IMG/VR virus record: IMGVR_UViG_3300021256_000061
Reading direction: 5' to 3' (one strand)
Source of the DNA: a virus
Lineage: Duplodnaviria; Heunggongvirae; Uroviricota; Caudoviricetes
Length of the DNA: 64,000 nt
Shown here one piece after another: positions 1 through 64,000 of this stretch (its first letter is position 1; each line of letters opens with the position of its first letter). The notes beneath the pieces were generated by a model. The model searched no databases. It saw nothing but the letters and a program-made list of their open reading frames with translations, and was not told the origin of the DNA. The position numbers and the translations under genes were made by a program.

Positions 1-54
1 GTCTCGCCAAGTTCCTTTGATGCCTTTACGAAATAATCTCTAACAAATTTTTTC
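1..54 (-). CDS. partial CDS running off the window start (N-terminus MKKFVRDYFVKASKELGE...)
   Basis: ATG at complement of 52-54, open frame to window edge; not in ORF track because truncated. Confidence 0.3.
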
Positions 55-254
55 ATAATGTATTATGCTTATTTACTTAAAGTTATACTTGGGGTGATTG
101 CCGATTAGAAGTACCTCCAATAAGAGGTGTCTCCCTTCGTGATGATGAAGATAATTCCATCGGAATTATTCATTCGCATCTCATCTCCGTTGTCCATAGT
201 GGCAATCTTCCACAATTCCACTTCTTTGCTTACATAATCGTTGATTGTTATAGA

Positions 255-521
255 TTACTCTTCCACCTCAACCTCATCTACCCTTCCGTCATAATGGGAA
301 GTTCCCCAACTGCCTTCGGGATACATTGAGAAGCGAGTCTTGCCCTTGCGATAAGGGTCTTCCTCCCAATGGTTGCCGTTGTATTTCAGCATCTGCTTGG
401 CTTCCTTATACTCTTTGTGCAGAGCATTCAATGCCTTCTTCTTGTCAGTGAATACCTTTGGTGTGTGAGGGAAACCCTCATAGTCATACACATCGCTGAT
501 GGACAATACATATACTTTCAT
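255..521 (-). CDS. hypothetical protein (88 aa)
   Basis: ORF track; ATG verified at 519-521 complement; part of minus-strand small-gene array. Confidence 0.5.
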   Translation of the reverse strand: MKVYVLSISDVYDYEGFPHTPKVFTDKKKALNALHKEYKEAKQMLKYNGNHWEEDPYRKGKTRFSMYPEGSWGTSHYDGRVDEVEVEE

Positions 522-680
522 AGTGCTTGTTGTTTATTGTTTCAGTTATTTATACTGCATTTGAAGGCTGGCGTGAGGTCTTTCGATTTCTCTCCTACCG
601 AAGTCACTTATCGGGTCTTCACCAGCCCTCTAACGCAGTTTTTTTATTCTATCAATGTATTTGCAAAAACCGTACCAAAC

Positions 681-1094
681 TTAATCTGTCACATCATAAT
701 AATATGACATTGCCTCGTTATTTCCCTCGAAGTTCTTATAAAGAACCTGCTGGGCTTCTTTCCAAAGCGTGTCGTAGAGCTTGGAAAACTCCATTGCCTT
801 GGCATCATCAATGCCGAGATAACGGCTATCCACTTTTTGATAGTAGGCCCAAAGTTTATGGTTCAGAACCATTATGAGTTCGGTAAGGGCTTTGTAATTG
901 TTACCGTACGACCTGATGCAGTCGTTGTAGGTCTTGCGGATTGCGTCCTTGTCTCTCATGTAAACCTCACAGAATTCCGCAATGGCGAAGTCGTGGTAAA
1001 AGGTGTACTTTGGAGTATAAGGATTCATGTCGGAAAGGTTGGCTTTCCAATTGAGTTCTACTACTGCAGCAAACTGAAATACATTCATTCTCAT
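681..1094 (-). CDS. hypothetical protein (137 aa)
   Basis: ORF; sigma-54-like motif variant (caacaaccatgccaaa) 35 nt upstream at 1129-1144. Confidence 0.5.
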   Translation of the reverse strand: MRMNVFQFAAVVELNWKANLSDMNPYTPKYTFYHDFAIAEFCEVYMRDKDAIRKTYNDCIRSYGNNYKALTELIMVLNHKLWAYYQKVDSRYLGIDDAKAMEFSKLYDTLWKEAQQVLYKNFEGNNEAMSYYYDVTD

Positions 1095-1145
1095 AATAGT
1101 GTGTTTTTGGCTTATGCTTAAGGTATATCAACAACCATGCCAAAG

Positions 1146-1886
1146 TTAAAAAAAGTCAAAGCCTCCAAATTGTATAGATAATCCTATGGAGAAAGAGTGC
1201 TTCGTGTTATATGCTTCTAAACAAACAATAACACCACTAAAATTTATACCTGCGTGTAATCCTATGCCACAATCTTTATAGTCGGTAAATTGTTCGTTAA
1301 AACGCTCTCTCAATGCGTAGTGCTGATATTCCCAACCAATTGAATTTTCACTGGTATCAAATAGACAGTGGTAAGTTGTTTCGCTGAAAATGGATGGCGC
1401 AAAGACAAAAAATGTATGCTTGCTTAATTTAACTTCAAGATTAAACGGTCGCCACCCATATCTACTAAAATGAGTGTTTGTTTCCATCCTGTAACCAAGA
1501 ACGTCATATTTTGGTGGTAAAAGATGCCAATTAGAACCAAACTGTGCATAAATACCTAAACAAGAAAGCCCAGCATAACTAACAGAGGGTGAAACACCAA
1601 ACTCATTGTTTGATGAAATATTATTAAGCAAAACAACACCATTATTAGCGCCACATATTTCCACTACGGCATCATATGGTGGAACAAACGGCGACCACGG
1701 ACAAAAGATTTTTACCTTACGCCCAGTTATCTTTTCACGCTTAACCTTGTTGGAAGTAGTCGCTTGACTACTCTGTGATACCGCAGCATTATACGGAATA
1801 CGCAAGTCTGTGTATGTTGTACCTCTGTATTGCGCACTGCCCAATATTGGTAGAAAAATTAGTAAAATAGTTAAAAATTTTTTCAT
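1146..1886 (-). CDS. secreted protein, outer-membrane beta-barrel-like (246 aa)
   Basis: N-terminal signal peptide MKKFLTILLIFLPILGSAQ; C-terminus ends ...GGFDFF (terminal aromatic typical of OM beta-barrels); same promoter variant upstream at 1914-1930. Confidence 0.5.
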   Translation of the reverse strand: MKKFLTILLIFLPILGSAQYRGTTYTDLRIPYNAAVSQSSQATTSNKVKREKITGRKVKIFCPWSPFVPPYDAVVEICGANNGVVLLNNISSNNEFGVSPSVSYAGLSCLGIYAQFGSNWHLLPPKYDVLGYRMETNTHFSRYGWRPFNLEVKLSKHTFFVFAPSIFSETTYHCLFDTSENSIGWEYQHYALRERFNEQFTDYKDCGIGLHAGINFSGVIVCLEAYNTKHSFSIGLSIQFGGFDFF

Positions 1887-2008
1887 AATAAATTGTGTTT
1901 TCTTAAACTATATCAACAACCATGCCAAACTGTAAAAAAGTGCAGGAGAATTTCACAATTGTCCTGCACCGTCAAAAAAACACAATTAATATGAATGAGT
2001 TATATGTC

Positions 2009-2677
2009 TTAAAATTTGCCACCTAGCGCACAATAATATTTGTATGTATCTTTTATTGTCTTAATTTGTGCAGGCGTTAGCGTAATAACTTTGTAATAAT
2101 GACTGCCGTTAAGTTTAACCTTAACTGTTGTAGCATTTGCAAGTTTTGATATAAAAACTTCATTAATTGTTATTCTGATGTTGCTAACAGATTCGTCGCA
2201 CCACTCCCATATTTTTCCGCCATATCCACAGTCGGTTTCCATGTTAAGGGGAATAATCTGTATGTTTTCTCCGTCTATATTGAAAATAAAGTTCTTTATG
2301 AATAGCCAATCATCTGCATAGTACTGGAAAACAAGCCTGAAATTTTCTGGTTTACCACTCTTAATTGCAAAGTAACAGTAAATCCCATTTCTGTTCGTGT
2401 ATAGTGGACGGTTTTTAGGCTTTACCCAAGTATAATCACTAAACTCATCGTTTTTAACATCAAAAAGATTGTGGTACCTGTTTATTACCTCCGCACGGGC
2501 TGTCGCACGGGCTGTGGAATCGGCTTTCTGCCTCTCCCTTAGTTCAGCGGCATATTTCTGTAAGTCCATCTCCGAATTGCCTGCAATGCCGTTTTTGGGC
2601 GTTTCTTTTGAACCACAAGAAACGAAAGTGATGGCGACTGTGAAAATACACAGTAAAAGCATAATGATTCTTTTCAT
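2009..2677 (-). CDS. lipoprotein (222 aa)
   Basis: Signal peptide with lipobox ...TFVSC|GS; promoter motif gcaaagaccgtgcca at 2715-2729. Confidence 0.55.
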   Translation of the reverse strand: MKRIIMLLLCIFTVAITFVSCGSKETPKNGIAGNSEMDLQKYAAELRERQKADSTARATARAEVINRYHNLFDVKNDEFSDYTWVKPKNRPLYTNRNGIYCYFAIKSGKPENFRLVFQYYADDWLFIKNFIFNIDGENIQIIPLNMETDCGYGGKIWEWCDESVSNIRITINEVFISKLANATTVKVKLNGSHYYKVITLTPAQIKTIKDTYKYYCALGGKF

Positions 2678-2714
2678 AATTGTTCTTTTTTTTAATTTGT
2701 TTACTTATTCTATT

Positions 2715-2729
2715 GCAAAGACCGTGCCA
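2715..2729 (-). promoter_or_regulatory. sigma-54-type -24/-12 motif (sense: TGGCACGGTCTTTGC), representative of >25 copies
   Basis: Plus-strand gcaaagaccgtgcca; reverse complement matches RpoN consensus TGGCACG-N4-TTGCW exactly; 36-50 nt upstream of ATG at 2677. Confidence 0.5.
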
Positions 2730-2845
2730 GAATAACTCGATTACTTAATATATACTCAAAAGAGTACCTAATATTATAACAAAACCCCCAGGAGCGTTGG
2801 AACACGAGCCCAGGGGCAAACACAACTATAATATGGAAACAAATG

Positions 2846-3250
2846 TTATTCATCTGTTAAGTAATCTTCTGATAGATATTTGATTTCATCCAAAATATCA
2901 TCGACCAGATATGATGTGTCATCGATTACGAAGTTCGTACTTTTGGTACCGTCTTCAAATTCGACTTCCAATTCTCCGTCATCGGTGAGCCTGATGTATT
3001 CGAATATTTTCATCTTGGCTACACCATTATCATCGACATCGCTGAAATCTGTTGCTGTATGGGGAATGCCGCAGTCGTGACCGACATATAAAACATCCAA
3101 TTCGCCGTCTGTCAGGGTTATAAACTGTGAGAGAAGTTCTTTGATTTTCTTCACGATATCTTTCTCGATGTCGGCATAGATTTTCTTTTGCGCTATCAAA
3201 GCATGGAAACATCCTACGAAATCGTATGCGTTTTTCTTTTCCTGTTTCAT
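2846..3250 (-). CDS. highly acidic small protein (134 aa), candidate DNA mimic/anti-restriction
   Basis: ORF; strongly Asp/Glu-rich composition; early-region context. Confidence 0.45.
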   Translation of the reverse strand: MKQEKKNAYDFVGCFHALIAQKKIYADIEKDIVKKIKELLSQFITLTDGELDVLYVGHDCGIPHTATDFSDVDDNGVAKMKIFEYIRLTDDGELEVEFEDGTKSTNFVIDDTSYLVDDILDEIKYLSEDYLTDE

Positions 3251-3257
3251 GACTCTG

Positions 3258-3641
3258 TTACTTTTTATTAAGGATTGCTTCTACCTGTGCGCGGACTCTT
3301 GCTTGCATTTCTTCGTAGGTCTCGCACTTTGCGTTTAGACCATAGGTTCGAAGTATTTCGGCAATTTGCTTGCTTTCTTCTACGGTAGCAGTCCCGATGT
3401 GATAATCAAGTACCGTCCTTTCGTTCACGAGGTCGCTCTCTTTCCAATCATAGATGGTGAAGAAGATGCCGTTGATTTCTAGGGCAAAGTCATAGTGTGT
3501 CTTGTCTCCCCTTTCACGTTTCGGGAGTTCGATACCCAAGGCTGTGCAAATTTGCAGCAGCGAGTTGTGAATGTAGCCGTAATGGAAAGAGGTCTTGTAG
3601 AGCCTTTCATCAGAGCCAGTAATTTTCTTAATAGTTGCCAT
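3258..3641 (-). CDS. hypothetical protein (127 aa)
   Basis: ORF; promoter motif at about 3668-3685. Confidence 0.5.
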   Translation of the reverse strand: MATIKKITGSDERLYKTSFHYGYIHNSLLQICTALGIELPKRERGDKTHYDFALEINGIFFTIYDWKESDLVNERTVLDYHIGTATVEESKQIAEILRTYGLNAKCETYEEMQARVRAQVEAILNKK

Positions 3642-3690
3642 ATCTATGTGTTTTAGTTGTTTCCTTTATAGTAGCAAAGTTCGTGCCAAA

Positions 3691-3885
3691 CTACACGTTT
3701 TCAACACTATCTATGACAAAACTTTCGACAAGAAAGCCAGTACCATCAGAAATGGTGTCCGCGATTTCATCTTCGCTGTCGCAGAAGATTGTCATTGATT
3801 TGGGCAGTGATACGCCCTCCTCGCTGGCAAGTCCCATTGAGTCGGTCATATCATACTTGATATTTGAAATTTTGTACTTTCTCAT
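3691..3885 (-). CDS. hypothetical protein (64 aa)
   Basis: ORF; conserved leader aaagtaatagagtt immediately upstream of ATG. Confidence 0.4.
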   Translation of the reverse strand: MRKYKISNIKYDMTDSMGLASEEGVSLPKSMTIFCDSEDEIADTISDGTGFLVESFVIDSVENV

Positions 3886-3892
3886 AACTCTA

Positions 3893-4348
3893 TTACTTTA
3901 TGCCCAAAACTTGTTTAAGGGCGGTTTTTACTTTTGCTGAATATTCGTTGTCATTCCGCCATCTTGCTCCCCAAAACTCGAAAAAGTATTCGATTTCGGT
4001 TTCGCTCTTGGCACGAAGATGCGTGAGCCTTGCACAAGCACCAGAGGACATAAACCCACTACGGTCATCTTCAAGGAGGAGCGAGCGTTTGAGTTTCACT
4101 TCTTTTGTCCCGAATTTCTGATAGAACATCTTGACGAGTTCGGCTTTGGTATAATCAATCTTGTGGATTGTCCCATAGACTTCTATGACGGTGCTGCTGC
4201 TGTCCTTGACCTCTCCGAACTTTTCTTCAAGGTATTTACGGACTTTGTTCCCAGCATCAATACCAGCGGTCACACTGTCCTCAACAGTTACCTGATAAGT
4301 ACCTTTGTACTCTAACGGCCAGTTGTAATTCACTATAAATGTTCTCAT
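3893..4348 (-). CDS. hypothetical protein (151 aa)
   Basis: ORF; promoter motif 4385-4400 upstream. Confidence 0.5.
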   Translation of the reverse strand: MRTFIVNYNWPLEYKGTYQVTVEDSVTAGIDAGNKVRKYLEEKFGEVKDSSSTVIEVYGTIHKIDYTKAELVKMFYQKFGTKEVKLKRSLLLEDDRSGFMSSGACARLTHLRAKSETEIEYFFEFWGARWRNDNEYSAKVKTALKQVLGIK

Positions 4349-4451
4349 AATGTGTTGTGTTTCGATTACATCTTTGTATAATCAAAGACCGTGCCAAACT
4401 TTCTCGGAGTGACACGGTCTTTGCCGTTTTTAGCATTTTTAACGCAAGGCG

Positions 4452-4580
4452 TTATGCGTTTTCAGTCTCACGGAGAAACTCGTCCTTGCAATAGTCTGTA
4501 AGTGAATAGTAGAGTTCCGTAAGGAGTTCCACTTTCTCCCCATTGGATAGTTTGTTGAATTCTTTCTTGATTGTGTCCAT
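4452..4580 (-). CDS. small protein (42 aa, MDTIKKEFNKLSNGEKVELLTELYYSLTDYCKDEFLRETENA)
   Basis: ATG at 4578-4580 complement; promoter motif at about 4613-4630, 25 nt upstream; preferred over overlapping 68-aa ORF 4439..4645 in another frame. Confidence 0.4.
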   Translation of the reverse strand: MDTIKKEFNKLSNGEKVELLTELYYSLTDYCKDEFLRETENA

Positions 4581-4654
4581 ATTGTTATTGTTTGATTACG
4601 ATATAGGATATAACAAAGACCGTGCCAAACCTTTCGGAACAACACGAAAATTTG

Positions 4655-4909
4655 TTAGATTTCGTGAGTACAACTTTTGAAATGTTCTAAATCGTAAGAA
4701 GAATCGGTGATATCTTCAGCCGTAGCATAGAACGCATCTTCATCATCTTGAAAAAGTCCTGCGTTTTCAGCCATCTGTACGGCATCGGCTTCTTCAGTGG
4801 CATCGCACTTGACGGCAAATGAATAGCCGTGTCTGCCTGCAACATTGATTGAAAAAATCCTCTTACTTTTCATCGGTAACTTCTTTTGATTTATACACTC
4901 CCCAGCCAT
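4655..4909 (-). CDS. hypothetical protein (84 aa)
   Basis: ORF track; ATG verified. Confidence 0.45.
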   Translation of the reverse strand: MAGECINQKKLPMKSKRIFSINVAGRHGYSFAVKCDATEEADAVQMAENAGLFQDDEDAFYATAEDITDSSYDLEHFKSCTHEI

Positions 4910-5039
4910 CGGCTACATACCAATCGTGGGCTTTCTGCTCTGCATCGTCTTGCGATTCGGCTTCAATGGTGACAACTCTTGTCCTATTCTCGTTGTAGGG
5001 TAATCCCAAAACGAAAAGGGTTACTTCGTAGGTTTTCAT
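4863..5039 (-). CDS. small protein (58 aa, MKTYEVTLFVLGLPYNENRTRVVTIEAESQDDAEQKAHDWYVADGWGVYKSKEVTDEK)
   Basis: Below ORF-track length cut-off; ATG preceded by conserved leader aaagtaatagagtt; overlaps start of downstream gene in another frame. Confidence 0.3.
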   Translation of the reverse strand: MKTYEVTLFVLGLPYNENRTRVVTIEAESQDDAEQKAHDWYVADGWGVYKSKEVTDEK

Positions 5040-5046
5040 AACTCTA

Positions 5047-5211
5047 TTACTTTTTATCAGTTATCCAATTATGGCTGATGGTAAGATTAAGGATAGTGAT
5101 TGAAAATCCCCTATCAATCGTTCCGTATTCAGTTTCGCTCTTGTGCCAATAGATAGTTAAGAGAGCGAATTTAAGTTCACACTTAAAAGGGTTTGTGAAA
5201 TATACATACAT
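5047..5211 (-). CDS. small protein (54 aa; trimmed from 95-aa ORF to internal Met MYVYFTNPF...)
   Basis: Upstream gene ends at 5246; internal ATG at 5209-5211 preceded by conserved leader aaagtagtagagtt. Confidence 0.35.
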   Translation of the reverse strand: MYVYFTNPFKCELKFALLTIYWHKSETEYGTIDRGFSITILNLTISHNWITDKK

Positions 5212-5245
5212 AACTCTACTACTTTTAATGATGAAATGGAGGGGG

Positions 5246-5674
5246 TTATTCCTCCTCCAAATCATCAAAGGTTTCGTCTGCTTTGAGAACTCTGCCATTG
5301 TTTTCTTCATCGGCATATTCCACGATGTCCTCAAGCATAGTGAGCAGGTAGTTCATTTGACTTGCCTCAAAGAGGTCGGTTTCATCCCACTCTGCGAACT
5401 CGTAGTCATCGGTGTCCTTCATTTCAAGGATAAGACTGCGAGAGCCATCGCTATTCTTTTTGATTGTGAGGGTGTCCACATAGAGTGCCCTACCGTAACC
5501 ATCGTCATCGCAGGCAAAGAACAAACACCTATCGGTGTAGTCATTCGCCCAATACTCATAGAGATTGACGGAAGTGATTTTTCGGGAGTCAAGCAGGTCG
5601 AAGATTGCTCGGAGGATTTCTTGGCGCACAAAATCAAGAGCGCGTGCAAATAGGGGAGTTTCTTTAACTACCAT
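5246..5674 (-). CDS. acidic protein (142 aa), candidate DNA mimic
   Basis: ORF; C-terminal D/E-rich; promoter motif at about 5713-5728. Confidence 0.5.
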   Translation of the reverse strand: MVVKETPLFARALDFVRQEILRAIFDLLDSRKITSVNLYEYWANDYTDRCLFFACDDDGYGRALYVDTLTIKKNSDGSRSLILEMKDTDDYEFAEWDETDLFEASQMNYLLTMLEDIVEYADEENNGRVLKADETFDDLEEE

Positions 5675-5728
5675 ATCAGTTGTTGTTTATTGGTTTACGA
5701 CTATACTACTTCAAAGACCGTGCCACGA

Positions 5729-6253
5729 TTAGAGGAACCGCAGTCGCAGAGCAACAATTTCACCCTTTGAGTTGTATCCTGCGTAGAGGTCATAAGCACC
5801 GTCACCAAGTCCACTACTTGCTACTGCTCCGACAATCTTCTTGTTGCTTTTGACCATACCGCAGTTGTGCTTTTTGTCATTGAGGGTAATATTGCAGACA
5901 TCTTGATACCACTGCTCGGATTCGGGGGTGTCAATGTTCGGGTGATACTTGTCATAGTTTTCCCTTTCAAAGATACCACACTGACCGCTATCTACACCGC
6001 ACCAACCGATAAGGCTTGTTGCTTTTTTCTTGGGGCAGGATTCGTGATTGATTGTGAGTTCTACAACTCTTTCACCCCACCACTCGTCAATTACGCCATA
6101 CTTGGCTTTGGCGGTGTAAGTCCCCTCTTTTAACTGAACCCCACGATTGTGACCGTTGATAGATTCGTAGCAGGGGTCGGAAACAATAACCTTGCCATTG
6201 GCAGGCTTGAAATTTCCAAGTACCGTTTGCGTTACCGTAATTCTCATATTCAT
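5729..6253 (-). CDS. hypothetical protein (174 aa, Cys-rich)
   Basis: ORF; promoter motif at about 6283-6298. Confidence 0.5.
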   Translation of the reverse strand: MNMRITVTQTVLGNFKPANGKVIVSDPCYESINGHNRGVQLKEGTYTAKAKYGVIDEWWGERVVELTINHESCPKKKATSLIGWCGVDSGQCGIFERENYDKYHPNIDTPESEQWYQDVCNITLNDKKHNCGMVKSNKKIVGAVASSGLGDGAYDLYAGYNSKGEIVALRLRFL

Positions 6254-6301
6254 TGTGTTTGTTGGTTTACACGATTACTTAATCAAAGACCGTACCAAAC
6301 C

Positions 6302-6736
6302 TTACAGATAATTTTCCAAACCTGCAAGAATTGAATAGATTGTTGCGGAACGCAGGACACAATCATCGTAGATGCTGGAGAAGTTTCCGAGGTTGGATAG
6401 TGCCTTGTTGATTTCTTCCAAATCCTTTCCCTCAAAATCATAGAGGTATTCAAACCAATACTTGTTCTCGTACTCGTAGTTATCCACATTGTCCTTTGTG
6501 AAAAGGAATACCTCACCATCGTGCTCGCGTAGCCCATAGATAGTAACATCTTCTATCTCTCCGCCATAGTCATTGAAAGCAACAAGCCGAGGTTTCTCAC
6601 TCGTGGGGAGTGTGGGTATGAATCCACCTGCATCGCGGATAATTCCTGCAAGGGTGTCTATTGAAGTATCACGAACTGACTTAAGAAAGTCAAACGCAGT
6701 GCGTACCTTACCGATAAGTGTGTTATTCGTTTCCAT
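6302..6736 (-). CDS. hypothetical protein (144 aa)
   Basis: ORF. Confidence 0.5.
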   Translation of the reverse strand: METNNTLIGKVRTAFDFLKSVRDTSIDTLAGIIRDAGGFIPTLPTSEKPRLVAFNDYGGEIEDVTIYGLREHDGEVFLFTKDNVDNYEYENKYWFEYLYDFEGKDLEEINKALSNLGNFSSIYDDCVLRSATIYSILAGLENYL

Positions 6737-6737
6737 A

Positions 6738-6950
6738 TTACTTTGAGGTTTTGTTGATAACTCGGTTAATTCTTGAACGGAACTCCTGCTCGCTTACTTC
6801 GTCAATGTTATCCATTGTGGAAATGCTATTGCAGATGAAAAACCTTACATCGCTGGGGTTGCTCTCGTCAATCCAATAACGAGTTTCGGAATTGGTGTTT
6901 TCGCAAATTTCGTTTGCTTGCCCTGCAAGGGTATGAATATCTTGTACCAT
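6738..6950 (-). CDS. hypothetical protein (70 aa)
   Basis: ORF; tightly packed with the upstream gene. Confidence 0.4.
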   Translation of the reverse strand: MVQDIHTLAGQANEICENTNSETRYWIDESNPSDVRFFICNSISTMDNIDEVSEQEFRSRINRVINKTSK

Positions 6951-6952
6951 AA

Positions 6953-7111
6953 CTATTCCTCCTCCACGGTCGCATTAAAGGTAGCACCTTTGAGTGTCAT
7001 ACCGTAATCCTCGCTATCGGAATATTCAATGGCAGTTGCTATTTCACGCAGGGCATCTGCAACAAACCCCTCTTTTGCATTGAGAGTGATTGTGAGTTTT
7101 ACTTCTTCCAT
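6953..7111 (-). CDS. small acidic protein (52 aa, MEEVKLTITLNAKEGFVADALREIATAIEYSDSEDYGMTLKGATFNATVEEE)
   Basis: Below ORF-track cut-off; ATG 7109-7111 complement; promoter motif 7148-7162 about 40 nt upstream. Confidence 0.35.
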   Translation of the reverse strand: MEEVKLTITLNAKEGFVADALREIATAIEYSDSEDYGMTLKGATFNATVEEE

Positions 7112-7147
7112 AATTATTGTTGTTTTAACTTGTTTACTTTTTTATAA

Positions 7148-7162
7148 ACAAAGACCGTGCCA
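7148..7162 (-). promoter_or_regulatory. sigma-54-type -24/-12 motif copy
   Basis: acaaagaccgtgcca; followed by the 18-bp hairpin motif tactcaaaagagtacctaa at 7167-7185. Confidence 0.45.
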
Positions 7163-7181
7163 CGATTACTCAAAAGAGTAC

Positions 7182-7475
7182 CTAATCGACATCTTCACAC
7201 CAATCGTCATCGTGCCATTCCACGAAAACTTTGTCATAGAGCAATTCGCTGAAAGTGGGGTTGAACATCCTATCATAAGCGGTGCGCTGGGGTTTCTTTT
7301 TTACAATTGCTCCCTCGCTTACGTTTCCGTTCACATAGCCTTTGGTAAAACCGCGCTCCAGCCTTTCGGGGTGAGCCTGATTGTAATCGTGGTAATACCC
7401 CTTCCTGTGCCTATCTTTCTTGTGGGTTTTATTGTATTCTTTGTAATACCCAGGGCGATGTCTATCCTTTGCCAT
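7182..7475 (-). CDS. basic His/Tyr-rich small protein (97 aa)
   Basis: ORF; ATG verified; GGGGGAGA...TCTCCCCC stem-loop upstream at 7497-7570. Confidence 0.45.
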   Translation of the reverse strand: MAKDRHRPGYYKEYNKTHKKDRHRKGYYHDYNQAHPERLERGFTKGYVNGNVSEGAIVKKKPQRTAYDRMFNPTFSELLYDKVFVEWHDDDWCEDVD

Positions 7476-7578
7476 ACCTCTATTACTTAAAAGAAAAAGG
7501 GGGAGAAAGCAAGCGAAAGAAAAAATTCACCGACAAAATAAAGGATGGCAGTCGGCATATCTCCCCCTTATGAATAGT

Positions 7579-8016
7579 TTAGTAGTCAAAGGTCGCAAAC
7601 CTTTGTTTCATAGGAAAAACATCGGTGTCCTCAACATCTCCCTTGCCACCGAGCAACCTATCAATGTTGTTTGCAAGGTCTGCCCAGTCGGAATAGTTGT
7701 TTGGGCCACCGTGATAGTCCTTTGCGTGTTCAGCAGTCCTTATGAGGATATGATGCAGGACTGGGGTTGAGCGATTGAAAAGGTTGTTAGAGTGTAAAAG
7801 GTACACATACTTTCCGTTGCGTTCAAACATAGCACTTTCGTCATAGTGCATAGGGTCAAACCGCACGAGGGTTGCTCCCATATCTTCTGCCATCTTCTTC
7901 AAGATGCGTTTGAAGGCTCGCTCAAAGCCCTTGTATTCGTTACTGCGGACACAGCCCCAATCTTCGAGGGGCTTACCGTGCCACTTGCGATAAAAGTCTA
8001 TTCTTGCTCTTTCCAT
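7579..8016 (-). CDS. hypothetical protein (145 aa)
   Basis: ORF; promoter motif at about 8053-8068. Confidence 0.5.
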   Translation of the reverse strand: MERARIDFYRKWHGKPLEDWGCVRSNEYKGFERAFKRILKKMAEDMGATLVRFDPMHYDESAMFERNGKYVYLLHSNNLFNRSTPVLHHILIRTAEHAKDYHGGPNNYSDWADLANNIDRLLGGKGDVEDTDVFPMKQRFATFDY

Positions 8017-8047
8017 ATCAGTTGTTGTTTTGTGTTTACACGATTAC

Positions 8048-8329
8048 TTATTGCAAAGACCGTGCCACACAAGTCTTTATCTCCTGCAAAAGTTCATCAA
8101 GACTTGCTACCTCTTTCCGATTAGTTATCCAAGAACTACGAGGGTCGCTACACATCATACGTTCATTAAGTATGATATATGCCTTTATGTTCTCAAGAGG
8201 GTTGATATAGGTCGCAATCCCCTTGCACTCTGCCATATTGGAACTCCACATACTCTCGGTGAACCCCATTTCTTTAAGGGCATTTATAACCTTTTGTGCT
8301 TCCGCGCTGTTTGATACCTTAATGTACAT
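8048..8329 (-). CDS. hypothetical protein (93 aa)
   Basis: ORF; promoter motif at about 8363-8378. Confidence 0.5.
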   Translation of the reverse strand: MYIKVSNSAEAQKVINALKEMGFTESMWSSNMAECKGIATYINPLENIKAYIILNERMMCSDPRSSWITNRKEVASLDELLQEIKTCVARSLQ

Positions 8330-8430
8330 ATTGCTTGCTTTAAGCGTTTATACCTTTACTCTTGCAAAGACCGTGCCGTTATGTAATAAAGTTATGGGTG
8401 ATAGATAAATTTCCACCACCCTTAACTTCG

Positions 8431-8886
8431 TTACTTTTCTTCTACCATTGCTTTCTTGTATTCCTTTGCCAATTCCAGCAAGGTGTTGATAACATCGGTG
8501 TCGCTTTCCCAATCTCCGTCCAGCACCTCGCACCGAGCATTGTCGCAAAGCCACTTTATAGAGTCTTTCTCTTTGGGGTTGTAGTTGGGGTTCTTGTAGT
8601 AAATGAAACTCTCAAACCAATTGTTGTCATCAATGTAGAGCCGTCCATCTTCAAGTGCTTTTTCGTATTCCTCTCCACCATTATGGAAAAGGTCTATGAG
8701 TTCTTGTGGCATCTGCGAAGATGCTTTGTAAACTACATCGTTGAAAACCACACGAACATACCCCTCAACCCTTATCTCCACCAGCAAGTCGCTGGTTTTA
8801 AGTGTAGCAACAACCTGCCCACTATCAAGTTCCATTGAATCATTGATACCAATAAGGAAATCTGCAATTGTGAAATTGTACTTCAT
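8431..8886 (-). CDS. hypothetical protein (151 aa)
   Basis: ORF; promoter motif at about 8923-8938. Confidence 0.5.
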   Translation of the reverse strand: MKYNFTIADFLIGINDSMELDSGQVVATLKTSDLLVEIRVEGYVRVVFNDVVYKASSQMPQELIDLFHNGGEEYEKALEDGRLYIDDNNWFESFIYYKNPNYNPKEKDSIKWLCDNARCEVLDGDWESDTDVINTLLELAKEYKKAMVEEK

Positions 8887-9024
8887 ATTGTCGTGCTTTA
8901 TGTTAACTCACTTACTTATTTGCAAAGACCATACCAAACTTAATTCGGTTACTTTTTATTTTGGTGTTGAAAAGGGGTGACCATAGGATAGCCACCCCCA
9001 AAACAACACTAAAATGATATGGAA

Positions 9025-9495
9025 TTAACAATATTCGCCATCGTCAATTACTCTTGCGATTTCGTCCCTATCTTCAAGGGGAAGTCCGAAGAAACTGACA
9101 TAATTGAGGTCACACTCGTCTATTTCTTTGACAGGTTTACTGCTGTTGCTATCATCGGTAGTTATGACCTTTATATCCTCGTTGCCCTCGTCAAGCATAA
9201 AGCCAACTGCGGTTGAGCCATCGGAAAGGCAGAACGGATTTTCTATATCAGCGATTTCTCCGTCCTCAAATGTTGATTTGACATCGAAGTAGGTCTGCTC
9301 GCAATATCTTGCTCTTTCTTCATCGCTGGGCTTGTTGTCGGCCTTGTTGAGCCAATCTTCATCTACGAAGTAGGCGGAACTGCCGAAATCTTCTATGCCC
9401 TTATCATCGTTGATAAGATAGGAGTTTTGTCTAAACCCTGCTTTGGTCATAAGGTCTTGGCTCTCGGGCCAAGTTACTACTACATACTTTCCCAT
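9025..9495 (-). CDS. acidic protein (156 aa), candidate DNA mimic
   Basis: ORF; D/E-rich; promoter motif at about 9528-9543. Confidence 0.5.
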   Translation of the reverse strand: MGKYVVVTWPESQDLMTKAGFRQNSYLINDDKGIEDFGSSAYFVDEDWLNKADNKPSDEERARYCEQTYFDVKSTFEDGEIADIENPFCLSDGSTAVGFMLDEGNEDIKVITTDDSNSSKPVKEIDECDLNYVSFFGLPLEDRDEIARVIDDGEYC

Positions 9496-9604
9496 TGTTG
9501 TTGTGTTTATTGGTTTATACTTTTACCTATGCAAAGACTATGCCATTGTTTCTTAAAGATAGGGGGAGCATTGGGTTTTCACTCCCCCTTTTGATATGGA
9601 AAGA

Positions 9605-10333
9605 CTACATTGCAAGGTTGTAAATTTTCTCGCCCTCTGCGTTTCTTTTGAACTCGGAGTCTAACTTATAGTTCTGCTCATAGACCTTATTGAGAAGTTT
9701 TCCGCACTCGCTTTCGGGCATCTGCATATACTTCTTTGCATCTTCCACAAGGGAACGGACTGCATCTTCGGCATTGTGCCGTTTCTGCTTGTATTCATCA
9801 TCGCCATAGCGATTGTAAGGTCGGTCATTGAGAACGAGAGTGTTTATGCGTTTGTAGAGGGGCATCACATAGGGGCGGTTCTCATTGTACTTCTTCCTTG
9901 CTTTGATAAGGTCGGAAGAAAGCAGGGGGACAATGGCTTTGATAGCCTTGCGGAGTTCATCTGCGGAAATGTTGAGGGGAGAATGTACGCACTCGCGCCC
10001 CCAAGAACCACCGACATCTTCCCATTTGGCATTGATGGTATATCCACCGACAAGATAGCGAGCAGGTACATATTCAGTTCCATCGGTGCTATCTCCCTGC
10101 CAATAGACCTTTGCATAAAGTTGGTTGGTTTTGGAAAGGTCAAAACCCTCTATGGAGTGATTCCAATTGAAGTTATCGTGCACCACATCGTGTGAGAAAT
10201 TGATTTCGGTGCGGTATTCATCTACGAACCCAAATTTCTTCATAATTTCGGGGATTACTTCAAGGGACTTGTAGATGTTGTTTCCGTTAAGGATTTCGCG
10301 ATAATACTTCGCAGTTTTTCTTACTTGTGCCAT
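9605..10333 (-). CDS. hypothetical protein (242 aa)
   Basis: ORF; upstream sense sequence TGGCACACCTTTTGCT (sigma-54-like) at about 10360-10378. Confidence 0.55.
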   Translation of the reverse strand: MAQVRKTAKYYREILNGNNIYKSLEVIPEIMKKFGFVDEYRTEINFSHDVVHDNFNWNHSIEGFDLSKTNQLYAKVYWQGDSTDGTEYVPARYLVGGYTINAKWEDVGGSWGRECVHSPLNISADELRKAIKAIVPLLSSDLIKARKKYNENRPYVMPLYKRINTLVLNDRPYNRYGDDEYKQKRHNAEDAVRSLVEDAKKYMQMPESECGKLLNKVYEQNYKLDSEFKRNAEGEKIYNLAM

Positions 10334-10435
10334 AGTGTGTTATGTTTTGTTGTTTACTTGTCTATAAGCAAAAGGTGTGCCACAATTTAGACAAAAAGGT
10401 ATTGGGGGTGAATTTTTTTTATCACCCCCTGCCTT

Positions 10436-11227
10436 TTAGTATATCTTCTGCTCATACTTGACTTTACCCGTAGGGGTTTTGATGGTTACTATGAAGTATC
10501 TGCGTTTCTCGCCCTCGCACTCCAATTCGTGATACTCGGAATACTTCCTATCAATTTCATCTATGTAATCTTCTTCGCCCCTCTTGATGGTTAGGATGTC
10601 TTTGGAAGTTCTTGCGTTGCGCAATTCTTCAAGAACCCTTGCACACTTCTTGGGTTTGTTGTCAAGGAAAATCCTTTCGCCATACTCGTCCCATAGGCGA
10701 CCTCTCTTGCCACCCATATTCGCAGTGAAAAACTCGTAGTTGGAAATCTGCTTGTTGCCCCAATCAAACTTACCATACTTGTTGATGAAGTTCATAAGGG
10801 AGTTGTATTCCTTGCAAGGTGCATCAGCAAGGCAAACCTTTGTTATAACATTGACATAGGTGGTGTTGTAAAGTCCGCCAAAACAATGCGTCTGCTTTTC
10901 AAAAACGAAGTTCAGTCCGCCCCAACCTTTGACTTTCTTCTGCTCGTTCAGTAGATTCGCGACCTTGCTGAAAGTGCTACTGACTTCGGATATCGTTGAC
11001 AAATTCCGAACAATCGTCTTGCCATTAACCACAATGTTATAGGTGGTTTCGCCCTTTGTATAAGTCCCATTAGAGGGATTAAATTTAGAGGTGCATACAT
11101 CATCATAGTAAAGTTCCACCATCTGCGAGTGTCTATCCCAAGCGGTGGTCACCTTGCCCTTGTTGTACTTCTTCGCATCTGCGAGTATGGCCTTGATTGT
11201 CTTGAAAATAAGTTGTGCGTTATCCAT
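10436..11227 (-). CDS. hypothetical protein (263 aa; start moved to internal Met MDNAQLIF...)
   Basis: Promoter motif (sense TGGCACACTTCTTGCT) lies inside the longer ORF at 11250-11270, so ATG at 11225-11227 is preferred. Confidence 0.5.
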   Translation of the reverse strand: MDNAQLIFKTIKAILADAKKYNKGKVTTAWDRHSQMVELYYDDVCTSKFNPSNGTYTKGETTYNIVVNGKTIVRNLSTISEVSSTFSKVANLLNEQKKVKGWGGLNFVFEKQTHCFGGLYNTTYVNVITKVCLADAPCKEYNSLMNFINKYGKFDWGNKQISNYEFFTANMGGKRGRLWDEYGERIFLDNKPKKCARVLEELRNARTSKDILTIKRGEEDYIDEIDRKYSEYHELECEGEKRRYFIVTIKTPTGKVKYEQKIY

Positions 11228-11308
11228 AATGTTGTTTTTTGGTTTATACCTTTCTATAAGCAAGAAGTGTGCCAACACGCTAAAATTGTCAGCACACTCC
11301 TCACCTTT

Positions 11309-11497
11309 TTAGTTGATAATTTCAAAATCATCGCACTGAGGATTGACCGCAAGACCGCCCCATGTTCCGTGTAACTGGCCGATGCTATCTATGTGTTCAA
11401 TAACACCCTCTTTGCCATTGTACCTCTGCGCTTGCCAATCAGTGCCATCGCAATCGTCCAAGTGGATAATGCGGATTTTATCGCCTACTTTTGCCAT
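11309..11497 (-). CDS. hypothetical protein (62 aa)
   Basis: ORF. Confidence 0.4.
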   Translation of the reverse strand: MAKVGDKIRIIHLDDCDGTDWQAQRYNGKEGVIEHIDSIGQLHGTWGGLAVNPQCDDFEIIN

Positions 11498-11499
11498 AG

Positions 11500-11772
11500 T
11501 TAAAAGAATTTAATGAAGTAATCGTTGGAAGTAATCTCGCCATCTTCAAGAGCGAAGTTGAACTCTGCTTGGAACTCTCGCAGGGTGTAAACATCTGCCA
11601 CCTCATCGTAGGAACTATCTATAATGTCCTTGCATTCTTGCTCGGTCATTTCCTCATCTACATAGAGAGCAAAATCATTACACTTTTCCTCGTCATTGGA
11701 GAACTTGCTCATAATGTATGCCCTCGTTTCATCTACGGGGAGCACATAAACTTTTGTTTCCTTTTTTGCCAT
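11500..11772 (-). CDS. acidic protein (90 aa)
   Basis: ORF; promoter motif at about 11798-11815. Confidence 0.45.
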   Translation of the reverse strand: MAKKETKVYVLPVDETRAYIMSKFSNDEEKCNDFALYVDEEMTEQECKDIIDSSYDEVADVYTLREFQAEFNFALEDGEITSNDYFIKFF

Positions 11773-11897
11773 ATTCGTTTACTTTTTTGGCTACACTTCA
11801 CCTATATGCAAATTCTATGCCAAACTGAAAAAAGAAAGGGAGTTAACCTTACGATTTTCTCCCTTTCCACGCTAAACACTATATATGGAACACAACT

Positions 11898-12440
11898 TTA
11901 TTTCATTTCTAACACATCTTCTTGATATGCCCTTGCATCCCTCGCAAAGAAGATGATGGTGTTCAAGTCCATATCATCTGCGACGTGCATAAGGTAATCG
12001 TAGGCATAGTCCTCGTAGTTTGCCAGCACTATGGATTTATCATCCCCTGCGCCTACATACCCTTTCGCTATCATTTCATCCATATCCCTATGCATAAGAG
12101 CCTTGAGGATGATGGACAAGGTCTTTTTGCTATTTTTCCACAACTCGTTGATGATGTCCACCAATTTGGGGTTGTGGGAGTTGGTGTCATCCATTATGAT
12201 TTTGCCAGCCTCTCTTGCCTTTATGAGATGGAGAGCACGGAGTTCTGCGTTCTCTATCTCCGCCTGCCTGCAAAGGCAACAATTCGCGCAGTATTGCTGG
12301 TCAGGTTCATCGCTTGGACGGCACATAGAGCAGGTAACAATCCGTTTTCCGCAACTGGGGCAGGTCTGCACCATCAGTTCAGCATCCAGCTCAACTTCTT
12401 CCCCACAATGGGGGCATACTTCGTAACATTTATTTTCCAT
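11898..12440 (-). CDS. double zinc-ribbon protein (about 180 aa; start at internal Met MENKCYEV)
   Basis: CPHCGEEVELDAELMVQTCPSCGKRIVTCSMC motif; promoter motif (sense TGGCATGATTATTGCC) at 12458-12482 lies inside the longer ORF. Confidence 0.5.
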   Translation of the reverse strand: MENKCYEVCPHCGEEVELDAELMVQTCPSCGKRIVTCSMCRPSDEPDQQYCANCCLCRQAEIENAELRALHLIKAREAGKIIMDDTNSHNPKLVDIINELWKNSKKTLSIILKALMHRDMDEMIAKGYVGAGDDKSIVLANYEDYAYDYLMHVADDMDLNTIIFFARDARAYQEDVLEMK

Positions 12441-12586
12441 ATCCGTATGTTTTTGATTTGCTTGTCTATAAGGCAATAATCATGCCAATCTTTATTCGGT
12501 TACTTTTCTTATTACTCAAAAGAGTACCTTTAAGCCAATGGCTTTGCAGATGCGCCTTGCAATCTTATAACAATCCTCTTTGAGAA

Positions 12587-12958
12587 TTATATTGGGGTTG
12601 CGGTGTTCCCTACGAAAAGTGTTGGCTTTTTGGGTAATCCCAGGGACTCCGCTATCTTTTCCGAACTTTCAAGTCTTGCTTGGATTTCAAGGGGGCAATT
12701 GACACAACACTTGCTATCAATATCCACTGCCCTACACATAGAGCAAGTAACAATCCTCGCTCCGCAACTCGGGCAAGTTTGTATTTTCAGTTCGGCATCT
12801 AACTCCACCTCCTCTCCGCACTGGGGACATACCTCATAGGTCTTATCCTTTGTTGCTTTCAGTTCGGGAAAAATGGTGTCAAGAAACTCGTTAGTCCCTT
12901 TGCCATAGTAGGACTTGGCTAACTGCAAACCCCTTTTGTATTTTTCTTTGTAGCCCAT
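12587..12958 (-). CDS. zinc-ribbon protein (123 aa), paralog of 11898..12440
   Basis: CPQCGEEVELDAELKIQTCPSCGARIVTCSMC is near-identical to the neighbouring gene. Confidence 0.5.
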   Translation of the reverse strand: MGYKEKYKRGLQLAKSYYGKGTNEFLDTIFPELKATKDKTYEVCPQCGEEVELDAELKIQTCPSCGARIVTCSMCRAVDIDSKCCVNCPLEIQARLESSEKIAESLGLPKKPTLFVGNTATPI

Positions 12959-12985
12959 AATTCGCCTACTTTATTCGTTGTGATT

Positions 12986-13408
12986 TTAGTAGGTGTAAAC
13001 CCAAACATAGTCATCTTTGTCCACGCACTCAAGCACCTTTTCCAGCCACGAATTAAGTTCATAGAGTGCATCAACTCTCATTTCCTTAAAAATGCCACGA
13101 GTAATAAGTTTTAGTGCCATTGGCGAACTTTCACAATCTTTAATTGCGTTGAGGGTTTCCTCGTGCAGTTTTTCAATGCACTCTTTCTTTACCGACACAT
13201 CTCGTGTCCTGCCATTTTCGGTATATAAACCAAAGTATTTAGCGAGTTTGTTAGTTGTTACAGGCTTTCCCTCACTTTGGGTATAGTGACCACCCAAAGT
13301 AGAATACTCCCCTAAAAACGTACCGCCATTGAGGATAGTTTCCCTTTCTTCGATAGCAACATCTTCCATTGCTACGTTTAATTTTCTAAATTCAATGCTT
13401 AGTGACAT
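12986..13408 (-). CDS. hypothetical protein (about 140 aa; start at internal Met MSLSIEF)
   Basis: Promoter motif 13452-13468 lies inside the 179-aa ORF; ATG at 13406-13408 verified. Confidence 0.45.
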   Translation of the reverse strand: MSLSIEFRKLNVAMEDVAIEERETILNGGTFLGEYSTLGGHYTQSEGKPVTTNKLAKYFGLYTENGRTRDVSVKKECIEKLHEETLNAIKDCESSPMALKLITRGIFKEMRVDALYELNSWLEKVLECVDKDDYVWVYTY

Positions 13409-13494
13409 ATTGTTAATTGTGTTTATTGGTTTAACTTTCTTTTGCTTTCTATGTATCAACAATCGTGCCAAACAATCTGCACTCATTTGAGTAC

Positions 13495-13737
13495 CTAATT
13501 TGATATATTGTCGGTATTGAGCCACCTAAAGGTCAGTGCATCTACGCAAGAAGACATATCCCTTACAAGCCCCATCATAGCATCTGCCTCTTCATCGGTG
13601 TAGCCGTTGTTGGTAAACACCTCGCCATCAGCACACCACCCCTCAAAACCCTCAGCCCCATTGTCTGCCAAAACATTGTTGGAGTACATATTGATAACCT
13701 GCTCGGTTATCGCCTTTATCATTTCATTGTGTGTCAT
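13495..13737 (-). CDS. hypothetical protein (80 aa)
   Basis: ORF. Confidence 0.4.
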   Translation of the reverse strand: MTHNEMIKAITEQVINMYSNNVLADNGAEGFEGWCADGEVFTNNGYTDEEADAMMGLVRDMSSCVDALTFRWLNTDNISN

Positions 13738-13744
13738 AACTCGG

Positions 13745-14029
13745 TTAGTTTATAGGATAATAGATTTCATCTTCGTAGTCCCTTGTGTTGTTGGGGTTCT
13801 CGAACTTGCTGAACCGCTCCTCGGCAAGGCACATAGGGTAATCACTGACACCATCGGTGCAAACCTCTTTGCCATCTTTGAGGTCAAAGTAAATGTGGGC
13901 ATACCTCTCCATCTCGCTACCCTCGGTGTTACGCATCGCATCTTCGTAAAAGTCCAACGCGTTCCTGCGTTTTTCCCATTTCTCAATGGAGTTGTAGCAA
14001 CATACTACAATGTAAGTTTTTTCTTTCAT
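13745..14029 (-). CDS. hypothetical protein (94 aa)
   Basis: ORF; promoter motif at about 14126-14142. Confidence 0.45.
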   Translation of the reverse strand: MKEKTYIVVCCYNSIEKWEKRRNALDFYEDAMRNTEGSEMERYAHIYFDLKDGKEVCTDGVSDYPMCLAEERFSKFENPNNTRDYEDEIYYPIN

Positions 14030-14180
14030 ATCAATATCATTTTAGTTGTGTCCATATAAAAGGGGGTGCAAGACCGAGAGTGAACTAACACCCCCCAAAA
14101 AATTGTTTCAACTCATAGGGAGTATAGGCAAAGACCGTGCCAAGTTTTAATTTGATTAGTTAATATGCCAAAGAAAAAAG

Positions 14181-14220
14181 ATAATATATAATAAGAAATT
14201 AATTTCTTATTATATATTAT
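14181..14220. repeat. perfect 40-bp palindrome ataatatataataagaaatt/aatttcttattatatattat
   Basis: Read directly; the two 20-bp halves are exact reverse complements; lies in the AT-rich divergent region between the minus-strand and plus-strand gene blocks. Confidence 0.9.
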
Positions 14221-14370
14221 AAAAAAAATACGCCCTTTAATGTAAGAATTGTCACGCTTTGCAGTATAAGGTATTAGACAAACATCAATAAAAAGTTGAA
14301 TTAAAAGTGAAAGATAATAAATAACCATTGGTATATATAAGCAAAGAAACCAACTAAACAACCCAATACC

Positions 14371-14601
14371 ATGAAAGTAAACTACACAATCGCTCTCTCG
14401 TTCTCTTATCGCCAAATGGTTGCAGTTATCAAATTCAACGGATATTTTTTTATCCGCTATGGTGGTAGCCACGAAATTTGGGGTAATGCTCACGGAGAAA
14501 TCCTCGTTATGTCGGAACACATCAAAGGAACTACCTTTGCCAGCGAATGTCGCAAACGCAAGTTCCAATTCTACGATAGTAAAGGTAAAAAAGTATATTA
14601 G
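14371..14601 (+). CDS. hicA: HicA-like (YcfA family) toxin-fold protein, 76 aa, no recognisable HicB partner
   Basis: IKFNGYFFIRYGGSHEIWGNAHGEILVMSEHIKGTTF aligns to the HicA core (G-x-x-x-R-x-x-GSH ... PvH..k.l..Gt). Confidence 0.45.
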   Translation: MKVNYTIALSFSYRQMVAVIKFNGYFFIRYGGSHEIWGNAHGEILVMSEHIKGTTFASECRKRKFQFYDSKGKKVY

Positions 14602-14661
14602 AATGCACCCTAATGCCTTTTTTGAAAAAAGTTATAAAATTATCCTAACTAAAATTCAGTT

Positions 14662-14677
14662 TGGTATGGTCTTTGAT
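14662..14677 (+). promoter_or_regulatory. degenerate plus-orientation copy of the -24/-12-like motif (TGGTATGGTCTTTGAT)
   Basis: Only 4 nt from ATG 14681, so promoter function here is questionable. Confidence 0.25.
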
Positions 14678-14680
14678 TAT

Positions 14681-15271
14681 ATGAAACGAAACACTAACAA
14701 TATGGGAAACCGTAAAGCCACCGTTGCCAAGGCACAAGGTGCTAATGCAACCAAGAACTACTTTGTAAACACCTACAATGTGCGTACGCACACTCTCATC
14801 GACTCCACTCCTTATGATACAAAGGAAGATGCAGAAAAAGCCATTCTTGAAAAAGTGGAAATGTACAACACCGCAATCGCACACCTCGCTACTCCCAACA
14901 CTATGCACCCTTACAAGGAAATAGAAAAGGGTAAGTGGCTCGCAGGTAATCTCCTTTCACTCGTTCAGTTGGGTGGGGATATGATGCTCCATATAAAAAG
15001 TGTATGGGAAATGCAGGCAATTTCCACCTGCATAGAACTCGGCACAATTGAACACGAGGAAACTATCCCCTCACAAGGTCTTATCCTTGTCGCTTACTTT
15101 GTACAAGGTCTGCATAAGGGCACTATTGCCGAAAAAGATGCAGTAATAGAGGACATTGTAAGAAGATACTATTCCGATGCGGAAACAAGAGCCACCTTTG
15201 ACCGCAGAGCATCTTTGGTAGTCAAGGCGAAAACCCCTTGGGAAATCTTCTCCGCCTTGCTCGCTGCCTAA
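14681..15271 (+). CDS. hypothetical protein (196 aa; start trimmed from 14420 ORF)
   Basis: Upstream part of ORF 14420..15271 overlaps the HicA-like gene in another frame; first ATG after it is 14681 (alternative 14702). Confidence 0.45.
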   Translation: MKRNTNNMGNRKATVAKAQGANATKNYFVNTYNVRTHTLIDSTPYDTKEDAEKAILEKVEMYNTAIAHLATPNTMHPYKEIEKGKWLAGNLLSLVQLGGDMMLHIKSVWEMQAISTCIELGTIEHEETIPSQGLILVAYFVQGLHKGTIAEKDAVIEDIVRRYYSDAETRATFDRRASLVVKAKTPWEIFSALLAA

Positions 15272-15341
15272 CTCTCTTTTGGGGGTGCTACCAACAACAC
15301 CCCCAATAATTTTGTAACTTTTTTCGTTAATTTGATTACTT

Positions 15342-15357
15342 TGGCACGATTCTTGTT
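15342..15357 (+). promoter_or_regulatory. sigma-54-type motif, plus orientation (TGGCACGATTCTTGTT)
   Basis: About 70 nt upstream of the DUF932 ATG. Confidence 0.45.
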
Positions 15358-15427
15358 TAAGTAAACGAGTGAACGGCAACGATGCCGAAATGACAAACAA
15401 GTTTAACAACTAAAAACAAACAACACT

Positions 15428-16411
15428 ATGAGTACAATGATGTCCTTCCACAATGACAATCTCGCAACCCAGTTCCTCACCAAAGACGATATCCGCAGGA
15501 TTGCGCCCAAGGTTCTCCTTAACAAGCCCACCAATCCCGATGTGTCCTCTCGCTACGCAGTGGCAAGCACTGAAAGTGTCATAGATGACCTCGCCAAACT
15601 CGGTTGGATGCCTGTGGATGCAAAGCAGCAGAAGATGCGCAAGGAATCCTCCATCCGTTCCTTCCACATCGTAGCCTTCCAAAACCCCGATGTCAAAATC
15701 TCTCGCACCGACTATGTGGACGAGCAGGGCAACAACTACGCATTCTCTCGCGTAACCGAGTTGCAGGACGAGCAGGGCAATGTTATCGGCTACGAAGGGC
15801 ACGATAGGTACGGACACACTTTCCCAGTGTTCAAGCAGGAAGGGGTGGAATGCTACCCTCGCATCGTCCTCACGAACTCCTATGACGGATTCAACTCCTT
15901 CACTTTCCGCGTGGCTCTTTTCCGCCTTGTCTGCTCCAATGGCCTTGTGGTCGCAACCGACACCTTCGTGGATATCTCCGTCCGCCACACCAAGTACAAT
16001 GTGCAGATTCTCAACGAAATCATCGCAAAGGCAATCTCCGCTATTGACGAGCAGGTCGGCACTTTCAACGATATGCGCGAGGTGGAACTCACTGACGAGC
16101 AGAAAACCGAGTTCGCCCTCAACGCAGTCCGCTATCGTCAGAACCTTCCCGATGATGCCGAAATGAAACTTGACGAGGACGGCATCGCAGACCTTCTTGA
16201 ACCCGTCCGCAACGAGGATGCAGGTAACTCCCTTTGGGCAGTGTTCAATGTCCTGCAAGAGAAGGTAACGAAGGGTGGCGCAGTGGTCGGCATCAACGGC
16301 AAGAAGGCTCGCAAGATGCGTGGCATCAAGTCCTTCGCAAAGGATATCAACATCAATCAGCGACTCTACAAGGCTGCCCTCGCCTACCTTCCCGAAAAGG
16401 TCGCTGCCTAA
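15428..16411 (+). CDS. DUF932-family protein (phage/plasmid-like protein, 327 aa)
   Basis: Core VLTNSYDGFNSFTFRVALFRLVCSNGLVV is characteristic of DUF932/TIGR03299. Confidence 0.7.
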   Translation: MSTMMSFHNDNLATQFLTKDDIRRIAPKVLLNKPTNPDVSSRYAVASTESVIDDLAKLGWMPVDAKQQKMRKESSIRSFHIVAFQNPDVKISRTDYVDEQGNNYAFSRVTELQDEQGNVIGYEGHDRYGHTFPVFKQEGVECYPRIVLTNSYDGFNSFTFRVALFRLVCSNGLVVATDTFVDISVRHTKYNVQILNEIIAKAISAIDEQVGTFNDMREVELTDEQKTEFALNAVRYRQNLPDDAEMKLDEDGIADLLEPVRNEDAGNSLWAVFNVLQEKVTKGGAVVGINGKKARKMRGIKSFAKDININQRLYKAALAYLPEKVAA

Positions 16412-16430
16412 CTCTCCAACTCTCTCAATA

Positions 16431-16457
16431 AGCACTCCGAAAGGGGTGCTTTTTTTA
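16431..16457 (+). terminator. rho-independent terminator
   Basis: agcactccgaaaggggtgct + T7. Confidence 0.6.
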
Positions 16458-16504
16458 TTGCATATACTCAAAAGAGTACCTAAATTACCACTACCCCGAT
16501 AATC

Positions 16505-16665
16505 TATCTTATTTGGCTTTATTATCTTGTGCTTTTCTATACTTTACTATCTTTCTTGTGCTTTATCATAGTCATAGTTCTTTGCTTACTTTATCTTGTA
16601 TTTTATTATACTTTATCATCCTTTTCTTGCTTTATCTTGTATTTTATTATGGCTTATTATTTCTC
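16505..16665. repeat. iteron-like degenerate direct repeats (ctttatcttgtattttattat x2 plus CTTGTGCTTT variants)
   Basis: Read directly; no ORF; between DUF932 and helicase genes. Confidence 0.6.
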
Positions 16666-16914
16666 ACAAAATACGCATAGACAAGCGCACTTGTGCAAGC
16701 ACACCAATATGCGTGCGCTCCCCCTTAATCCCCCTCGCCTTTCGGCTTGGCACGGTTATTGTTCAAGCCATCTGCGAAGTTTTTCATAGTTCGCACTGGG
16801 ATAGCCGTGATGGTCGCACCCATTGTGCTTCGTTTAGGGGAAAAAAGGGGTAGCCGTGAGGTCATACCCTTTTTTCTTGTTTCCCCATCCCCCCAAATAA
16901 CTTGATTACTTTTT

Positions 16915-16930
16915 TGGCACACGATTTGCA
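16915..16930 (+). promoter_or_regulatory. sigma-54-type motif, plus orientation (TGGCACACGATTTGCA)
   Basis: Exact TGGCAC-N5-TTGCA; 38 nt upstream of helicase ATG 16969; a second copy TGGCACGGTTATTGTT at 16757-16775. Confidence 0.5.
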
Positions 16931-16968
16931 AGGGATGCGAATTGCTAAACACAAAACACAAACGAATT

Positions 16969-18495
16969 ATGGCAAACAACAACACAAAATGGTCGGTCTT
17001 TCAGCAAGACATTTTCGCAAGGGTAGCGGATGCCCACTTCGGTAGTTTCACAATCAACGCAGTTGCAGGTAGCGGTAAAACCACCACTATCGTGGAGTGC
17101 GCCAATAGACTTGCCAATACTGGCTTGTCCATCCTTTTTCTTGCTTTCAACAAGAGCATTGTAACCGAACTTCGTGGTCGGCTGCCTCAGTCTATTGACT
17201 GCAAGACACTCCACTCTCACGGCTTTGGCGCGTTACTCCGTGCCGTAGGCAATGGCAATAAGATTGCCACCGATGAGGGCAAGTGGGGTAACTTTATCAA
17301 AGATAACCTCCACCACCTTTCCGCTATGACCTTTGCCGATGATGCAGAGGGGACAATTCTCCGTAACAACTTCGTTGGCAACTGCGCCAAACTCCTTGAC
17401 AAGTGCCGTGTCAATCTCGTTAAGGGTGGCGAAACAAGGCGCATAGAGGACATTGCCGACCACTTCGGCTTTGACCTCATAGGCGATGAAATCGCAGTTG
17501 TCAGCACCTGCCTTGAAACCGCCTACAAGGTGGACACGAAGATAGACTTCGTGGATATGATAACCACTTCCGTTTTCTCCGCAAAGCGGTATATCCGCAA
17601 GTACGATGTTGTGTTCGTGGATGAGGCACAAGACCTCAACAAAGCCCAGCAAGAACTCCTTTTGGCATCCCTTACCCCCAATGGTCGCTTTATCGCGGTA
17701 GGCGATAAGAAACAAGCCATAAATGGCTTTGCAGGTGCTGACTGCGACTCTTTCGCCAACCTCACACGCATTGCCGACAACAAGTGCCTGCCCCTTTCCG
17801 TTTGCTATCGTTGCGACAAAGCAATGATTGACCTCGCCAAAGCCATTGTCCCTGAAATCTCCTGCCCCGACACAAAGGCGGATGGTATCGTGGAACACGC
17901 CACTCGTTTTGAGGGGTTAAAGGGTGGCGATATGGTGCTTTGTCGCAAGTCTGCCCCCCTTGTCGGTCTTTGCCTTAAAATGATTGCCAAAGGCATCTCC
18001 GCCAATGTTAAGGGTAGGGATATTTGTGAGGGACTTCGCACCCTCATTGAGAAGATGAGAGCCAAGAACATATCTTCTCTTATGACCAAACTTGACCACG
18101 AAATGGAACTTGCCATCCGCAGGGCAAACAAGAAAGGACTGACCGCCGAAACCGCACCTTTCGTGGTTACTCTCCAAGACAAGATTGACTGCATTTCCAT
18201 TATCGCTGATGGTTGCAGTTCTATCTCCGAACTCCTTGCCAAGTTGGACACCCTCTTTGCCGACAATATCAACGGCAATGTGGTTACCCTCTCCACCATC
18301 CACAAAGCAAAGGGACTTGAAAGCGACAATGTGTTTATCGTTCTCCCCGACAAACTCCCCCTGCGTTTTAAGGGACAAAAGGATTGGGAATTTGAGCAGG
18401 AAATGAACCTTTGCTATGTTGCCTACACAAGAGCCAAACACCACCTCACTTTCATAGACCTTGATGAAGATGGACTTAACTCCTATCAGTTCTAA
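16969..18495 (+). CDS. UvrD/PcrA-like superfamily-1 DNA helicase (508 aa from ATG; ORF track uses TTG at 16942)
   Basis: Walker A AVAGSGKTTT, motif II VFVDEAQDL, motif VI-like TIHKAKGLESDNVFIV. Confidence 0.8.
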   Translation: MANNNTKWSVFQQDIFARVADAHFGSFTINAVAGSGKTTTIVECANRLANTGLSILFLAFNKSIVTELRGRLPQSIDCKTLHSHGFGALLRAVGNGNKIATDEGKWGNFIKDNLHHLSAMTFADDAEGTILRNNFVGNCAKLLDKCRVNLVKGGETRRIEDIADHFGFDLIGDEIAVVSTCLETAYKVDTKIDFVDMITTSVFSAKRYIRKYDVVFVDEAQDLNKAQQELLLASLTPNGRFIAVGDKKQAINGFAGADCDSFANLTRIADNKCLPLSVCYRCDKAMIDLAKAIVPEISCPDTKADGIVEHATRFEGLKGGDMVLCRKSAPLVGLCLKMIAKGISANVKGRDICEGLRTLIEKMRAKNISSLMTKLDHEMELAIRRANKKGLTAETAPFVVTLQDKIDCISIIADGCSSISELLAKLDTLFADNINGNVVTLSTIHKAKGLESDNVFIVLPDKLPLRFKGQKDWEFEQEMNLCYVAYTRAKHHLTFIDLDEDGLNSYQF

Positions 18496-18517
18496 CTGAA
18501 AGCCACCACCAAAGAAA

Positions 18518-18545
18518 GCCACCCCAACAAGGGTGGTTTTTTTTG
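18518..18545 (+). terminator. rho-independent terminator
   Basis: gccacccc aacaa ggggtggt + T8. Confidence 0.65.
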
Positions 18546-19057
18546 TACCCAAACGCAACACTCACGCATACCCCCCTTATATCCCCCCACAAACGGAGTT
18601 TGTGGCTCTCCCCCTTTTACAATCTCTATGTAGAGAAATCCCCAAATAGGCCGAATTTGGCCAATTCCAGGCCCGTAGAGCCATTTATAACCAAAAGATG
18701 ATAAATTATATGTCCGCAACCCTTTAAGGCCCTTAAATGGCTTTTATTCGCTTTATGAAAAAATTTAGCACATTTTGTCAGTTTTGTGAAAGAATATCAA
18801 ACAATGTCAGTATATGATAGTGAAAGCAATTTGAAACACTGCAAACCCTTGAAACCCTTATTCCTACGGAATAACAAAAAAAAGTTAAAAAAGTTTTCAA
18901 GTTATTGCAATAGTGGCATTGTTTTTGTTGATAGGCATTTCAGTTCTTTGACAATACGATTTTTCAGCATATAGGGCGAAAGGTCTATCCGCTTGCTACC
19001 TTTCGGCTAACCCTATGGGTAAACGCAAGCATAATCTCTCTTATCCAAACAAACGAT

Positions 19058-19702
19058 ATGAAGAAGATTACAAAGGTCGCTGACCTTATCAGCATTGTCC
19101 GCACTGCAAAGGCAGGTGGTCAGTTCGCTACCATTTCGGGCGAGCATAACACAAAGTTCAACGCCTTTCCCAACGAGGAATACTGCAAAGCAAAGGGCAT
19201 CACCCTCGCAAGCGGTAAGGGGAGCAAAGCACTGAACGAACCCTACCGCTTTGGTGGTGAAGATTTCAAGTTCCGCTTTAAGGTGGCTTTCCACTTTGGG
19301 CAAGACTATGACCGCACCCTCGCCAAACTCGGTTTGGAACGCAGCGAGAACGGAGCAAACAAGCCGATAGACCACTTTGGCGGTATCGCAATCGGCTACC
19401 CCACCACCAACAATATTTGCCTTGTCTATATGGAGGGCAACTACAAAGGCGAGGGGTACTACCTTGACGGAAAAAAGGTAGAGGACAACGAAACCCTTGA
19501 ATACATTAAGGGGTACAAGTCCACAAGCAACTCCACGCAAGCGGTAGAATACCGCACTCTCGGTGTCCGCAATATCCGCACCCTTGCGGTCGCAGGCGAG
19601 GTCTATGAGGTGGAAATCAACGAAATTTCCCCAAAAGACTACGATGCAGTCTGCACCCTCTTTGGGGTGGCTCGCGAACCCATAGAAACAAAGGTCGGTT
19701 AA
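19058..19702 (+). CDS. hypothetical protein (214 aa)
   Basis: ORF; GC-richer codon usage like the helicase gene. Confidence 0.5.
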   Translation: MKKITKVADLISIVRTAKAGGQFATISGEHNTKFNAFPNEEYCKAKGITLASGKGSKALNEPYRFGGEDFKFRFKVAFHFGQDYDRTLAKLGLERSENGANKPIDHFGGIAIGYPTTNNICLVYMEGNYKGEGYYLDGKKVEDNETLEYIKGYKSTSNSTQAVEYRTLGVRNIRTLAVAGEVYEVEINEISPKDYDAVCTLFGVAREPIETKVG

Positions 19703-20024
19703 TCCGCCTTTCCACGAAGATTAAACGCACTCCAATCGGGGTGCGTTTTTTCGTTTCTACCTATGATGCGAGGGCAACGCAAATAAAGGCTCTCTAACAC
19801 GTTTATAACCCCACAAAGGTATAACTATGCCACTTTTCCCCATAAGGGCAAAATAGGTGGCTTTCCGCCCCATTTATGGGCATAGTGCTGGGGTATATGG
19901 GGGACACCCCCTCCCCCGTAAACCCCCTCGCCCCCGCCCCGCAGGGGCATACCCCAAAAGGCGCCCCACAGTTGCTCGCGAAAAATTTTTCCCAGAAAAT
20001 CGACTTTTATTTAGGGCCCACCCC

Positions 20025-20165
20025 CTTCTCTGAAAAAATGCCTTTCCAAAAAATTTTTTACCCCAAAATTTTCGAGTTTTTTCCAGGGGGGTACCCCTTC
20101 TGTTTTAAAAATGCCTTTTCAAAAAATTTTTTACCCTAAAAATCCGCAAAAAACTCCAAAATGCT
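20025..20165. repeat. about 75-bp tandem direct repeat x2 (aaaaatgcctttccaaaaaattttttacccc ...) next to a C/G-tract region 19905-19945
   Basis: Read directly; poly-C runs give G4 potential on the minus strand; non-coding. Confidence 0.7.
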
Positions 20166-20202
20166 TTTCTTTTGTCTATTTATATGAAAATCTTATATTT
20201 TC

Positions 20203-21321
20203 ATGCGTCTTGACGAGGTGGCATATTCTCCAGACATCGTATGGATTACATACGGTTGGGACCACTTTGACCCGTCCAAGTTCGAGAGGGCGCGGGTTGG
20301 GGACGAGAGGTATGACTACACGAACAAGCCTTGCGGGGGCCTATGGGCGTGTCCTGTGAACAGCGAGTGGGGCTGGAGCCATTGGTGTCGTACGGAGGAC
20401 TTCAGGGCAGACTCTCTCAAGAAGTCGTTTTGTTTCAGGTTAAAACCGAAGGCCAAGATATATGTCATCGACAATGCCGAGGACCTGGGGAAGATATCGT
20501 TGCATGTAAGCGGTCAATATACCAGCAGGTTGGTTTTCAACATTGATTATGGGCGACTGATAGAGAGTGGGTATGACGGGATTTACCTGACGGATAACGG
20601 TCTGTTCTCTTGCCGTGAGGGTGTGGACATTGAGGGGAATAAATTTGTCCCGCACGCGAACTGGGCCACGATACCGTTAATCCAGGGGATGAGCAGCTGG
20701 GACGTCGAATCTATTTGTGTCTTTAACCCTGACGTAATTATTCCGATAGAGAAGGAAGCGGAACCGCAGGGTATGAAAAGTATCACAATCAGCGAATCCG
20801 ATATAAGGACGATGGTTAGGAAAATCATACGGGAGATTAGTGAAGGCCAGTTCAATGTCAGGGGTGTATATCATGTTTCGGGCAATGCCTTTGATGAATT
20901 TAAGGAGGGGAACTTCCCTTGTTTCTTTTTTTCCAACAAGCCCATACGAATAAACGGCAGCAAGTATACATATCTTTGCAATCTATCTTTGCATAATCCT
21001 GTTAAGTTCAGCTGTCAAATGTCTTGGAGTTATTCTTTATGGCTATATCTTTCGGACAGTGACGGGCGCCTGATACCCGAGGAGGAATTTACCAGAGAGA
21101 AATATGACGGGTATTTGGGATGTCCTTATGAATTCTGGGAAAGAGTTTATTATGATGATTTCGCATACTCTGTTGACGATGCGCCTGGTTTGTTAAAAAG
21201 TTTGAACCTGGGTTATGACGGCATGATTATAAAGGGTGTGTCCGAAGGTGACACTGGAATTGACGTGGATGACTATGTTGTCTTTGATGCTGGCCAGATA
21301 CAAATTGTAAGGAGATATTAA
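20203..21321 (+). CDS. motif-family protein (372 aa) with C-terminal domain shared with 28506..29043
   Basis: Contains the 22-aa motif ITISESDIRTMVRKIIREISEG and a GVYHVSGNAFDEF...GCPYEFWERVYYDD domain paralogous to the 28.5-kb gene. Confidence 0.55.
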   Translation: MRLDEVAYSPDIVWITYGWDHFDPSKFERARVGDERYDYTNKPCGGLWACPVNSEWGWSHWCRTEDFRADSLKKSFCFRLKPKAKIYVIDNAEDLGKISLHVSGQYTSRLVFNIDYGRLIESGYDGIYLTDNGLFSCREGVDIEGNKFVPHANWATIPLIQGMSSWDVESICVFNPDVIIPIEKEAEPQGMKSITISESDIRTMVRKIIREISEGQFNVRGVYHVSGNAFDEFKEGNFPCFFFSNKPIRINGSKYTYLCNLSLHNPVKFSCQMSWSYSLWLYLSDSDGRLIPEEEFTREKYDGYLGCPYEFWERVYYDDFAYSVDDAPGLLKSLNLGYDGMIIKGVSEGDTGIDVDDYVVFDAGQIQIVRRY

Positions 21322-21353
21322 ATTCTGTTATTTACAGATTTTTCTTCCTGTTG

Positions 21354-21366
21354 GACTATTTATAAA
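21354..21366 (+). promoter_or_regulatory. conserved upstream motif GACTATTTATAAA (class-2 promoter-like element), representative of 9 copies
   Basis: AACTATTTAT(A/T) found 18-60 nt upstream of ATGs at 21385, 27593, 29091, 30437, 36262, 37958, 41900, 49577, 60932. Confidence 0.45.
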
Positions 21367-21384
21367 TTGAACACCGATAAGAAT

Positions 21385-21975
21385 ATGAAAAAGAATACAA
21401 TAAAGATTAATGAAAACACCCTCAGGCAGATTGTTGCTGAGAGCGTGAAGAGGGTATTAAACGAAAGAAGGGGCAGAAATCCGTATGGCTATATGGACTT
21501 TGACCAGGACGCCTATGATAAGTGGGAAAACGAAACACATATACCTCAAGAGGTCATGGAAATGGTGAATCATGTGGCCGAGAAAATCGGTATGGGGTCC
21601 GTGGAGGAAACCGTCGTACATTTGACTAACAGGTGGGGCGAGACAATTGGTTATGGAAAAGGTATCAGCTTAACGCATTGTACGAGCTCGTATGCTGATG
21701 GACCATCCACCGACTATTCGTCCGTATTTGCAAAATGGTGTAAGGGCTTGGGTTTTGAAGAATGTGACTCCCACGGCGATAACGGTATGGATTCTGCGAC
21801 AAACTGGCACGACACCTATTGGACTCACGAATTTGTCTATGAGGGCACCGAAATTTATAATGACGACCTCGAACATTTCGTCCCTTATGATGAGAATGAC
21901 GAAGACGCTTATGCTGAATATTTGGATTATGAGGATGAAAGCATGTATGACGATGACGATGATTACGGATATTAA
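21385..21975 (+). CDS. motif-family protein with acidic C-terminus (196 aa from ATG; ORF track uses TTG 21367)
   Basis: N-terminal IKINENTLRQIVAESVKRVLNE motif; C-terminal DDDDDYGY. Confidence 0.5.
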   Translation: MKKNTIKINENTLRQIVAESVKRVLNERRGRNPYGYMDFDQDAYDKWENETHIPQEVMEMVNHVAEKIGMGSVEETVVHLTNRWGETIGYGKGISLTHCTSSYADGPSTDYSSVFAKWCKGLGFEECDSHGDNGMDSATNWHDTYWTHEFVYEGTEIYNDDLEHFVPYDENDEDAYAEYLDYEDESMYDDDDDYGY

Positions 21976-22002
21976 TAAGGAAACCAAATAAATAATGAAA
22001 TG

Positions 22003-22028
22003 GGCCGCTAAAAACAGCGGCCTTTTTC
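22003..22028 (+). terminator. rho-independent terminator
   Basis: ggccgct aaaaac agcggcc + T5. Confidence 0.6.
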
Positions 22029-22074
22029 TTTACTATATGTTTTCTTTCCTTTATATTTAATAAAAACGTTGAAC

Positions 22075-22821
22075 ATGGTAGAATTGAATAAGATATATTG
22101 TTGCGATGTTCTCGATGGGCTAAGGCAATTGGAGGATAAGAGTGTTGACCTAATAATCACATCACCTCCGTACAACAAGGCTGGATTTAATGGAAAGGTA
22201 AAGAGAACCAAAAACTGCATATGGAATAAAACCATAGATTATTCGGGGGATGTGGATGTTGATTGTATGCCAGAGGATGAATATGAGGCCTGGCAAGTTG
22301 AAATACTTAACGAATGTTTCCGCGTTCTCAAATCTGATGGTTCAATGTTTTATAATCATAAAATAAGGACTAAAAAAAACCAAATATCACATCCAATTGA
22401 ATGGATTGGTAGGTCCAGGTTTAACTGTAGGCAAATAATTACGTGGGACAGGACTAATTCACCAAATCAAGACACTTGTAGATACGTACCCACAACAGAG
22501 CTCATATTTTGGCTGAACAAAACGAATAAAAACCCAAAATTTAAAAGGGCGGATAATGTATTATTCAAAACGGATGTATGGAGACTACCGCCTCAGAAAA
22601 ACACACAACACCCAGCGCCGTTTCCTATTGAAATACCCGACAATATAATCCCATCTGTATCACAAGGGGAACGCATTGTGGTGTTGGACCCATTTATGGG
22701 AAGTGGAACGGTGGCGAGGTCTGCAATAAGACATGGTTGTGACTATATAGGTTTTGAAATTTCAAAAGAATATTGCGACTGGGCGAACGCTGATATAAAA
22801 AACAAAAGGGGGCTTTTTTAG
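22075..22821 (+). CDS. DNA methyltransferase, N4/N6 (beta-class) family
   Basis: Motif IV IITSPPY near the N-terminus and motif I DPFMGSGT near the C-terminus (PF01555-type order); ATG at 22075 (track start 22069 is TTG). Confidence 0.75.
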   Translation: MVELNKIYCCDVLDGLRQLEDKSVDLIITSPPYNKAGFNGKVKRTKNCIWNKTIDYSGDVDVDCMPEDEYEAWQVEILNECFRVLKSDGSMFYNHKIRTKKNQISHPIEWIGRSRFNCRQIITWDRTNSPNQDTCRYVPTTELIFWLNKTNKNPKFKRADNVLFKTDVWRLPPQKNTQHPAPFPIEIPDNIIPSVSQGERIVVLDPFMGSGTVARSAIRHGCDYIGFEISKEYCDWANADIKNKRGLF

Positions 22822-22835
22822 TCCCCCTTGTTTTA
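22806..22835. terminator. bidirectional hairpin terminator between convergent genes
   Basis: aagggggct tttttta gtccccctt flanked by A/T runs. Confidence 0.5.
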
Positions 22836-22856
22836 TTTTAATATAGTATGGTTATT

Positions 22857-23906
22857 TTACACTGCAACCTTGCGCCTTTTGGTTGTATCGCCGTTCACCC
22901 ATTTGGTGTAAGTTACTTCTAGCTCACATATTGGGCAGCCCTTGAAGACTTTGAACGTGATAGCGCCAAGATTCCACTGGCTGGCAATCATGAGTTTATG
23001 CGATTTATTTAGTGTCATCGATTCAAAGAAGGCTTTTTGGGAACATCTGCCATCGGCCCACCTTGCAACAATCTCGCGAGTAACTTCGACAATCTTTTCT
23101 TTGGGATTGAGCCCGAAGGTTAGTGACAGCTTTTCAATGTACCTCAAGTAAGACATGAGCGTAAGCCCAGGGTTCTGACCGCGTACAACAACATCTCTTT
23201 TTAACTTGCCATTATCCGATTTATCAAACTGGGTTCCAACTTCGTTCACGAAAATTTTGTAGGCCTCTTTATATGCTTCATGGTTGCATCTCAAGTCTTC
23301 TGTATTGTAGTTTGCACCGTCCATCTTGCTCCACTTATCAGCAAAATAAATGTCACCTACGATATGCATTGACTTGGTCTTAATGACATTTTCCTGATAA
23401 TCAATCATATCATCGTAAATGTCTTTTGCTTCACCGCCGATGGCCTTTGCGTGTGCGCCAGCTTTCTGCTTTGCGCTCCATTCCTTTTGTTTTAGAATGT
23501 TGTTGTGTTCTGTAAATGCCCTAACATCCGCAAGCGTTTTGCATGTATAAGAAAGAATAGGAACATCTTCGAAGGGCAAAGTATTGCCGCGCATGTCTGC
23601 CAGGAGCATTGCGGCCCGTCGCCCAATACCATCAACTAAATACCACGTGTCGTTTTCTTCGCAATGTGCAACGAGAATTGGCTTACCAAGACAATAGCCA
23701 GTTTTAAGAAAGGACGAGAGATATGTGTTAGCCCTACTAAGTAGTTCTATTGCATCTTGTTCGGTGTATCCATTACTTATCGCCTCCTGTTCGTCAAGAA
23801 ATGGATTTCTATTAATGGGAATATCGACAACATATTTTGTCTTAACAGTCTCAATGTTTTCCATTGAGGCCCCCAAAAGTTTTGCCGAATATGACTGTGG
23901 TTTCAT
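22857..23906 (-). CDS. ParB/Srx-like N-terminal domain protein (349 aa)
   Basis: WYLVDGIGRRAAMLLA matches the ParB-like DGxxRxxA motif; rest unassigned. Confidence 0.45.
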   Translation of the reverse strand: MKPQSYSAKLLGASMENIETVKTKYVVDIPINRNPFLDEQEAISNGYTEQDAIELLSRANTYLSSFLKTGYCLGKPILVAHCEENDTWYLVDGIGRRAAMLLADMRGNTLPFEDVPILSYTCKTLADVRAFTEHNNILKQKEWSAKQKAGAHAKAIGGEAKDIYDDMIDYQENVIKTKSMHIVGDIYFADKWSKMDGANYNTEDLRCNHEAYKEAYKIFVNEVGTQFDKSDNGKLKRDVVVRGQNPGLTLMSYLRYIEKLSLTFGLNPKEKIVEVTREIVARWADGRCSQKAFFESMTLNKSHKLMIASQWNLGAITFKVFKGCPICELEVTYTKWVNGDTTKRRKVAV

Positions 23907-23907
23907 A

Positions 23908-24333
23908 CTAAAGTCTCCTAAAGTTTTTATGCATGGAAACTTCGAGGTCGGTTCTCAGGTCTGTGGCGAAGGTTCTGGCACTTTTTTCGTCGGGGAAAGC
24001 GCAGAGCGGCTTCAGATACCCCTTTCCGCCATACATTCTTATGGTGGAAGAACAATAACCGAGTGAAATGGAGCGAGAGAAGGGTGTTTTAGATGAGACA
24101 ACACCGAAATCGTTGGTTTCCCCTAGTTGTAGTTTGTAAACCACGTACTTACCAACGAGCTTGGAGGGGCTACCACAAAGGTAGATTTTTGAGTTACCTG
24201 GGAGTTCTGTGAGAATTCTACCAGAGGCGCGGTCAACGGGTTCGAGGGCTAATTGATACGCCTTTTTTCTTTCGGAAAATTTAGACATGTTTAAATTTTT
24301 TAAAATAAATAAAATAAACTTTTTTAAAAACAA
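23908..24333 (-). CDS. hypothetical protein (141 aa)
   Basis: ORF; caaaaatcatgccaaag motif about 70 nt upstream (24399-24425). Confidence 0.45.
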   Translation of the reverse strand: MFLKKFILFILKNLNMSKFSERKKAYQLALEPVDRASGRILTELPGNSKIYLCGSPSKLVGKYVVYKLQLGETNDFGVVSSKTPFSRSISLGYCSSTIRMYGGKGYLKPLCAFPDEKSARTFATDLRTDLEVSMHKNFRRL

Positions 24334-24651
24334 TAAATTTTACAACGCAAATGTAGCAAAAAAATTCAACGATGCAAATTTTTCAACTATTTTTTTACTT
24401 CAAAAATCATGCCAAAGTAAATTTTTAGGCTTTGCTATCTTTATTCCAAAAATTTCTTTCCATCAATTTTTATTTTTCATAATTAAAATTTTAAAACGTT
24501 AACTGTTTCATCATCTCAGACAATGCCCTTTTCCCGCACTCTGTTACCTTTTTCGCTTTTTCAGCAGAATGCCAATAAAAACAGTTTGGCATATATGTTT
24601 CCCAGAAGGAATTTCTATCAATCTTTTCGGCTAATGTTTGTTTCTCCATTG

Positions 24652-24900
24652 CTACAGGTTAATTCTAAGGGTTATATATGCGAGTATTCCGAAGCGGTTC
24701 TCGGGCTTGAGCGCCTTTTCCGATACAGCATTTACTGCAGTAATGAATTTTTCAACGACGTCGACGGGATAGTTGCAGAGGGAAAGGATTTTCTCTTTCA
24801 TTTCCTCTTCTGTTACGCACTCCCTTGTTAATGTAGAGAACGCATCAACCATTACCATTGTGTCGTTTGTAGTGTATTTAAGTTTTTCCATTTTACGCAT
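24652..24900 (-). CDS. hypothetical protein (82 aa)
   Basis: ORF contiguous with the downstream minus-strand gene. Confidence 0.4.
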   Translation of the reverse strand: MRKMEKLKYTTNDTMVMVDAFSTLTRECVTEEEMKEKILSLCNYPVDVVEKFITAVNAVSEKALKPENRFGILAYITLRINL

Positions 24901-24903
24901 GGC

Positions 24904-25665
24904 TTAATATTCCATTTCAAGGAGGTGTTTTTCCATAAGGAATTCATTAAGAATCTCGGGGTATTTCACAATCTGCTCGGCGAAGGCTTCTGCGTCCTTA
25001 TAGACATCCCAAAGCGGTTTTTCGATATTATGCTCCTTGAGGAAGTCATAATCGGTAAGATGGTGATATGTTTCGAAGAAAAGCTCACCACCGTCAAGGT
25101 TATCACCATCTACGTTGAATTTATTGTAGAGTTCGTTGATTGATTTCTCCACATAATCCGCGGTAATATTCTCTGGGGCGGTAATTTTTACCGTATCGAG
25201 AAGGTTACTGAGATGATAGAGCAATGTGTAAAGACGGTAATCGTTATTTACTTCGATTGAGAAGTTCAGCTGTTCGTTATCGTCGGGATTAAATGCGGGA
25301 AATACCCACTCTTCCTTGAAGCCTTCAAAATAGCAGTCGGCAATGTCTTTTCCGTAGCCGTCTGACACCAAATCCTTAGGAATAATTACCCCTTCCTTAG
25401 GGCGATACGGTAGTTGAACCGATACTTTCCAATCATAGAAATTATCCCTGCAGATAATCTTGACGCCATTTCTCATGGTAAAGCCGTAGACGGGGAGGGT
25501 TATGGATTTTGAGCGGTGAGTTGAAATGACGAATGCAGGAACATGGAGAAGATAATTGCAAACGCTGTCGCGCATAAAGACTTCCTGCCGTTCCGCTGCG
25601 TTCTTATAAATCATCTTATCGTCGACTTCATCGTTACGAAGCCATGAAAGGAGCAACTGTTTCAT
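24904..25665 (-). CDS. hypothetical protein (253 aa)
   Basis: ORF. Confidence 0.5.
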   Translation of the reverse strand: MKQLLLSWLRNDEVDDKMIYKNAAERQEVFMRDSVCNYLLHVPAFVISTHRSKSITLPVYGFTMRNGVKIICRDNFYDWKVSVQLPYRPKEGVIIPKDLVSDGYGKDIADCYFEGFKEEWVFPAFNPDDNEQLNFSIEVNNDYRLYTLLYHLSNLLDTVKITAPENITADYVEKSINELYNKFNVDGDNLDGGELFFETYHHLTDYDFLKEHNIEKPLWDVYKDAEAFAEQIVKYPEILNEFLMEKHLLEMEY

Positions 25666-25789
25666 ATTTTTAAAATTTAAAGTTTTCGTTCATTTTCGTC
25701 ATATAATAGACTTGAGAAGGCTTATTCCTTCGTATGAATCTTTATATGCAAAAATCATGCCAAAAGGTAATAAAACCGTATAAAGAAAC

Positions 25790-27037
25790 TTATAAAAACC
25801 TATGAGTTTCAATTTCTTGCTTCATCCTATCACTACTTTTTAGTGCCTTGTTTCCAAGTCTGTCATCCATAGTTGGATAGTCCGCAAGCGTAAATTCGGG
25901 AGTACGGCTCCCTATTATTCTTAAACCCTCTTCAAGTATATTCAACGCAGCATTGTAATCTCGTTCAATAATTTCTCCACAAACAGGACAAACCCATTGT
26001 CTGTCACTTAATTTAAGTTCCTTATTGATATAACCACAATTATGACATGTCTTACTTGAAGGATAGAATCTGTCAACATAAACTATATCCCTGCCATACC
26101 ACAATGCTTTATATTCAAGCATCCTTCTGAATTCTCCGAAGTTCATTTCAGATATGGATTCAGCAAGCTTATGATTCTTAACCATTCCCTTCACATTCAA
26201 ATCTTCCATCACTATGACTTGGTTATCATCAAGCAATGTGTTTGATACTTCGTGAAGATAGTTAAGTTTCTGGTTTCTTATCTTTTCATTCAACTTAGCA
26301 AGTTTGATTCTTGCTTTATTTCTATTGTTGCTTCCTTTCTGTTTTCTTGAAAGTTGTCTTTGTAATTTCTTTAGCCTATTCACTTCAGATTTCTTAAAGT
26401 GAAGATTACTGAAGCATTCACCTTCTGATGTTACAACAAAATCCTTAATGCCTAAATCAATTCCAACAGCACTATTTGTTGCTTTTAATTTCTTCCTGAA
26501 ATCACCATCAACAAGAATTGAAAGGTAATATTGTCCAGAACAGTTTCGTGATAGTGTGGCTGAACGGATTCCGTCTTTATTCTTCACAAGATAATTCACA
26601 TATTCATCGGAGCATTTAAACTTAATGTTGTGGATGTTGGCGAGTGATAATTTATGTGTTGAATAATCATTCCTTTTTGATATCGCTTCCAAAGGAAACC
26701 TGCATGATTGTTTATTGTCATGTTTAGATTTATACTTCGGAAATCCTTTATGCTCATTAAAGAAATGAGAATAAGCATCCAATAAATCACGAATAGATTG
26801 TTTCAATACTTTAGTATTCTGTTCCTGCAACCACGAATATTTCTCATCTTTTGTAAGTTCATTATGAAAGAAATGCCCAAGAGTTGTCAGGTTTTCGGAA
26901 GTTTCGTTTTCTTTATATGTGTTTATTTTCTTTTCAAGACATTGATTATAGACAAACCTATAACACCCAAGCAATTTATTAATTTGTATTGCTTGAGTCT
27001 TATTTGGATATAATCTTATTTTCAATGCCTTTAACAT
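25790..27037 (-). CDS. tnpB: TnpB (IS200/IS605/IS607 OrfB family RNA-guided nuclease), 415 aa
   Basis: N-terminal RLYPNKTQ...FVYNQ; RuvC-I GIDLG, RuvC-II VMEDLN, zinc finger CHNCG...CPVCG, Ruv[13 protein letters not shown]; all catalytic residues present. Confidence 0.85.
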
Positions 27038-27402
27038 TTTGCATTTTCTTCATGTAATTTTAGAAGTCTTTCTCCGATTACTTCCCTTATTTTAAGAATC
27101 TCATTAGCACAATCATCCTGTAGTTCATCAGCAATATATTGCGCTGAGCACAAATGTTCATACAACGAACCATATGTTGAAGGCTTTGTTTCATTTTTAA
27201 TGAACGCATCAAGCATTTTCTTTGTATACCTTCTGTGTCCTCCAGCGGTTCTAAGAGGTTTTAATTTCCCTTCCTTATCCCATAATCTAAGGGTATCATC
27301 AGAAACATAAAGGTATTTAGCGGCTTGTTTTATTCCAAGCATTGTTTCTTCACTATTCATTTCTCTGAGTTTCTTTGTCACTGTATTTATTTTCGTTTTC
27401 AT
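27031..27402 (-). CDS. IS607-type TnpA N-terminal MerR-like HTH domain only (123 aa; no serine-recombinase catalytic domain)
   Basis: [22 protein letters not shown] resembles (from memory) the N-terminal signature of IS607-type TnpA; no YxRVSS catalytic motif in the remaining 55 aa. Confidence 0.55.
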
Positions 27403-27592
27403 ATATAAATAGTTTAAACAATGTAAAAATACGAAAAAACTTTCAGAAAAAGAAATAATTTTTCGTATTTTTTAATAAAATTTCACTTAACAGTTAAGTA
27501 CCCCAATTAAATGAGTATTTTATGTTTTTATCATGTGGCAAATATACAAATGTTTTTAATAGAATAAAACTATTTATTTTTATAAAATAACC

Positions 27593-28501
27593 ATGAAATT
27601 TTATTTAAGCAAGCCAGGAGAGGTATATGAAGCATCGCCTTTTTCGGTTTCTGTCGGGAACGTGCATTGTTTTTACACTACGACGGATTCATTTCCTATT
27701 GTTATTACTTTAGGAAACAGGGTTTGTTTTGGTGTTCCTGGCACCGAGCATCATGATTTATTGACACATATTGGTGAAACCCAAACAAAAGCCGAAGGGC
27801 GTTTTTGGAAAGGTCAAAATGTTTTGACTTTTTGGGATGAAAATGTTGATATAACCAAGGAAAACGTAAAATTGGTCGTTGATGCACTTCGTAAAAGGAT
27901 TGGTATAAATCCAAATGTTATTCGTCTGTTTCTTGATTGCGGTTTTGACGAAAACGAAAACGGTGAGCGAACGACCAATCTTATTGCAGAAATGACCCCT
28001 GAAGAATATTTGTCATTAAATATTTATGGTGAGAACACCAAATATTTTTGGGATTTATATAAAAAGAAAAATAAGCTTTCGGATGAAAACGGGGCTAATG
28101 TCGCTTCGAATGGTATGAGTACCAAAGACATCTGGAGACATTATCAAAATATGGATGAAAGTATGAAAAATACAATTAGACTTAACGAATCTCAGCTAAG
28201 GTGCATTGTGGCTGAGTCAGTAAGGCGAGCATTAAAAGAAGATGTTGATGATTTGATGGGGATGTATGATGGCGAGGACGGACCAACAAATGAGCCTGAT
28301 TACTATGAAGACGACTACTTGGAAGATATCATGGTGTATGATTTAATTGCCAAATTGGGATTATCTGAGGACAAGAAACATGAACTTTTGTCTGCAACAT
28401 TGTATAATGGTAATGATGAACCAATTGGAAAATTAAATGATTTGCACGTAAAGTACGACCCGAGGGACGGTCGTAACGGCGGTCTCGTTGGCACTTTCTA
28501 A
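27593..28501 (+). CDS. motif-family protein (302 aa)
   Basis: Internal IRLNESQLRCIVAESVRRALKED motif; AACTATTTATT 15 nt upstream. Confidence 0.5.
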   Translation: MKFYLSKPGEVYEASPFSVSVGNVHCFYTTTDSFPIVITLGNRVCFGVPGTEHHDLLTHIGETQTKAEGRFWKGQNVLTFWDENVDITKENVKLVVDALRKRIGINPNVIRLFLDCGFDENENGERTTNLIAEMTPEEYLSLNIYGENTKYFWDLYKKKNKLSDENGANVASNGMSTKDIWRHYQNMDESMKNTIRLNESQLRCIVAESVRRALKEDVDDLMGMYDGEDGPTNEPDYYEDDYLEDIMVYDLIAKLGLSEDKKHELLSATLYNGNDEPIGKLNDLHVKYDPRDGRNGGLVGTF

Positions 28502-28505
28502 TTAA

Positions 28506-29043
28506 ATGCCGCGTAAAGTTATCATAACAGAGTCTCAATTGAACGCCATTGTATCCACCAATATGTTCAACATTAAAGGTGTATACCATGTATCAGATGC
28601 TGTTTTTGACCATTTTGAAAAAAAAGAATTTTGATTATTTTTTCTTTTCCGATAGGCCAATTGATATTAACGGTAGCAAGGTTGTATACACTTGTAACCT
28701 TTCCATGCACAAACCGTTTATTTTTACCGAAGGAACCTCTTGGTCATATCCTCTTTGGCTATTCTTATCCAATAAAGAGGGCTATTTAATTCCTGAAGAG
28801 GATTTTACCCCTGAAAAGTACGACGGCTACTTGGGATGCCCATATGAGTTCTGGAAGAAGGTTTATTATGACCAGGATGAATATAGCATGGATGAAATAC
28901 CGAGGCTGGTTCAAGAACTCAACATGGGATACGATGGTGTTATTATAAAAGGAATACAGGAGGGTGACACTGGATTGATGGTTAATGATTATATTGTATT
29001 TTCACCAGAGCAAGTTCAAATTGTTAGAAAAACAGTTCGATAA
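28506..29043 (+). pseudogene. frameshifted paralog of the C-terminal half of 20203..21321 (break at A8 tract 28618-28625)
   Basis: Frame-0 ORF 28506-28634 (MPRKVIITESQLNAIVSTNMFNIKGVYHVSDAVFDHFEKKEF*) and frame+1 ORF to 29043 (..KNFDYFFFSDRPIDINGSK...) together align colinearly with ...GVYHVSGNAFDEFKEGNFPCFFFSNKPIRINGSK... of the 20.2-kb gene. Confidence 0.55.
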
Positions 29044-29090
29044 TAGCGATATTTTGCTCTAAACAAACTATTTATTAAAAAATTACAGAA

Positions 29091-29837
29091 ATGACTAAGA
29101 ACCAAATACATTTAAGTGAAGAGCAATTAAAAAATATTATTGCTGAAAATGTTAGAAAAACATTGTCGGAAGATTTTGGGGCTGGTATGAGAGCCGTTGG
29201 AAGTCGTCTTAAGAATGACGTTGGCGGTATCTTTGGCAAGCCCTCGTTTGGCCGCGAATATTATGGCGGTTCTTACAAAAACACATTCAAGGACGCTTCT
29301 ATGGAATCTGATTATTGGAAACTGGGAAAAGAACTGGAAAGTGGAGTCGTTAAAGATAATCCTATTGTTATATTAGATAAGGTTAAGAAGTTCGGTGAAT
29401 ACGGAGTTATTTCACAGGAGAGCTGCAAAAAGGTTCTTGGCCTTATTAAGAGAGGAAATTATCAAGAAGCTGGGCATGAGCTTTGCTATGGTACAATGAG
29501 CTTTGGTGCTGGCGAAGATGAAATTGGGCCGACCGACTACGAAAAGAGACATGGTATTCGTCAACTTGAGGAGTCCAGGATAAAGGAGATTGTTGCTGAG
29601 AGCGTGAAGAAGGTGTTGAAGGAGGGCTATAATCAGCAGATTGTAGATGATGCAATACAAGCAATACTCTCAATACGCAAGAAGGTATCTGATGCCGCAA
29701 CACAAGTCGTTTTTAATCCAGGGCAAGGAAACGATGAGGTTTCTAAACTAATAAAACAAATCAGTACGCTTATGTACCGACTTGATAGAACCGTCAATGT
29801 AGATTACTACGATAGTTTCTATTCGGGACAGGATTAA
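29091..29837 (+). CDS. motif-family protein (248 aa) with two motif copies
   Basis: IHLSEEQLKNIIAENVRKTLSED and RIKEIVAESVKKVLKEGY. Confidence 0.5.
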   Translation: MTKNQIHLSEEQLKNIIAENVRKTLSEDFGAGMRAVGSRLKNDVGGIFGKPSFGREYYGGSYKNTFKDASMESDYWKLGKELESGVVKDNPIVILDKVKKFGEYGVISQESCKKVLGLIKRGNYQEAGHELCYGTMSFGAGEDEIGPTDYEKRHGIRQLEESRIKEIVAESVKKVLKEGYNQQIVDDAIQAILSIRKKVSDAATQVVFNPGQGNDEVSKLIKQISTLMYRLDRTVNVDYYDSFYSGQD

Positions 29838-29918
29838 GCCACCATCTTCACATCCTCATAGGGACACTTGCCGATAGACTTCTCAAACATAATAGAGAGC
29901 CTATCGGCTTCTTTCAAA

Positions 29919-29944
29919 AAGTCCAGTGTAAAAAACGCTGGACT
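29919..29944. terminator. hairpin aagtccag-N10-ctggactt (weak terminator candidate)
   Basis: 8-bp perfect stem; only short T runs on either side. Confidence 0.35.
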
Positions 29945-30016
29945 TCAATATTTTACAAGATTATTGATGCAAACAGGTAAATCATTCCCATAATTTTTAT
30001 TTAAAGCCCCGCGCCG

Positions 30017-30355
30017 TTAGGCCGAGGCTTTTGCCTTCTTCTTGAGTTCTATGCGTTGTCTGATTTCTTCTTTTTTTGCGGCTTTTATCCTATTCTTCTC
30101 TTCTTTTTTCCATTTTTTCACAATAGAATGTCCGTCAGGCCACATGTCAACAAACTTGCCTGGATACTCTACATTGTGCTCTTTGCACCATTTTAAATCA
30201 TCTACATAATTCTCCTCCTGCATCAACATGAAGGGCAGGCATACCAGAAGGATTGGAAGCCATATCGGAAAAGTTAATTTGGTTAAGACGTCCAAAATGT
30301 CGTCTTTATTCTTTTCCCAAAAATAAATGAGGTTTACTTTAAAATCTTCAAACAT
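30017..30355 (-). CDS. single-pass membrane protein with Lys-rich C-terminus (112 aa)
   Basis: Hydrophobic segment LTFPIWLPILLVCLPFMLM. Confidence 0.45.
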   Translation of the reverse strand: MFEDFKVNLIYFWEKNKDDILDVLTKLTFPIWLPILLVCLPFMLMQEENYVDDLKWCKEHNVEYPGKFVDMWPDGHSIVKKWKKEEKNRIKAAKKEEIRQRIELKKKAKASA

Positions 30356-30436
30356 ATTGTCTAGTATTAAGTTTGGGGCAAAAATAAGAAATTATTTTTA
30401 AACGTCAAAACTATTTATTATAAAATTCCAAAAAGC

Positions 30437-30976
30437 ATGAAAATAGTATTCAGAACATATACAAAGAAAGATGGCACCCCCGATTATGGGTATTGGGCAG
30501 TACTGCAGTATCTTGAAGGGTTGAAGGAGAAGGATATTATCGTGAGGATTGATATTGATAAGAAAAATCAGCTTGGATATGATGAAGTAGATGTATTTTG
30601 TCCAAGTCTTAAAATATCCCATCTTGAACTAAAACAAATTGAAGACAGTAAGTTTGAGGCATCTTTTGACACGAAGAACCTTAGAGCGGTTTTTCAGGTA
30701 CTTCTCTATATGGGAAAGGCGGGAAACGGCGGGCATAGTTATGAACTGCTCATAGGTAACAAATCATTTTACATTGATGGTGACGGCGCTGACTACCTTG
30801 AGTCTATCAATGGGACAGCCATCCACAAGATAAAGGAAGATAATCGATACGGATGGTCTGACATTTACAATAAAGATGTTAAAGAAGAGAGTTCAGGAGA
30901 AAACGTACAAATTACCGAGAGTGAAATACGAAACTTGGTTTGTGAATGTGTGAGACAAATATTGAAGAAGATTTAA
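30437..30976 (+). CDS. motif-family protein (179 aa), motif at the C-terminus
   Basis: ITESEIRNLVCECVRQILKKI at the C-terminus. Confidence 0.5.
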   Translation: MKIVFRTYTKKDGTPDYGYWAVLQYLEGLKEKDIIVRIDIDKKNQLGYDEVDVFCPSLKISHLELKQIEDSKFEASFDTKNLRAVFQVLLYMGKAGNGGHSYELLIGNKSFYIDGDGADYLESINGTAIHKIKEDNRYGWSDIYNKDVKEESSGENVQITESEIRNLVCECVRQILKKI

Positions 30977-30984
30977 AAAAAAAA

Positions 30985-31013
30985 CGCACCCGTTATGGGG
31001 TGCGTTTTTTTTT
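30985..31013. terminator. bidirectional rho-independent terminator
   Basis: A10 - cgcaccc gttat ggggtgcg - T9. Confidence 0.7.
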
Positions 31014-31437
31014 ATCGATTAAACTTTATGGGCTCCAAATTGCCAATTTTCTCTGAATACCAGGGGCTTGACCATTTATACTTTGAGAGCCCTTTGTGTC
31101 TGGCAATGTGTTCGTTAATCTCTATGATTTTTTGGGACAGAGCATTCATGTTGCCATAGTCATTACCTTTGTATGTTTCGACGAGTGCAACAGTGTTTTC
31201 GTAGTCAGCAATGAATGCATCGAAACGAGCGTTTTTGTTGATGAGTGAAATTGCTAGTACAATTTCTATAAGTACTGCTAAGACACCAAAAAAGGCATAG
31301 AAAGAAGCGGAGTCACTATAGGTGTACTTGTCAACGAGCCATGCGGCGAGGAAGCAAACGATTGCTATTCCTCCAAATAACAAAAACCAGTACATGTTTG
31401 AATTACTTTGAAAGCTTATCAACAAGGTCTGTGGCAA
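31012..31437 (-). CDS. two-TM membrane protein (141 aa), possible partner of the SPFH protein
   Basis: Two hydrophobic helices near the N-terminus; overlaps end of SPFH gene. Confidence 0.45.
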   Translation of the reverse strand: MPQTLLISFQSNSNMYWFLLFGGIAIVCFLAAWLVDKYTYSDSASFYAFFGVLAVLIEIVLAISLINKNARFDAFIADYENTVALVETYKGNDYGNMNALSQKIIEINEHIARHKGLSKYKWSSPWYSEKIGNLEPIKFNR

Positions 31438-32584
31438 ATTTGAGACTCATAAGGTCCATTGCGGTACCGTTATTTCCGTTCCCACCCATAACAACCTTTG
31501 GGAGTTCAAGTTTTGCGACAGCCTCCGCAACACCAACCTTTGTCTTGTATTCCCACTCAGCACGTTCCTGCGGTGTCAGACCTGCAGCAACCTTCGCTCT
31601 ATTGGCAGCGGCCTCGGCCTCGCCCTCTGCGATGATGCGCTTCTTGTCGAACTCGGCCTTTTCGGCGGCGAGACGGGCGACTTCACGATTCTGTTCTGCC
31701 TTGGTAACCTCAGTAGCCTTTACCTTTTCCTGTTCCCACTTTGCCTTTGCTGCAGCGGCCTTACCTTCGGCTTCTGCCTTAATGGCATCCTGCTGTGCGG
31801 CGAGGGCTTCGGCCTTCTTGGTCTGGATGGACATGTTTGCCTGCTGCTGTGTCTGAATCTGCTGATTAACCTTCTCGTCGTAGGTGATTTCGGTAATGGA
31901 CACCTGGTCGATGATTACACCATAAGAAGTGAATGGTGAGCGCTCTGAGCGGACAAAGCCGTTGGGGGCTTCTTCGTTCTTAACAAGTGAGGCGACCTTT
32001 ACTTTCTTGACTTCACCAGTGAATGAATCTATGGTATCTTCTTCGCGGATGGATGTCTTATATACACCGTTTGTCAACTGGTCCGTGATATAAAAGACCA
32101 TGTCGTTTTTCTTTTCGGCATAAGACTCGAAAGCCGACATAAGGGGTCCTGAAGCATAGATGACTTTAACTACGTTCTGAGCCACGAGGTCATTCATAAG
32201 CCTATCCATTCCATTGTATGCGGTCTGAATGAGCTTAAGATGTTCGACGTCGGTTGGCAGAACTACTCGGAGCGAACCATAAATGTAACCAACGGAAGCA
32301 TCGTTGAAGATGACCTTAATAGGAGTACCGTGAGATTCGCCATCAACATCCTTTCCGCCGAACCAGAACTGCTGGGTTTTGTAGTACTTGGTTGTGCGTC
32401 CGAACCACTGCCACTTGAGGCCAGGCTCGGTCCAGTAAGACATGTGACCTGTGATAGGGTACTGGTTGACGACAATCTGTTCGTTCTTTACATCTTCGGC
32501 TACGCTGCCCATAAGGCAGAGGCAAATAAATGCGAAAACACCAAAGATGATAGCTGTTACTTTACCTTTTGTTAGATTAAACAT
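31403..32584 (-). CDS. SPFH/band-7 (flotillin/YqiK-like) membrane protein with Ala/Glu/Lys coiled coil (393 aa)
   Basis: N-terminal TM; globular domain followed by EALAAQQDAIKAEAEGKAAAAKAKWEQEK...AEGEAEAAANRAK coiled coil typical of flotillin-like SPFH proteins. Confidence 0.55.
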   Translation of the reverse strand: MFNLTKGKVTAIIFGVFAFICLCLMGSVAEDVKNEQIVVNQYPITGHMSYWTEPGLKWQWFGRTTKYYKTQQFWFGGKDVDGESHGTPIKVIFNDASVGYIYGSLRVVLPTDVEHLKLIQTAYNGMDRLMNDLVAQNVVKVIYASGPLMSAFESYAEKKNDMVFYITDQLTNGVYKTSIREEDTIDSFTGEVKKVKVASLVKNEEAPNGFVRSERSPFTSYGVIIDQVSITEITYDEKVNQQIQTQQQANMSIQTKKAEALAAQQDAIKAEAEGKAAAAKAKWEQEKVKATEVTKAEQNREVARLAAEKAEFDKKRIIAEGEAEAAANRAKVAAGLTPQERAEWEYKTKVGVAEAVAKLELPKVVMGGNGNNGTAMDLMSLKFATDLVDKLSK

Positions 32585-32626
32585 TGTTTTGTGTTTTTAA
32601 AAGTTAAACTTGTTTGTTTTAAATTT

Positions 32627-32854
32627 TTATTTACGTGTATTTGTCTTTCGCTTGTTATGCTGGCGTGTTTTTTTGGGCTCTGGGGCTGGCTTATCCTCGT
32701 GAATGAGGTAATAGAATGGGATGAACATCTGGGGGACCTTAACGGTGGTATTTTTGTTGGTGAATTTAATCACCCCAAAAATCTCCAGGAAACAGAAGAA
32801 GTAATAAAGGATGGTTGCCAGCAAAAGGGCGCCAATAATAAGTTTGTAAATCAT
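32627..32854 (-). CDS. small membrane protein (75 aa)
   Basis: Hydrophobic N-terminus, basic tail; ctacaaaaatcgtgcca motif upstream at 32884-32900. Confidence 0.35.
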   Translation of the reverse strand: MIYKLIIGALLLATILYYFFCFLEIFGVIKFTNKNTTVKVPQMFIPFYYLIHEDKPAPEPKKTRQHNKRKTNTRK

Positions 32855-32902
32855 AATATATTTTCGTTTGTTCTATCAGTGTTTACTACAAAAATCGTGC
32901 CA

Positions 32903-33799
32903 TTATTTCAGGGCGGCATGTTCGTGTGCAAATTTTCTCAACTTTTTCAGTGCTGTATTTCTAATTTGACGTACGCGCTCCTTGGATATATTGAGTTCAT
33001 CTCCCAATTCTTCCATGGTTAGAGGCCTATCCATTTTCACACCGTATAACCCAGTGATGATTGTTTTTTCGCGCTCATCCAGACAGGGGAGTAGTTTGCT
33101 GAGCATGAAGTTATTTTCTTCTTCGTCAATAACTTTGTTATATTCATTGTAACTTGCAGACTTTTCGTTGTAAGCGGCTGAATTTCCGTATGTTTCTTTG
33201 GAATCATCTCCCGCGGGACTTTCTAGATGCTTGGTATCAACATCGTAGAGGTATGATAGGTCCTTTACCTCGATGCCGTATTCTTCTTTTATAATATCAG
33301 CAATCTCCTCTACTGTGGGTACTCTTCCATTCTGGAGATAAAATCTGTTTTTGATGTGATTAGTTTTAAGGGTTGTCTTTATATTATTGGTACGCCTTAT
33401 TAATCCGTTATTAAGGAGATAAAACGCAATTTCGCGCCTGATATAATGCACGGCGTAGGACAGAAACCTCAATGGTTTTCCATCTTCCCCAGTTCTATAA
33501 CAGTCAAATTTTTCAATTGCCTGCATGAGCCCGAGGTTACCAATTTGAATCAAGTCTTGAAGATTGTCTGACGTGTTAAATCTTTTAGCAACGGCCAAGA
33601 CAAACCTTAGATTTGATTTAATTAGTGTTTCTTTTGCTTCTTCGTCGCCTTCTTTTATGCGTTTACATAGTTCATGCTCTTCTTCGGCGCTAAGGATGTC
33701 ATATTTCCTTATATCCTTAAGATACAAATTTAGTGTCCCAGTATTTTCAGAAAAATAACTGGTTGGATTGGTTACGTCAATAATAGTCTTATTTCCCAT
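32903..33799 (-). CDS. sigma-70-family sigma factor (298 aa, no region 1.1)
   Basis: Region 2 LIQIGNLGLMQAIEKFD / FLSYAVHYIRREI; region 4.2 LTMEELGDELNISKERVRQIRNTALKKLR. Confidence 0.8.
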   Translation of the reverse strand: MGNKTIIDVTNPTSYFSENTGTLNLYLKDIRKYDILSAEEEHELCKRIKEGDEEAKETLIKSNLRFVLAVAKRFNTSDNLQDLIQIGNLGLMQAIEKFDCYRTGEDGKPLRFLSYAVHYIRREIAFYLLNNGLIRRTNNIKTTLKTNHIKNRFYLQNGRVPTVEEIADIIKEEYGIEVKDLSYLYDVDTKHLESPAGDDSKETYGNSAAYNEKSASYNEYNKVIDEEENNFMLSKLLPCLDEREKTIITGLYGVKMDRPLTMEELGDELNISKERVRQIRNTALKKLRKFAHEHAALK

Positions 33800-33849
33800 A
33801 TACTATGGTCCTGGATTAAAATTGAGTTAAGCTGAAAATCAAGATTATG

Positions 33850-34362
33850 TTAGTCGATTTTGGTCCACTCTTTAAGGGTGTCCTTACATTTATATGTTCC
33901 TGGAGAAATTCCACCCTTGTCACTGTAATATAGTACGAGGCTTATGATATACTCCATATTGTCCACTAGGGTATTATAAAGTCCCCACATGTATTCTTCA
34001 AGCTCCTTGGGGTATTCTCTTCCCTGAGGGCTTTCCTCGGTACCCTTAATATAATCCTCGTAACGACCAATAATAAGAGCAATGTCTTCCATAACGTATG
34101 TTCCCCCAAACAATGCCCACTGGTTGATACCCCACGCATAGCAATCTTTCTGGTAAGAAACAATATTTAGTTTTTCTTCTGCGCGAACCAAAGCGTCCCT
34201 AACCTTACCGAACTTCTTTTGTGCTTCGGGGTCGCTTTCAATTTCTACTATGGCATCATGAATTTTTGATGTGGAGAAGAGTTCCCCATTCTCGAATGCC
34301 TCAAATTTAATATTCTTGATAAGTTTTACCAAGTCTTCCGTGAGTGTGAGTTTTTTAATCAT
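33850..34362 (-). CDS. hypothetical protein (170 aa)
   Basis: ORF. Confidence 0.5.
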   Translation of the reverse strand: MIKKLTLTEDLVKLIKNIKFEAFENGELFSTSKIHDAIVEIESDPEAQKKFGKVRDALVRAEEKLNIVSYQKDCYAWGINQWALFGGTYVMEDIALIIGRYEDYIKGTEESPQGREYPKELEEYMWGLYNTLVDNMEYIISLVLYYSDKGGISPGTYKCKDTLKEWTKID

Positions 34363-34412
34363 ATTTCTGAAGTATTATTTCGTTGCAATATTAAGCATTT
34401 TTTCCAAAACAA

Positions 34413-35066
34413 TCAAATATTTTTCCTTTTTTTTGCCTGTTCTGCAGCAAGGGTTTTGATTTCTTTTAGGCTAAGTGATTGTGGCACGGGCTTAAATATT
34501 CCAAAAGTATTTTCCCAAAAGAACTTTTTCTTATTATCATTATATGAATCAGTTCCAATAGATAATACCACTTCATCCCAAGATTCTTTCTTCTCTATGT
34601 GCCAATCTTTTTGGATGTAATCGTAAACATGGATATCCTGATGTATAAAAATTGTATCAATTAAATTTAATATAGTTTCTTTGTTCCCTGCGCCGTCGTA
34701 ACTACTTGACCCAATTATTGTGGTTGCAATTTTTTTGTTTTGGAATTTTTGTGCAACCTCTTTAAGGCATTTTTCAAGAGCGCCGTAATCAAGTGTGTCT
34801 GGCGTTAAATCGGGACGGAAGCGTCCTTTTGTTATGTAACATAAAACAAATGTGGGGGTGCCTTCTATTATATTTGTTGTACCTAAACGCCTTGCGTCGC
34901 CATAGCCGCCACATGTTTTGGATACCTCATATACCTTAGGAAAATTTAGTCCCACTTTTCGTTGAAAGCCATTACCCAAATTATTCTGAATGGATGTTCC
35001 GACTAGTATTACATCGTAATCAAAAACATCCATGATTAAATCCCTGTCCTTAACAATGGTCATCAT
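34413..35066 (-). CDS. hypothetical protein (217 aa); weak macro-domain-like pattern
   Basis: DVILVGTSIQNNLGNGF ... IATTIIGSSSYDGAG loosely resembles macro-domain motifs; not reliable. Confidence 0.45.
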   Translation of the reverse strand: MMTIVKDRDLIMDVFDYDVILVGTSIQNNLGNGFQRKVGLNFPKVYEVSKTCGGYGDARRLGTTNIIEGTPTFVLCYITKGRFRPDLTPDTLDYGALEKCLKEVAQKFQNKKIATTIIGSSSYDGAGNKETILNLIDTIFIHQDIHVYDYIQKDWHIEKKESWDEVVLSIGTDSYNDNKKKFFWENTFGIFKPVPQSLSLKEIKTLAAEQAKKRKNI

Positions 35067-35069
35067 ATG

Positions 35070-36173
35070 TTAATTAAAGAAGGTTTTGAGTGCCTCTTTT
35101 TGCTTCTTATTAAGTTTATTGGGGTAAATATATTTGATTACCACAACCAGGTCTCCAGTGCTGATATTTCTACCAAACCTATCCATGATTGGCATGCCCT
35201 TTCCCTTGAAAGTAAATGTGGCTCCATCCTTTGTTAATTCGGGGACGGTAAGATTTACTTTGGAGCCGTCAATGCACGTTATTTCTTTTTTATAACCAAG
35301 TATTGCCTCAGTAAATTTAACTTCCTCCGTATATATTAAGTTTTCCGCTTGACGGGCAAATTTAGAGTGCGCGGTAATTCTGAATGTTACTAAAAGGTCG
35401 CCGTTGGGACCACCGTTTTCCCCTGCGTTTCCCATTCCAGTATATGCTATTGTGGTCCCATTGTCTACGCCCATTGGTATCGTAATCTCGATTTCCTCGG
35501 GTACGAACTTTGTGCCTGTTCCGTTGCACTTGTGGCACGGGGTTGTGGGTGATTGTCCAGTTCCATGGCAATACGGACAAGAATGTGATATCACCGTCTG
35601 CATATTTCCCCTCGTTGTAACCTGAGAAATCATTCCAGTTCCTTTACAGTGGGGGCAGGTGTGCCTTTTACCATCTTCAGAACCACTCCCGTGACAATGG
35701 TCACAATCTTCAAGGCGGTTAATTTTAACTTTTTTCTTTGTTCCGTGGTAAGCTTCTTCGAGTGTAATTTCTATTGTGGTTCGAATATCGCTCCCCTGCG
35801 TCGGTGCATTTGGGGAAGGCTGTTGCCCGCCAAAACCGAACCCAAAGGGCCCAAATCCGCCAAAGTGACCAAAGCCCCCTCCGAAGGGGTTGAAGCCATT
35901 TCCAAAGGGATTAAATCCTTCAAATGAGGCCCCATTATCATATTGATTGCGTTTTTCTTCATCAGAAAGAATGCTGTATGCTTCGGAAATTTTCTTAAAT
36001 TTTTCTTCAGCGGTTTTTTTCTCCTCTTCAGTGCCGTTTACCCACTTGTCTGGGTGCCACTTGAGGCTAAGTTTGCGGAAGTTCTTTGAAAGTTTGTCGG
36101 TAAAGTCTTTGCCGTGTAACTTTTTGTCTTCTTCGCTAAGTTCTAAAATGTCATAATAATCATTCTCTGCCAT
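35070..36173 (-). CDS. dnaJ: DnaJ (Hsp40) co-chaperone, full type-I architecture
   Basis: J-domain with HPD (LSLKWHPDK), Gly/Phe-rich linker, four CxxCxGxG zinc-finger repeats, C-terminal domains. Confidence 0.85.
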   Translation of the reverse strand: MAENDYYDILELSEEDKKLHGKDFTDKLSKNFRKLSLKWHPDKWVNGTEEEKKTAEEKFKKISEAYSILSDEEKRNQYDNGASFEGFNPFGNGFNPFGGGFGHFGGFGPFGFGFGGQQPSPNAPTQGSDIRTTIEITLEEAYHGTKKKVKINRLEDCDHCHGSGSEDGKRHTCPHCKGTGMISQVTTRGNMQTVISHSCPYCHGTGQSPTTPCHKCNGTGTKFVPEEIEITIPMGVDNGTTIAYTGMGNAGENGGPNGDLLVTFRITAHSKFARQAENLIYTEEVKFTEAILGYKKEITCIDGSKVNLTVPELTKDGATFTFKGKGMPIMDRFGRNISTGDLVVVIKYIYPNKLNKKQKEALKTFFN

Positions 36174-36261
36174 TGCTATCTAAGTATTTGACCTTGCAAA
36201 TATAAAAAACTTTCAATTAAAAAACAAACATCTGGGACTATTTATTAAAAAATATCTTTTA

Positions 36262-37908
36262 ATGCCTGCAAATATAAAAATAAATAATGTAAAATCAATA
36301 CGTTTCAGATGTAATTACGATAAGTATTATGATTTTATGTTATATAAAGGAGAATGCTATGGAGATGGTTCCTTTGGGGATTGTCTTGCGGCGGATATTA
36401 CTCCTTACTCATTGGCTGATGATGGCAAACTCTATTCAAAAGCCGTATGGGGCGGTGCCGTTAGTGAAGGTGCCGAATTAAAGGATATCGGCTTTACTGG
36501 CATTGATAACGGCTTCATTACATATAATAAAGATGAGATTTCAAACCAGGAGTTTCTTGATATATTCACAGGTAGCACATATACCATTGCTGCGGGGGAC
36601 AGAAGACTGTTTTTGAGCCCCGTATCAGGAAACACGCAGACTTTTGTATACCCTACGGAAATACTGGAAGATGAGAAAGGTAAATATTTTTCATTAAAAG
36701 GCGGCTTTTATCAAGGATTTTATAAGCTCTTTGGGTTTAATTATCAAACATTACCATCATACATAGATAATAGTTGGAATCTTTCATTTACTTTAAGAAG
36801 GAGAAGCGATTATGAGACCGAGGCAGATACATTAAACAATCTCCACCCCGAAAATTCTGGTATATTTTTCTACATGGGTGCCAGGGCTGAAAATAAATTC
36901 TGGCATCTTTACAATACTGAAGGAATGGATGAGTTTTACATTGATAGTGCGGTTGATGATGGCTATTTTGCTGATTGGGATATGGAAAATTATGTTACTG
37001 ACGATGATTATGTGGAAGAAGAGGACGGAGAGTATTCGTTAGACCCAGAATATTGGCAGAAAGAAACCGATTTGTCACAAGTCTCGGCTTCAACGAGCGG
37101 CGGTTATGATTTGGACAAAAAGGGATACTACGAAATTGAAACGGACAATAAATTCATATTTTTCAACAGAACTTGTACTGGGTTTACAGTAAATAATTGG
37201 GATGAAGACACATCTGTTGTTTTAAGCGGAAGAACAGATTGGACGGATGAGAATTACTTTATTACTTTTAACAGAACTTGTACGGGAAGAACGGTAAACG
37301 ATGCTGATGAATATAATGAGCAGCATACGCGCACGTATGATATTTTTAAAGACATCAAGAACAATAGTTTCGCCTTGAAAATCAATGATGATGGAAGTAT
37401 CGGTTATAGAATGGGAAGTCTTGACTGTGAAGAAGAGCATGGATACGGGATTAAGGAGGAATTTTCTAAACCAGGTATAATACCCCAGGACGAATGGGTT
37501 AACATTAATGTTGAGATGCGTATTCAAAACCCAGTAGAAACTCAATGTATTAGTGATTCTGGTACCACAGTAACAACAGTTTCGACACATATAGGTGAAA
37601 GAAAAATGAAAATCTACATCTATGTAAATGGATACCTCGTCTTTGTTAGTAAAGAACTCCCTGAATTTAACTTCAAAGAGCTAAATGAAGTATATCAAAA
37701 ACAGGAGGGCGTTCCTTTCAATATTTCAATTGGAGGCGGAACACAGGGCCTTTTGGAAGAAGTGTTTGTTGATTACTATAAAACCACACAATATTGTTTA
37801 CCAATTGAAAAGAATTTTGCTGGAACATTTATTGGGGATATTCGTTCATTTAAATTTTATCCATGTTTTTTGGACTATCCTACAATAAAGAAGATGACAA
37901 ATCTTTGA
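36262..37908 (+). CDS. large hypothetical protein (548 aa), probable virion/structural
   Basis: ORF; internal duplicated FNRTCTG(F/R)TVN segment; GACTATTTATT upstream. Confidence 0.5.
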   Translation: MPANIKINNVKSIRFRCNYDKYYDFMLYKGECYGDGSFGDCLAADITPYSLADDGKLYSKAVWGGAVSEGAELKDIGFTGIDNGFITYNKDEISNQEFLDIFTGSTYTIAAGDRRLFLSPVSGNTQTFVYPTEILEDEKGKYFSLKGGFYQGFYKLFGFNYQTLPSYIDNSWNLSFTLRRRSDYETEADTLNNLHPENSGIFFYMGARAENKFWHLYNTEGMDEFYIDSAVDDGYFADWDMENYVTDDDYVEEEDGEYSLDPEYWQKETDLSQVSASTSGGYDLDKKGYYEIETDNKFIFFNRTCTGFTVNNWDEDTSVVLSGRTDWTDENYFITFNRTCTGRTVNDADEYNEQHTRTYDIFKDIKNNSFALKINDDGSIGYRMGSLDCEEEHGYGIKEEFSKPGIIPQDEWVNINVEMRIQNPVETQCISDSGTTVTTVSTHIGERKMKIYIYVNGYLVFVSKELPEFNFKELNEVYQKQEGVPFNISIGGGTQGLLEEVFVDYYKTTQYCLPIEKNFAGTFIGDIRSFKFYPCFLDYPTIKKMTNL

Positions 37909-37957
37909 CTGATAAACAACTATTTATAGAAAAATAAGGTTTAACTAAATAAACGAA

Positions 37958-39892
37958 ATGGCAGATATTAATGGCGTAAGATATTATAAGCGTAGGGCTA
38001 TATATGAGAATGACGTAACCCTTAACAAGTCTCTTCTTGGCGAAGAGATTGATGGAAATTTCTTTTTCCTAAGAGGTAACGACATTGATAAAATTGGTGT
38101 TGATGAAGAAAATCATCTTCTAACTCTGGAGCGTGTCAATGGACAAAAATTAACAGTTGACATTAGCCAGGAAATAGGCGATACTGTACTCTCTTTTGAC
38201 CCTGAAACAGGCGTTTTACATGTGGTTACCCCCGCTAGCGAGTATGACGTGACGGGATTTTTGTCTTTAGAGACGGGTCTTCATATTGCAAGTGATGAAA
38301 CGCTTAAAGGTGAAGGTACCATTGAAAAGCCCCTCGGAATTTCTGAGAACGAAAGGACTGGCATGCTTGCCGTCGCAGATGAATATATCGACATGACGGG
38401 GGAATATGTTTTGCCTGTTGATGTTGTTAAAGGTTACCGTTACGTAAGTAAAGAGCGTATAGACGATTTTGGGCTTCTTTACAATTACGCTGGTGTTGAG
38501 AAGATAGCCGAATATCTTGCTGAAATTTCAAGCGAGTGGCGTGTTCCTTCACGTGAAGATTGGGCTTCAATGCTTGATGCGGTCGAAGATGCTGATGCCT
38601 GCAGAACCAAATCGATGCACGACAGTGAAGAAAGTGGTGTATATCTTGGCGAGGTTGCAGGTGCAAGACTTAAGTCAACAAATCTCTGGTCCGCATCTAC
38701 GGCTCCAGGACTTGACGAATTCGGATTCAACGTTTTACCACTCGGCTATATCGATGAAAGTGGCTCTGAGCTTGACGATGTTGTATATAAAAGAGCATCA
38801 TTCTGGACTTCAACGGAAGAAAGCCTAAGGCAGGAAGTATATATTAAAGGTTTTGCTTATAACACACCTAAAGTATATCAGGGAACCTGGGACCAACGCG
38901 CAAAAGCATCTTTGAGGCTTGTTAAAGATAATGATGGTTCTAACTTCTTTACAAACGAAATTATTGCTGGTGAAACAGTTCCTTGTGTCCAAATGCCAAA
39001 TGGTACAATATGGACATCCAAAAACATTGGGTTTAGAGACGAGGCGTTCTCTGGTGTTACTTCTGAAAAATGGGAAGAAATTGAACATGAAACCAATATC
39101 GGTTTCTATATTAACACATTTGATGGGCGTCAATGGATAAAGAGGCGTATGACCGATGGTGAAACCATCGTTATTAAACTCAATGAAGATAAGGAATATT
39201 CAACATGGAGAGTGATTGGTGACGAGCTTCGTGGGCTTGACGGTGTTGTGGACCTTGATGCTGAAACAAAGGCAAGAATTAACGGTGATAATGCACTTGC
39301 TGAAAGGATTGAAACACTTAGCTCTGCGTTAACCGAAGCCCTCGAGAGAGTTGAGATTCTTTCGGAACGTGTTTCTGAACTTGAAGATAGAGATTTCTGG
39401 GCGATTTATGGCACCACAAGTGAAGCTGAAATTAGAGCAGCTAATACTGCAAATAAAAATGTTTGCTGTAAATATAACTCTTGCATCTATCGCTTGGCTT
39501 ATGCTGGTTCAAGCGTTGTGTTCTCTTGTACAACTAATTTAACCACGCCTGCAGGTGTTAACTTCCTGACCGTTCGCGGAACGCAATGGTTTGTTTTAAC
39601 CGTTCCTAATCTTATTACATCGCAAGTATTGGACAATAAGGTTGGTCCTATTGAAAATAAAGTTGTTGCCCTTAACGGTGCTACCGCAGATACATTCCTC
39701 AGGAATGTTATGGAGGTTATTGACGATGTTGTTCTCGGATATCCTCAAAACATTTCAGTTGTTAAGGTTGACAGTAATGACCATATTACTGAAAGTCTCG
39801 ATGATACTGTGGCGTTTAGGATTAAGTTTGCCCCTGACGTCATCTTCCTTGCGGATACAATATATGAGAACGATGACAATATTGAACCTTAA
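37958..39892 (+). CDS. large hypothetical protein (644 aa), probable virion/structural
   Basis: ORF with central coiled coil (AERIETLSSALTEALERVEILSERVSELE). Confidence 0.5.
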   Translation: MADINGVRYYKRRAIYENDVTLNKSLLGEEIDGNFFFLRGNDIDKIGVDEENHLLTLERVNGQKLTVDISQEIGDTVLSFDPETGVLHVVTPASEYDVTGFLSLETGLHIASDETLKGEGTIEKPLGISENERTGMLAVADEYIDMTGEYVLPVDVVKGYRYVSKERIDDFGLLYNYAGVEKIAEYLAEISSEWRVPSREDWASMLDAVEDADACRTKSMHDSEESGVYLGEVAGARLKSTNLWSASTAPGLDEFGFNVLPLGYIDESGSELDDVVYKRASFWTSTEESLRQEVYIKGFAYNTPKVYQGTWDQRAKASLRLVKDNDGSNFFTNEIIAGETVPCVQMPNGTIWTSKNIGFRDEAFSGVTSEKWEEIEHETNIGFYINTFDGRQWIKRRMTDGETIVIKLNEDKEYSTWRVIGDELRGLDGVVDLDAETKARINGDNALAERIETLSSALTEALERVEILSERVSELEDRDFWAIYGTTSEAEIRAANTANKNVCCKYNSCIYRLAYAGSSVVFSCTTNLTTPAGVNFLTVRGTQWFVLTVPNLITSQVLDNKVGPIENKVVALNGATADTFLRNVMEVIDDVVLGYPQNISVVKVDSNDHITESLDDTVAFRIKFAPDVIFLADTIYENDDNIEP

Positions 39893-39911
39893 GATTATTC
39901 ATCCAAACAAA

Positions 39912-39940
39912 AACCACGGTTTTAAGCCGTGGTTTTTTTA
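39912..39940. terminator. rho-independent terminator
   Basis: aaccacgg ttttaag ccgtggtt + T7. Confidence 0.7.
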
Positions 39941-40693
39941 TTTAATACATTCGTATACTGATAAAAGTGTGTCTTCTGGTAGTGGTACGATGAATCTGTC
40001 ATAAAAATTTGAAACCCATTCAAATTGGTTTTGGGTGTCTCCCAATTCAAGCCAGCCTGTTTCTTTGGACAAAAAGGCGTAACCCCAGAATGCCGTACTG
40101 CTCATAACATAATTTTCTTTGGTTCCGAATTTCATGAAGTAAACCTTTCTCTCCTTCATGTTATCATATATCAGTTTTTCGGTTTCGTTTTGTGGTTCTT
40201 CGCCGTCTATAACAATTTCCCATGCGCGACGATAAACGTCCTGACCGCTAAGATGCATCGATGACCAGTCGATTTCTGATTTGTGGGCCTGGTATTTTTC
40301 TTCTCCCTTTAATGTCAAAAATGGTATTGAGAAATTTTTCCCCAATTGATGGTGTCGCCATTTGCCGTCCTTATTTTTATCTGAATAAGCGTCTCTCGTT
40401 GTTTTTTTAAGAGTTAGGCCGTCGGTTAGGTCGTCATAGAATTCGTCAGGAGTTGCCGTTGCAATCCAACTGTAATCACTAAGCAATTCTTCTCTTTCTG
40501 ATTCGCTCAGATTTTCGTTCTTAAGCGCAGCCTCATACATCTTCATATGAAGGGCCTTAAGCTTTTCTGCGTCGCAATACTTATAGACAAGGTAGGGCTC
40601 TACTTTTTTGTTGGAATCATATTGTTCCATTAATTCTTCTGGGTTGTCACCAGCAACAATGCATACAAAGTGCTGATAGTCTTCACTGTTCAT
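39938..40693 (-). CDS. hypothetical protein (251 aa)
   Basis: ORF. Confidence 0.5.
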   Translation of the reverse strand: MNSEDYQHFVCIVAGDNPEELMEQYDSNKKVEPYLVYKYCDAEKLKALHMKMYEAALKNENLSESEREELLSDYSWIATATPDEFYDDLTDGLTLKKTTRDAYSDKNKDGKWRHHQLGKNFSIPFLTLKGEEKYQAHKSEIDWSSMHLSGQDVYRRAWEIVIDGEEPQNETEKLIYDNMKERKVYFMKFGTKENYVMSSTAFWGYAFLSKETGWLELGDTQNQFEWVSNFYDRFIVPLPEDTLLSVYECIK

Positions 40694-40982
40694 TTTCTTC
40701 TATTCCATCTGGTAATTTATTATTTTGATATTTGTATATCTTCAGTATTTGATTCATGGCCTGAAATTTTGCTTTATACTCACCAAGTTTGTTGCGGTTG
40801 AGGCCGTATAATAACAAAAACATCTCCTTATATGTTAATTTTTCTTTCCTTTTTCCGAGGAAGAAACAACATAGCTTATATAGCCAATTGGAATGTTCAA
40901 TCGACTGTATCTTTTCATTCATCCACGCAAGCTTGGGTAATTCTACTATTTCTGTATTCATAGAATAAAGACAACCCCCCAC
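40683..40982 (-). CDS. hypothetical protein (99 aa)
   Basis: ORF. Confidence 0.4.
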   Translation of the reverse strand: MGGCLYSMNTEIVELPKLAWMNEKIQSIEHSNWLYKLCCFFLGKRKEKLTYKEMFLLLYGLNRNKLGEYKAKFQAMNQILKIYKYQNNKLPDGIEENEQ

Positions 40983-41185
40983 GTTAAGGCCATTATTATT
41001 GAAAGGATAAATCTCATGCTCGCAAAAGTAGCGGACTCATCCTTGGGTGGTTCTTTGCCATCTAGGGCAAATGTGTTTCGCCAAGTAAATATTTGGGTAA
41101 AATCAGCAATAAAATTATTGACGTAAAGACCCGTGCATATCATGGCTATTACAAAGCAAATATATTTTAATACAATCATAAGCAA
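40958..41185 (-). CDS. small membrane protein (75 aa)
   Basis: Two hydrophobic segments. Confidence 0.35.
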   Translation of the reverse strand: MLMIVLKYICFVIAMICTGLYVNNFIADFTQIFTWRNTFALDGKEPPKDESATFASMRFILSIIMALTWGVVFIL

Positions 41186-41210
41186 AAAAAGAGGGGCGTT
41201 AGGGCCCCTC
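41184..41210 (-). terminator. rho-independent terminator of the SSB gene
   Basis: gaggggc gttagg gcccctc preceded by A7 on the plus strand (T7 on minus). Confidence 0.6.
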
Positions 41211-41233
41211 AGGATTTGTGTTAACAGTTTTTG

Positions 41234-41725
41234 TTAGAACGGAAGGTCGTCCTCGCTATCAGCGGTGCTGGTTTCCGACGGCAATACGCTTACGCTTGTA
41301 TTGGCCTCGACTGCCGCATAATCAGTTTCTACTGGTGCACTGCTTACAGCGATGCTGGGCTCTTCAACTGGTGTTGCTTGAGCTGATGCGGCATTGTCTC
41401 CTCCCTCTTTCTTGTTGCTACCGCCAGAAAATTCGATGTAGTTTGCAAGAACGTGGTGGTTAATAAAAAGCCTACCATCTTTTCCGAGGTTGCCCACGGA
41501 ATCGAGAACTCCCGACACGAACACCTTTGCACCTTTCTTAAGATAAGGGGTCTTATGCTCAATGTCGCTAGAATTGAAACTGGTTACGTCAATGAACTCC
41601 GTTTTGTTTTCTCCCTTAATGTAAGTTGTATTACCTACTTTGAAGTTGAGATAACTGTTACCCTTGGGGGTTTGTTTAACTTCTGCATCCTTCGCGAGGA
41701 AGCCATCAAAATTCAAAATTTTCAT
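41234..41725 (-). CDS. ssb: single-stranded DNA-binding protein
   Basis: OB-fold pattern typical of bacterial SSB; acidic C-terminal tail ...SEDDLPF (the DDDIPF-type tip). Confidence 0.75.
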   Translation of the reverse strand: MKILNFDGFLAKDAEVKQTPKGNSYLNFKVGNTTYIKGENKTEFIDVTSFNSSDIEHKTPYLKKGAKVFVSGVLDSVGNLGKDGRLFINHHVLANYIEFSGGSNKKEGGDNAASAQATPVEEPSIAVSSAPVETDYAAVEANTSVSVLPSETSTADSEDDLPF

Positions 41726-41899
41726 ATATCTTAACGTTAAATAATATGTTTAAAATTCAACTCTTCAAATTTTCAATTCAAAGGTATATACTTTTTTTTA
41801 AAAAAACAAATAATAGAGAACGTAATAATGGGACCTTAAAACTATTTATAGTGTAAATAAAGGGTATATATCCTTCAACATAGAAAATAATTCATAAAT

Positions 41900-44800
41900 A
41901 TGAAAGTCATACACAAAAGAAGTAATGGCAATTCTTTGCCTGCAGCAAGCGCAATTACATATGGTGAAATAGCTGTTAATTACAAAAGTGGCGGTGAGGC
42001 GCTTATAATTAAAAACGATAGTGATGAAATAGTAACCTTTGGGACCGATAAAAAAAATCCATTCGAACCAGGGACAGGAGTTAATAGTGCGCAATTAAAA
42101 GGAACTGGTGCAATAGCAAGTGGTGAAAATTCTGTGGCGGAGGGGGCAGATAACATAGAAGGGCAAACTACACCAGATGCTGGGGATGAGTTATTATATG
42201 CTAAGGCAGAGGGTTATGCCTCTCATGCTGAAGGCGCAGCCCATGCTATCGGTAAATACAGTCACGCAGAGGGGGGTGGCGACAGTATCCAAGAAGGATA
42301 TAAAACAGTCCCAACCGCTGAGGGCGCGTATTCTCATGCCGAAGGCACACATACTTATGCGAAAGGCTCTCGCTCACACGCTGAGGGCCTCTTAACTCAG
42401 GCTCTCGGTGACGGCTCACATGTCGAGGGCTATAAAACAATAGGCAGGAATGCTAATGACCACGCAGAAGGCCTTGAAACCGTGGCGGAGGGATGGGGCT
42501 CCCATGCTGAGGGGGAATTATCCGTGGCGTCTGCCGCAAGGTCTCATGCAGAAGGGTATAACACAAAGACGGGAGGGAGTGATACGGCTAATACGAGAAC
42601 GGCTGGTACCGTCGCTGGCGCATATTCCCACGCAGAAGGCAATGCATCAATTGCTAATGGTCAGGCAGCACATGCTGAAGGAACAAATACTTTGGCATCA
42701 AACCATTCAAGTCATGCAGAAGGCAATAAAACAATAGCATCTGCTCCTCAATCTCATGCTGAAGGCATAAATACACAGGCTACTGCAAATAGAGCTCATG
42801 CTGAGGGCAACGGCAGTATTGCGAGTGGAGAAAATTCTCACGCAGAGGGAGTTAATACTACAGCAATAGGGAACGGTGCTCATGCCGAAGGTAATAATAC
42901 TATTGCCCAAGGGACGCAGTCTCATGCGGAAGGATTATCTACTGTGGCATCTGGTGAGCGTAGTCATGCTGAAGGTAACGGGACAACGGCGACTGGTAGT
43001 TTCTCCCATGCGGAAAACCGTACCACAATAGCAGGGGGACACTCTTCCCACGCAGAGGGATACCAAACCGTAGCAGGTACCGCGGAGAAACAGGCATCTA
43101 ACGGTGATACAACTGACGGCTATTTTACTCATGCTGAAGGAAATGGAACGAGAGCATATGGCAATAGCTCCCATGCTGAAGGAAAAGATACACAAGCAAA
43201 TGGATTGGCATCTCATGCCGAAGGCTTAAGAACTGTTGCAAGTGGTAGTATTAGTCATGCAGAGGGTGCTGATACCATTGCTTCAGGTGAAAGGGCACAC
43301 GCTGAAGGGAACGGTACAAGGGCATCTGGCGGTTATTCACATGCCGAAGGTGATGCCACTTTTGCTTCTGGTTCTTCTTCACATGCTGAGGGCTATAAAA
43401 CAAAGGCAAGTGGCGATAGTTCTCACGCCGAGGGCGCCGCAACAACTGCATCTGATTCTTGCTCACATGCAGAAGGTGGAAGTACTACTGCATCTGGTCC
43501 TTACTCACACGCAGAAGGTTTCAATACTACTGCATCTGGTGCAAGGTCACATGCAGAGGGAAACTTTACTACTGCATCTACGGCGGCCTCACATGCAGAA
43601 GGTGGAAGTACTACTGCATCTGGTCCTTACTCACACGCAGAAGGTTTCAATACTACTGCATCTGGTGCAAGGTCACATGCAGAGGGAACTTCAACACATA
43701 AATATAATGGAGAAGAAGTACACACTTATGGGTCTTATTCTCTCGCCAGTGGTGAATCATCACATGTTGAAGGCAGTAATACTAAGGCAACTGGTAATTG
43801 TTCGCATGCAGAGGGAAATGAAACGTGGGCATCTGGTCAACATTCACATGCAGAAGGCTTGTCATCTGTCGCATCTGGCAACTATTCACATGCAGAAGGC
43901 TCGTTATCTGTCGCATCTGGAGACTATTCACATGCAGAAGGCGATTATACAGTTACTTACAATCATGCTGAGCATGCAGGTGGCCGATGTAATATATCGC
44001 ATAAGGCTTCAGATGATTTTGGCAATCCTGGCAATACACTTGTATCTTATGGTATAGGCTATGTTGAAGGAGAGGCTAATGTACACAAGAATGCCTTCGA
44101 GATAATGCAAAATGGCGATGCCTACTTATATGGCGTCGGAGGGTATGACGGAACCAATGCAACGGCAAGCACATCAAACACATTACAACAATGCTTGAGT
44201 AAAATAGGCAATTTAACTGAAATTACATGGTCTGCACTCAAATCACTTCGTGACAGCAGCGGATTAACCCCTGGCATGCAATATAGGATTACTGATTATA
44301 ACACTACGACAACTCAGGCCAATACCCAATCTGCGGGGCATCAGTTTGATATCATCGTTGTTGCAGATGATAACCATACTCTTAATGAAAATGCAAGGGC
44401 TATAAAGCATGCAGGAGATACTTATTTCACTGGTGCTACGTTGGAAGCCTGGGAATTAAAATATGATATTGATAACGATACTACTAAATATAGCTGGGCT
44501 GATGCAACTAATGGTAAAGGTGTTATCTATTGGATGAAGGATGAATTTAATAATGAATGCCCTTATGACTTTAAGAATATTCAGTTCAAACGTAAAATAT
44601 CTCTTTCAAATGGATACCCTGAATTAGACTTAACTGGTGGCACAGATACCTGGGTCTTTACATTTGCCGCAACATCATATCATATAACAAATGACATATG
44701 GTCGGATTTGAAAGATGGTTCTTTGGAACCTCCATATGGTCATGAAAGTGATAAAAATACTAGTACTTATCATGATAATGTCATGGGAAGATATATAAAA

Positions 44801-45778
44801 GTTTATGATGATGTTGACGAAGATAACACTAAATGTGGCATACAGTATTTAAATGATAATGTCTTTTTAGGTTATTGGGAAGAAGTCGGTAGTGATGACC
44901 CAGAAAATGTCCCATATTATCATGCATATTGCTCATATGGATGTACTTTTGGAGATAACTGCAACTCCAACACATTTGGGAACAGCTGCAACTACAACAC
45001 ATTTGGGAACAGCTGCAACTACAACACATTTGGGAACTACTGCGAATTCAATACATTTGGGAACAGCTGCAACTCCAACACATTTGGGAACAGCTGCAAC
45101 TACAACACATTTGGGGACTACTGCAACTACAACACATTTGGGAACTACTGCGAATCCAACACATTTGGGAACTACTGCAACTACAACACATTTGGGAACA
45201 GCTGCAAATTCAATACATTTGGGAACAGCTGCTACTCCAACACATTTGGGAACAGCTGCGAATTCAATACATTTGGGAACAACTGCAACTCCAACACATT
45301 TGGGAACAGCTGCAACTCCAACACATTTGGGAACAGCTGCAACTACAACACATTTGGGGACTACTGCAAGTCCAACACATTTGGGAACAACTGCAACTCC
45401 AACACATTTGGGAACAGCTGCAACTCCAACACATTTGGGAACAAGTGCAACTCCAACACATTTGGGAACTACTGCGAATCCAATACCTTCGGTGAATCTA
45501 TTCAATATTTTATCATAGGTAATGCTATGAATGCCACGACATTGGAACAAACAAAAAGTTATGTGCGATATCTCATTGTTGAAAATGGTGTTCAAAATGT
45601 AAATGCCTATTGTACAGGTACTACAAGTTCTTCAAGTTATTGTCAAAACATTAAGATTGGCTTAGGGCTGAAAGGAACATCTTCAAGTAATAGGCTGCAA
45701 ATAGATATTACAACTCAGATTGGTGCATCTACGAGTGTCACTTATCAGCCAGCAAACAGTCAAATCATATCAGTGTAA
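41900..45778 (+). CDS. giant tail-fibre/spike-like protein 1 (1292 aa): about 40 Hep_Hag-like 14-aa SHAEG repeats, central globular domain, then about 20 copies of a 9-aa Cys repeat
   Basis: 14-residue periodicity S-H-A-E-G-x-x-T-x-A-x-G-x-x across residues about 90-690; conserved C-terminal block shared with fibre 2. Confidence 0.7.
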   Translation: MKVIHKRSNGNSLPAASAITYGEIAVNYKSGGEALIIKNDSDEIVTFGTDKKNPFEPGTGVNSAQLKGTGAIASGENSVAEGADNIEGQTTPDAGDELLYAKAEGYASHAEGAAHAIGKYSHAEGGGDSIQEGYKTVPTAEGAYSHAEGTHTYAKGSRSHAEGLLTQALGDGSHVEGYKTIGRNANDHAEGLETVAEGWGSHAEGELSVASAARSHAEGYNTKTGGSDTANTRTAGTVAGAYSHAEGNASIANGQAAHAEGTNTLASNHSSHAEGNKTIASAPQSHAEGINTQATANRAHAEGNGSIASGENSHAEGVNTTAIGNGAHAEGNNTIAQGTQSHAEGLSTVASGERSHAEGNGTTATGSFSHAENRTTIAGGHSSHAEGYQTVAGTAEKQASNGDTTDGYFTHAEGNGTRAYGNSSHAEGKDTQANGLASHAEGLRTVASGSISHAEGADTIASGERAHAEGNGTRASGGYSHAEGDATFASGSSSHAEGYKTKASGDSSHAEGAATTASDSCSHAEGGSTTASGPYSHAEGFNTTASGARSHAEGNFTTASTAASHAEGGSTTASGPYSHAEGFNTTASGARSHAEGTSTHKYNGEEVHTYGSYSLASGESSHVEGSNTKATGNCSHAEGNETWASGQHSHAEGLSSVASGNYSHAEGSLSVASGDYSHAEGDYTVTYNHAEHAGGRCNISHKASDDFGNPGNTLVSYGIGYVEGEANVHKNAFEIMQNGDAYLYGVGGYDGTNATASTSNTLQQCLSKIGNLTEITWSALKSLRDSSGLTPGMQYRITDYNTTTTQANTQSAGHQFDIIVVADDNHTLNENARAIKHAGDTYFTGATLEAWELKYDIDNDTTKYSWADATNGKGVIYWMKDEFNNECPYDFKNIQFKRKISLSNGYPELDLTGGTDTWVFTFAATSYHITNDIWSDLKDGSLEPPYGHESDKNTSTYHDNVMGRYIKVYDDVDEDNTKCGIQYLNDNVFLGYWEEVGSDDPENVPYYHAYCSYGCTFGDNCNSNTFGNSCNYNTFGNSCNYNTFGNYCEFNTFGNSCNSNTFGNSCNYNTFGDYCNYNTFGNYCESNTFGNYCNYNTFGNSCKFNTFGNSCYSNTFGNSCEFNTFGNNCNSNTFGNSCNSNTFGNSCNYNTFGDYCKSNTFGNNCNSNTFGNSCNSNTFGNKCNSNTFGNYCESNTFGESIQYFIIGNAMNATTLEQTKSYVRYLIVENGVQNVNAYCTGTTSSSSYCQNIKIGLGLKGTSSSNRLQIDITTQIGASTSVTYQPANSQIISV
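43463..43687 (+). repeat. 99-bp exact direct duplication (43463-43561 and 43588-43687) inside fibre 1
   Basis: Both copies encode SHAEGGSTTASGPYSHAEGFNTTASGARSHAEG. Confidence 0.8.
44940..45490 (+). repeat. 27-bp tandem repeat, about 20 near-perfect copies, in frame (9-aa unit NTFGN-x-C-x-x)
   Basis: caactacaacacatttgggaacagctg reiterated; every unit has one Cys. Confidence 0.9.
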
Positions 45779-45811
45779 TAATAATGCCTTCGTATAAAAA
45801 GAATAAAAGAT

Positions 45812-45991
45812 ATGAAAACAGAAAATAACAGACAATATTATTGTGATGAAGGAAAGGTTTTCCGCCGCAAGGTAGATGGCTTCATCATGGGCAACGGTCT
45901 TGATTTGGGAGACATCGACAGCATCGAGAATTACGAAGAAGTGGACAATCCCAATAATAATGATAATAAAGAAGAAAAAAGCGAGCAATAA
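45812..45991 (+). CDS. small acidic protein between the two fibre genes (59 aa)
   Basis: ATG 45812, TAA 45989-45991; MKTENNRQYYCDEGKVFRRKVDGFIMGNGLDLGDIDSIENYEEVDNPNNNDNKEEKSEQ; below ORF-track cut-off. Confidence 0.35.
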   Translation: MKTENNRQYYCDEGKVFRRKVDGFIMGNGLDLGDIDSIENYEEVDNPNNNDNKEEKSEQ

Positions 45992-45993
45992 AT

Positions 45994-48900
45994 ATGGATA
46001 TTAGACTAAAATCGGGTGAAAGACTTAATTTAGAGGGAAGCGCCATTATCAATGGTAATGTAACCGCATCCACAGTTGTTTTAAAAAATGGTACATCATC
46101 TCAATTCCTTAAGGCTGATGGAAGTGTGGATAGTAATAGTTATGCAACGACCTCCCAACTTTCAGGAAAACAAGATACTCTCGTTAGTGGAACAAACATT
46201 AAGACTGTTAACGATAGTTCAATCCTTGGTTCTGGAAATATAACCGTAGGTACAATCACTGGTATTAACATGAACGGTACCAGTAAGGGCACATCGGGGG
46301 TGGTAGACCTTGGAACTGTGATTACCTCACATCAGGATATATCGGGGAAAGAAAATATCGTCAATAAAACGACGAGTCTTTCCTCGGCTTCTACTGATAC
46401 TCAGTATCCAAGCGCAAAGGCGGTATATGATAGTACTGTTTTTGAAAAGGGCAGTGGAACCAATAGTGCACAACAGAAGAGAAGCGGCGCAATCGCTAGT
46501 GGAGCTAATAGCGTAGCAGCGGGGCAAAACACTAAAGCCATTGGAGATAATTCATTTGCAGAAGGAGGTGGTTCTACAGCTAATACTGTAAATGCTCATG
46601 CTGAGGGATATAACACTTTAGCTCAGGGAAACGCTTCTCACTCAGAAGGATTTTCGACTCAAGCAATAGGTAGTTATTCCCATAGTGAAGGTAATACTTC
46701 TATTGCTTCTGGTGATTATGCATCTCATGCCGAAGGATGGCACACAACAGCTTCTGGCGCACAATCCCACTCTGAGGGATATAGCACTTTAGCTCAGGGA
46801 AGCTCTTCTCACTCAGAAGGATTTTCGACTCAAGCAATGGGTAGTTGTTCTCACAGTGAAGGTAATACTTCTATAGCTTCGGGTGACTACGCTCATGCAG
46901 AAGGATGGCACACAACAGCTTCTGGCGCACAATCCCACTCTGAGGGAAATCAAACAAGCGCATCTGGTAACACTTCACATGCTGAAGGTTCTAATACTAT
47001 CGCATCTGGTAGTTACTCACATTCTGAGGGACAAAATACTCAAGCAAAACAAAATAATGCTCATGCCGAAGGTTCTGGTACTATAGCAGATGGTCATTCT
47101 GCTCATGCCGAAGGTTACAACACACAAGCAATAGCTAATTTTGCCCATTCCGAAGGAAGTAATACAGTTGCAAGTTGGATGTGTGCTCATGCCGAAGGTG
47201 ATGGTACAACCGCAAGTAAAGATGCTGCCCACGCGGAAGGAAAAGGGACCGTTGCTTCGGCGCCAAGAGCTCATGCAGAGGGTAGACGAACGACGGCATC
47301 GGGTTATGCTGCGCATAGTGAAGGTAGTAAGTCCCTGGCTTCTGCAATGGGTGCTCATGCCGAGGGTGGTTTTACGGATGAAAGCGGAGAAGCGGAAATT
47401 GAATATGTGGGTGGTACAGCTGCTAGTGTGGCTTCTCATGCCGAAGGTGTCGAAACTTTTGCTGGGCAGAAGGGCTATAAATACACGACCACAGGTTCTG
47501 TTACTACCCAATTAACGTTGACATCAGTAGATGGACTTGCGGTTGATGATGTCGTGTCAATTGTAAATGACTATAAATACCCCGATTGTTCTACAATCAC
47601 AACAATCAATGGCAATACTGTTACATTTGATTCCTTACCATTCACTGAAATAATATCAGGTTTAACTGACTTTGATGATTATGTTGTGTATGTGTCAGCA
47701 AAACCAACAGTGGGTGATGTTGAATTGGGTATAGCAGCACATGCCGAAGGAGTAGGAAGTAAGTCGCAGAATTGGGCAGCTCATGCAGAGGGTAGGGATA
47801 CAAAAGCTTACGGAGAATACTCACACACTGAGGGTAGAGAAACAACGGCACAATATGCTTCTCATGCTGAAGGCAGAAAAACAGAAGCAATTGGTACCTA
47901 TAGTCATGCTGAAGGTTTCTCAACTCATTCAACAAACGAGGCAACCCACACCGAAGGTAGAGATACTACAGCCAGTGCAAAATTCGCCCATTCTGAAGGG
48001 TATATGAACACCGCATCAGGAGAAGCTTCACATGCTGAAGGCGGTAATGGTTCTGCAATTGGCAATTCATCCCATAAAGAAGGTAATAAGAGTGTTGCTT
48101 ATTCTAAAAATTCACATGCAGAAGGGGAAGAAACTATTGCTGGTGACGCGAATAATCCAAACACAAGCGGAAAAGGCCAAGCGGCTCATGCCGAAGGGTA
48201 TCAAACAAAAGCAATAGGTAATTATACGCACGCCGAGGGCGCCATAACAACAGCATCTGGTAACAACTCTCATGCGGAGGGTGTTAGAACTACAGCATCT
48301 GGTTCTGGGGCACACGCAGAAGGTACTTCTACGAATGTTTATGATGGTTCTACCCCGATAGACCCCGCGGCTACTTATACGTTGGCATCAGGTGGCTACA
48401 GTCACGCGGAGGGTGGAAATACTAAAGCAATTGCTTCTGGCGCACATGCTGAAGGAAATTTTTCATTAGCTTCTGGACTATATTCTCATGCAGAGAATCA
48501 ACAAACACAGGCGACAAATCAGGCGGCTCATGCCGAAGGGGTAAGAACAACTGCAAGTGGCGCGGCAAGTCATGCCGAAGGCGCTGATACAATTGCGTCA
48601 GGTGACAGAGCACATGCCGAGGGAGACCACACTACTGCCTCTGGGCTTCATTCTCATGCAGAAGGGTACAACACCGAAACAGGTGGGAATGCTACCGCTA
48701 ATACAAAAACAGCAGGCACCTCATCTACAAACGGTGCTTATTCCCATGCAGAAGGTAATGCGACAATAGCAAACGGAGTTAATAGCCACGCGGAAGGTAT
48801 GCTTACATTTGCGAAAGGGACTTCTTCACATGCTGAGGGCTATAAAACAAAGGCAAGTGGCGATAGTTCTCACGCCGAGGGCGCCGCAACAACTGCATCT

Positions 48901-49542
48901 GGTTCTGGGGCACACGCAGAAGGTGGAAGTACTAATGCATCTGGTTCTTACTCACACGCAGAAGGTGGAAGTACTACTGCATATGGTTCTTACTCACACG
49001 CAGAAGGTTACAGTACTACTGTATCTAGTTATTACTCACACGCAGAAGGCTATAAGAATACAGCACAAAATACAGCAGAACATGTAGGGGGAAAGTACAG
49101 CGTATCCCACAAAGCATCAGATACTTACGGCAGTAGCGGAAACACCACGTTTGCGCACGGTATAGGCTCATCTACTTCAGATAGAAAGAATGCATTTGAA
49201 ATAATGGAAAGTGGCGATGCCTACTTATATGGTGTCGGAGGATATGATGGGACTAATGCAACGGCAAGTACATCTCAAAGACTTCAAGACATATTAAGCA
49301 TTTTAACTCCTGTTACCATAGAAGGTACAATAAGCCTTGATTCATCAACAGGTCATTATAGATTCACTTCAAACGATGGGGTGAATCCTGTAGACTTTGA
49401 ACCATTCTTTGTTAGTGGTGGTACAATTACTCTAACTATTGATTCTGCCACCCATTGCAGGGTAATATCATATAACTCTGACTTGCGAAAAATGATTGCA
49501 ATAAACCCTGATGATGGTAAACTCATATATTGGGTTGGATAA
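45994..49542 (+). CDS. giant tail-fibre/spike-like protein 2 (1182 aa), paralog of fibre 1 with SH(A/S)EG repeats
   Basis: Same 14-aa repeat; shared C-terminal block NAFEIM(Q/E)(N/S)GDAYLYGVGGYDGTNATASTS; about 80-bp patch identical to fibre 1 (48823-48903 vs 43374-43454). Confidence 0.7.
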   Translation: MDIRLKSGERLNLEGSAIINGNVTASTVVLKNGTSSQFLKADGSVDSNSYATTSQLSGKQDTLVSGTNIKTVNDSSILGSGNITVGTITGINMNGTSKGTSGVVDLGTVITSHQDISGKENIVNKTTSLSSASTDTQYPSAKAVYDSTVFEKGSGTNSAQQKRSGAIASGANSVAAGQNTKAIGDNSFAEGGGSTANTVNAHAEGYNTLAQGNASHSEGFSTQAIGSYSHSEGNTSIASGDYASHAEGWHTTASGAQSHSEGYSTLAQGSSSHSEGFSTQAMGSCSHSEGNTSIASGDYAHAEGWHTTASGAQSHSEGNQTSASGNTSHAEGSNTIASGSYSHSEGQNTQAKQNNAHAEGSGTIADGHSAHAEGYNTQAIANFAHSEGSNTVASWMCAHAEGDGTTASKDAAHAEGKGTVASAPRAHAEGRRTTASGYAAHSEGSKSLASAMGAHAEGGFTDESGEAEIEYVGGTAASVASHAEGVETFAGQKGYKYTTTGSVTTQLTLTSVDGLAVDDVVSIVNDYKYPDCSTITTINGNTVTFDSLPFTEIISGLTDFDDYVVYVSAKPTVGDVELGIAAHAEGVGSKSQNWAAHAEGRDTKAYGEYSHTEGRETTAQYASHAEGRKTEAIGTYSHAEGFSTHSTNEATHTEGRDTTASAKFAHSEGYMNTASGEASHAEGGNGSAIGNSSHKEGNKSVAYSKNSHAEGEETIAGDANNPNTSGKGQAAHAEGYQTKAIGNYTHAEGAITTASGNNSHAEGVRTTASGSGAHAEGTSTNVYDGSTPIDPAATYTLASGGYSHAEGGNTKAIASGAHAEGNFSLASGLYSHAENQQTQATNQAAHAEGVRTTASGAASHAEGADTIASGDRAHAEGDHTTASGLHSHAEGYNTETGGNATANTKTAGTSSTNGAYSHAEGNATIANGVNSHAEGMLTFAKGTSSHAEGYKTKASGDSSHAEGAATTASGSGAHAEGGSTNASGSYSHAEGGSTTAYGSYSHAEGYSTTVSSYYSHAEGYKNTAQNTAEHVGGKYSVSHKASDTYGSSGNTTFAHGIGSSTSDRKNAFEIMESGDAYLYGVGGYDGTNATASTSQRLQDILSILTPVTIEGTISLDSSTGHYRFTSNDGVNPVDFEPFFVSGGTITLTIDSATHCRVISYNSDLRKMIAINPDDGKLIYWVG

Positions 49543-49576
49543 TAAAATATCTTAAACAAACTATATTATCATTATA

Positions 49577-50527
49577 ATGCCCAAAATTCAAATAACAGAA
49601 AACGATATTTATAAAATGGTACGCGGGGTTCTCAAAGAGCTTCACTACGGGCAACAATTACAAATCCCGTTTGAGGGAGAGATTGATACCCCAAATTATA
49701 AGCAGTTTATTGAATATCTTGAAACAATTGGACATTATGGAAAGTTGCATAATCCTGCAACTTCAGTTAATGATTGGTTTAAAGACCCTGAGTTGTTGCA
49801 ATTCGCATTTGAGACCAGATTCATTCAGAGCTATGGTGACCCATCAATAGATTCATTTTATTTAACAAGAACTTTGGAAGATTTCTTATCTTGGTCAAAT
49901 AGACCCGCAAAAGATTTGATTAATCCAGGTTGGCTAAATAGTGATGGGGAATTAGATTTTGATGAATGGAGTGATGGCTTGGGTTTGTATGAAGATACTT
50001 GGAAACAAGAAGTTTTAACCGCTGAAGCCCAAAGAATGTGGCCTGCATTCGCCAGAATCCACGGTAAGGGGTGTTTAAGTAGCTTTATTGAGTATAATCT
50101 TCACATGAATGATTTGGGTCAAATTCAAGTTGAAAGGGAGATTACTATTCCAAAAGCAAACAAGTACTCGAAGTTTCCTCAGTATCAGCGTAAAGATGGA
50201 GAACAGCCGAAAGATTTGGATTATTATGAATTCTTGACAAACAATATGAATTACGGTCGCGGGATTGGCGTATGTTGGGCATACGCAAAGGGGGCTGCCG
50301 AATCTTATAATGCCGACCCATATGGTCCACAGGGGGGATGTGACACAATAACAATGTATGGTTGGGTTAATCCAGAAAGTGTTGATATAAAGACATCGCT
50401 TGAACTGGAAATAATGGATGAATGTGAATTACGTTTAAAAGCCAGCGCCCTAGTTCAAATAGACCGCATTATTATGAGGGAAAACGGCCAAAACCTTTTA
50501 AAGAGTTCAATAGTAGTCCCAGCTTAA
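49577..50527 (+). CDS. motif-family protein (316 aa)
   Basis: N-terminal IQITENDIYKMVRGVLKEL; AACTATATTAT upstream. Confidence 0.5.
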   Translation: MPKIQITENDIYKMVRGVLKELHYGQQLQIPFEGEIDTPNYKQFIEYLETIGHYGKLHNPATSVNDWFKDPELLQFAFETRFIQSYGDPSIDSFYLTRTLEDFLSWSNRPAKDLINPGWLNSDGELDFDEWSDGLGLYEDTWKQEVLTAEAQRMWPAFARIHGKGCLSSFIEYNLHMNDLGQIQVEREITIPKANKYSKFPQYQRKDGEQPKDLDYYEFLTNNMNYGRGIGVCWAYAKGAAESYNADPYGPQGGCDTITMYGWVNPESVDIKTSLELEIMDECELRLKASALVQIDRIIMRENGQNLLKSSIVVPA

Positions 50528-50538
50528 AACAAAAAAAA

Positions 50539-50560
50539 ACACGCTTAATTGCGTGTTTTA
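50539..50560. terminator. hairpin terminator between convergent genes
   Basis: A9 - acacgc ttaatt gcgtgt - tttaaagtttt. Confidence 0.55.
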
Positions 50561-51106
50561 AAGTTTTATATCACTAAAATCTTCGTAGCCCGACTTGGAA
50601 TTTAGTAGCTCTCCCAATTCTTTAATGCTGAATTTTTTAAAATTGGGGGCATGTTCGCCGTCTAACATAAATTTAGTGTATCTTACGCCTGTTCGAAAGC
50701 CAGTTTCCGCATAACTCTCCAAGAGGTCTGCAATTCTACCTTTAAGTTTCATTATGCGCCAATAGTCTCTGGTTCCACGATACTTATTATCTGGTATCAT
50801 AGAATCAACCACCAGGTTTTTTGAAAATTTAATGACATTAGATACATTTTTTGCTCCATCGGTTTCAATGAAGTGTTCGAGGTCTGCCTTTGCAAGGTCG
50901 TGTTCTTTTTTAATCCTCTCAAGAAACATCTCGTAAGCCTCACATCGCCCATTGGCTCGCGCACTGATTTGGGGGTCGGGAGAAGTTATGGCGGCTACCT
51001 TCCAGTTTAGAACACTGTTATACAACGCCGTCACGAGTTCGGTATAAAACTGCTCATAGAGGTCTATCGCTAATTTCGCTACTTTTGCATCTACTTGTGT
51101 TTGCAT
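50558..51106 (-). CDS. hypothetical protein (182 aa)
   Basis: ORF; last gene of the RNA-repair operon. Confidence 0.5.
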   Translation of the reverse strand: MQTQVDAKVAKLAIDLYEQFYTELVTALYNSVLNWKVAAITSPDPQISARANGRCEAYEMFLERIKKEHDLAKADLEHFIETDGAKNVSNVIKFSKNLVVDSMIPDNKYRGTRDYWRIMKLKGRIADLLESYAETGFRTGVRYTKFMLDGEHAPNFKKFSIKELGELLNSKSGYEDFSDIKL

Positions 51107-51504
51107 ACTTTCCTTAATTCTACACTAAGACAAATCGTATTATTAAGTGGTTCCCAGTTTTGTATTTGATTACTCTCCACGGGCTTTGCTCCTGGTGCTA
51201 CAGCGACGGTAACGTGGGGTAAGGCGTTGTTTGTGGGATATCCTGTAACTTTAATGGCCATTGCCCTATCGGAAAGCCCAAGGTCGGTTGCGGTGAGAAC
51301 TGTGCGTTTCCCCAATTCCTTTTCACAGTTATCTCCCCATATTTTTGCATTCTCACTATGGTCATTATAAATAATGGTCATGTGGTCGCAATAGGGCTTC
51401 CAGCCTTCTGGTATTTTACCCGAAAGAGCTTCCATTAAGGTAGCTTTTGCTTCGTCACTAAGGAATAAGCCATAATAAATCCAGTCTTCCATGTTAGTTT
51501 GCAA
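51091..51504 (-). CDS. 2H-phosphoesterase-like protein (LigT/CPDase-like), 137 aa
   Basis: Two H-x-T-x motifs (HMTI and HVTV) 56 residues apart. Confidence 0.45.
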   Translation of the reverse strand: MQTNMEDWIYYGLFLSDEAKATLMEALSGKIPEGWKPYCDHMTIIYNDHSENAKIWGDNCEKELGKRTVLTATDLGLSDRAMAIKVTGYPTNNALPHVTVAVAPGAKPVESNQIQNWEPLNNTICLSVELRKVCKHK

Positions 51505-52750
51505 TTAAAATATTATAACACTCTTCTTTGGTAATTAGAGGGTTGATATAAGCAACGCCCATTACCATGTCTAAATAATGTTTTACTTCCTCAGAGGGGC
51601 CGATGTTTTTAATTTTCATAACATCTTCACCATTTATAGGGAGTGTATATTGAAACATATCTATCCCCCCCTTAATCATTTTATCGGTAGTCTCTATTAC
51701 GGGGTCCACAAGTGTGTGCCCTATCTCGGCAACCATATAAGCACAAGCATCCTGGAACTTTTCATATGTTCCGCAATAGTGGTGGAATCTCCTTATACTT
51801 ACAGGCTTTGCGCTAAGAGGAAACGGGGATACGGCGCCACGTAAGAACTTAACATAATCAACTACGTGGTTGGAATATTTAAGATACTTGAGGTCTTCGT
51901 CATAATCTCTTGAGTAACGTAGAATAACCGCCAGGTTTATAATAGGATTTTTACTGTTAACTTTTTCGATGTCCTTTGCAGCGGTATCCACAAGGTTGTT
52001 ATTACCAAACCCCTCAAAGAAATTAGGGAAAACAAAATGCAATGCACCCACGGAATCGATAAGTTTTAACCCATACCCAGGATTATCACTTGAGAGAATG
52101 CCATCTAGTTCTTTCTGTATTCGCTCATGGCTAATGATTTCAAGGCGTTCAACATTACGCTTCATACCCTCCAGGGTTTCCTTTTCAATAGTTGAGTTGA
52201 AACGAGCACTGAAGCGGATGCAACGCAAAATCCTCAATGGGTCCTCTTTATAGATTATATCAGGGTTTCCACAAGTTCTAAGCACATTGTTTTTTAAATC
52301 GTTAAAACTGTTGCCATTGAAATCGTGTGTGGTTTCCTCGGATATATTGTAGTATATCGCATTGTACGTGAAATCCCTTCTGGTGCAATCATCATTAATT
52401 GTACCAAATGCGGTTTCTGGGTCGCGAGTATTGGCGTCCCTATAACATTCCTTCCTTGTTTGTACTGCCTCCAATTCGAATCCTGGAATGCTCTTAAGGT
52501 GGAACATGGCGGTTCCGAAATTTTCATAAACGACAGGCTCATTTGTAATATGGTCATTAGAAAACAGCCATTTTGCAAATTCAATACCCCCGTTGGGGAG
52601 GTCGATTACAAGGTCAATATCCTTGATTTCTCTACCCATGAGACGGTCGCGTTCACATCCACCCACGGAATAAACGTGGCCTTCCCATTTGGTGCCTTTG
52701 ATTATGCTCTTGAGGGTGTCGATTATTTTTTTGTAATCTGAAAGTAGCAT
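51494..52750 (-). CDS. CCA-adding enzyme / poly(A) polymerase-family tRNA nucleotidyltransferase (418 aa)
   Basis: Class-II NTase head motif VYSVGGCERDRLMGREIKDIDLVIDL (GGxVRD...DiD). Confidence 0.75.
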   Translation of the reverse strand: MLLSDYKKIIDTLKSIIKGTKWEGHVYSVGGCERDRLMGREIKDIDLVIDLPNGGIEFAKWLFSNDHITNEPVVYENFGTAMFHLKSIPGFELEAVQTRKECYRDANTRDPETAFGTINDDCTRRDFTYNAIYYNISEETTHDFNGNSFNDLKNNVLRTCGNPDIIYKEDPLRILRCIRFSARFNSTIEKETLEGMKRNVERLEIISHERIQKELDGILSSDNPGYGLKLIDSVGALHFVFPNFFEGFGNNNLVDTAAKDIEKVNSKNPIINLAVILRYSRDYDEDLKYLKYSNHVVDYVKFLRGAVSPFPLSAKPVSIRRFHHYCGTYEKFQDACAYMVAEIGHTLVDPVIETTDKMIKGGIDMFQYTLPINGEDVMKIKNIGPSEEVKHYLDMVMGVAYINPLITKEECYNILIAN

Positions 52751-52756
52751 GACTCT

Positions 52757-53959
52757 TTAATTATAAATGTAAAACATGTCATTATATTCTTCGCTACTAG
52801 GCCATTCAAAGCCCGAAATCATATTCTCAAAAACTGATTTTGCAATTTGCCCACGTCGCCTAGAGATATTTTCTTCGAGACCGTCGGTTGCTTCAACATA
52901 TATGTAGTGAATTCTCGCATTGAAGTTATTTAGGTTTTCGATAAGTCGCACCCTATGTTCCTTTCTGAGATTAATATTATTAATTATAATATCTTTCCCC
53001 ATTTCCGCGGCTGATTTAAGCCTGTCGTTAAACACCTTGGTGACCTTATCTTCCTGATATTTATTGCAAACGACTTTCTCACCAGCTTTACAGAAACCAA
53101 GTTCGGCTCTGAGGTCGTCTCTACAAAGAACGACAGCCCTCTCGCTGGGCTTGGCTATTGGTTTGTTGTGGGCGTCGGTAATGATTTCATCTGTAGCGCC
53201 TTTGAGAAGGGTATTGTATATAAAAGTGTCTTTACCAGCCCCTGGTAACCCGAGCATGACATAAACATCAAACACGTCCCTATTATCATTAGTCCTTTTC
53301 CAGGCATATTTACCATCTATAGGTAGGACCGAGGGTTGGGAAAGACAATTCATGTGAGAAGCAATATTCCAGATTTCCTTTATTTTAGCGTAATCCTCGT
53401 TCTTGCTGTTGACGTCTGACTGTTCGCTTCCGTCAAGGTCACATTCTTTGAGAATGCAAACATATTTGATGTTTACGTTTTTTGATAGCCTTGCTATTTT
53501 TTCTAGCTGTTCCTTGCCTTCGAAAACCTTCAGGGGTTCCATGTGCCAGCGCACAAGAGAACAAATCTGTTCGCGAATATCGGCTCCTTCATCCCAAAGG
53601 AGCCTGCGGGTGATTTTCTCGCCTTCAATTTCGTGGCCATATGCATGCCAGTTTCCCTTCTTGAAAGTGGTGGTTACTCCCTTGCCGATATCGTGGAAAA
53701 GAGCCGCTGCCATGAGGATTTTAACTTCGAGAGGATGCTTCTTATATGTATAACGGTATTCCTTGAGACGATTTTCCATTGCCTCACAGACTTTCTTTGT
53801 ATGTCGAAAAGCATCGCCCTCCTTGTGCCATATGGGATTTTGTTCGCACTTTTTAAGAACTGCGAATTCATCTATTTTTTCTATTTTCTTCCAATCATAA
53901 AGGAGTTTCCCTTTATCTTCATAGAAGAGTTTGTCAAGAAGTTTTGTCATATTACACAA
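52757..53959 (-). CDS. bifunctional HD phosphohydrolase + P-loop 5'-polynucleotide kinase (Pnk-like) end-healing enzyme (400 aa)
   Basis: HD motifs (RHT, LFHDIGKG, HAYGHE, RWHMEP) in the N-terminal half; Walker A MLGLPGAGKDT followed by VVLCRDDLR resembling the T4 Pnk kinase active site. Confidence 0.6.
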   Translation of the reverse strand: MCNMTKLLDKLFYEDKGKLLYDWKKIEKIDEFAVLKKCEQNPIWHKEGDAFRHTKKVCEAMENRLKEYRYTYKKHPLEVKILMAAALFHDIGKGVTTTFKKGNWHAYGHEIEGEKITRRLLWDEGADIREQICSLVRWHMEPLKVFEGKEQLEKIARLSKNVNIKYVCILKECDLDGSEQSDVNSKNEDYAKIKEIWNIASHMNCLSQPSVLPIDGKYAWKRTNDNRDVFDVYVMLGLPGAGKDTFIYNTLLKGATDEIITDAHNKPIAKPSERAVVLCRDDLRAELGFCKAGEKVVCNKYQEDKVTKVFNDRLKSAAEMGKDIIINNINLRKEHRVRLIENLNNFNARIHYIYVEATDGLEENISRRRGQIAKSVFENMISGFEWPSSEEYNDMFYIYN

Positions 53960-62143: not shown

Positions 62144-63088
62144 ATGAAACGAGTTATTAAATTAAGTGAAGGCCAAATTCGTGAGGCAATAAAAAACGTT
62201 ATCGAGAATCTTTCTGAGGGTGGCCATCTTTATGGTGAACTACCTAATGGTGATATTTTTACTAATTCTAAAGATACCTTCCACGGTGTTCCTGGAAGTA
62301 CTGTCGTGTCACATGGTGAATGTGCGGACCCCGAGTTGTTCTATAAGGGCAAGAAGGTCGATTTTGAAGCGGTGGAGAAAAGACTTTACGATGATTATTA
62401 TGAAGAAGCGTCGGAGTTTGATAATGTTACCTTTGAGGAATGGCTTGAAACCAAGGATATGGAGTATTTGGAAAGTATTTTGAAGGAACATATTATTTCG
62501 GGCGAAGCTTTAAATGAAAGTACCTTTGGCGAGACGCCACGGGACAAGTGCATGAGACTCGCAATGCAGGCCCGCGAAGATTTGACTCCTGAGCAGAGAA
62601 CTGAATTCTTCGACATGCTTAAGGATGTTTTTGAAACAGACGATATGGGACTCGTACGTTCTATGTTTGCTAAAATTTGTCAGGGGACCTTTGAAGATGA
62701 GGCTGTAATTGAGAACCTTATTCCTAAATTAGAAGGATTTATTGAAAGGGTTTACGGCCCAGAAGAAGAACCAGGGTCGGATGATGATAATGATATTGCT
62801 GGGATAGATTCCGACGATGATATCGATTTCTCTGATATGGGGGCATTCCCCGATGGAGAATTGGATGAGGTTCATGGGCATAAAAAACATAATGCCCCTA
62901 AGGATTATATTGCAGCAGTGAATAAAGGAAACCGCGAAGGTGAAATGGAAAAGATGGGTGGTGGTTTCAGGCAAAGAAATAAAATTCACAAAGCGAAAAA
63001 CGATTACCCAGGTAAAAAAGTCAATATATCTAATTATGATGACTTGATTGATGAGTGCGTGAAACGCGTTTTAGACAAAATGTTTTAA
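62144..63088 (+). CDS. motif-family protein with acidic region (314 aa)
   Basis: N-terminal IKLSEGQIREAIKNVIENLSEGG. Confidence 0.5.
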   Translation: MKRVIKLSEGQIREAIKNVIENLSEGGHLYGELPNGDIFTNSKDTFHGVPGSTVVSHGECADPELFYKGKKVDFEAVEKRLYDDYYEEASEFDNVTFEEWLETKDMEYLESILKEHIISGEALNESTFGETPRDKCMRLAMQAREDLTPEQRTEFFDMLKDVFETDDMGLVRSMFAKICQGTFEDEAVIENLIPKLEGFIERVYGPEEEPGSDDDNDIAGIDSDDDIDFSDMGAFPDGELDEVHGHKKHNAPKDYIAAVNKGNREGEMEKMGGGFRQRNKIHKAKNDYPGKKVNISNYDDLIDECVKRVLDKMF

Positions 63089-63095
63089 ATAGAAA

Positions 63096-63122
63096 ACACG
63101 GGTTGATGCCCGTGTTTTTTTA
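63096..63122. terminator. bidirectional rho-independent terminator
   Basis: acacggg ttgatg cccgtgt + T7. Confidence 0.7.
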
Positions 63123-63818
63123 TTCTTTAAGATGTTTTAATAGTTCCTTGAGTTTATCGTGCGTTTCGCCTCTTGTTCCTGTGCCAAAATTTACTGCGTC
63201 TTCTAGCGCTAAAATTAATTCGGTCGTAGGTCTATGGATAAATGCATGCTCTTTCGCATACCAATTATCAAAAGTGTAAGCTTCTTTATCCTCGGAAATT
63301 TCCACTACATAATAAACATCTAGTTTGGCAGAAACAATATCTCCTAAAGTTCCTACATAAAATGGCGTGCCAGCTGGAATTACCGCACGGAAAATTAATG
63401 GCATTCCTGATTTATTCCTAAGTGACACTGTTGCTCGCAGTCCTTCTTCTTCTTGCCTTGCTTTTTCAAAAGTTGTATATGCATGAATACCCTCATTAAC
63501 TGTGCCGCCATATATTTCGATGTCTGGGTCTAGTTTGGCTTCAAGCGTTGCTAAGCCACCACTAAAAAAAATCTGATAATTTCTATACGGAGTATAATAC
63601 CTGTCCTCCTTCTTGTAGGGATGATAGTGAGAATTAGTAATACTGAGAGGGGCGAAATATGGCGTTACATCGTTTTCTTTTATAAGTACTTTGTAAACAA
63701 CAATATCTTGTGATGCTTTCAAGGGCTCTCCGTCTAAATGATAATACTCGTTAATTCTTAAACACATAATATTTATACTTTTTAATTCGTCCCAAAATTT
63801 TCTTCTACCCAGGTCCAA
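63120..63818 (-). CDS. hypothetical protein (232 aa; possibly starts at internal Met)
   Basis: ORF. Confidence 0.5.
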   Translation of the reverse strand: MDLGRRKFWDELKSINIMCLRINEYYHLDGEPLKASQDIVVYKVLIKENDVTPYFAPLSITNSHYHPYKKEDRYYTPYRNYQIFFSGGLATLEAKLDPDIEIYGGTVNEGIHAYTTFEKARQEEEGLRATVSLRNKSGMPLIFRAVIPAGTPFYVGTLGDIVSAKLDVYYVVEISEDKEAYTFDNWYAKEHAFIHRPTTELILALEDAVNFGTGTRGETHDKLKELLKHLKE

Positions 63819-63991
63819 AAATTGAAATCGGGTTTATATTTCTGTATTTCTCTTGCGAGGCTTCTAACTATCATATTCTGCCTATACAAATCTCTGTGTA
63901 GTTGCGATTCCGTCATTTCCTTGGACGCAAGATAATCCTTGTGGATTTTATCGAGTTCCTTATATTGGCGTTCCAAATCTGCGTAGGCCAT
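63782..63991 (-). CDS. hypothetical protein (69 aa)
   Basis: ORF near the window end. Confidence 0.35.
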   Translation of the reverse strand: MAYADLERQYKELDKIHKDYLASKEMTESQLHRDLYRQNMIVRSLAREIQKYKPDFNFWTWVEENFGTN

Positions 63992-64000
63992 TCCTTGCCC

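Follow-up and report, generated by a model that had tools for sequence, protein, structure and literature searches.

Putative sigma-54-class promoters form a dense array in the genome of a rumen jumbo phage

We analyzed a 64,000-nucleotide stretch (the window) of the genome of a jumbo phage (>300 kb) from sheep rumen. The window contains 30 strong copies, identified with an iterated matrix, of the motif TTTGGCAYGNNNNTTG(C)W, and sequence comparison makes it likely that these sites are sigma-54-class promoters, probably read by the sigma-54 holoenzyme (E-sigma-54) of the host. Each putative promoter combines a -24 element (TGGCAY) and, one helical turn away, a -12 element, TTG(C), and would head a short mono- to tricistronic unit of small genes whose functions are unknown. 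A whole class of phage genes may thus run via a host system that normally requires an ATP-driven activator; in the literature searched, we found no sigma-54-type array on such a scale in any phage.

Results and Discussion

The initial annotation had reported more than 25 copies of a sigma-54-like motif, and the motif was present at every position it gave, within a few bases, but its main list missed three plus-strand copies (14662, 16748, and 18914). Six further copies occur in flanking DNA of the same phage (five in 3.7 kb leftward and one in 10 kb rightward), which brings the array to about 36 near-perfect sites over about 78 kb. Matches to TGGCACGGTCTTTGCA with up to three mismatches numbered 18, against 0.45 expected, and exact matches to TGGYAYRNNNNTTGC numbered 14, against 0.31 expected. 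The information in the motif is confined to two blocks one helical turn apart, and TGGYA-N6-TTG was counted 40 times in the window, any other spacing at most 13 times. All 30 sites (25 on the minus strand and five on the plus strand) are co-oriented with the next gene. The earlier description of one copy before almost every early gene goes too far: between 1 and 14 kb, there are about 20 sites for about 30 minus-strand genes, the other genes being second or third cistrons.

We compared these sites with an independent sigma-54 matrix built from 52 validated promoters (24 from Escherichia coli and 28 from Desulfomicrobium; S2 Table, PMC12316311), using a scan threshold of 12.1 bits. The 30 phage sites scored 17.0 ± 3.4 bits, and the known promoters, in a leave-one-out test, 15.6 ± 3.6 bits. 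At or above the threshold, the scan returned 29 matches in the window, 28 of which were motif copies, compared with one to five matches in shuffled windows. The matrix thus recovers the sites at the scores of genuine promoters and at strictly canonical spacing, in agreement with the original assignment to the RpoN consensus.

In the leftward block (1–14 kb, minus strand), the window maximum of 23.0 bits was reached by the exact consensus TGGCACGGTCTTTGCA at 2714..2729 (gene 2009-2677, ATG at +27 from the predicted start site, to which all ATG positions below refer). The same sequence recurs at 8052..8067 (20.8 bits; gene 7579-8016, ATG +26), where it overlaps the 3' end of the upstream ORF 8048-8329. 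Likewise, TGGCATGGTTGTTGAT occurs twice, at 1127..1142 (15.8 bits; gene 681-1094, ATG +23) and 1912..1927 (15.8 bits; gene 1146-1886, ATG +16), as does TGGCACGGTCTTTGTT, at 4612..4627 (18.1 bits; small gene 4452-4580, ATG +22) and 7147..7162 (16.7 bits; gene 6953-7111, ATG +26). Short leaders also follow TGGCACGAACTTTGCT at 3673..3688 (22.1 bits; gene 3258-3641, ATG +22), TGGCACGGTCTTTGAA at 5710..5725 (13.1 bits; gene 5246-5674, ATG +26), TGGTACGGTCTTTGAT at 6282..6297 (13.6 bits; gene 5729-6253, a DUF4241 match, ATG +19), TGGCACACTTCTTGCT at 11259..11274 (20.6 bits; gene 10436-11227, ATG +22), TGGCATGATTATTGCC at 12472..12487 (16.8 bits; gene 11898-12440, ATG +22), and TGGCACGGTCTTTGAT at 4381..4396 (17.9 bits; gene 3893-4348, ATG +23), the last accompanied by a degenerate inverted copy on the plus strand at 4410-4425. 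Longer distances separate TGGCACGATTGTTGAT at 13455..13470 (16.8 bits) from gene 12986-13408 (ATG +37), TGGTACGGTTTTTGCA at 662..677 (17.7 bits) from gene 255-521 (ATG +131, a long leader), and TGGCACGGTCTTTGCC at 14127..14142 (19.0 bits), the site of the first leftward unit, from gene 13745-14029 (ATG +88), the leader containing a G+C hairpin and a T-run.

At least six sites are preceded by a G+C hairpin and T-run that closes the upstream gene. Such a structure lies directly upstream of the 1912..1927 site (-16.9 kcal/mol); a strong upstream hairpin (-25.7 kcal/mol) accompanies CGGCACGGTCTTTGCA at 8363..8378 (13.6 bits; gene 8048-8329, ATG +24); and terminator hairpins precede TGGTATGGTCTTTGCA at 8921..8936 (16.3 bits; gene 8431-8886, ATG +25), TGGCATAGTCTTTGCA at 9530..9545 (18.1 bits; gene 9025-9495, ATG +25), TGGCACACCTTTTGCT at 10367..10382 (19.3 bits; gene 9605-10333, ATG +24), and, with a T-run, TGGCATAGAATTTGCA at 11807..11822 (19.0 bits; gene 11500-11772, ATG +25). 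The same holds on the plus strand for TGGCACGATTCTTGTT at 15342..15357 (18.6 bits), upstream of a DUF932 gene (15428-16411, Pfam match; ATG +61).

The first rightward unit starts with TGGTATGGTCTTTGAT at 14662..14677 (plus strand, 12.4 bits); its gene extends to 15271 and most likely uses the second ATG, 14702 (+16), as start codon. The 4-nt spacing previously noted at 14681 is therefore an artefact of start-codon choice, since this in-frame ATG yields a normal leader. TGGCACGGTTATTGTT at 16748..16763 (plus strand, 14.9 bits) is followed by 196 nt without an ORF and has a counterpart at the same position (9816) in the related phage L171; it may give rise to a short non-coding transcript before the promoter of the helicase gene. 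That promoter, TGGCACACGATTTGCA at 16915..16930 (plus strand, 19.6 bits), precedes a UvrD-type helicase gene (16969-18495, ATG +29) and is conserved by alignment in the relatives L173 and L175, L171 also having a site at 9949. The remaining plus-strand site, TGGCATTGTTTTTGTT at 18914..18929, is marginal and below threshold (10.0 bits; gene 19058-19702, ATG +119).

Outlying minus-strand sites, listed as weaker copies by the initial annotation, are present: TGGCATGATTTTTGAA at 24399..24414 (13.7 bits; gene 23908-24288, ATG +101), TGGCATGATTTTTGCA at 25747..25762 (20.9 bits; gene 24904-25665, ATG +72; a TnpB gene lies immediately upstream), TGGCACGATTTTTGTA at 32887..32902 (14.5 bits; gene 32627-32854, ATG +23), which adjoins the stop codon of a phage sigma-70-family gene, TGGCACGATTCTTGCA at 56477..56492 (22.1 bits), and TGGTATGATTTTTGTA at 60860..60875. 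Only the last is marginal, also falling below the threshold (9.8 bits); gene 59084-60688 begins 162 nt downstream of it, and a sigmaA-type TAnnTTTG promoter lies between them at -76.

The 56492 site, the highest-scoring one outside the early block, heads a cluster that lies downstream of a gene for a Ro-like protein; the cluster encodes a 107-aa protein (56142-56465), an RNA ligase, a kinase, a CCA-adding enzyme, and a CPD-like protein. The 12-nt spacing described at 56465 is real; the ATG falls at +2, so the mRNA would be leaderless, and an identical site at L165 6985, where the 19-mer is nearly the same, has its ATG at +3. The arrangement resembles sigma-54/RtcR RNA-repair operons (rtcBA; rsr-rtcBA in Salmonella) in that a sigma-54-type site heads repair genes, and the E. 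coli RNA-repair promoter rtcB belongs to the validated sigma-54 set (PMC12316311); however, the phage ligase is from a family other than RtcB (PHROG 968), and no RtcR-like activator was found in the sequence searched. The neighboring AAA protein (56746-57804) was rejected as a bEBP, being a classical AAA protein of the CDC48/FtsH type.

The predicted start site is itself conserved: in 19 of 27 sites, G-TAAAC or G-TGAAC has its T within +1 to +3. The ATG follows at +16 to +29 in 22 of 30 sites, mostly at about 22–27 nt, and a Shine-Dalgarno core was found in only four of 81 genes. The constant motif-to-ATG distance, and the occasional position of the motif between tightly packed cistrons (e.g., 56492 and 32902), would also suit a motif that acts in RNA, as a processing or translational-regulator site in long polycistronic transcripts. 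We regard this as highly improbable: neither a conserved secondary structure nor an Rfam match was found for the motif, bipartite conservation around a free spacer is typical of duplex-DNA recognition, upstream transcripts would stop short of the motif where terminator hairpins precede it, and an RNA-level role would not account for the match to the independent sigma-54 matrix.

The same array occurs in three related jumbo phages. At helicase identities of 65%, 74%, and 47%, we found 16, 9, and 19 matches per ~20 kb, respectively (about one expected), upstream of those phages' own small genes. Canonical spacing was counted 20 times in L171 and 11 times each in L173 and L175, other spacings again being rarer. 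The core seems longer within this phage because the spacer GGTCT is common, but the relatives have CAAAC, AATCC, CATCC, and GGAAT, and the consensus over 62 sites is T-GG-c-A-.-g-.-t-.-t-TTG-c. What these phages share is confined to the canonical sigma-54 positions and the exact GG-N10-GC spacing; therefore, the concern that the core might be longer than, or different from, RpoN sites does not refute the sigma-54 reading.

These data also bear on whether a phage-encoded specificity factor reads the sites, their likeness to sigma-54 promoters being convergence or coincidence. The phage sigma-70-family protein (32903-33799; regions 1.2, 2, and 4), encoded behind a host sigmaA-type promoter, could in principle be the reader, as could a MotA/AsiA-like appropriation system. 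The phage sites have the -12 C much less often (50–59%) than known sigma-54 promoters do (87%), and a weak A/T-rich "TATAg"-like stretch at -10 to -5 could act as a -10 element with the same predicted start site. Nonetheless, we consider this explanation unlikely. Elements of sigma-70-family promoters lie ~17 bp apart, whereas the two blocks here are one helical turn apart, and the Bacteroidetes -7 element TAnnTTTG is missing at the proper place. Even at 47% helicase identity, the universal sigma-54 positions are kept while spacers drift, a pattern more in keeping with recognition by a conserved host factor than by a co-evolving phage factor. Moreover, the late-looking motif ACTATTTAT upstream of late-type genes is an obvious alternative candidate as the target of the phage sigma factor.

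The sigma-54-type class is separate from this late-looking motif and from the host sigmaA-type (TAnnTTTG) promoters elsewhere in the window, which precede the dnaJ-to-sigma operon, among others. The latter promoters, the near-absence of Shine-Dalgarno sequences, and the rumen origin indicate that the host probably belongs to Bacteroidota, probably Bacteroidales. In published surveys, all 27 Bacteroidia genera examined have rpoN; Prevotella ruminicola is among those covered and has seven EBPs.

A bEBP search on the phage side, proposed in the initial annotation, found none in ~200 kb from the clade. In the window, Pfam scans detected no bEBP (PF00158), sigma-54 gene, or RNA polymerase gene; tblastn with E. 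coli PspF and RpoN gave nothing significant in ~200 kb from this phage and its relatives, ~250 kb of the phage lying outside; and no k-mer was common to more than five of 30 upstream regions, so that no enhancer was recognizable. All sequence-level tests favor the sigma-54 reading, but the reachable sequence holds no bEBP, sigma-54 gene, or shared upstream activator sequence. The missing bEBP and enhancer are also compatible with a phage specificity factor. In addition, dozens of presumably strong promoters would be an unusual load for sigma-54, which is usually a low-abundance factor.

With no activator or enhancer found, the dense array of ~36 consensus-grade sites in ~78 kb could instead serve mainly as a sink. 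As the phage genome replicates, dozens of high-affinity sites holding closed complexes would draw off sigma-54 and silence the host sigma-54 regulon, whose predicted targets in Bacteroidota include chaperone and envelope genes, while the phage genes are transcribed otherwise. This is very unlikely, because a sink needs no co-orientation, fixed ATG distance, adjacent upstream terminators, or conserved start-site sequence, and most units have no visible alternative promoter.

If the sites are sigma-54-class promoters, as we favor, the RNA polymerase of the host with its own sigma-54 would bind them as closed complexes, to be opened by an AAA+ activator, which could be a bEBP of the host or be encoded by the phage, outside the sequence read. 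As no common upstream enhancer was detected, this activator would act from solution. Initiation would occur ~12 nt past the -12 position, at the conserved G-TAAAC, yielding transcripts with A-rich leaders of about 21–26 nt that lack a Shine-Dalgarno sequence, two mRNAs being leaderless. These genes would be expressed early.

Comparison with Known Promoter Systems

The phage sites share the consensus TGGCAC-N5-TTGC(W), its spacing, and the score range on the validated-promoter matrix with bacterial sigma-54 promoters, such as E. coli pspG (TTTGGCATGATTCTTGTAA), pspA, and rtcB. Two core positions distinguish the phage site at 15342 (TTTGGCACGATTCTTGTT) from pspG, and pspG and pspA have TTGT at -12, like several phage copies. 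Unlike bacterial sigma-54 promoters, the phage sites form an array of ~36 in a phage genome, with no recognizable upstream activator sequence, no nearby cognate bEBP gene, a less conserved -12 C, and a conserved start-site G-TAAAC.

T4 middle promoters combine a MotA box with a sigma-70 -10 element, and MotA and AsiA redirect sigma-70. As in these and other repeated phage promoters, a short, near-identical cassette precedes many small genes here, as a class distinct from the host-type and late-type promoters; however, the motif matches the unrelated sigma-54 family and lacks -35/-10 geometry.

According to PMC10914365, which cites Ceyssens et al. 2008, phage YuA uses a host sigma-54-type promoter. 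It is a single promoter beside sigma-70-type and phage-specific ones, whereas the phage described here carries a whole class, in dozens of copies, conserved across a jumbo-phage clade.

Results

An iterated matrix yielded 30 strong sigma-54-type −24/−12 sites in the window, 25 on the minus strand and 5 on the plus strand, and all 30 had the same orientation as the next gene. The 16-mer TGGCACGGTCTTTGCA, with three or fewer mismatches, had 18 matches in the window against 0.45 expected, and the looser TGGYAYRNNNNTTGC had 14 against 0.31. These sites lie within a few bases of the motif copies listed in the initial annotation; its picture of one site for each early gene holds for about 20 sites among about 30 leftward genes but is otherwise overstated, as the remaining genes are downstream cistrons. 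Information content was limited to −27 to −11, where T−26, G−25, G−24, A−22, T−15, T−14, and G−13 were (nearly) invariant, position −21 was C or T in 30/30 sites, C−23 occurred in 25 and G−20 in 24 of the 30; the least conserved part was −10 to −1.

We scored the sites with an independent sigma-54 matrix built from 52 validated promoters unrelated to the phage (24 from E. coli and 28 from Desulfomicrobium; PMC12316311). The known promoters scored 15.6 bits on average in leave-one-out (sd 3.6), and the 30 phage sites averaged 17.0 bits (range: 9.8 to 23.0). With the threshold set at 12.1 bits, the window gave 29 matches, namely 28 motif copies and one intragenic match (29472), compared with 1–5 in shuffled windows. 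On this matrix the phage sites carry the family consensus of a −24 TGGCAC and a −12 TTGC, with the canonical spacing of exactly ten bases from GG to GC. TGGYA-N6-TTG occurred 40 times in the window versus at most 13 times at any other spacing (N3–N10), and the same lone N6 peak was found in L171, L173, and L175, three loci around the helicase genes of related phages. Both the RpoN consensus and its spacing, as given in the initial annotation, are supported at sequence level, and some copies are all but identical to pspG of E. coli (TTTGGCATGATTCTTGTAA). The C at −12 is less strict in this phage (15/30 or 17/29, versus 45/52 in known sigma-54 promoters), roughly half of the copies having TTGA or TTGT there, whereas relatives are nearer canonical (9/11, 6/8, and 13/14). 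Real sigma-54 promoters with TTGT or TTGA exist, for example pspA and pspG (list in PMC12316311); we speculate that the relaxed position may affect how tightly the closed complex is locked.

The sites recur upstream of the relatives' own small genes, with 16 matches against 0.8 expected in L171 (helicase identity 65%), 9 against 1.3 in L173 (74%), and 19 against 0.8 in L175 (47%; G+C 48%). No such sites were present in a further relative, L176 (50% identity). The motif was also absent from Bacteroides phage DAC16, the best helicase match among GenBank phages (41%), which is uninformative because the helicase is the only gene that it shares with this phage. Within this phage the conserved core seems longer because the spacer GGTCT is frequent, but the relatives have CAAAC, AATCC, CATCC, GGAAT, and others, and across 62 sites of four phages only the canonical positions were kept (T-GG-c-A-.-g-.-t-.-t-TTG-c). 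The sigma-54 reading therefore survived the objection, raised in the initial annotation, that the core might prove longer than a sigma-54 site. This is the pattern to be expected from a conserved host factor, and not from a polymerase or sigma factor that co-evolves with each phage. Promoters of single-subunit or virion RNA polymerases (T7-like or N4-like) are marked by a contiguous conserved stretch of about 20 bp that spans the start site, or by a hairpin, and co-vary with the phage polymerase. The sites do not have this form, their conserved positions stay constant down to 47% helicase identity with no co-variation, and Pfam found no polymerase gene in the window, all of which argue against reading by a phage polymerase.

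In most sites of all four phages, the ATG lies 30–35 nt past the 19-mer, corresponding to about +22 to +27 if transcription starts, as predicted for sigma-54, about 12 nt past the −12 element. In 19/27 sites a conserved G-TAAAC or G-TGAAC starts 9–11 nt past the 19-mer, at +1 to +3, which indirectly supports this start. Two nearly identical 19-mers, at 56492 in the window and at 6985 in L165 (right-flank DNA of the same phage), have the ATG at +2 and +3, and their mRNAs would be leaderless if transcription starts at the position predicted for sigma-54. The spacing of 4 nt previously given for 14681 disappears if the gene begins at the in-frame ATG at 14702. By our own folding, at least six sites stand directly after a G+C hairpin and T-run that ends the upstream gene, and transcription units therefore appear short and self-contained; a built-in terminator scan, whose loop limit misses the folded hairpins, gave no enrichment (19 versus 18.2 expected). 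The sites might instead be a sink for sigma-54 or an element acting at the RNA level, but both readings leave orientation, terminators, fixed geometry, and matrix match jointly unexplained.

Several other elements accompany this region. On the plus strand, 16748-16914 comprises a sigma-54-type site, about 200 nt with no ORF, and a hairpin with T-run before the helicase promoter; a short non-coding RNA is possible, and L171 has a site at the equivalent position (9816). A small conserved hairpin or palindrome, AGGTACTC-NNNN-GAGTA, occurs on the minus strand at 2768, 7182, 12528, 13495, and 16480 (intergenic) and, in L173 and L175, between the DUF932 and helicase genes. Four copies lie 20–41 nt upstream of a sigma-54-type site; the element may form a 3'-end hairpin or bind a protein. 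The divergent region of 520 bp that separates the first leftward site (14142) from the first rightward one (14662) contains a perfect A+T-rich palindrome of 40 bp at 14181-14220 (ATAATATATAATAAGAAATT|AATTTCTTATTATATATTAT), which may serve as a replication origin or in bidirectional control.

The main competing reader is the phage's own sigma-70-family factor (32903-33799, minus strand), which is RpoS/RpoH/RpoD-like, though below every curated cut-off, and has regions 1.2, 2, and 4. Its gene forms one operon with a full-length dnaJ (35070-36173, minus strand), and it is predicted to be co-transcribed with DnaJ; the promoter, TATATTTG, is of the Bacteroidetes sigmaA type and lies 31 nt before the dnaJ ATG. 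The geometry of the sites is wrong for the sigma-70 family: they lack the TTGACA/TATAAT or TTTG/TAnnTTTG pairs about 17–21 bp apart, TAnnTTTG is absent at the matching position of their upstream regions though present before other window genes, and generic sigma-70-type matches in the window were at chance (44 versus 38.4 expected).

Moreover, the phage factor has a better candidate target in ACTATTTAT. This motif has ten exact copies, all within 21–61 kb and nine on the plus strand (21355, 27569, 29067, 30410, 36237, 37919, 41841, and 60906; minus strand, 27405-27413), as well as close variants at 20175 and 49553-49562, and most copies precede the ATG of a late-looking gene by 24–59 nt. It represents a second, phage-specific promoter-like class and may be compared with the T4 late promoter, TATAAATA. 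Many proteins encoded behind ACTATTTAT have a short helical motif at one end, I-x-L-[ST]-E-x-[QD]-[LI]-[RK]-x-I-[VI]-A-E-[SN]-V-[KR]-[KR]-[VT]-L (e.g., INENTLRQIVAESVKRVLNE, LSEEQLKNIIAENVRKTLSE, and ITEEDIRYMVSEAVKKVLNE; gene starts at 21385, 27593, 29091, 30437, 49577, 60932, 61663, and 62144), which could be a targeting or packaging signal of a paralogue family.

The sigma-54-type motif is a real, conserved promoter class that by its sequence is indistinguishable from sigma-54 promoters, and host E-sigma-54 is its most likely reader, an assignment that we regard as reasonably probable.

The window is phage DNA, encoding PHROG families, an RNA ligase, a Ro-like RNA-binding protein, SSB, DnaJ, a DNA methylase, a UvrD-type helicase (16969-18495), DUF932, the sigma-70-family factor, and an IS607-like TnpB insertion. 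Identical genes occur on two scaffolds of a sheep-rumen assembly (ENA ERZ28612970), scaffold_1699 (46 kb) and scaffold_25 (272 kb), which together indicate a genome of more than 300 kb. Helicase and DnaJ homologues of 45–74% identity lie on contigs of 314–388 kb, and these relatives form a clade of jumbo phages. GenBank phages gave no DNA match to the window, and IMG/VR gave relatives at no more than 27% identity in a helicase search and single chance matches in an exact-motif scan; this clade is absent from the IMG/VR collection.

Features of the DNA point to a Bacteroidota host: TAnnTTTG sigmaA-type promoters before the dnaJ-to-sigma operon, SSB, and other genes; a Shine-Dalgarno core in only 4/81 genes, with leaders of 45% A; a protein with a Fib_succ_major domain; and a related helicase filed under a Bacteroidales MAG. 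In published tables, rpoN is present in 27/27 sampled Bacteroidia genera, including Prevotella ruminicola (PRU_2855), and a published survey predicted Bacteroidota chaperone genes as sigma-54 targets. We sought host grpE-dnaJ promoters by scanning contigs with the phage DnaJ and obtained unrelated Alphaproteobacteria; the DnaJ homologue search returned what appeared to be DnaJ of related phages only, with no named bacteria and many contigs of 350–390 kb. Neither search yielded a host promoter for reference.

Three further loci of the window are described here. An RNA-repair cluster (51091-60688, minus strand) encodes a Ro/TROVE-like RNA-binding protein (phrog_850), a metallophosphatase, a classical AAA ATPase, an RNA ligase (phrog_968), an HD plus P-loop kinase, a CCA-adding/poly(A) polymerase-type enzyme, and a CPD-like protein; at gathering scores, Rfam found no family in the window, including no Y-RNA or tRNA in this cluster. 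In the IS607-like insertion (25790-27402, minus strand), a 123-aa MerR-HTH protein, apparently missing its resolvase domain, overlaps a 415-aa TnpB (OrfB_IS605 and Cas12f1-like TNB), and a similar Resolvase and TnpB pair occurs in L176. Two very large plus-strand paralogues of 1292 and 1182 aa (41900-45778 and 45994-49542), with 9–11 phrog_25468 repeats and a YadA-head-like repeat, are probably fibres or adhesins and adjoin the 644-aa protein that carries the Fib_succ_major domain.

Discussion

Among bacterial sigma factors, sigma-54 alone forms a holoenzyme that depends on an ATP-driven activator to open DNA, and it is normally kept for a few tightly switched host operons. Bacterial enhancer-binding proteins (bEBPs) lacking a DNA-binding domain are known to act without a common enhancer. 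We found no k-mer common to more than 5 of the 30 upstream regions, where only A/T runs and a small hairpin in 4–5 copies were enriched; an activator, if acting here, would do so without a common enhancer. The requirement of the sigma-54 holoenzyme for an AAA+ activator is established (PMC7057263), and the initial annotation had called for a search for a bEBP in phage or host. Pfam detected no bEBP (PF00158), sigma-54, or RNA polymerase in called window ORFs of at least 60 aa, and E. coli PspF and RpoN had no significant tblastn match in about 200 kb (the window, both flanks, and five related loci), so that within this sequence the phage side of that call came up empty. We also weighed the AAA ATPase at 56746-57804 as a possible activator but rejected it, since it is a classical AAA protein of the CDC48/FtsH type. 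Among GenBank phages, PspF matched 66 records by tblastn; most of the matches listed resemble bacterial contigs filed as phage, and hence provide no clear precedent for a phage bEBP.

Going further, one might propose that a clade of rumen/gut Bacteroidota jumbo phages of about 310–390 kb runs its large set of small early or host-takeover genes through the enhancer-dependent sigma-54 polymerase of the host from enhancer-less promoters; we consider this full scheme unlikely. It would need one of the following: an activator ATPase that acts freely and is supplied or hijacked by the phage; an easing of the activation requirement by a relaxed −12 element; or a new, non-bEBP phage factor that opens sigma-54 closed complexes. 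The last, if true, would be a new mode of sigma-54 control.

Sigma-54 promoters as such are textbook material. A phage clade with dozens of genes under sigma-54 would, if true, represent a new and unusual transcription strategy, switching genes all-or-none and leaving essentially no basal expression. It would point to a yet-to-be-found activator or activator-bypass mechanism and open a direct way into sigma-54 biology in Bacteroidota, for which most of the regulon is known from prediction and not from experiment. In the literature searched, no paper joined sigma-54 with Bacteroidota phages, and a comparative review of jumbo phages did not mention sigma-54. The one phage precedent in that literature was Pseudomonas phage YuA, for which one sigma-54-like promoter is described (PMC10914365). 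YuA has a single promoter of this kind, whereas in the present clade such promoters would serve dozens of genes.

Follow-up and report, generated by a model that had tools for sequence, protein, structure and literature searches.

Cas12 is descended from TnpB elements, and the question arises how such elements are regulated and kept once their transposase has been lost. Noncatalytic proteins that share the end-binding domain of a transposase are represented by IS1 InsA, IS911 OrfA, and Tn5 Inh, which bind the element ends or promoter and repress expression or transposition, and which are made in autonomous elements from the transposase gene by frameshift or alternative start. In IS1341-type or solo-TnpB elements tnpB stands alone, and TnpB and the omegaRNA persist without a transposase, with presumed TnpB-dependent retention or homing and mobilization by TnpA in trans. 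The type V-K CAST, a Tn7-like mobile element, encodes CvkR, a MerR-family winged-helix protein that controls the TnpB-descended Cas12k and the transposition genes. In the IS605 family, the ribbon-helix-helix protein Arc is encoded adjoining tnpB, binds the promoter of its own element, and represses tnpB (bioRxiv 10.64898/2026.09.24.754181). The IS607 family is recognized by a GG terminus, a (G)GG target, and the absence of terminal inverted repeats and target-site duplications (PMC6188088, PMC13565253).

The locus described here lies within a 64-kb window (the whole stretch of DNA that was analyzed) of a large phage. Comparison with other insertions shows that it is a non-autonomous IS607-family derivative inserted at GGG^T in the interval separating two divergent genes, and that it retains the left end (LE), tnpB, the omegaRNA scaffold, and the GG-terminated right end (RE) of the family, with the leader-ORF/tnpA region replaced by a single small gene. 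The encoded protein, HTH-short, combines a TnpA-type MerR winged helix with a conserved module predicted to form a helical hairpin. Autonomous IS607 comparators (L118, L096, L097, L109, and L110) share with this element an LE with the TTAACTGTTAA tip and a 14-nt inverted repeat, a tnpB whose product is 85 to 92% identical in amino acid sequence (a range that also takes in the TnpBs of HTH-only and solo elements), the omegaRNA, an RE finishing in TATACGG, insertion beside (G)GG without target duplication, and the type of N-terminal MerR-like DNA-binding domain. In contrast to them, the element is devoid of a recombinase catalytic domain and carries neither a separate 73-aa leader ORF nor an intermediate ORF; its HTH is followed by the helical-hairpin module, and it is unable to move itself by the known mechanism.

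From the solo-TnpB elements it differs in possessing a selectively maintained gene derived from the transposase DNA-binding domain and a complete LE. HTH-short resembles Arc in being a small element-encoded DNA-binding protein adjoining tnpB, and the role that we propose for it, by analogy, is that of Arc, but the fold (MerR-type winged helix rather than ribbon-helix-helix) and the IS family are different, and whereas Arc coexists with TnpA, HTH-short replaces TnpA and derives from it. It has no detectable specific sequence relationship to CvkR, which belongs to a CAST and not to IS607, and unlike InsA, OrfA, and Inh it is the product of a separate mosaic gene in an element without a transposase. 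Domesticated TnpB repressors of the TldR type are nuclease-dead and lack transposon ends, whereas the present element retains a complete catalytic triad and its two ends.

Ends, TnpB, and relatives of the element

Similarity to 10 independent insertions on other contigs, the flanks of which are unrelated, begins and ends at the boundaries given in Table 1, with the left boundary uncertain by 2 to 3 nt because a G-run (27501-27504) is common to target and element. The GC content is 0.32 inside the element and approximately 0.40 in the flanks. Across the independent insertions the junctions read flank/GGGT...TATACGG/T, with the LE junction compared in 10 insertions outside the L114 subfamily, and in the window the flanks share no target duplication, as described for IS607. 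In those 10 insertions the flank closes with GGG beside the LE, and such a G-rich, TAM-like flank is in keeping with what has been described for IS607, namely a (G)GG target and TAMs rich in G (PMC6188088, PMC13565253). Within the LE, the two arms of the 14-nt inverted repeat are 100% complementary and separated by a 20-nt spacer (repeat search), and because the repeat is kept in the LEs of TnpA-bearing and HTH-only elements alike, it is a candidate binding site for the TnpA-type HTH. The RE has only ATACG in common with the LE, which is too short for significance on its own. The promoter of the HTH-tnpB operon is probably inside the LE, because these approximately 100 nt are the only operon-upstream sequence that travels with the element; a scan for sigma-70-type promoters gave matches no more frequent than in shuffled sequence.

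Table 1. Features of the element and its flanks in window coordinates
Feature	Position	Strand	Remarks
Whole element, non-autonomous IS607 family	~25776 to ~27501/27503	(-)	~1.73 kb; similarity to 10 independent insertions begins and ends here
(G)GG core of the target, with TAM-like G-rich flank	27502..27506	(-)	TTGGG reading toward the element, 5' of LE
Left end (LE)	27403..27501	(-)	Non-coding; begins GTACTTAACTGTTAAGTG right after target GG
Outer arm of 14-nt perfect inverted repeat	27459..27472	(-)	AAAAATACGAAAAA in element orientation
Inner arm of 14-nt inverted repeat	27425..27438	(-)	TTTTTCGTATTTTT; ends 23 nt upstream of the start codon
HTH-short gene, 123 aa	27031..27402	(-)	ORF and profile matches
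Codons 1-16 of HTH-short	27355..27402	(-)	Identical to start of the 73-aa leader ORF preceding tnpA in autonomous relatives
Winged-helix DNA-binding domain, residues ~21-70	27193..27342	(-)	Homologous to N-terminal DNA-binding domain of IS607 TnpA
C-terminal module, residues 72-123	27034..27189	(-)	Contains IRxxxGxxLLK; predicted two-helix hairpin in place of the recombinase catalytic domain
tnpB, RNA-guided nuclease, 415 aa	25790..27037	(-)	ORF and profile matches
omegaRNA scaffold (covariation-supported) and right end (RE)	25776..25916	(-)	Overlaps last 42 tnpB codons; ends TATACGG
omegaRNA stem	25898-25912		
omegaRNA stem	25884-25888 with 25816-25820		
omegaRNA stem	25876-25880 with 25827-25831		
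omegaRNA stem	25869-25872 with 25833-25836		
omegaRNA variable tetraloop hairpin	25847-25858		
Predicted guide-templating flank	25756..25775	(-)	TTTTATTACCTTTTGGCATG; directly 3' of RE, outside the element
Empty site, reconstructed			...CATTTAATTGG + TTTTATTACCTTTTGGCATG...

The TnpB protein matches the Pfam families HTH_OrfB_IS605, OrfB_IS605, and Cas12f1-like_TNB, and its RuvC triad D194/E278/D360 aligns with D191/E278/D361 of ISDra2 TnpB (8EXA/8BF8). The zinc finger is also present (C331-x2-C and C350-x2-C, that is, C331/C334 and C350/C353), so that by its residues TnpB is catalytically intact. Among the NCBIfam TnpB models only the general guided_TnpB passes its cutoff (332 bits against 100), while IS200_TnpB (381.5 against 425) and IS607_TnpB (197.6 against 350) both score below theirs; by these scores the sequence is closer to the IS200/IS605-type model, though it is housed in IS607-type elements.

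The element is most closely related to autonomous IS607 elements that encode a complete serine-recombinase TnpA. The nearest one, L118, is 96.6% identical in nucleotide sequence over the LE and 93.6% over tnpB plus RE, and the corresponding values for L096 are 94% and 88%; both encode a TnpA with MerR and Resolvase domains, and through them the ends and tnpB of the element are homologous to those of autonomous members of the family. TnpA and HTH-short are alternatives at one position in the element: seven TnpB clusters reach at least 85% identity, and the context of six was examined, showing TnpA in four, a short HTH in one, and a solo TnpB in one. A solo-TnpB relative (L101) and 5'-truncated relatives (L002 and L004) also exist.

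The HTH+TnpB unit itself is mobile, as copies of two element types are found in unrelated flanks with precise IS607-type junctions: L010 and L011 have only a 1.72-kb element in common (90% identity), and the window shares only the element with L107/L108 (87.6% identity). An autonomous and an HTH-only element occur together in sample ERZ28633456 (L097 and L107) and again in ERZ28633659 (L098 and L108); the window is without TnpA, and the trans-mobilization reading rests on this metagenome co-occurrence. No empty site was recovered by the comparison with related phages that had been suggested at the outset. Exact-sequence look-ups of both flanking proteins gave only 100%-identical occupied copies (L102-L106), the joined-flank pattern was absent from IMG/VR and the JGI metagenomes, the sole syntenic relative, L001, is too diverged for the comparison at 47% amino acid identity, and for the other flanking gene no relative was found in IMG/VR. 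The exact LE-tip pattern had no match in IMG/VR, nor did megablast of the locus match any deposited phage. A reading of the locus as an IStron or group I intron was dropped, there being no Rfam intron match and the insertion being intergenic.

The omegaRNA and the guide flank

A structured omegaRNA scaffold at the 3' end of tnpB, abutting the element boundary, is supported by covariation. Its 19 pairs are 98.1% paired across relatives compared with 87.2% in shuffles, with 0 of 500 shuffles reaching 98.1%; compensatory changes occur at eight pairs, and the variable tetraloop hairpin is present with at least seven different stem sequences. Across the codons that overlap the omegaRNA, dS in tnpB falls from 0.89 to 0.27, and conservation of the omegaRNA sequence persists in the subfamily with a 380-aa TnpB, where this sequence does not code for protein. 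Single-sequence folding of the region was not significant (z = -0.86), and the structure emerged only by comparison. The RAGATH-18 class has been reported for IS607 TnpB; Rfam, that class included, gave no match at gathering threshold in the whole window and, inside the element, no relevant hit even at E <= 10.

The flank that would template the guide, placed by the TnpB/omegaRNA positional rule (PMC13565253), is unique in the window. In the case of L107/L108, the guide matches the LE junction of their own element over 12 nt.

These results support the initial annotation in calling an IS607-type insertion, since the ends, the junctions at GG, and a nearly identical sequence in autonomous IS607 copies all point that way, and in calling a 415-aa TnpB with all RuvC residues and the zinc finger. 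Its span of 25750-27450 did denote a discrete element, but the left end reaches approximately 50 nt beyond 27450 and both limits are those of Table 1. The omegaRNA was correctly expected at the tnpB 3' end, but 25700-25830 was some 90 nt off, and the proposed covariance-model search yielded no Rfam match even as comparative covariation supplied support. The motif caaaaatcatgccaaa, just upstream of which the omegaRNA had been placed, is no feature of the element and falls in the flanking DNA that would supply the guide.

The HTH-short protein and its family

The HTH-short ORF overlaps tnpB by 7 nt (ATGTTAA), an overlap conserved among the loci of the family. By sequence comparison it is a mosaic in which the 16 opening codons of a leader ORF are followed by a TnpA-type HTH and then by a helical module that is conserved but unrelated. 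The leader-ORF match over 16 residues has an hhalign probability of 80.6%. The MerR HTH (PF00376, residues 24-59, E 1.6e-11, 44 bits against a cutoff of 28) matches TnpA residues 1-54 with an hhalign probability of 99.8%, and the DNA-binding domain is identical at 34 of 40 positions to that of the TnpA P0094, while in two other family members it is identical to those of TnpAs at all 40. The GGHRRY motif is invariant in the HTH-short family and is found in full IS607 TnpAs as well. The match to the NCBIfam model transpos_IS607 covers only profile positions 1-50 of 187 (28.5 bits, cutoff 110), and only TnpA residues 3-52 have a counterpart in HTH-short. The serine-recombinase TnpA of autonomous elements, a MerR-like DNA-binding domain joined to a PF00239 catalytic domain, is absent from the element. 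A catalytic domain hidden in another frame had been named as a point to check, and none was found in any frame of 25600-27700 or of the 64-kb window (tblastn at word size 2 and a catalytic-domain HMM). The description of the upstream overlapping gene as 123 aa with a MerR-like HTH and GGHRRY but no recombinase domain thus stands, but its description as a TnpA reduced to the HTH is too simple, since the leader codons and the helical module have to be accounted for.

The C-terminal module of about 50 aa contains the invariant residues Y77, L80, Y81, E82, L84, A87, I102, G110, and L114. It is not homologous to the catalytic domain of the recombinase (hhalign probability 0.2%), matches the 73-aa leader ORF only over six residues, GD(I/L)YEH (probability 2.9%), and belongs to no Pfam family. 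Only 23 clusters contain it among 1.84 billion representatives, it is absent from 185,579 reference genomes, and it is also found in a few small proteins that have no HTH. The AF2 model of HTH-short has a pLDDT of 82.7, with a value of approximately 95 for the C-terminal module, and predicts a winged helix followed by a helical hairpin rather than a single long coiled coil. The best Foldseek matches are DNA-bound BldC and MerR regulators, though full-length superpositions on MerR regulators give an rmsd of approximately 12 Å; the C-terminal effector region of the MerR family is absent. BldC and minimal MerR-like proteins (PDB 6AMA and 6AMK) are the best sequence and structure matches of the winged helix (phmmer E 3e-5, Foldseek E 7e-4), and BldC is likewise a small protein without an effector domain, but it has no C-terminal hairpin module, is a developmental regulator of Streptomyces, and its NCBIfam model gives HTH-short 39 bits where 77 are required, which means that HTH-short is not a member. 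Matches to PHROG and TIGRFAM are to excisionase-type HTHs, and Foldseek also matched the mycobacteriophage Xis fold.

Proteins of this architecture form approximately 90 clusters and recur beside TnpB in many metagenomic contigs, which are mostly phage-like. In the sampled loci that retain at least ~0.8 kb past the gene, tnpB is directly downstream in 17 of 17; the most divergent member, P0092, has no tnpB start within the 109 nt remaining on its contig. The architecture accompanies TnpBs that are just 55 to 59% identical to one another, and HTH proteins that do not differ from one another occur with TnpBs of 74% and 92% identity, with no co-variation of TnpB and module detected. Relative to L108, HTH-short differs by 21 synonymous and nine non-synonymous changes, giving a dN/dS of 0.085 (HTH part, 0.053; C-terminal part, 0.077); the gene is under purifying selection and is not debris. 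In 80 IMG/VR TnpB loci a short HTH was found in none, and a recombinase domain in just one, 3.5 kb away. Searching deposited phages by tblastn returned distant HTH-only matches alone, and as a free gene HTH-short occurs in none of 50,697 deposited phage genomes or 185,579 reference genomes.

Proposed function and alternatives

We favor, with moderate confidence, a reading in which a non-autonomous IS607 derivative is autoregulated by its HTH protein, is retained or homes through TnpB and the omegaRNA, and is mobilized by TnpA in trans. HTH-short probably dimerizes through the hairpin, although the module, which also occurs in the HTH-less proteins, could instead serve as a protein-protein contact. 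The dimer would bind the 14-nt inverted repeat of the LE, the same kind of subterminal site that the TnpA DNA-binding domain reads; given the near-identical domains and the presence of the repeat in both types of element, HTH-short should read the same DNA as TnpA. Since the promoter should lie in the LE, where HTH-short would bind, such binding would autoregulate the translationally coupled HTH-tnpB operon, a role with a precedent in the element-encoded repressor Arc of the IS605 family (bioRxiv 10.64898/2026.09.24.754181) and akin to that of the MerR-type CvkR of type V-K CASTs, and may also modulate the access of TnpA to the element end. TnpB with the omegaRNA would cut element-free copies of the site, which present the G-rich TAM and the sequence matching the right flank, and recombinational repair would then restore or copy the element, leading to retention or to homing between co-infecting phages. 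New, unrelated sites would be reached only if autonomous relatives with the same ends provided full-length TnpA in trans.

One half of the initial interpretation was that this is a decayed IS in which TnpB persists; the 123-aa ORF would then be a functionless tnpA stump left by deletion, with TnpB alone maintained. The catalytic domain is indeed wholly absent, and solo and 5'-truncated relatives exist, but the low dN/dS, a C-terminal half that is not TnpA sequence and keeps its invariant residues over the ~90 clusters, and the recurrence of the architecture beside divergent TnpBs contradict decay, which we consider very unlikely. The other half, a domesticated HTH-TnpB pair, does better in assigning a regulator or partner role than decay does, but domestication as such is doubtful because the ends of the unit are still intact and its insertion sites are unrelated to one another. 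We find it just as improbable that HTH-short is a phage regulatory or excisionase-like cargo gene riding in the element and acting on phage or host promoters: the excisionase-type profile and Xis fold matches would fit, but the gene sits exactly in the tnpA slot with the DNA-binding domain of TnpA, is found beside tnpB in every one of the 17 loci, and does not occur as a free gene in the genome sets searched.

A fairly unlikely alternative, and one compatible with the autoregulatory reading, is that HTH-short is a modulator of transposition. As a DNA-binding-only mimic of TnpA, it would occupy subterminal sites and either block the TnpA filament or synapse, in the dominant-negative manner of Tn5 Inh or IS1 InsA, or mark the ends for preferential mobilization by a foreign TnpA. 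Its DNA-binding domain is identical or nearly so to those of contemporary TnpAs, autonomous and HTH-only elements share samples, HTH-only units have inserted at new sites, and TnpA assembles on multiple subterminal repeats through this same domain (PMC6188088), but there is no TnpA target within the element or window, and the conserved translational coupling to tnpB points toward a role in TnpB expression. That coupling, with tnpB directly downstream in all of the 17 loci, would also suit a direct TnpB partner, with the helical module contacting TnpB or the RNP so as to tether it to the end, shield the element's own junctions, or inhibit it to limit toxicity. The module is uncommon, and the contexts examined place it solely in small TnpB-linked proteins, and the guide of L107/L108 that matches their own LE junction would call for protection; however, very close TnpBs (85 to 92% identity) occur with TnpA or alone, without HTH-short, and no co-variation of TnpB and the module was detected; we regard a direct partnership as improbable. 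Also distinctly unlikely in our estimation is a self-sufficient phage selfish module independent of TnpA, in which the exapted DNA-binding domain and the helical module partner the nuclease in RNA-guided homing and HTH-short could act by tethering or shielding the ends of the element or by gating TnpB; if true, it would represent a new functional class of TnpB accessory protein, beyond a mere repressor.

With regard to how TnpB elements are controlled and maintained after transposase loss, this case shows that in one lineage the transposase has not merely disappeared: its place has been taken by a conserved protein in which the DNA-reading head survives and which is translated together with TnpB. 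If HTH-short represses the promoter or competes with TnpA, it would be a second, independently evolved example of OMEGA self-regulation after Arc, and would provide a natural protein/operator pair for the control of a compact RNA-guided nuclease. It would also offer a defined phage system in which to test how IS607 derivatives home and are mobilized in trans, comprising an autonomous element of the L118/L096 type, an HTH-only element, known ends, a TAM-like flank, and a guide.

Boundaries, TnpB and omegaRNA of an IS607-family element

The element (see table) contains two overlapping minus-strand genes, identified by ORF listing and domain scans. The initial annotation had described a 415-aa TnpB retaining its RuvC residues and zinc finger, and alignment to ISDra2 TnpB (PDB 8EXA, 8BF8 and 8H1J; E 4e-66) confirms this, with the RuvC triad D194/E278/D360 and the zinc finger C331-C334/C350-C353 all intact. 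The upstream gene overlaps tnpB by 7 nt (ATGTTAA) and contains the MerR-like HTH that had been read in it, and the NCBIfam IS607 transposase model matches its protein over the first 50 of 187 positions only. It had also been said to lack a serine-recombinase catalytic domain, and a search for one hidden in another frame found none in any frame of the element or the remainder of the 64-kb window.

The nearest TnpBs in a large protein collection are 85-92% identical, and genomic context was examined for six of the seven closest clusters. Four of the six are autonomous IS607 elements, arranged as left end, 73-aa leader ORF, TnpA (MerR HTH plus Resolvase, 204-207 aa), in some cases a further ORF, TnpB and right end. 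Of the other two, one (L101) is a solo TnpB and the other (contigs L107/L108) carries the 123-aa HTH gene seen in the window. Among the autonomous copies L118 is the closest; its 286-kb contig was assigned to a Bacteroidales MAG by binning, and the nucleotide identities of this copy to the window are 96.6% in the left end and 93.6% in tnpB plus right end. Similarity to relatives starts at window position ~27503 and ends at 25775/25776. Across ten independent insertions with unrelated flanks, the left junction is flank-GGG followed by T(A/G/T)nTTAAC and the right end is TATACGG followed by T, with TG in place of the terminal GG in solo jumbo-phage copies and in autonomous L097. The junctions carry the hallmarks of IS607, which are a GG terminus, a (G)GG target, and no inverted terminal repeats or target duplication (PMC6188088, PMC13565253). 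The GC content of the element is below that of its flanks.

Nucleotide-level conservation marks the final ~140 nt of the element, both in the 415-aa subfamily, where this stretch is coding, and in the 380-aa subfamily, where it follows the stop codon. Evidence for four helices comes from RNAalifold and from an explicit count of pairs, in which the 19 pairs are 98.1% paired compared with 87.2 +/- 1.1% in shuffles (0 of 500 as high) and 32-64% in slid controls, with compensatory changes at eight pairs. An internal hairpin ending in a GNRA-like tetraloop, or in L010/L011 a pentaloop, retains its form over at least seven stem sequences, and synonymous divergence falls from 0.89 to 0.27 in the tnpB codons overlapping the omegaRNA. 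No Rfam family matches this RNA. The element is an IS607-family derivative with intact ends and TnpB and a structured omegaRNA. In the AT-rich flank that separates the element from gene 24904..25665, Rfam gives a sub-threshold TPP-riboswitch match (22.5 bits, gathering score 54.3, E 0.15), which is almost certainly due to chance.

Coordinates of the element, its parts and related features
Feature	Contig	Position	Strand	Remarks
Element	window	~25776-27501	-	~1.73 kb; between divergent genes 24904..25665 (-) and 27593..28501 (+)
HTH-short gene	window	27031..27402	-	123 aa; MerR-type HTH (PF00376)
tnpB	window	25790..27037	-	415 aa; three TnpB Pfam domains; NCBIfam guided_TnpB passed, 332 bits
omegaRNA scaffold	window	25776-25916		comparative conservation and pairing
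Predicted guide template	window	25775 down to ~25756		sequence unique in window
TPP-riboswitch match, sub-threshold	window	25674-25755	+	
Giant ORFs	window	41900-45778; 45994-49542		1292 aa; 1182 aa
Leader ORF	L096; L097; L005	4981-5202; 4603-4824; 4780-5001		
Solo TnpB	L101	5820-7300		92% identical
HTH+TnpB copy	L107; L108	1222-2982; 3506-5266		
Truncated element	L002 vs L004	~4120-5875		
Three TnpB genes	L010	229-1392; 5309-6508; 9368-10303		78.7-kb phage-like contig
Broken solo TnpB	L016 (also L017)	3657-5688		70% identical; IMG/VR contigs of 331 and 416 kb

Mosaic structure of the 123-aa gene

The gene opens with 16 codons identical to those that begin the leader ORF in autonomous elements, joined here to the HTH part. 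By hhalign, residues ~18-71 share homology with the DNA-binding domain of TnpA (probability 99.8%), and residues 72-123 show no relationship to the recombinase (0.2%) or to any Pfam family. AlphaFold models this C-terminal module as a two-helix hairpin (pLDDT ~95) behind a winged helix, the nearest solved relatives of the winged helix being BldC and DNA-bound MerR regulators. The HTH-plus-module architecture recurs in ~90 clusters of 100-125-aa proteins, with Y77, L80, Y81, E82, L84, A87, I102, G110 and L114 invariant in the module; full TnpAs rank below these clusters and are matched through the HTH only. A module-only profile recovered just 23 clusters among 1.84 billion representatives, the real matches all being small proteins, a few of them without an HTH, and none was found in 185,579 reference genomes or in deposited phage genomes. 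Some short HTH proteins are identical to a full TnpA at 40/40 positions of the DNA-binding domain, and that of the window at 34/40. It follows that a tnpA 5' part and a short-type 3' module have recombined repeatedly, and the short protein and its cognate transposase should recognize one and the same DNA.

The leader ORF itself (MKTKIN...GDIYEHTFEI...) is conserved and, where the element is complete, lies ahead of tnpA or of the HTH gene; in L010/L011 it has shrunk to 11 codons. L097 carries a 199-aa cargo ORF without a Pfam match between tnpA and tnpB. Elsewhere in the window, two adjacent giant paralogous ORFs each contain 9-11 repeats that match the uncharacterized family phrog_25468.

Mobility and variant copies

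The contigs L010 and L011 have in common only a 1.72-kb element (90% identity) between unrelated flanks, and likewise the element is all that the window shares with L107/L108. By these comparisons the HTH+TnpB unit behaves as a discrete mobile element, and it has inserted at several distinct sites. At all 17 loci keeping at least ~0.8 kb past the short HTH gene, tnpB lies immediately downstream, usually with the 7-nt overlap, and this linkage spans TnpBs only 55-59% identical to one another; only the most divergent member departs from this, its contig stopping 109 nt past the gene with no tnpB start in sight. The same two metagenome samples yielded both autonomous and HTH-only elements.

Several copies depart from the complete form. 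In L107/L108 the canonical left-end tip is missing and 14 nt (GGTTTTGAATGTTA) are present at both junctions, so that the predicted guide matches the left junction of the element itself over 12 nt. Such an arrangement could have been left by repair or homing, or could represent self-targeting. The collinearity of L002 and L004 (94% identity) extends up to and including the element and is lost precisely at its right end, the recombination breakpoint falling at the TnpB target position. These two and L008 are 5'-truncated, lacking the left end and the first ~32 leader codons, but keep an HTH protein with 100% identity to the one in the complete copy L005, their TnpBs being only 74% identical. L101 is an internally deleted IS607 in which ~9 nt of the left-end tip (GGGGTACTT) run straight into the 3' portion of the intermediate ORF; it is inserted in a tandemly repeated gene, and hence a near-copy of the guide target follows GGGGG ~60 nt upstream of the element. 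Two SRR873596 contigs 100% identical to the window break within the element, one on each side of tnpB (L103 starts at window 25886, L105 ends at ~27030), which suggests that the metagenome contains tnpB as a multi-copy repeat. In L010 only one of the three TnpB genes within 10 kb has a short HTH gene beside it. The TnpB of L016/L017 is broken into 128-aa and 249-aa ORFs within an apparently split RNA-ligase gene (78-aa N-terminal part upstream, 125-aa C-terminal part downstream), and may represent a jumbo-phage insertion that resembles an intron (IStron) or splits the gene.

A candidate operator and a proposed role for the short HTH protein

A perfect 14-nt inverted repeat (AAAAATACGAAAAA, 20-nt spacer, TTTTTCGTATTTTT) lies in the left end and finishes 23 nt upstream of the start codon of the 123-aa gene. 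It is kept in TnpA-bearing and HTH-only elements alike, the L010/L011 subfamily having another repeat and another recognition helix. Because the upstream flanks differ with each insertion, the operon promoter should lie within this ~100-nt left end. We infer that the short HTH protein binds the repeat, probably as a dimer, and would thereby autoregulate the HTH-tnpB operon, on the pattern of Arc in IS605 elements and of CvkR in V-K CASTs (bioRxiv 10.64898/2026.09.24.754181). TnpB would supply retention or homing, and new insertions would presumably depend on TnpA provided in trans.

Other roles were weighed against autoregulation. That the protein instead modulates TnpA at the element ends is possible, if unlikely. 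A direct partnership with TnpB is doubtful, and the notion that the gene is unrelated cargo deserves very little credence. Simple decay is likewise highly improbable, and selection measured against the L108 copy (87.6% nucleotide identity, other genomic context) gives dN/dS values of 0.085 for the whole gene, 0.053 for the HTH part and 0.077 for the module, comparable to the 0.065 of TnpB. The 123-aa gene is a functional mosaic, and the transposase gene has been swapped for this selectively maintained, DNA-binding-only gene.

IS607 elements with TnpB and omegaRNA are already well known as a kind, and no account of an HTH-only relative of TnpA within them turned up in the searched literature. 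What is new is the conserved swap of the transposase for its DNA-binding head joined to a new module, together with the spread of this replacement across metagenomic contigs, most of them phage-like.

Follow-up and report, generated by a model that had tools for sequence, protein, structure and literature searches.

Tandem giant genes built from 14-residue SHAEG repeats in a Caudoviricetes genome encode probable beta-roll tail fibres

The viral DNA analysed here (the window; 64,000 nt of IMG/VR record IMGVR_UViG_3300021256_000061) carries two giant open reading frames in tandem, hereafter P1 and P2, both present where a reading of the sequence alone, made before any database search, had placed them (Table 1). 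The 59-aa ORF separating them had no family match in Pfam, PHROG, NCBIfam or PDB sequence searches, and Pfam, PHROG and NCBIfam searches with the 316-aa ORF at the end of the gene run were all without a match. P1 and P2 sit among replication and RNA-repair genes, and the window encodes a helicase, a sigma factor, an SSB, an RNA ligase, a polynucleotide kinase and a tRNA nucleotidyltransferase. Comparison of ~ 30 larger ORFs with PHROGs left about half without any match and detected no family of capsid, portal, tail or baseplate proteins. ORFs in other frames within the arrays (43236-44057, 44892-45518, 44933-45595 on the minus strand, and others) were interpreted as by-products of the repetition.

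Table 1. Features of the P1/P2 locus (positions refer to the whole window)
Feature	Position	Strand	Basis or detail
P1, 1292-aa fibre protein (probable)	41900..45778	+	ORF; Pfam YadA_head E 2e-7; PHROG 25468 E 8e-113
P1 aa 1-70, N-terminal module presumed to mediate attachment	41900..42109	+	Homologue conservation
P1 SHAEG layer array, 38 motifs	42221..43966	+	Repeat search, motif count; phmmer to BpaC 7o23
P1 copy of the exchange tract (exact over 81 bp, 43374-43454)	43374..43519	+	Sequence comparison
P1 internal three-layer duplication	43462..43688	+	101 bp exact, 43462-43562 = 43588-43688, offset 126 bp = 3 units
P1 block closing the array (..KNAFEIMQNGDAYLYGVGGYDG..)	43967..44224	+	Common to P2; P1 aa 690-775
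P1 conserved middle domain (QYRITDY ... CPYDFKNIQF)	44225..44938	+	Invariant columns in homologue alignment A1
P1 9-residue array, unit N-T-F-G-N-x-C-x-x; 21 F-G-[NDE] motifs, exact 9-residue spacing	44939..45499	+	
P1 C-terminal module (ends YQPANSQIISV)	45500..45775	+	84% identity in P0005, 73% in P0004
59-aa ORF separating P1 and P2	45812..45991	+	ORF; conserved directly 3' of P1-type fibre genes in L005, L006
P2, 1182-aa fibre protein (probable)	45994..49542	+	ORF; PHROG 25468 E 9e-113; AlphaFold2 model; Foldseek to adhesin heads
P2 N-terminal region (aa 1-163)	45994..46482	+	pLDDT below 30; short stretches match internal segments of other fibres
P2 first layer array	46483..47445	+	Repeat search, motif count, AlphaFold2 model
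P2 internal duplication	46557..46892	+	165 nt, 81%, offset 171
P2 96-aa domain inserted between arrays	47446..47733	+	All-beta in model; homologues
P2 second layer array	47734..49080	+	Repeat search, motif count, AlphaFold2 model
Exchange tract, P2 copy (81 bp exact, 48821-48901)	48821..48966	+	Sequence comparison
P2 block	49081..49308	+	Common to P1; P2 aa 1030-1105
P2 C-terminal 77 aa, unique	49309..49539	+	pLDDT below 50
316-aa ORF ending the plus-strand gene run	49577..50527	+	ORF
Terminator-like hairpin, two-way, 3' of the gene run	50536..50559	.	Consensus match only

Both proteins repeat the unit S-H-A-E-G-x-x-T-x-A-S-G-x-x at 14-residue spacing, P1 with 38 copies and P2 with 48 as counted by the motif H-[ASVT]-E-[GN], whose occurrences are nearly always 14 residues apart. 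A repeat search also recovered families spaced 42 nt that run through both genes, and the initial estimate of about 40 units per protein is borne out. When Lys was additionally permitted at the second motif position (H-[ASVTK]-E-[GN]), 87 of 89 six-frame occurrences in the window fell within P1 and P2.

The likeness to the YadA-head beta-roll proposed from the repeat pattern is supported by Pfam (for P1), phmmer, the P2 model and Foldseek. P1 scored 31.5 bits against Pfam YadA_head (PF05658), above the 25-bit gathering cut-off, and P2 scored 17.7 bits, below it. Alignment to PDB sequences with phmmer produced matches to the heads of BpaC, YadA, BoaA and CbpF, the strongest for the arrays being BpaC 7o23 (E 6e-12 and 1e-10; E 4e-15 for a 217-aa piece of the P1 array), all such sequence matches to adhesin heads being heavily compositionally biased. 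Structure prediction, which the sequence-only reading had suggested as a check, modelled the P2 arrays as a beta-roll: the AlphaFold2 model showed a strict 14-residue two-strand period (EEEEE--EE-----) with pLDDT of 85-97 across the arrays, the models being of monomers and unreliable at both P2 ends and at the P1 end. In a Foldseek search of the PDB with the P2 model, all four matches at E <= 0.001 were left-handed beta-roll heads of trimeric adhesins, and no other fold was found at that threshold (7o23, BpaC, E 2.5e-9; 9gh5, E 5.5e-5; TM 0.72 for 3s6l). As modelled, each chain would form a long left-handed parallel beta-roll with one 14-residue unit per layer; with a rise of 4.8 A per layer, the ~ 38 layers of P1 and ~ 48 of P2 would give shafts of roughly 18 and 23 nm. 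Three such beta-rolls would presumably pack around a threefold axis.

Among known structures, the C-terminal head of BpaC from Burkholderia pseudomallei (7o23; Kiessling et al. 2022, PMC9543794), the top match in both the sequence and the Foldseek searches, has, like P1 and P2, a long 14-residue beta-roll array; its core positions 5 and 7 are polar, and it grows by three-layer (42-residue) units, comparable to the 126-bp duplication in P1. BpaC is however an autotransporter anchored in the membrane, and its layers have Thr at position 5 and Ser, Thr or Asn at position 7, whereas P1 and P2 have invariant His and Glu, phage-fibre end modules and neither an anchor nor a coiled-coil stalk. The NSVAIG-type heads of YadA (1p9h, Yersinia), BoaA (3s6l) and CbpF (9gh4) share the 14-residue period and the spacing of Ser, Ala and Gly, but have hydrophobic beta-branched residues at positions 5 and 7 where, given the register proposed below, the SHAEG layers would have His and Glu.

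These resemblances would also fit a reading in which P1 and P2 are bacterial trimeric autotransporter adhesins, encoded on a mobile element and exposed on the surface of the bacterium. This reading is favoured by matches, all weak, to EmaA, BimA, Ata, YadA and BpaC in NCBIfam and the PDB and by one homologue titled 'autotransporter adhesin' by its source, but the matches extend only to head repeats, and neither YadA_anchor nor any other membrane-anchor family was detected in Pfam and NCBIfam scans. The models contain almost no helix and no helical or coiled-coil stalk, and inspection by eye of the two N-termini, MKVIHKRSNGNSLPAASAITYGE and MDIRLKSGERLNLEGS, shows no hydrophobic segment resembling a signal peptide. 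Because anchor, stalk and signal peptide are all absent, and in view of the phage context, we consider autotransporters very improbable.

Outside its SHAEG array, P1 opens with a module that shares 51-57% identity with the N-terminal ends of homologues P0004, P0005, P0010 and P0064; it had no Pfam, PDB or PHROG match, to known baseplate-attachment domains or otherwise. A 'C-terminal block' shared by the two proteins had been reported; a block common to both does end the arrays, but in P1 a further 517 residues lie beyond it. The two copies have 83% nucleotide identity over 44087-44188 / 49186-49287. The block was found in 55 of 120 listed homologues, is present twice in at least 5 of 29 homologues checked, and in P1 is modelled as beta-strand pairs (pLDDT 54-83 over 10-residue blocks).

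The middle domain of P1 matched no Pfam or PHROG family and is homologous to gp53, a tail fibre protein from Clostridium phage phiCT453A (28% over 467 aa) that also has N-T-F-G-N-x-C repeats (40-44%). Unlike P1, gp53 has no SHAEG shaft, carries an N-terminal DUF3751 according to its record's note, and comes from a phage of a Gram-positive host. The repeat search set the DNA register of the 27-nt / 9-aa repeats of P1 at 44836-45591, and from the model the 21 Cys-containing repeats are predicted to form a beta-helix; in a real P1 trimer a chain-swapped triple beta-helix may form. Foldseek comparison of the P1 C-terminal model with the PDB gave nothing below E 0.07. The likeness to the Ca-dependent beta-helical antifreeze protein of Marinomonas primoryensis (3p4g) and to tailspike beta-helices amounted to only 5-12% identity and is that of generic solenoids. 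A phmmer match of the 9-residue array to CroV Crov588 (6nyr, E 1.5e-6) was rejected as a gapped, low-confidence alignment of unrelated repeats. The FNIP repeat is ~ 22 residues long, unlike the 9-residue period of this array. The C-terminal module that follows was modelled with low confidence.

In P2, the N-terminal region likewise had no PDB, Pfam or PHROG match, including to known baseplate-attachment domains. The domain inserted between its arrays is 73-79% identical in P0003, P0071, P0124, P0128, P0006 and P0122, all of which carry it close to the N-terminus, and Pfam, PHROG, NCBIfam and PDB sequence searches gave no usable match to it. Foldseek matches of ~ 65-90 columns to ATP-synthase, riboflavin-synthase N-terminal and phage tail-tube chains, which we take to be small beta-barrels, may correspond to this insert. 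The C-terminal 77 residues matched nothing among 172 homologues and no Pfam or PHROG family.

Each query had more than 7,900 homologues, and a search of 1.84 billion cluster representatives returned 23,532 matches at E <= 0.001, of which 4,829 had E <= 1e-30; cluster members were named only 'hypothetical protein', and PHROG 25468, to which the SHAEG fibres belong, is listed as 'unknown function'. The original designation of P1 and P2 as fibres is supported by domains carried by the homologues (Peptidase_S74, Peptidase_G2, Phage_tail_C, Phage_fiber_rpt, Phage_fiber_2, Mtd_N and collagen), by annotated genes of cultured phages and by the position of phiCT453A gp53, homologous to the P1 C-terminal cassette, directly after baseplate J and XkdU. 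Two phages, P8625 of Verrucomicrobia and immuto of Flavobacterium, have SHAEG repeats in genes annotated as tail fibre or tail spike and lying within fibre-gene clusters, although tail-fibre labels in GenBank records are computational. The products concerned, P8625 gp22 and immuto gp169 (PHROG 25468), whose functions were assigned through annotation only, have SHAEG-type layers with 49-53% identity over aligned repeats, but are shorter than P1 and P2 (634 and 1053 aa by their annotated CDS coordinates), are encoded by single genes and differ in their end modules. A pelagiphage tail fibre with a YadA-like domain, lying in a hypervariable region for host recognition, has also been described (Mizuno et al. 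2014, PMC3909814); that domain is short, C-terminal and borne on a T7-type fibre, unlike the 40-layer shaft of P1 and P2.

Our preferred reading, which we hold at a probability of about 0.75, is that a large phage encodes P1 and P2 as a paralogous, presumably trimeric pair of tail fibres or receptor-binding proteins. They would be attached to the virion as trimers and bind receptors through their far ends. There the array is followed by the conserved block and then by a distal module: in P1 the conserved domain, a predicted beta-helix of 21 Cys-containing 9-residue repeats and a small end domain, and in P2 the unique 77 residues. The differing ends could provide the phage with two receptor specificities. 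Phage fibres with another role than receptor binding at the tail (head fibres, whiskers, decoration, or adhesins for mucus or biofilm) would be compatible with the distance of both genes from any recognised tail gene within the window, with N-termini matching no known baseplate adaptor, and with the general use of YadA-type heads as adhesion modules in bacteria. Against this, homologues end in Phage_tail_C, Peptidase_S74 and Peptidase_G2, which are tail-fibre hallmarks, and the relative of the P1 cassette is a fibre encoded next to baseplate genes; such a role appears rather unlikely.

It had been proposed that HAEG replaces the VAIG of adhesin heads. Layers capping the arrays, which read SVAEG, SFAEG, SFAFG and AVAIG in register with SHAEG, agree with this, but the phmmer alignment puts SHAEG on the other half-layer of YadA and BoaA; judged from the sequences, the HAEG-for-VAIG register is plausible. 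With SHAEG at positions 4-8, layer positions 5 and 7 would be His and Glu, departing from the beta-branched hydrophobic residues found there in YadA-type heads, a rule already broken by BpaC (PMC9543794). The alternative register makes positions 5 and 7 variable, with Lys and Glu among the residues. We suggest only tentatively that SHAEG layers could represent a distinct beta-roll subclass with invariant His and Glu facing the trimer core, perhaps as a His-Glu network or a metal column. Each of ~ 40 stacked layers would then place three His and three Glu round the threefold axis, and the core would be held by a buried His-Glu network or a column of metal ions. The long and short tail fibres of phage T4 have His-x-His metal sites, and by this analogy the stability or rigidity of such a fibre could depend on pH or metal. 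Such a subclass would constitute a major, structurally uncharacterised type of phage-fibre shaft (4,829 clusters at the stricter threshold above), and a core lined by His and Glu would be of structural interest in taking to an extreme the unusual hydrophilic core for which BpaC is the sole report. No open-access literature on the SHAEG repeat type and no solved structure were found; fibres with SHAEG arrays form a large unstudied family, whose layer chemistry of invariant His and Glu is so far undescribed.

Sequence comparison within the locus strongly supports recent exchange between the paralogues, as had been claimed. The reported 81-bp patch at 43374-43454 does match P2, although its partner lies at 48821-48901 and not at 48823-48903 (2 bp off), and it falls in a tract with 139 of 146 identical positions (95%) compared with a background of ~ 54%. 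An internal P1 duplication given as 99 bp is likewise real and slightly longer (Table 1). Among 2485 pairs drawn from 71 canonical units, mean identity was 22.7/42 (sd 3.5), and only 12 pairs reached 38/42 or more. The exchange tract sits at non-equivalent positions of the two arrays, and on one of its sides identity falls off gradually.

Selection for an identical peptide, acting without any DNA exchange, might be invoked since the SHAEG layer motif is under strong constraint. This is contradicted by the identity of synonymous sites: all 26 in-frame codons of the patch are identical (chance ~ 1e-12 given the identical peptide), as are 42 of the 43 amino-acid-identical codon pairs in the tract, compared with a background of 40.8%, and we regard the explanation as extremely improbable. 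Short-read assembly artefacts across the repeats are another conceivable origin of the identical patches: the source resembles a metagenome assembly, repeat arrays are prone to chimeric joins, and a near-identity DNA search with 41900-49542 found nothing among 50,697 phage records, the best protein matches being only 47-53% identical. On the other hand, both ORFs remain open over 3.5-3.9 kb, the tracts keep the frame and have on either side layers that can be aligned despite their divergence, and the internal duplication of P2 has the lower identity (81%) expected of older, real events; we therefore consider an artefact quite unlikely. Recent exchange between P1 and P2 and the three-layer duplication within P1 fit a scheme in which the arrays recombine because they are in-frame DNA repeats, so that fibre length and surface would change with the frame intact. 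Recombination as such is ordinary for phage fibre genes.

The nearest cultured relatives by helicase are the Bacteroides phages DAC16-23 (40%). A search by alignment of two sequences identified a syntenic relative, an IMG/VR viral contig, while searches with single neighbour proteins (316 aa and 251 aa) yielded no related locus. Comparison across related phages, as recommended in the sequence-only reading, revealed that fibre sets differ at the locus: one SHAEG fibre is encoded at the corresponding place in L001, and L004 has no SHAEG fibre and a 995-aa polysaccharide-deacetylase protein nearby. The evidence that P1 and P2 may be host-range determinants is this variable fibre content in two syntenic relatives. 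The P1 cassette was found in 66 loci of species-representative genomes, most of them Bacteroidales MAGs from ruminant or other gut sources, and the phage probably infects Bacteroidales of the animal gut.

Tail fibres set which bacteria a phage infects, a subject poorly understood for gut Bacteroidales phages. The P1/P2 locus offers a dissected example of a very large, unstudied fibre family, and its module map (an end for attachment, a beta-roll shaft, a block closing the array, a distal cassette that can be exchanged and a small conserved gene downstream) could be of use in host-range engineering. Three features had escaped the sequence-only reading, namely the long continuation of P1 past the block with its 9-residue repeats, the 59-aa gene and the differing fibre sets in relatives.

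The two adjoining giant reading frames proposed as fibre genes by the sequence-only reading (P1 and P2) were present at the lengths that it gave, and direct-repeat analysis found families of repeats spaced by 42 nt across the whole of both. P1 contained 38 copies of the motif H-[ASVT]-E-[GN] and P2 contained 48, spaced in nearly every case by 14 residues; the consensus of this unit, here called a layer, was S-H-A-E-G-x-x-T-x-A-S-G-x-x. With Lys also permitted at the second position, the motif was found 89 times when the window was read in six frames, and 87 of these instances fell within P1 and P2. GC content was 0.48 at 42001–44000 versus ~0.40 nearby, which we ascribe to the codons that spell H-A-E-G rather than to foreign origin.

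A second P1 array, absent from the earlier account, consisted of 21 F-G-[NDE] motifs at an exact spacing of nine residues (nt 44939–45499), with units of the form N-T-F-G-N-x-C-x-x. This 27-nt array contains long exact repeats of 74, 67 and 49 bp and is therefore also undergoing duplication or homogenisation; related proteins carried from ~4 to ~30 such units. Modules of both proteins were delimited by mapping against 172 homologues. The conserved block that closes the layer arrays was present twice in some homologues and is thus a regular array terminator; the entire P1 cassette from block to end was found again in ~30 of the 172.

Features of the fibre locus and of the wider window (window nucleotides unless stated otherwise)
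Feature	Position	Strand	Description
P1	41900–45778	+	1292-aa ORF
P1 N-terminal module	aa 1–70		
P1 layer array	aa ~108–689		
P1 closing block	aa 690–775		
P1 middle domain	aa 776–1013		conserved
P1 9-aa array	aa 1014–1200		
P1 end domain	aa 1201–1292		
59-aa ORF	45812–45991	+	between P1 and P2; acidic tail; absent from the sequence-only reading
P2	45994–49542	+	1182-aa ORF
P2 N-terminal region	aa 1–163		
P2 array 1			between N-terminal region and inserted domain
P2 inserted beta domain	aa 485–580		96 aa
P2 array 2			between inserted domain and block
P2 block	aa 1030–1105		
P2 C-terminal end	after block		unique, 77 aa
Two genes upstream of P1	36262–39892	+	syntenic in L001 and L004
DnaJ	35070–36173	-	full-length type I: J domain, CXXCXGXG zinc centre, C-terminal domain
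TnpB-type gene	25790–27037	-	HTH_OrfB_IS605, OrfB_IS605, Cas12f1-like TNB
RNA-repair-type gene run	51494–56161	-	tRNA nucleotidyltransferase, HD/polynucleotide-kinase-like protein, RNA ligase
995-aa protein gene of L004	L004 11923–14910	-	polysaccharide deacetylase domain; beside Fib_succ_major gene, in variable island

The suggested resemblance of the layers to the left-handed beta-roll of YadA heads was supported. The Pfam family YadA_head matched P1 above and P2 below the cut-off, and phmmer against PDB sequences retrieved the trimeric adhesins BpaC (7o23, E 6e-12 and 1e-10), YadA, BoaA and CbpF, albeit with strong compositional bias in the matches. An AlphaFold2 model of full-length P2, built from a 31-sequence alignment, reached pLDDT 85–97 across the two arrays, with EEEEE--EE----- recurring strictly every 14 residues. 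Foldseek of this model against the PDB gave four matches at E <= 0.001 (7o23, E 2.5e-9; 9gh5; 9gh4; 3s6l, TM 0.72 on target), all of them trimeric-adhesin beta-roll heads. Autotransporter identity was rejected for P1 and P2 because family profiles, models and N-termini revealed no membrane anchor, stalk or signal peptide.

Homologues numbered at least 7,900 in 90% clusters for each protein, and a search of P1 aa 230–690 against 1.84 billion representatives returned 23,532 matches at E <= 0.001 (4,829 at E <= 1e-30). Domains in the homologues included Peptidase_S74, Peptidase_G2, Phage_tail_C, Phage_fiber_rpt, Phage_fiber_2, Mtd_N and collagen repeats. Two cultured phages, Verrucomicrobia phage P8625 and Flavobacterium phage immuto, have annotated fibre genes with SHAEG-type repeats inside fibre clusters, and gp53 of Clostridium phage phiCT453A, encoded directly after baseplate J and XkdU, is homologous to the P1 middle domain and 9-aa repeats. 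The weak points of the tail-fibre reading are that capsid, portal, tail and baseplate families were not found when the larger ORFs of the window were scanned with PHROGs (roughly half gave no PHROG match), and that the P1 and P2 N-termini had no known match. Overall, the earlier observation was confirmed and its interpretation supported: P1 and P2 are probably paralogous fibre genes of a phage, with a shaft predicted to be a YadA-like beta-roll. The novelty is descriptive and lies in the His/Glu layer type, a predicted Cys-containing 9-residue beta-helix cassette and a conserved small gene after P1-type fibres, all belonging to a very large, apparently uncharacterised family.

In trimeric heads, the core of the trimer is lined by layer positions 5 and 7, which usually hold beta-branched hydrophobic residues; polar residues at position 7 have been reported for BpaC alone (Kiessling et al., PMC9543794). 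If SHAEG corresponds to positions 4–8, His and Glu would lie in the core of every layer. This register is favoured by the high variability of the other half-layer across 5221 layers (position 9: T 23%, I 17%, K 11%; position 11: S 37%, with K, E and Y also occurring), and by F/V/I/L/Y/M at the His position in 60% of 222 in-register layers that immediately precede an array (motifs SVAEG, SFAEG, SFAFG, SSAFG and AVAIG). Against it, phmmer places SHAEG on the outer half-layer of YadA and BoaA. We would put the odds of a core-facing His/Glu half-layer at roughly two to one; a metal or pH role for these residues is speculation.

Identical DNA shared by the paralogs had been taken as a sign of recent recombination. 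The 81-bp patch was real, although its second copy lies 2 nt from where it had been placed (43374–43454 = 48821–48901), and the duplication inside P1, reported as 99 bp, was exact over 101 bp (43462–43562 = 43588–43688), offset by three units. Canonical units (n = 71) had a mean pairwise identity of just 22.7/42 (sd 3.5), with only 12 of 2485 pairs reaching 38/42, whereas P1 43374–43519 and P2 48821–48966 were identical at 139 of 146 positions. These tracts lie 14 (P1) and 6 (P2) layers upstream of the closing block, so the exchange is one between positions that are not equivalent. Peptide selection was ruled out as the cause, since synonymous sites were identical too: all 26 in-frame codons of the patch agreed (probability ~1e-12 given the peptide), as did 42 of the 43 codon pairs in the tract that encode the same amino acid, versus 40.8% in the background. 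Assembly error is the sole serious alternative; the sequence evidence for recent DNA exchange between P1 and P2 appears clear. Neither recombination nor a tandem arrangement is unusual for genes of phage receptor-binding proteins.

P1, the 59-aa ORF, P2 and a 316-aa ORF are closely packed on the plus strand, and a hairpin (50536–50559) marks the end of this run. The 59-aa ORF had no family match, yet is kept directly after P1-type fibre genes in two other contigs (L005, 11120–11332; L006, 9447–9650) with the pattern MKT..N..Y..D.GK...R..DG..MG.G..LG..D.IENY.E.D.P; its product may help to assemble the fibre. Two syntenic relatives, L001 and the IMG/VR contig L004, retain the genes on either side (those for DnaJ, a protein of 548 aa, a Fib_succ_major protein, a protein of 251 aa and SSB); at the locus itself L001 has one SHAEG fibre, followed by unrelated genes, and L004 has none. 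The L004 995-aa protein would fit an alternative receptor-binding protein directed at the capsule. Variable fibres amid conserved flanks, as seen in these two relatives, are the pattern expected of a putative host-range island, and the products encoded upstream of P1 (548 aa, without match; 644 aa, with a Fib_succ_major domain) may also belong to it as surface or fibre proteins. In L001 (14495–15526), L005 (11325–12854) and L007 (3958–4113), the gene after the fibre starts with the second half of the block motif (NGD.Y.KG.GGYDG), which P2 of the window lacks at its start; possible roles for such genes are as distal cassettes encoded separately, as docking mimics or as substrates for recombination.

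Other products recognised in the window were a helicase, a sigma factor, SSB, DnaJ, an RNA ligase, a polynucleotide kinase and a tRNA nucleotidyltransferase. By helicase, the nearest phages were Bacteroides phages DAC16-23 and SJC03 (40%). The P1 cassette was found at 66 loci in species-representative genomes, mostly Bacteroidales MAGs from rumen or gut, which suggests Bacteroidales as the host group, though the assignment of phage contigs to MAG bins can be misleading. No tRNA genes were found in the window; the RNA-repair-type run lies just downstream of the fibre locus. Type I DnaJ is kept in L001 and L004. The TnpB-type gene sits within a low-GC stretch (0.32 at 26–28 kb), and L004 carries a 39% identical copy (3474–4628).
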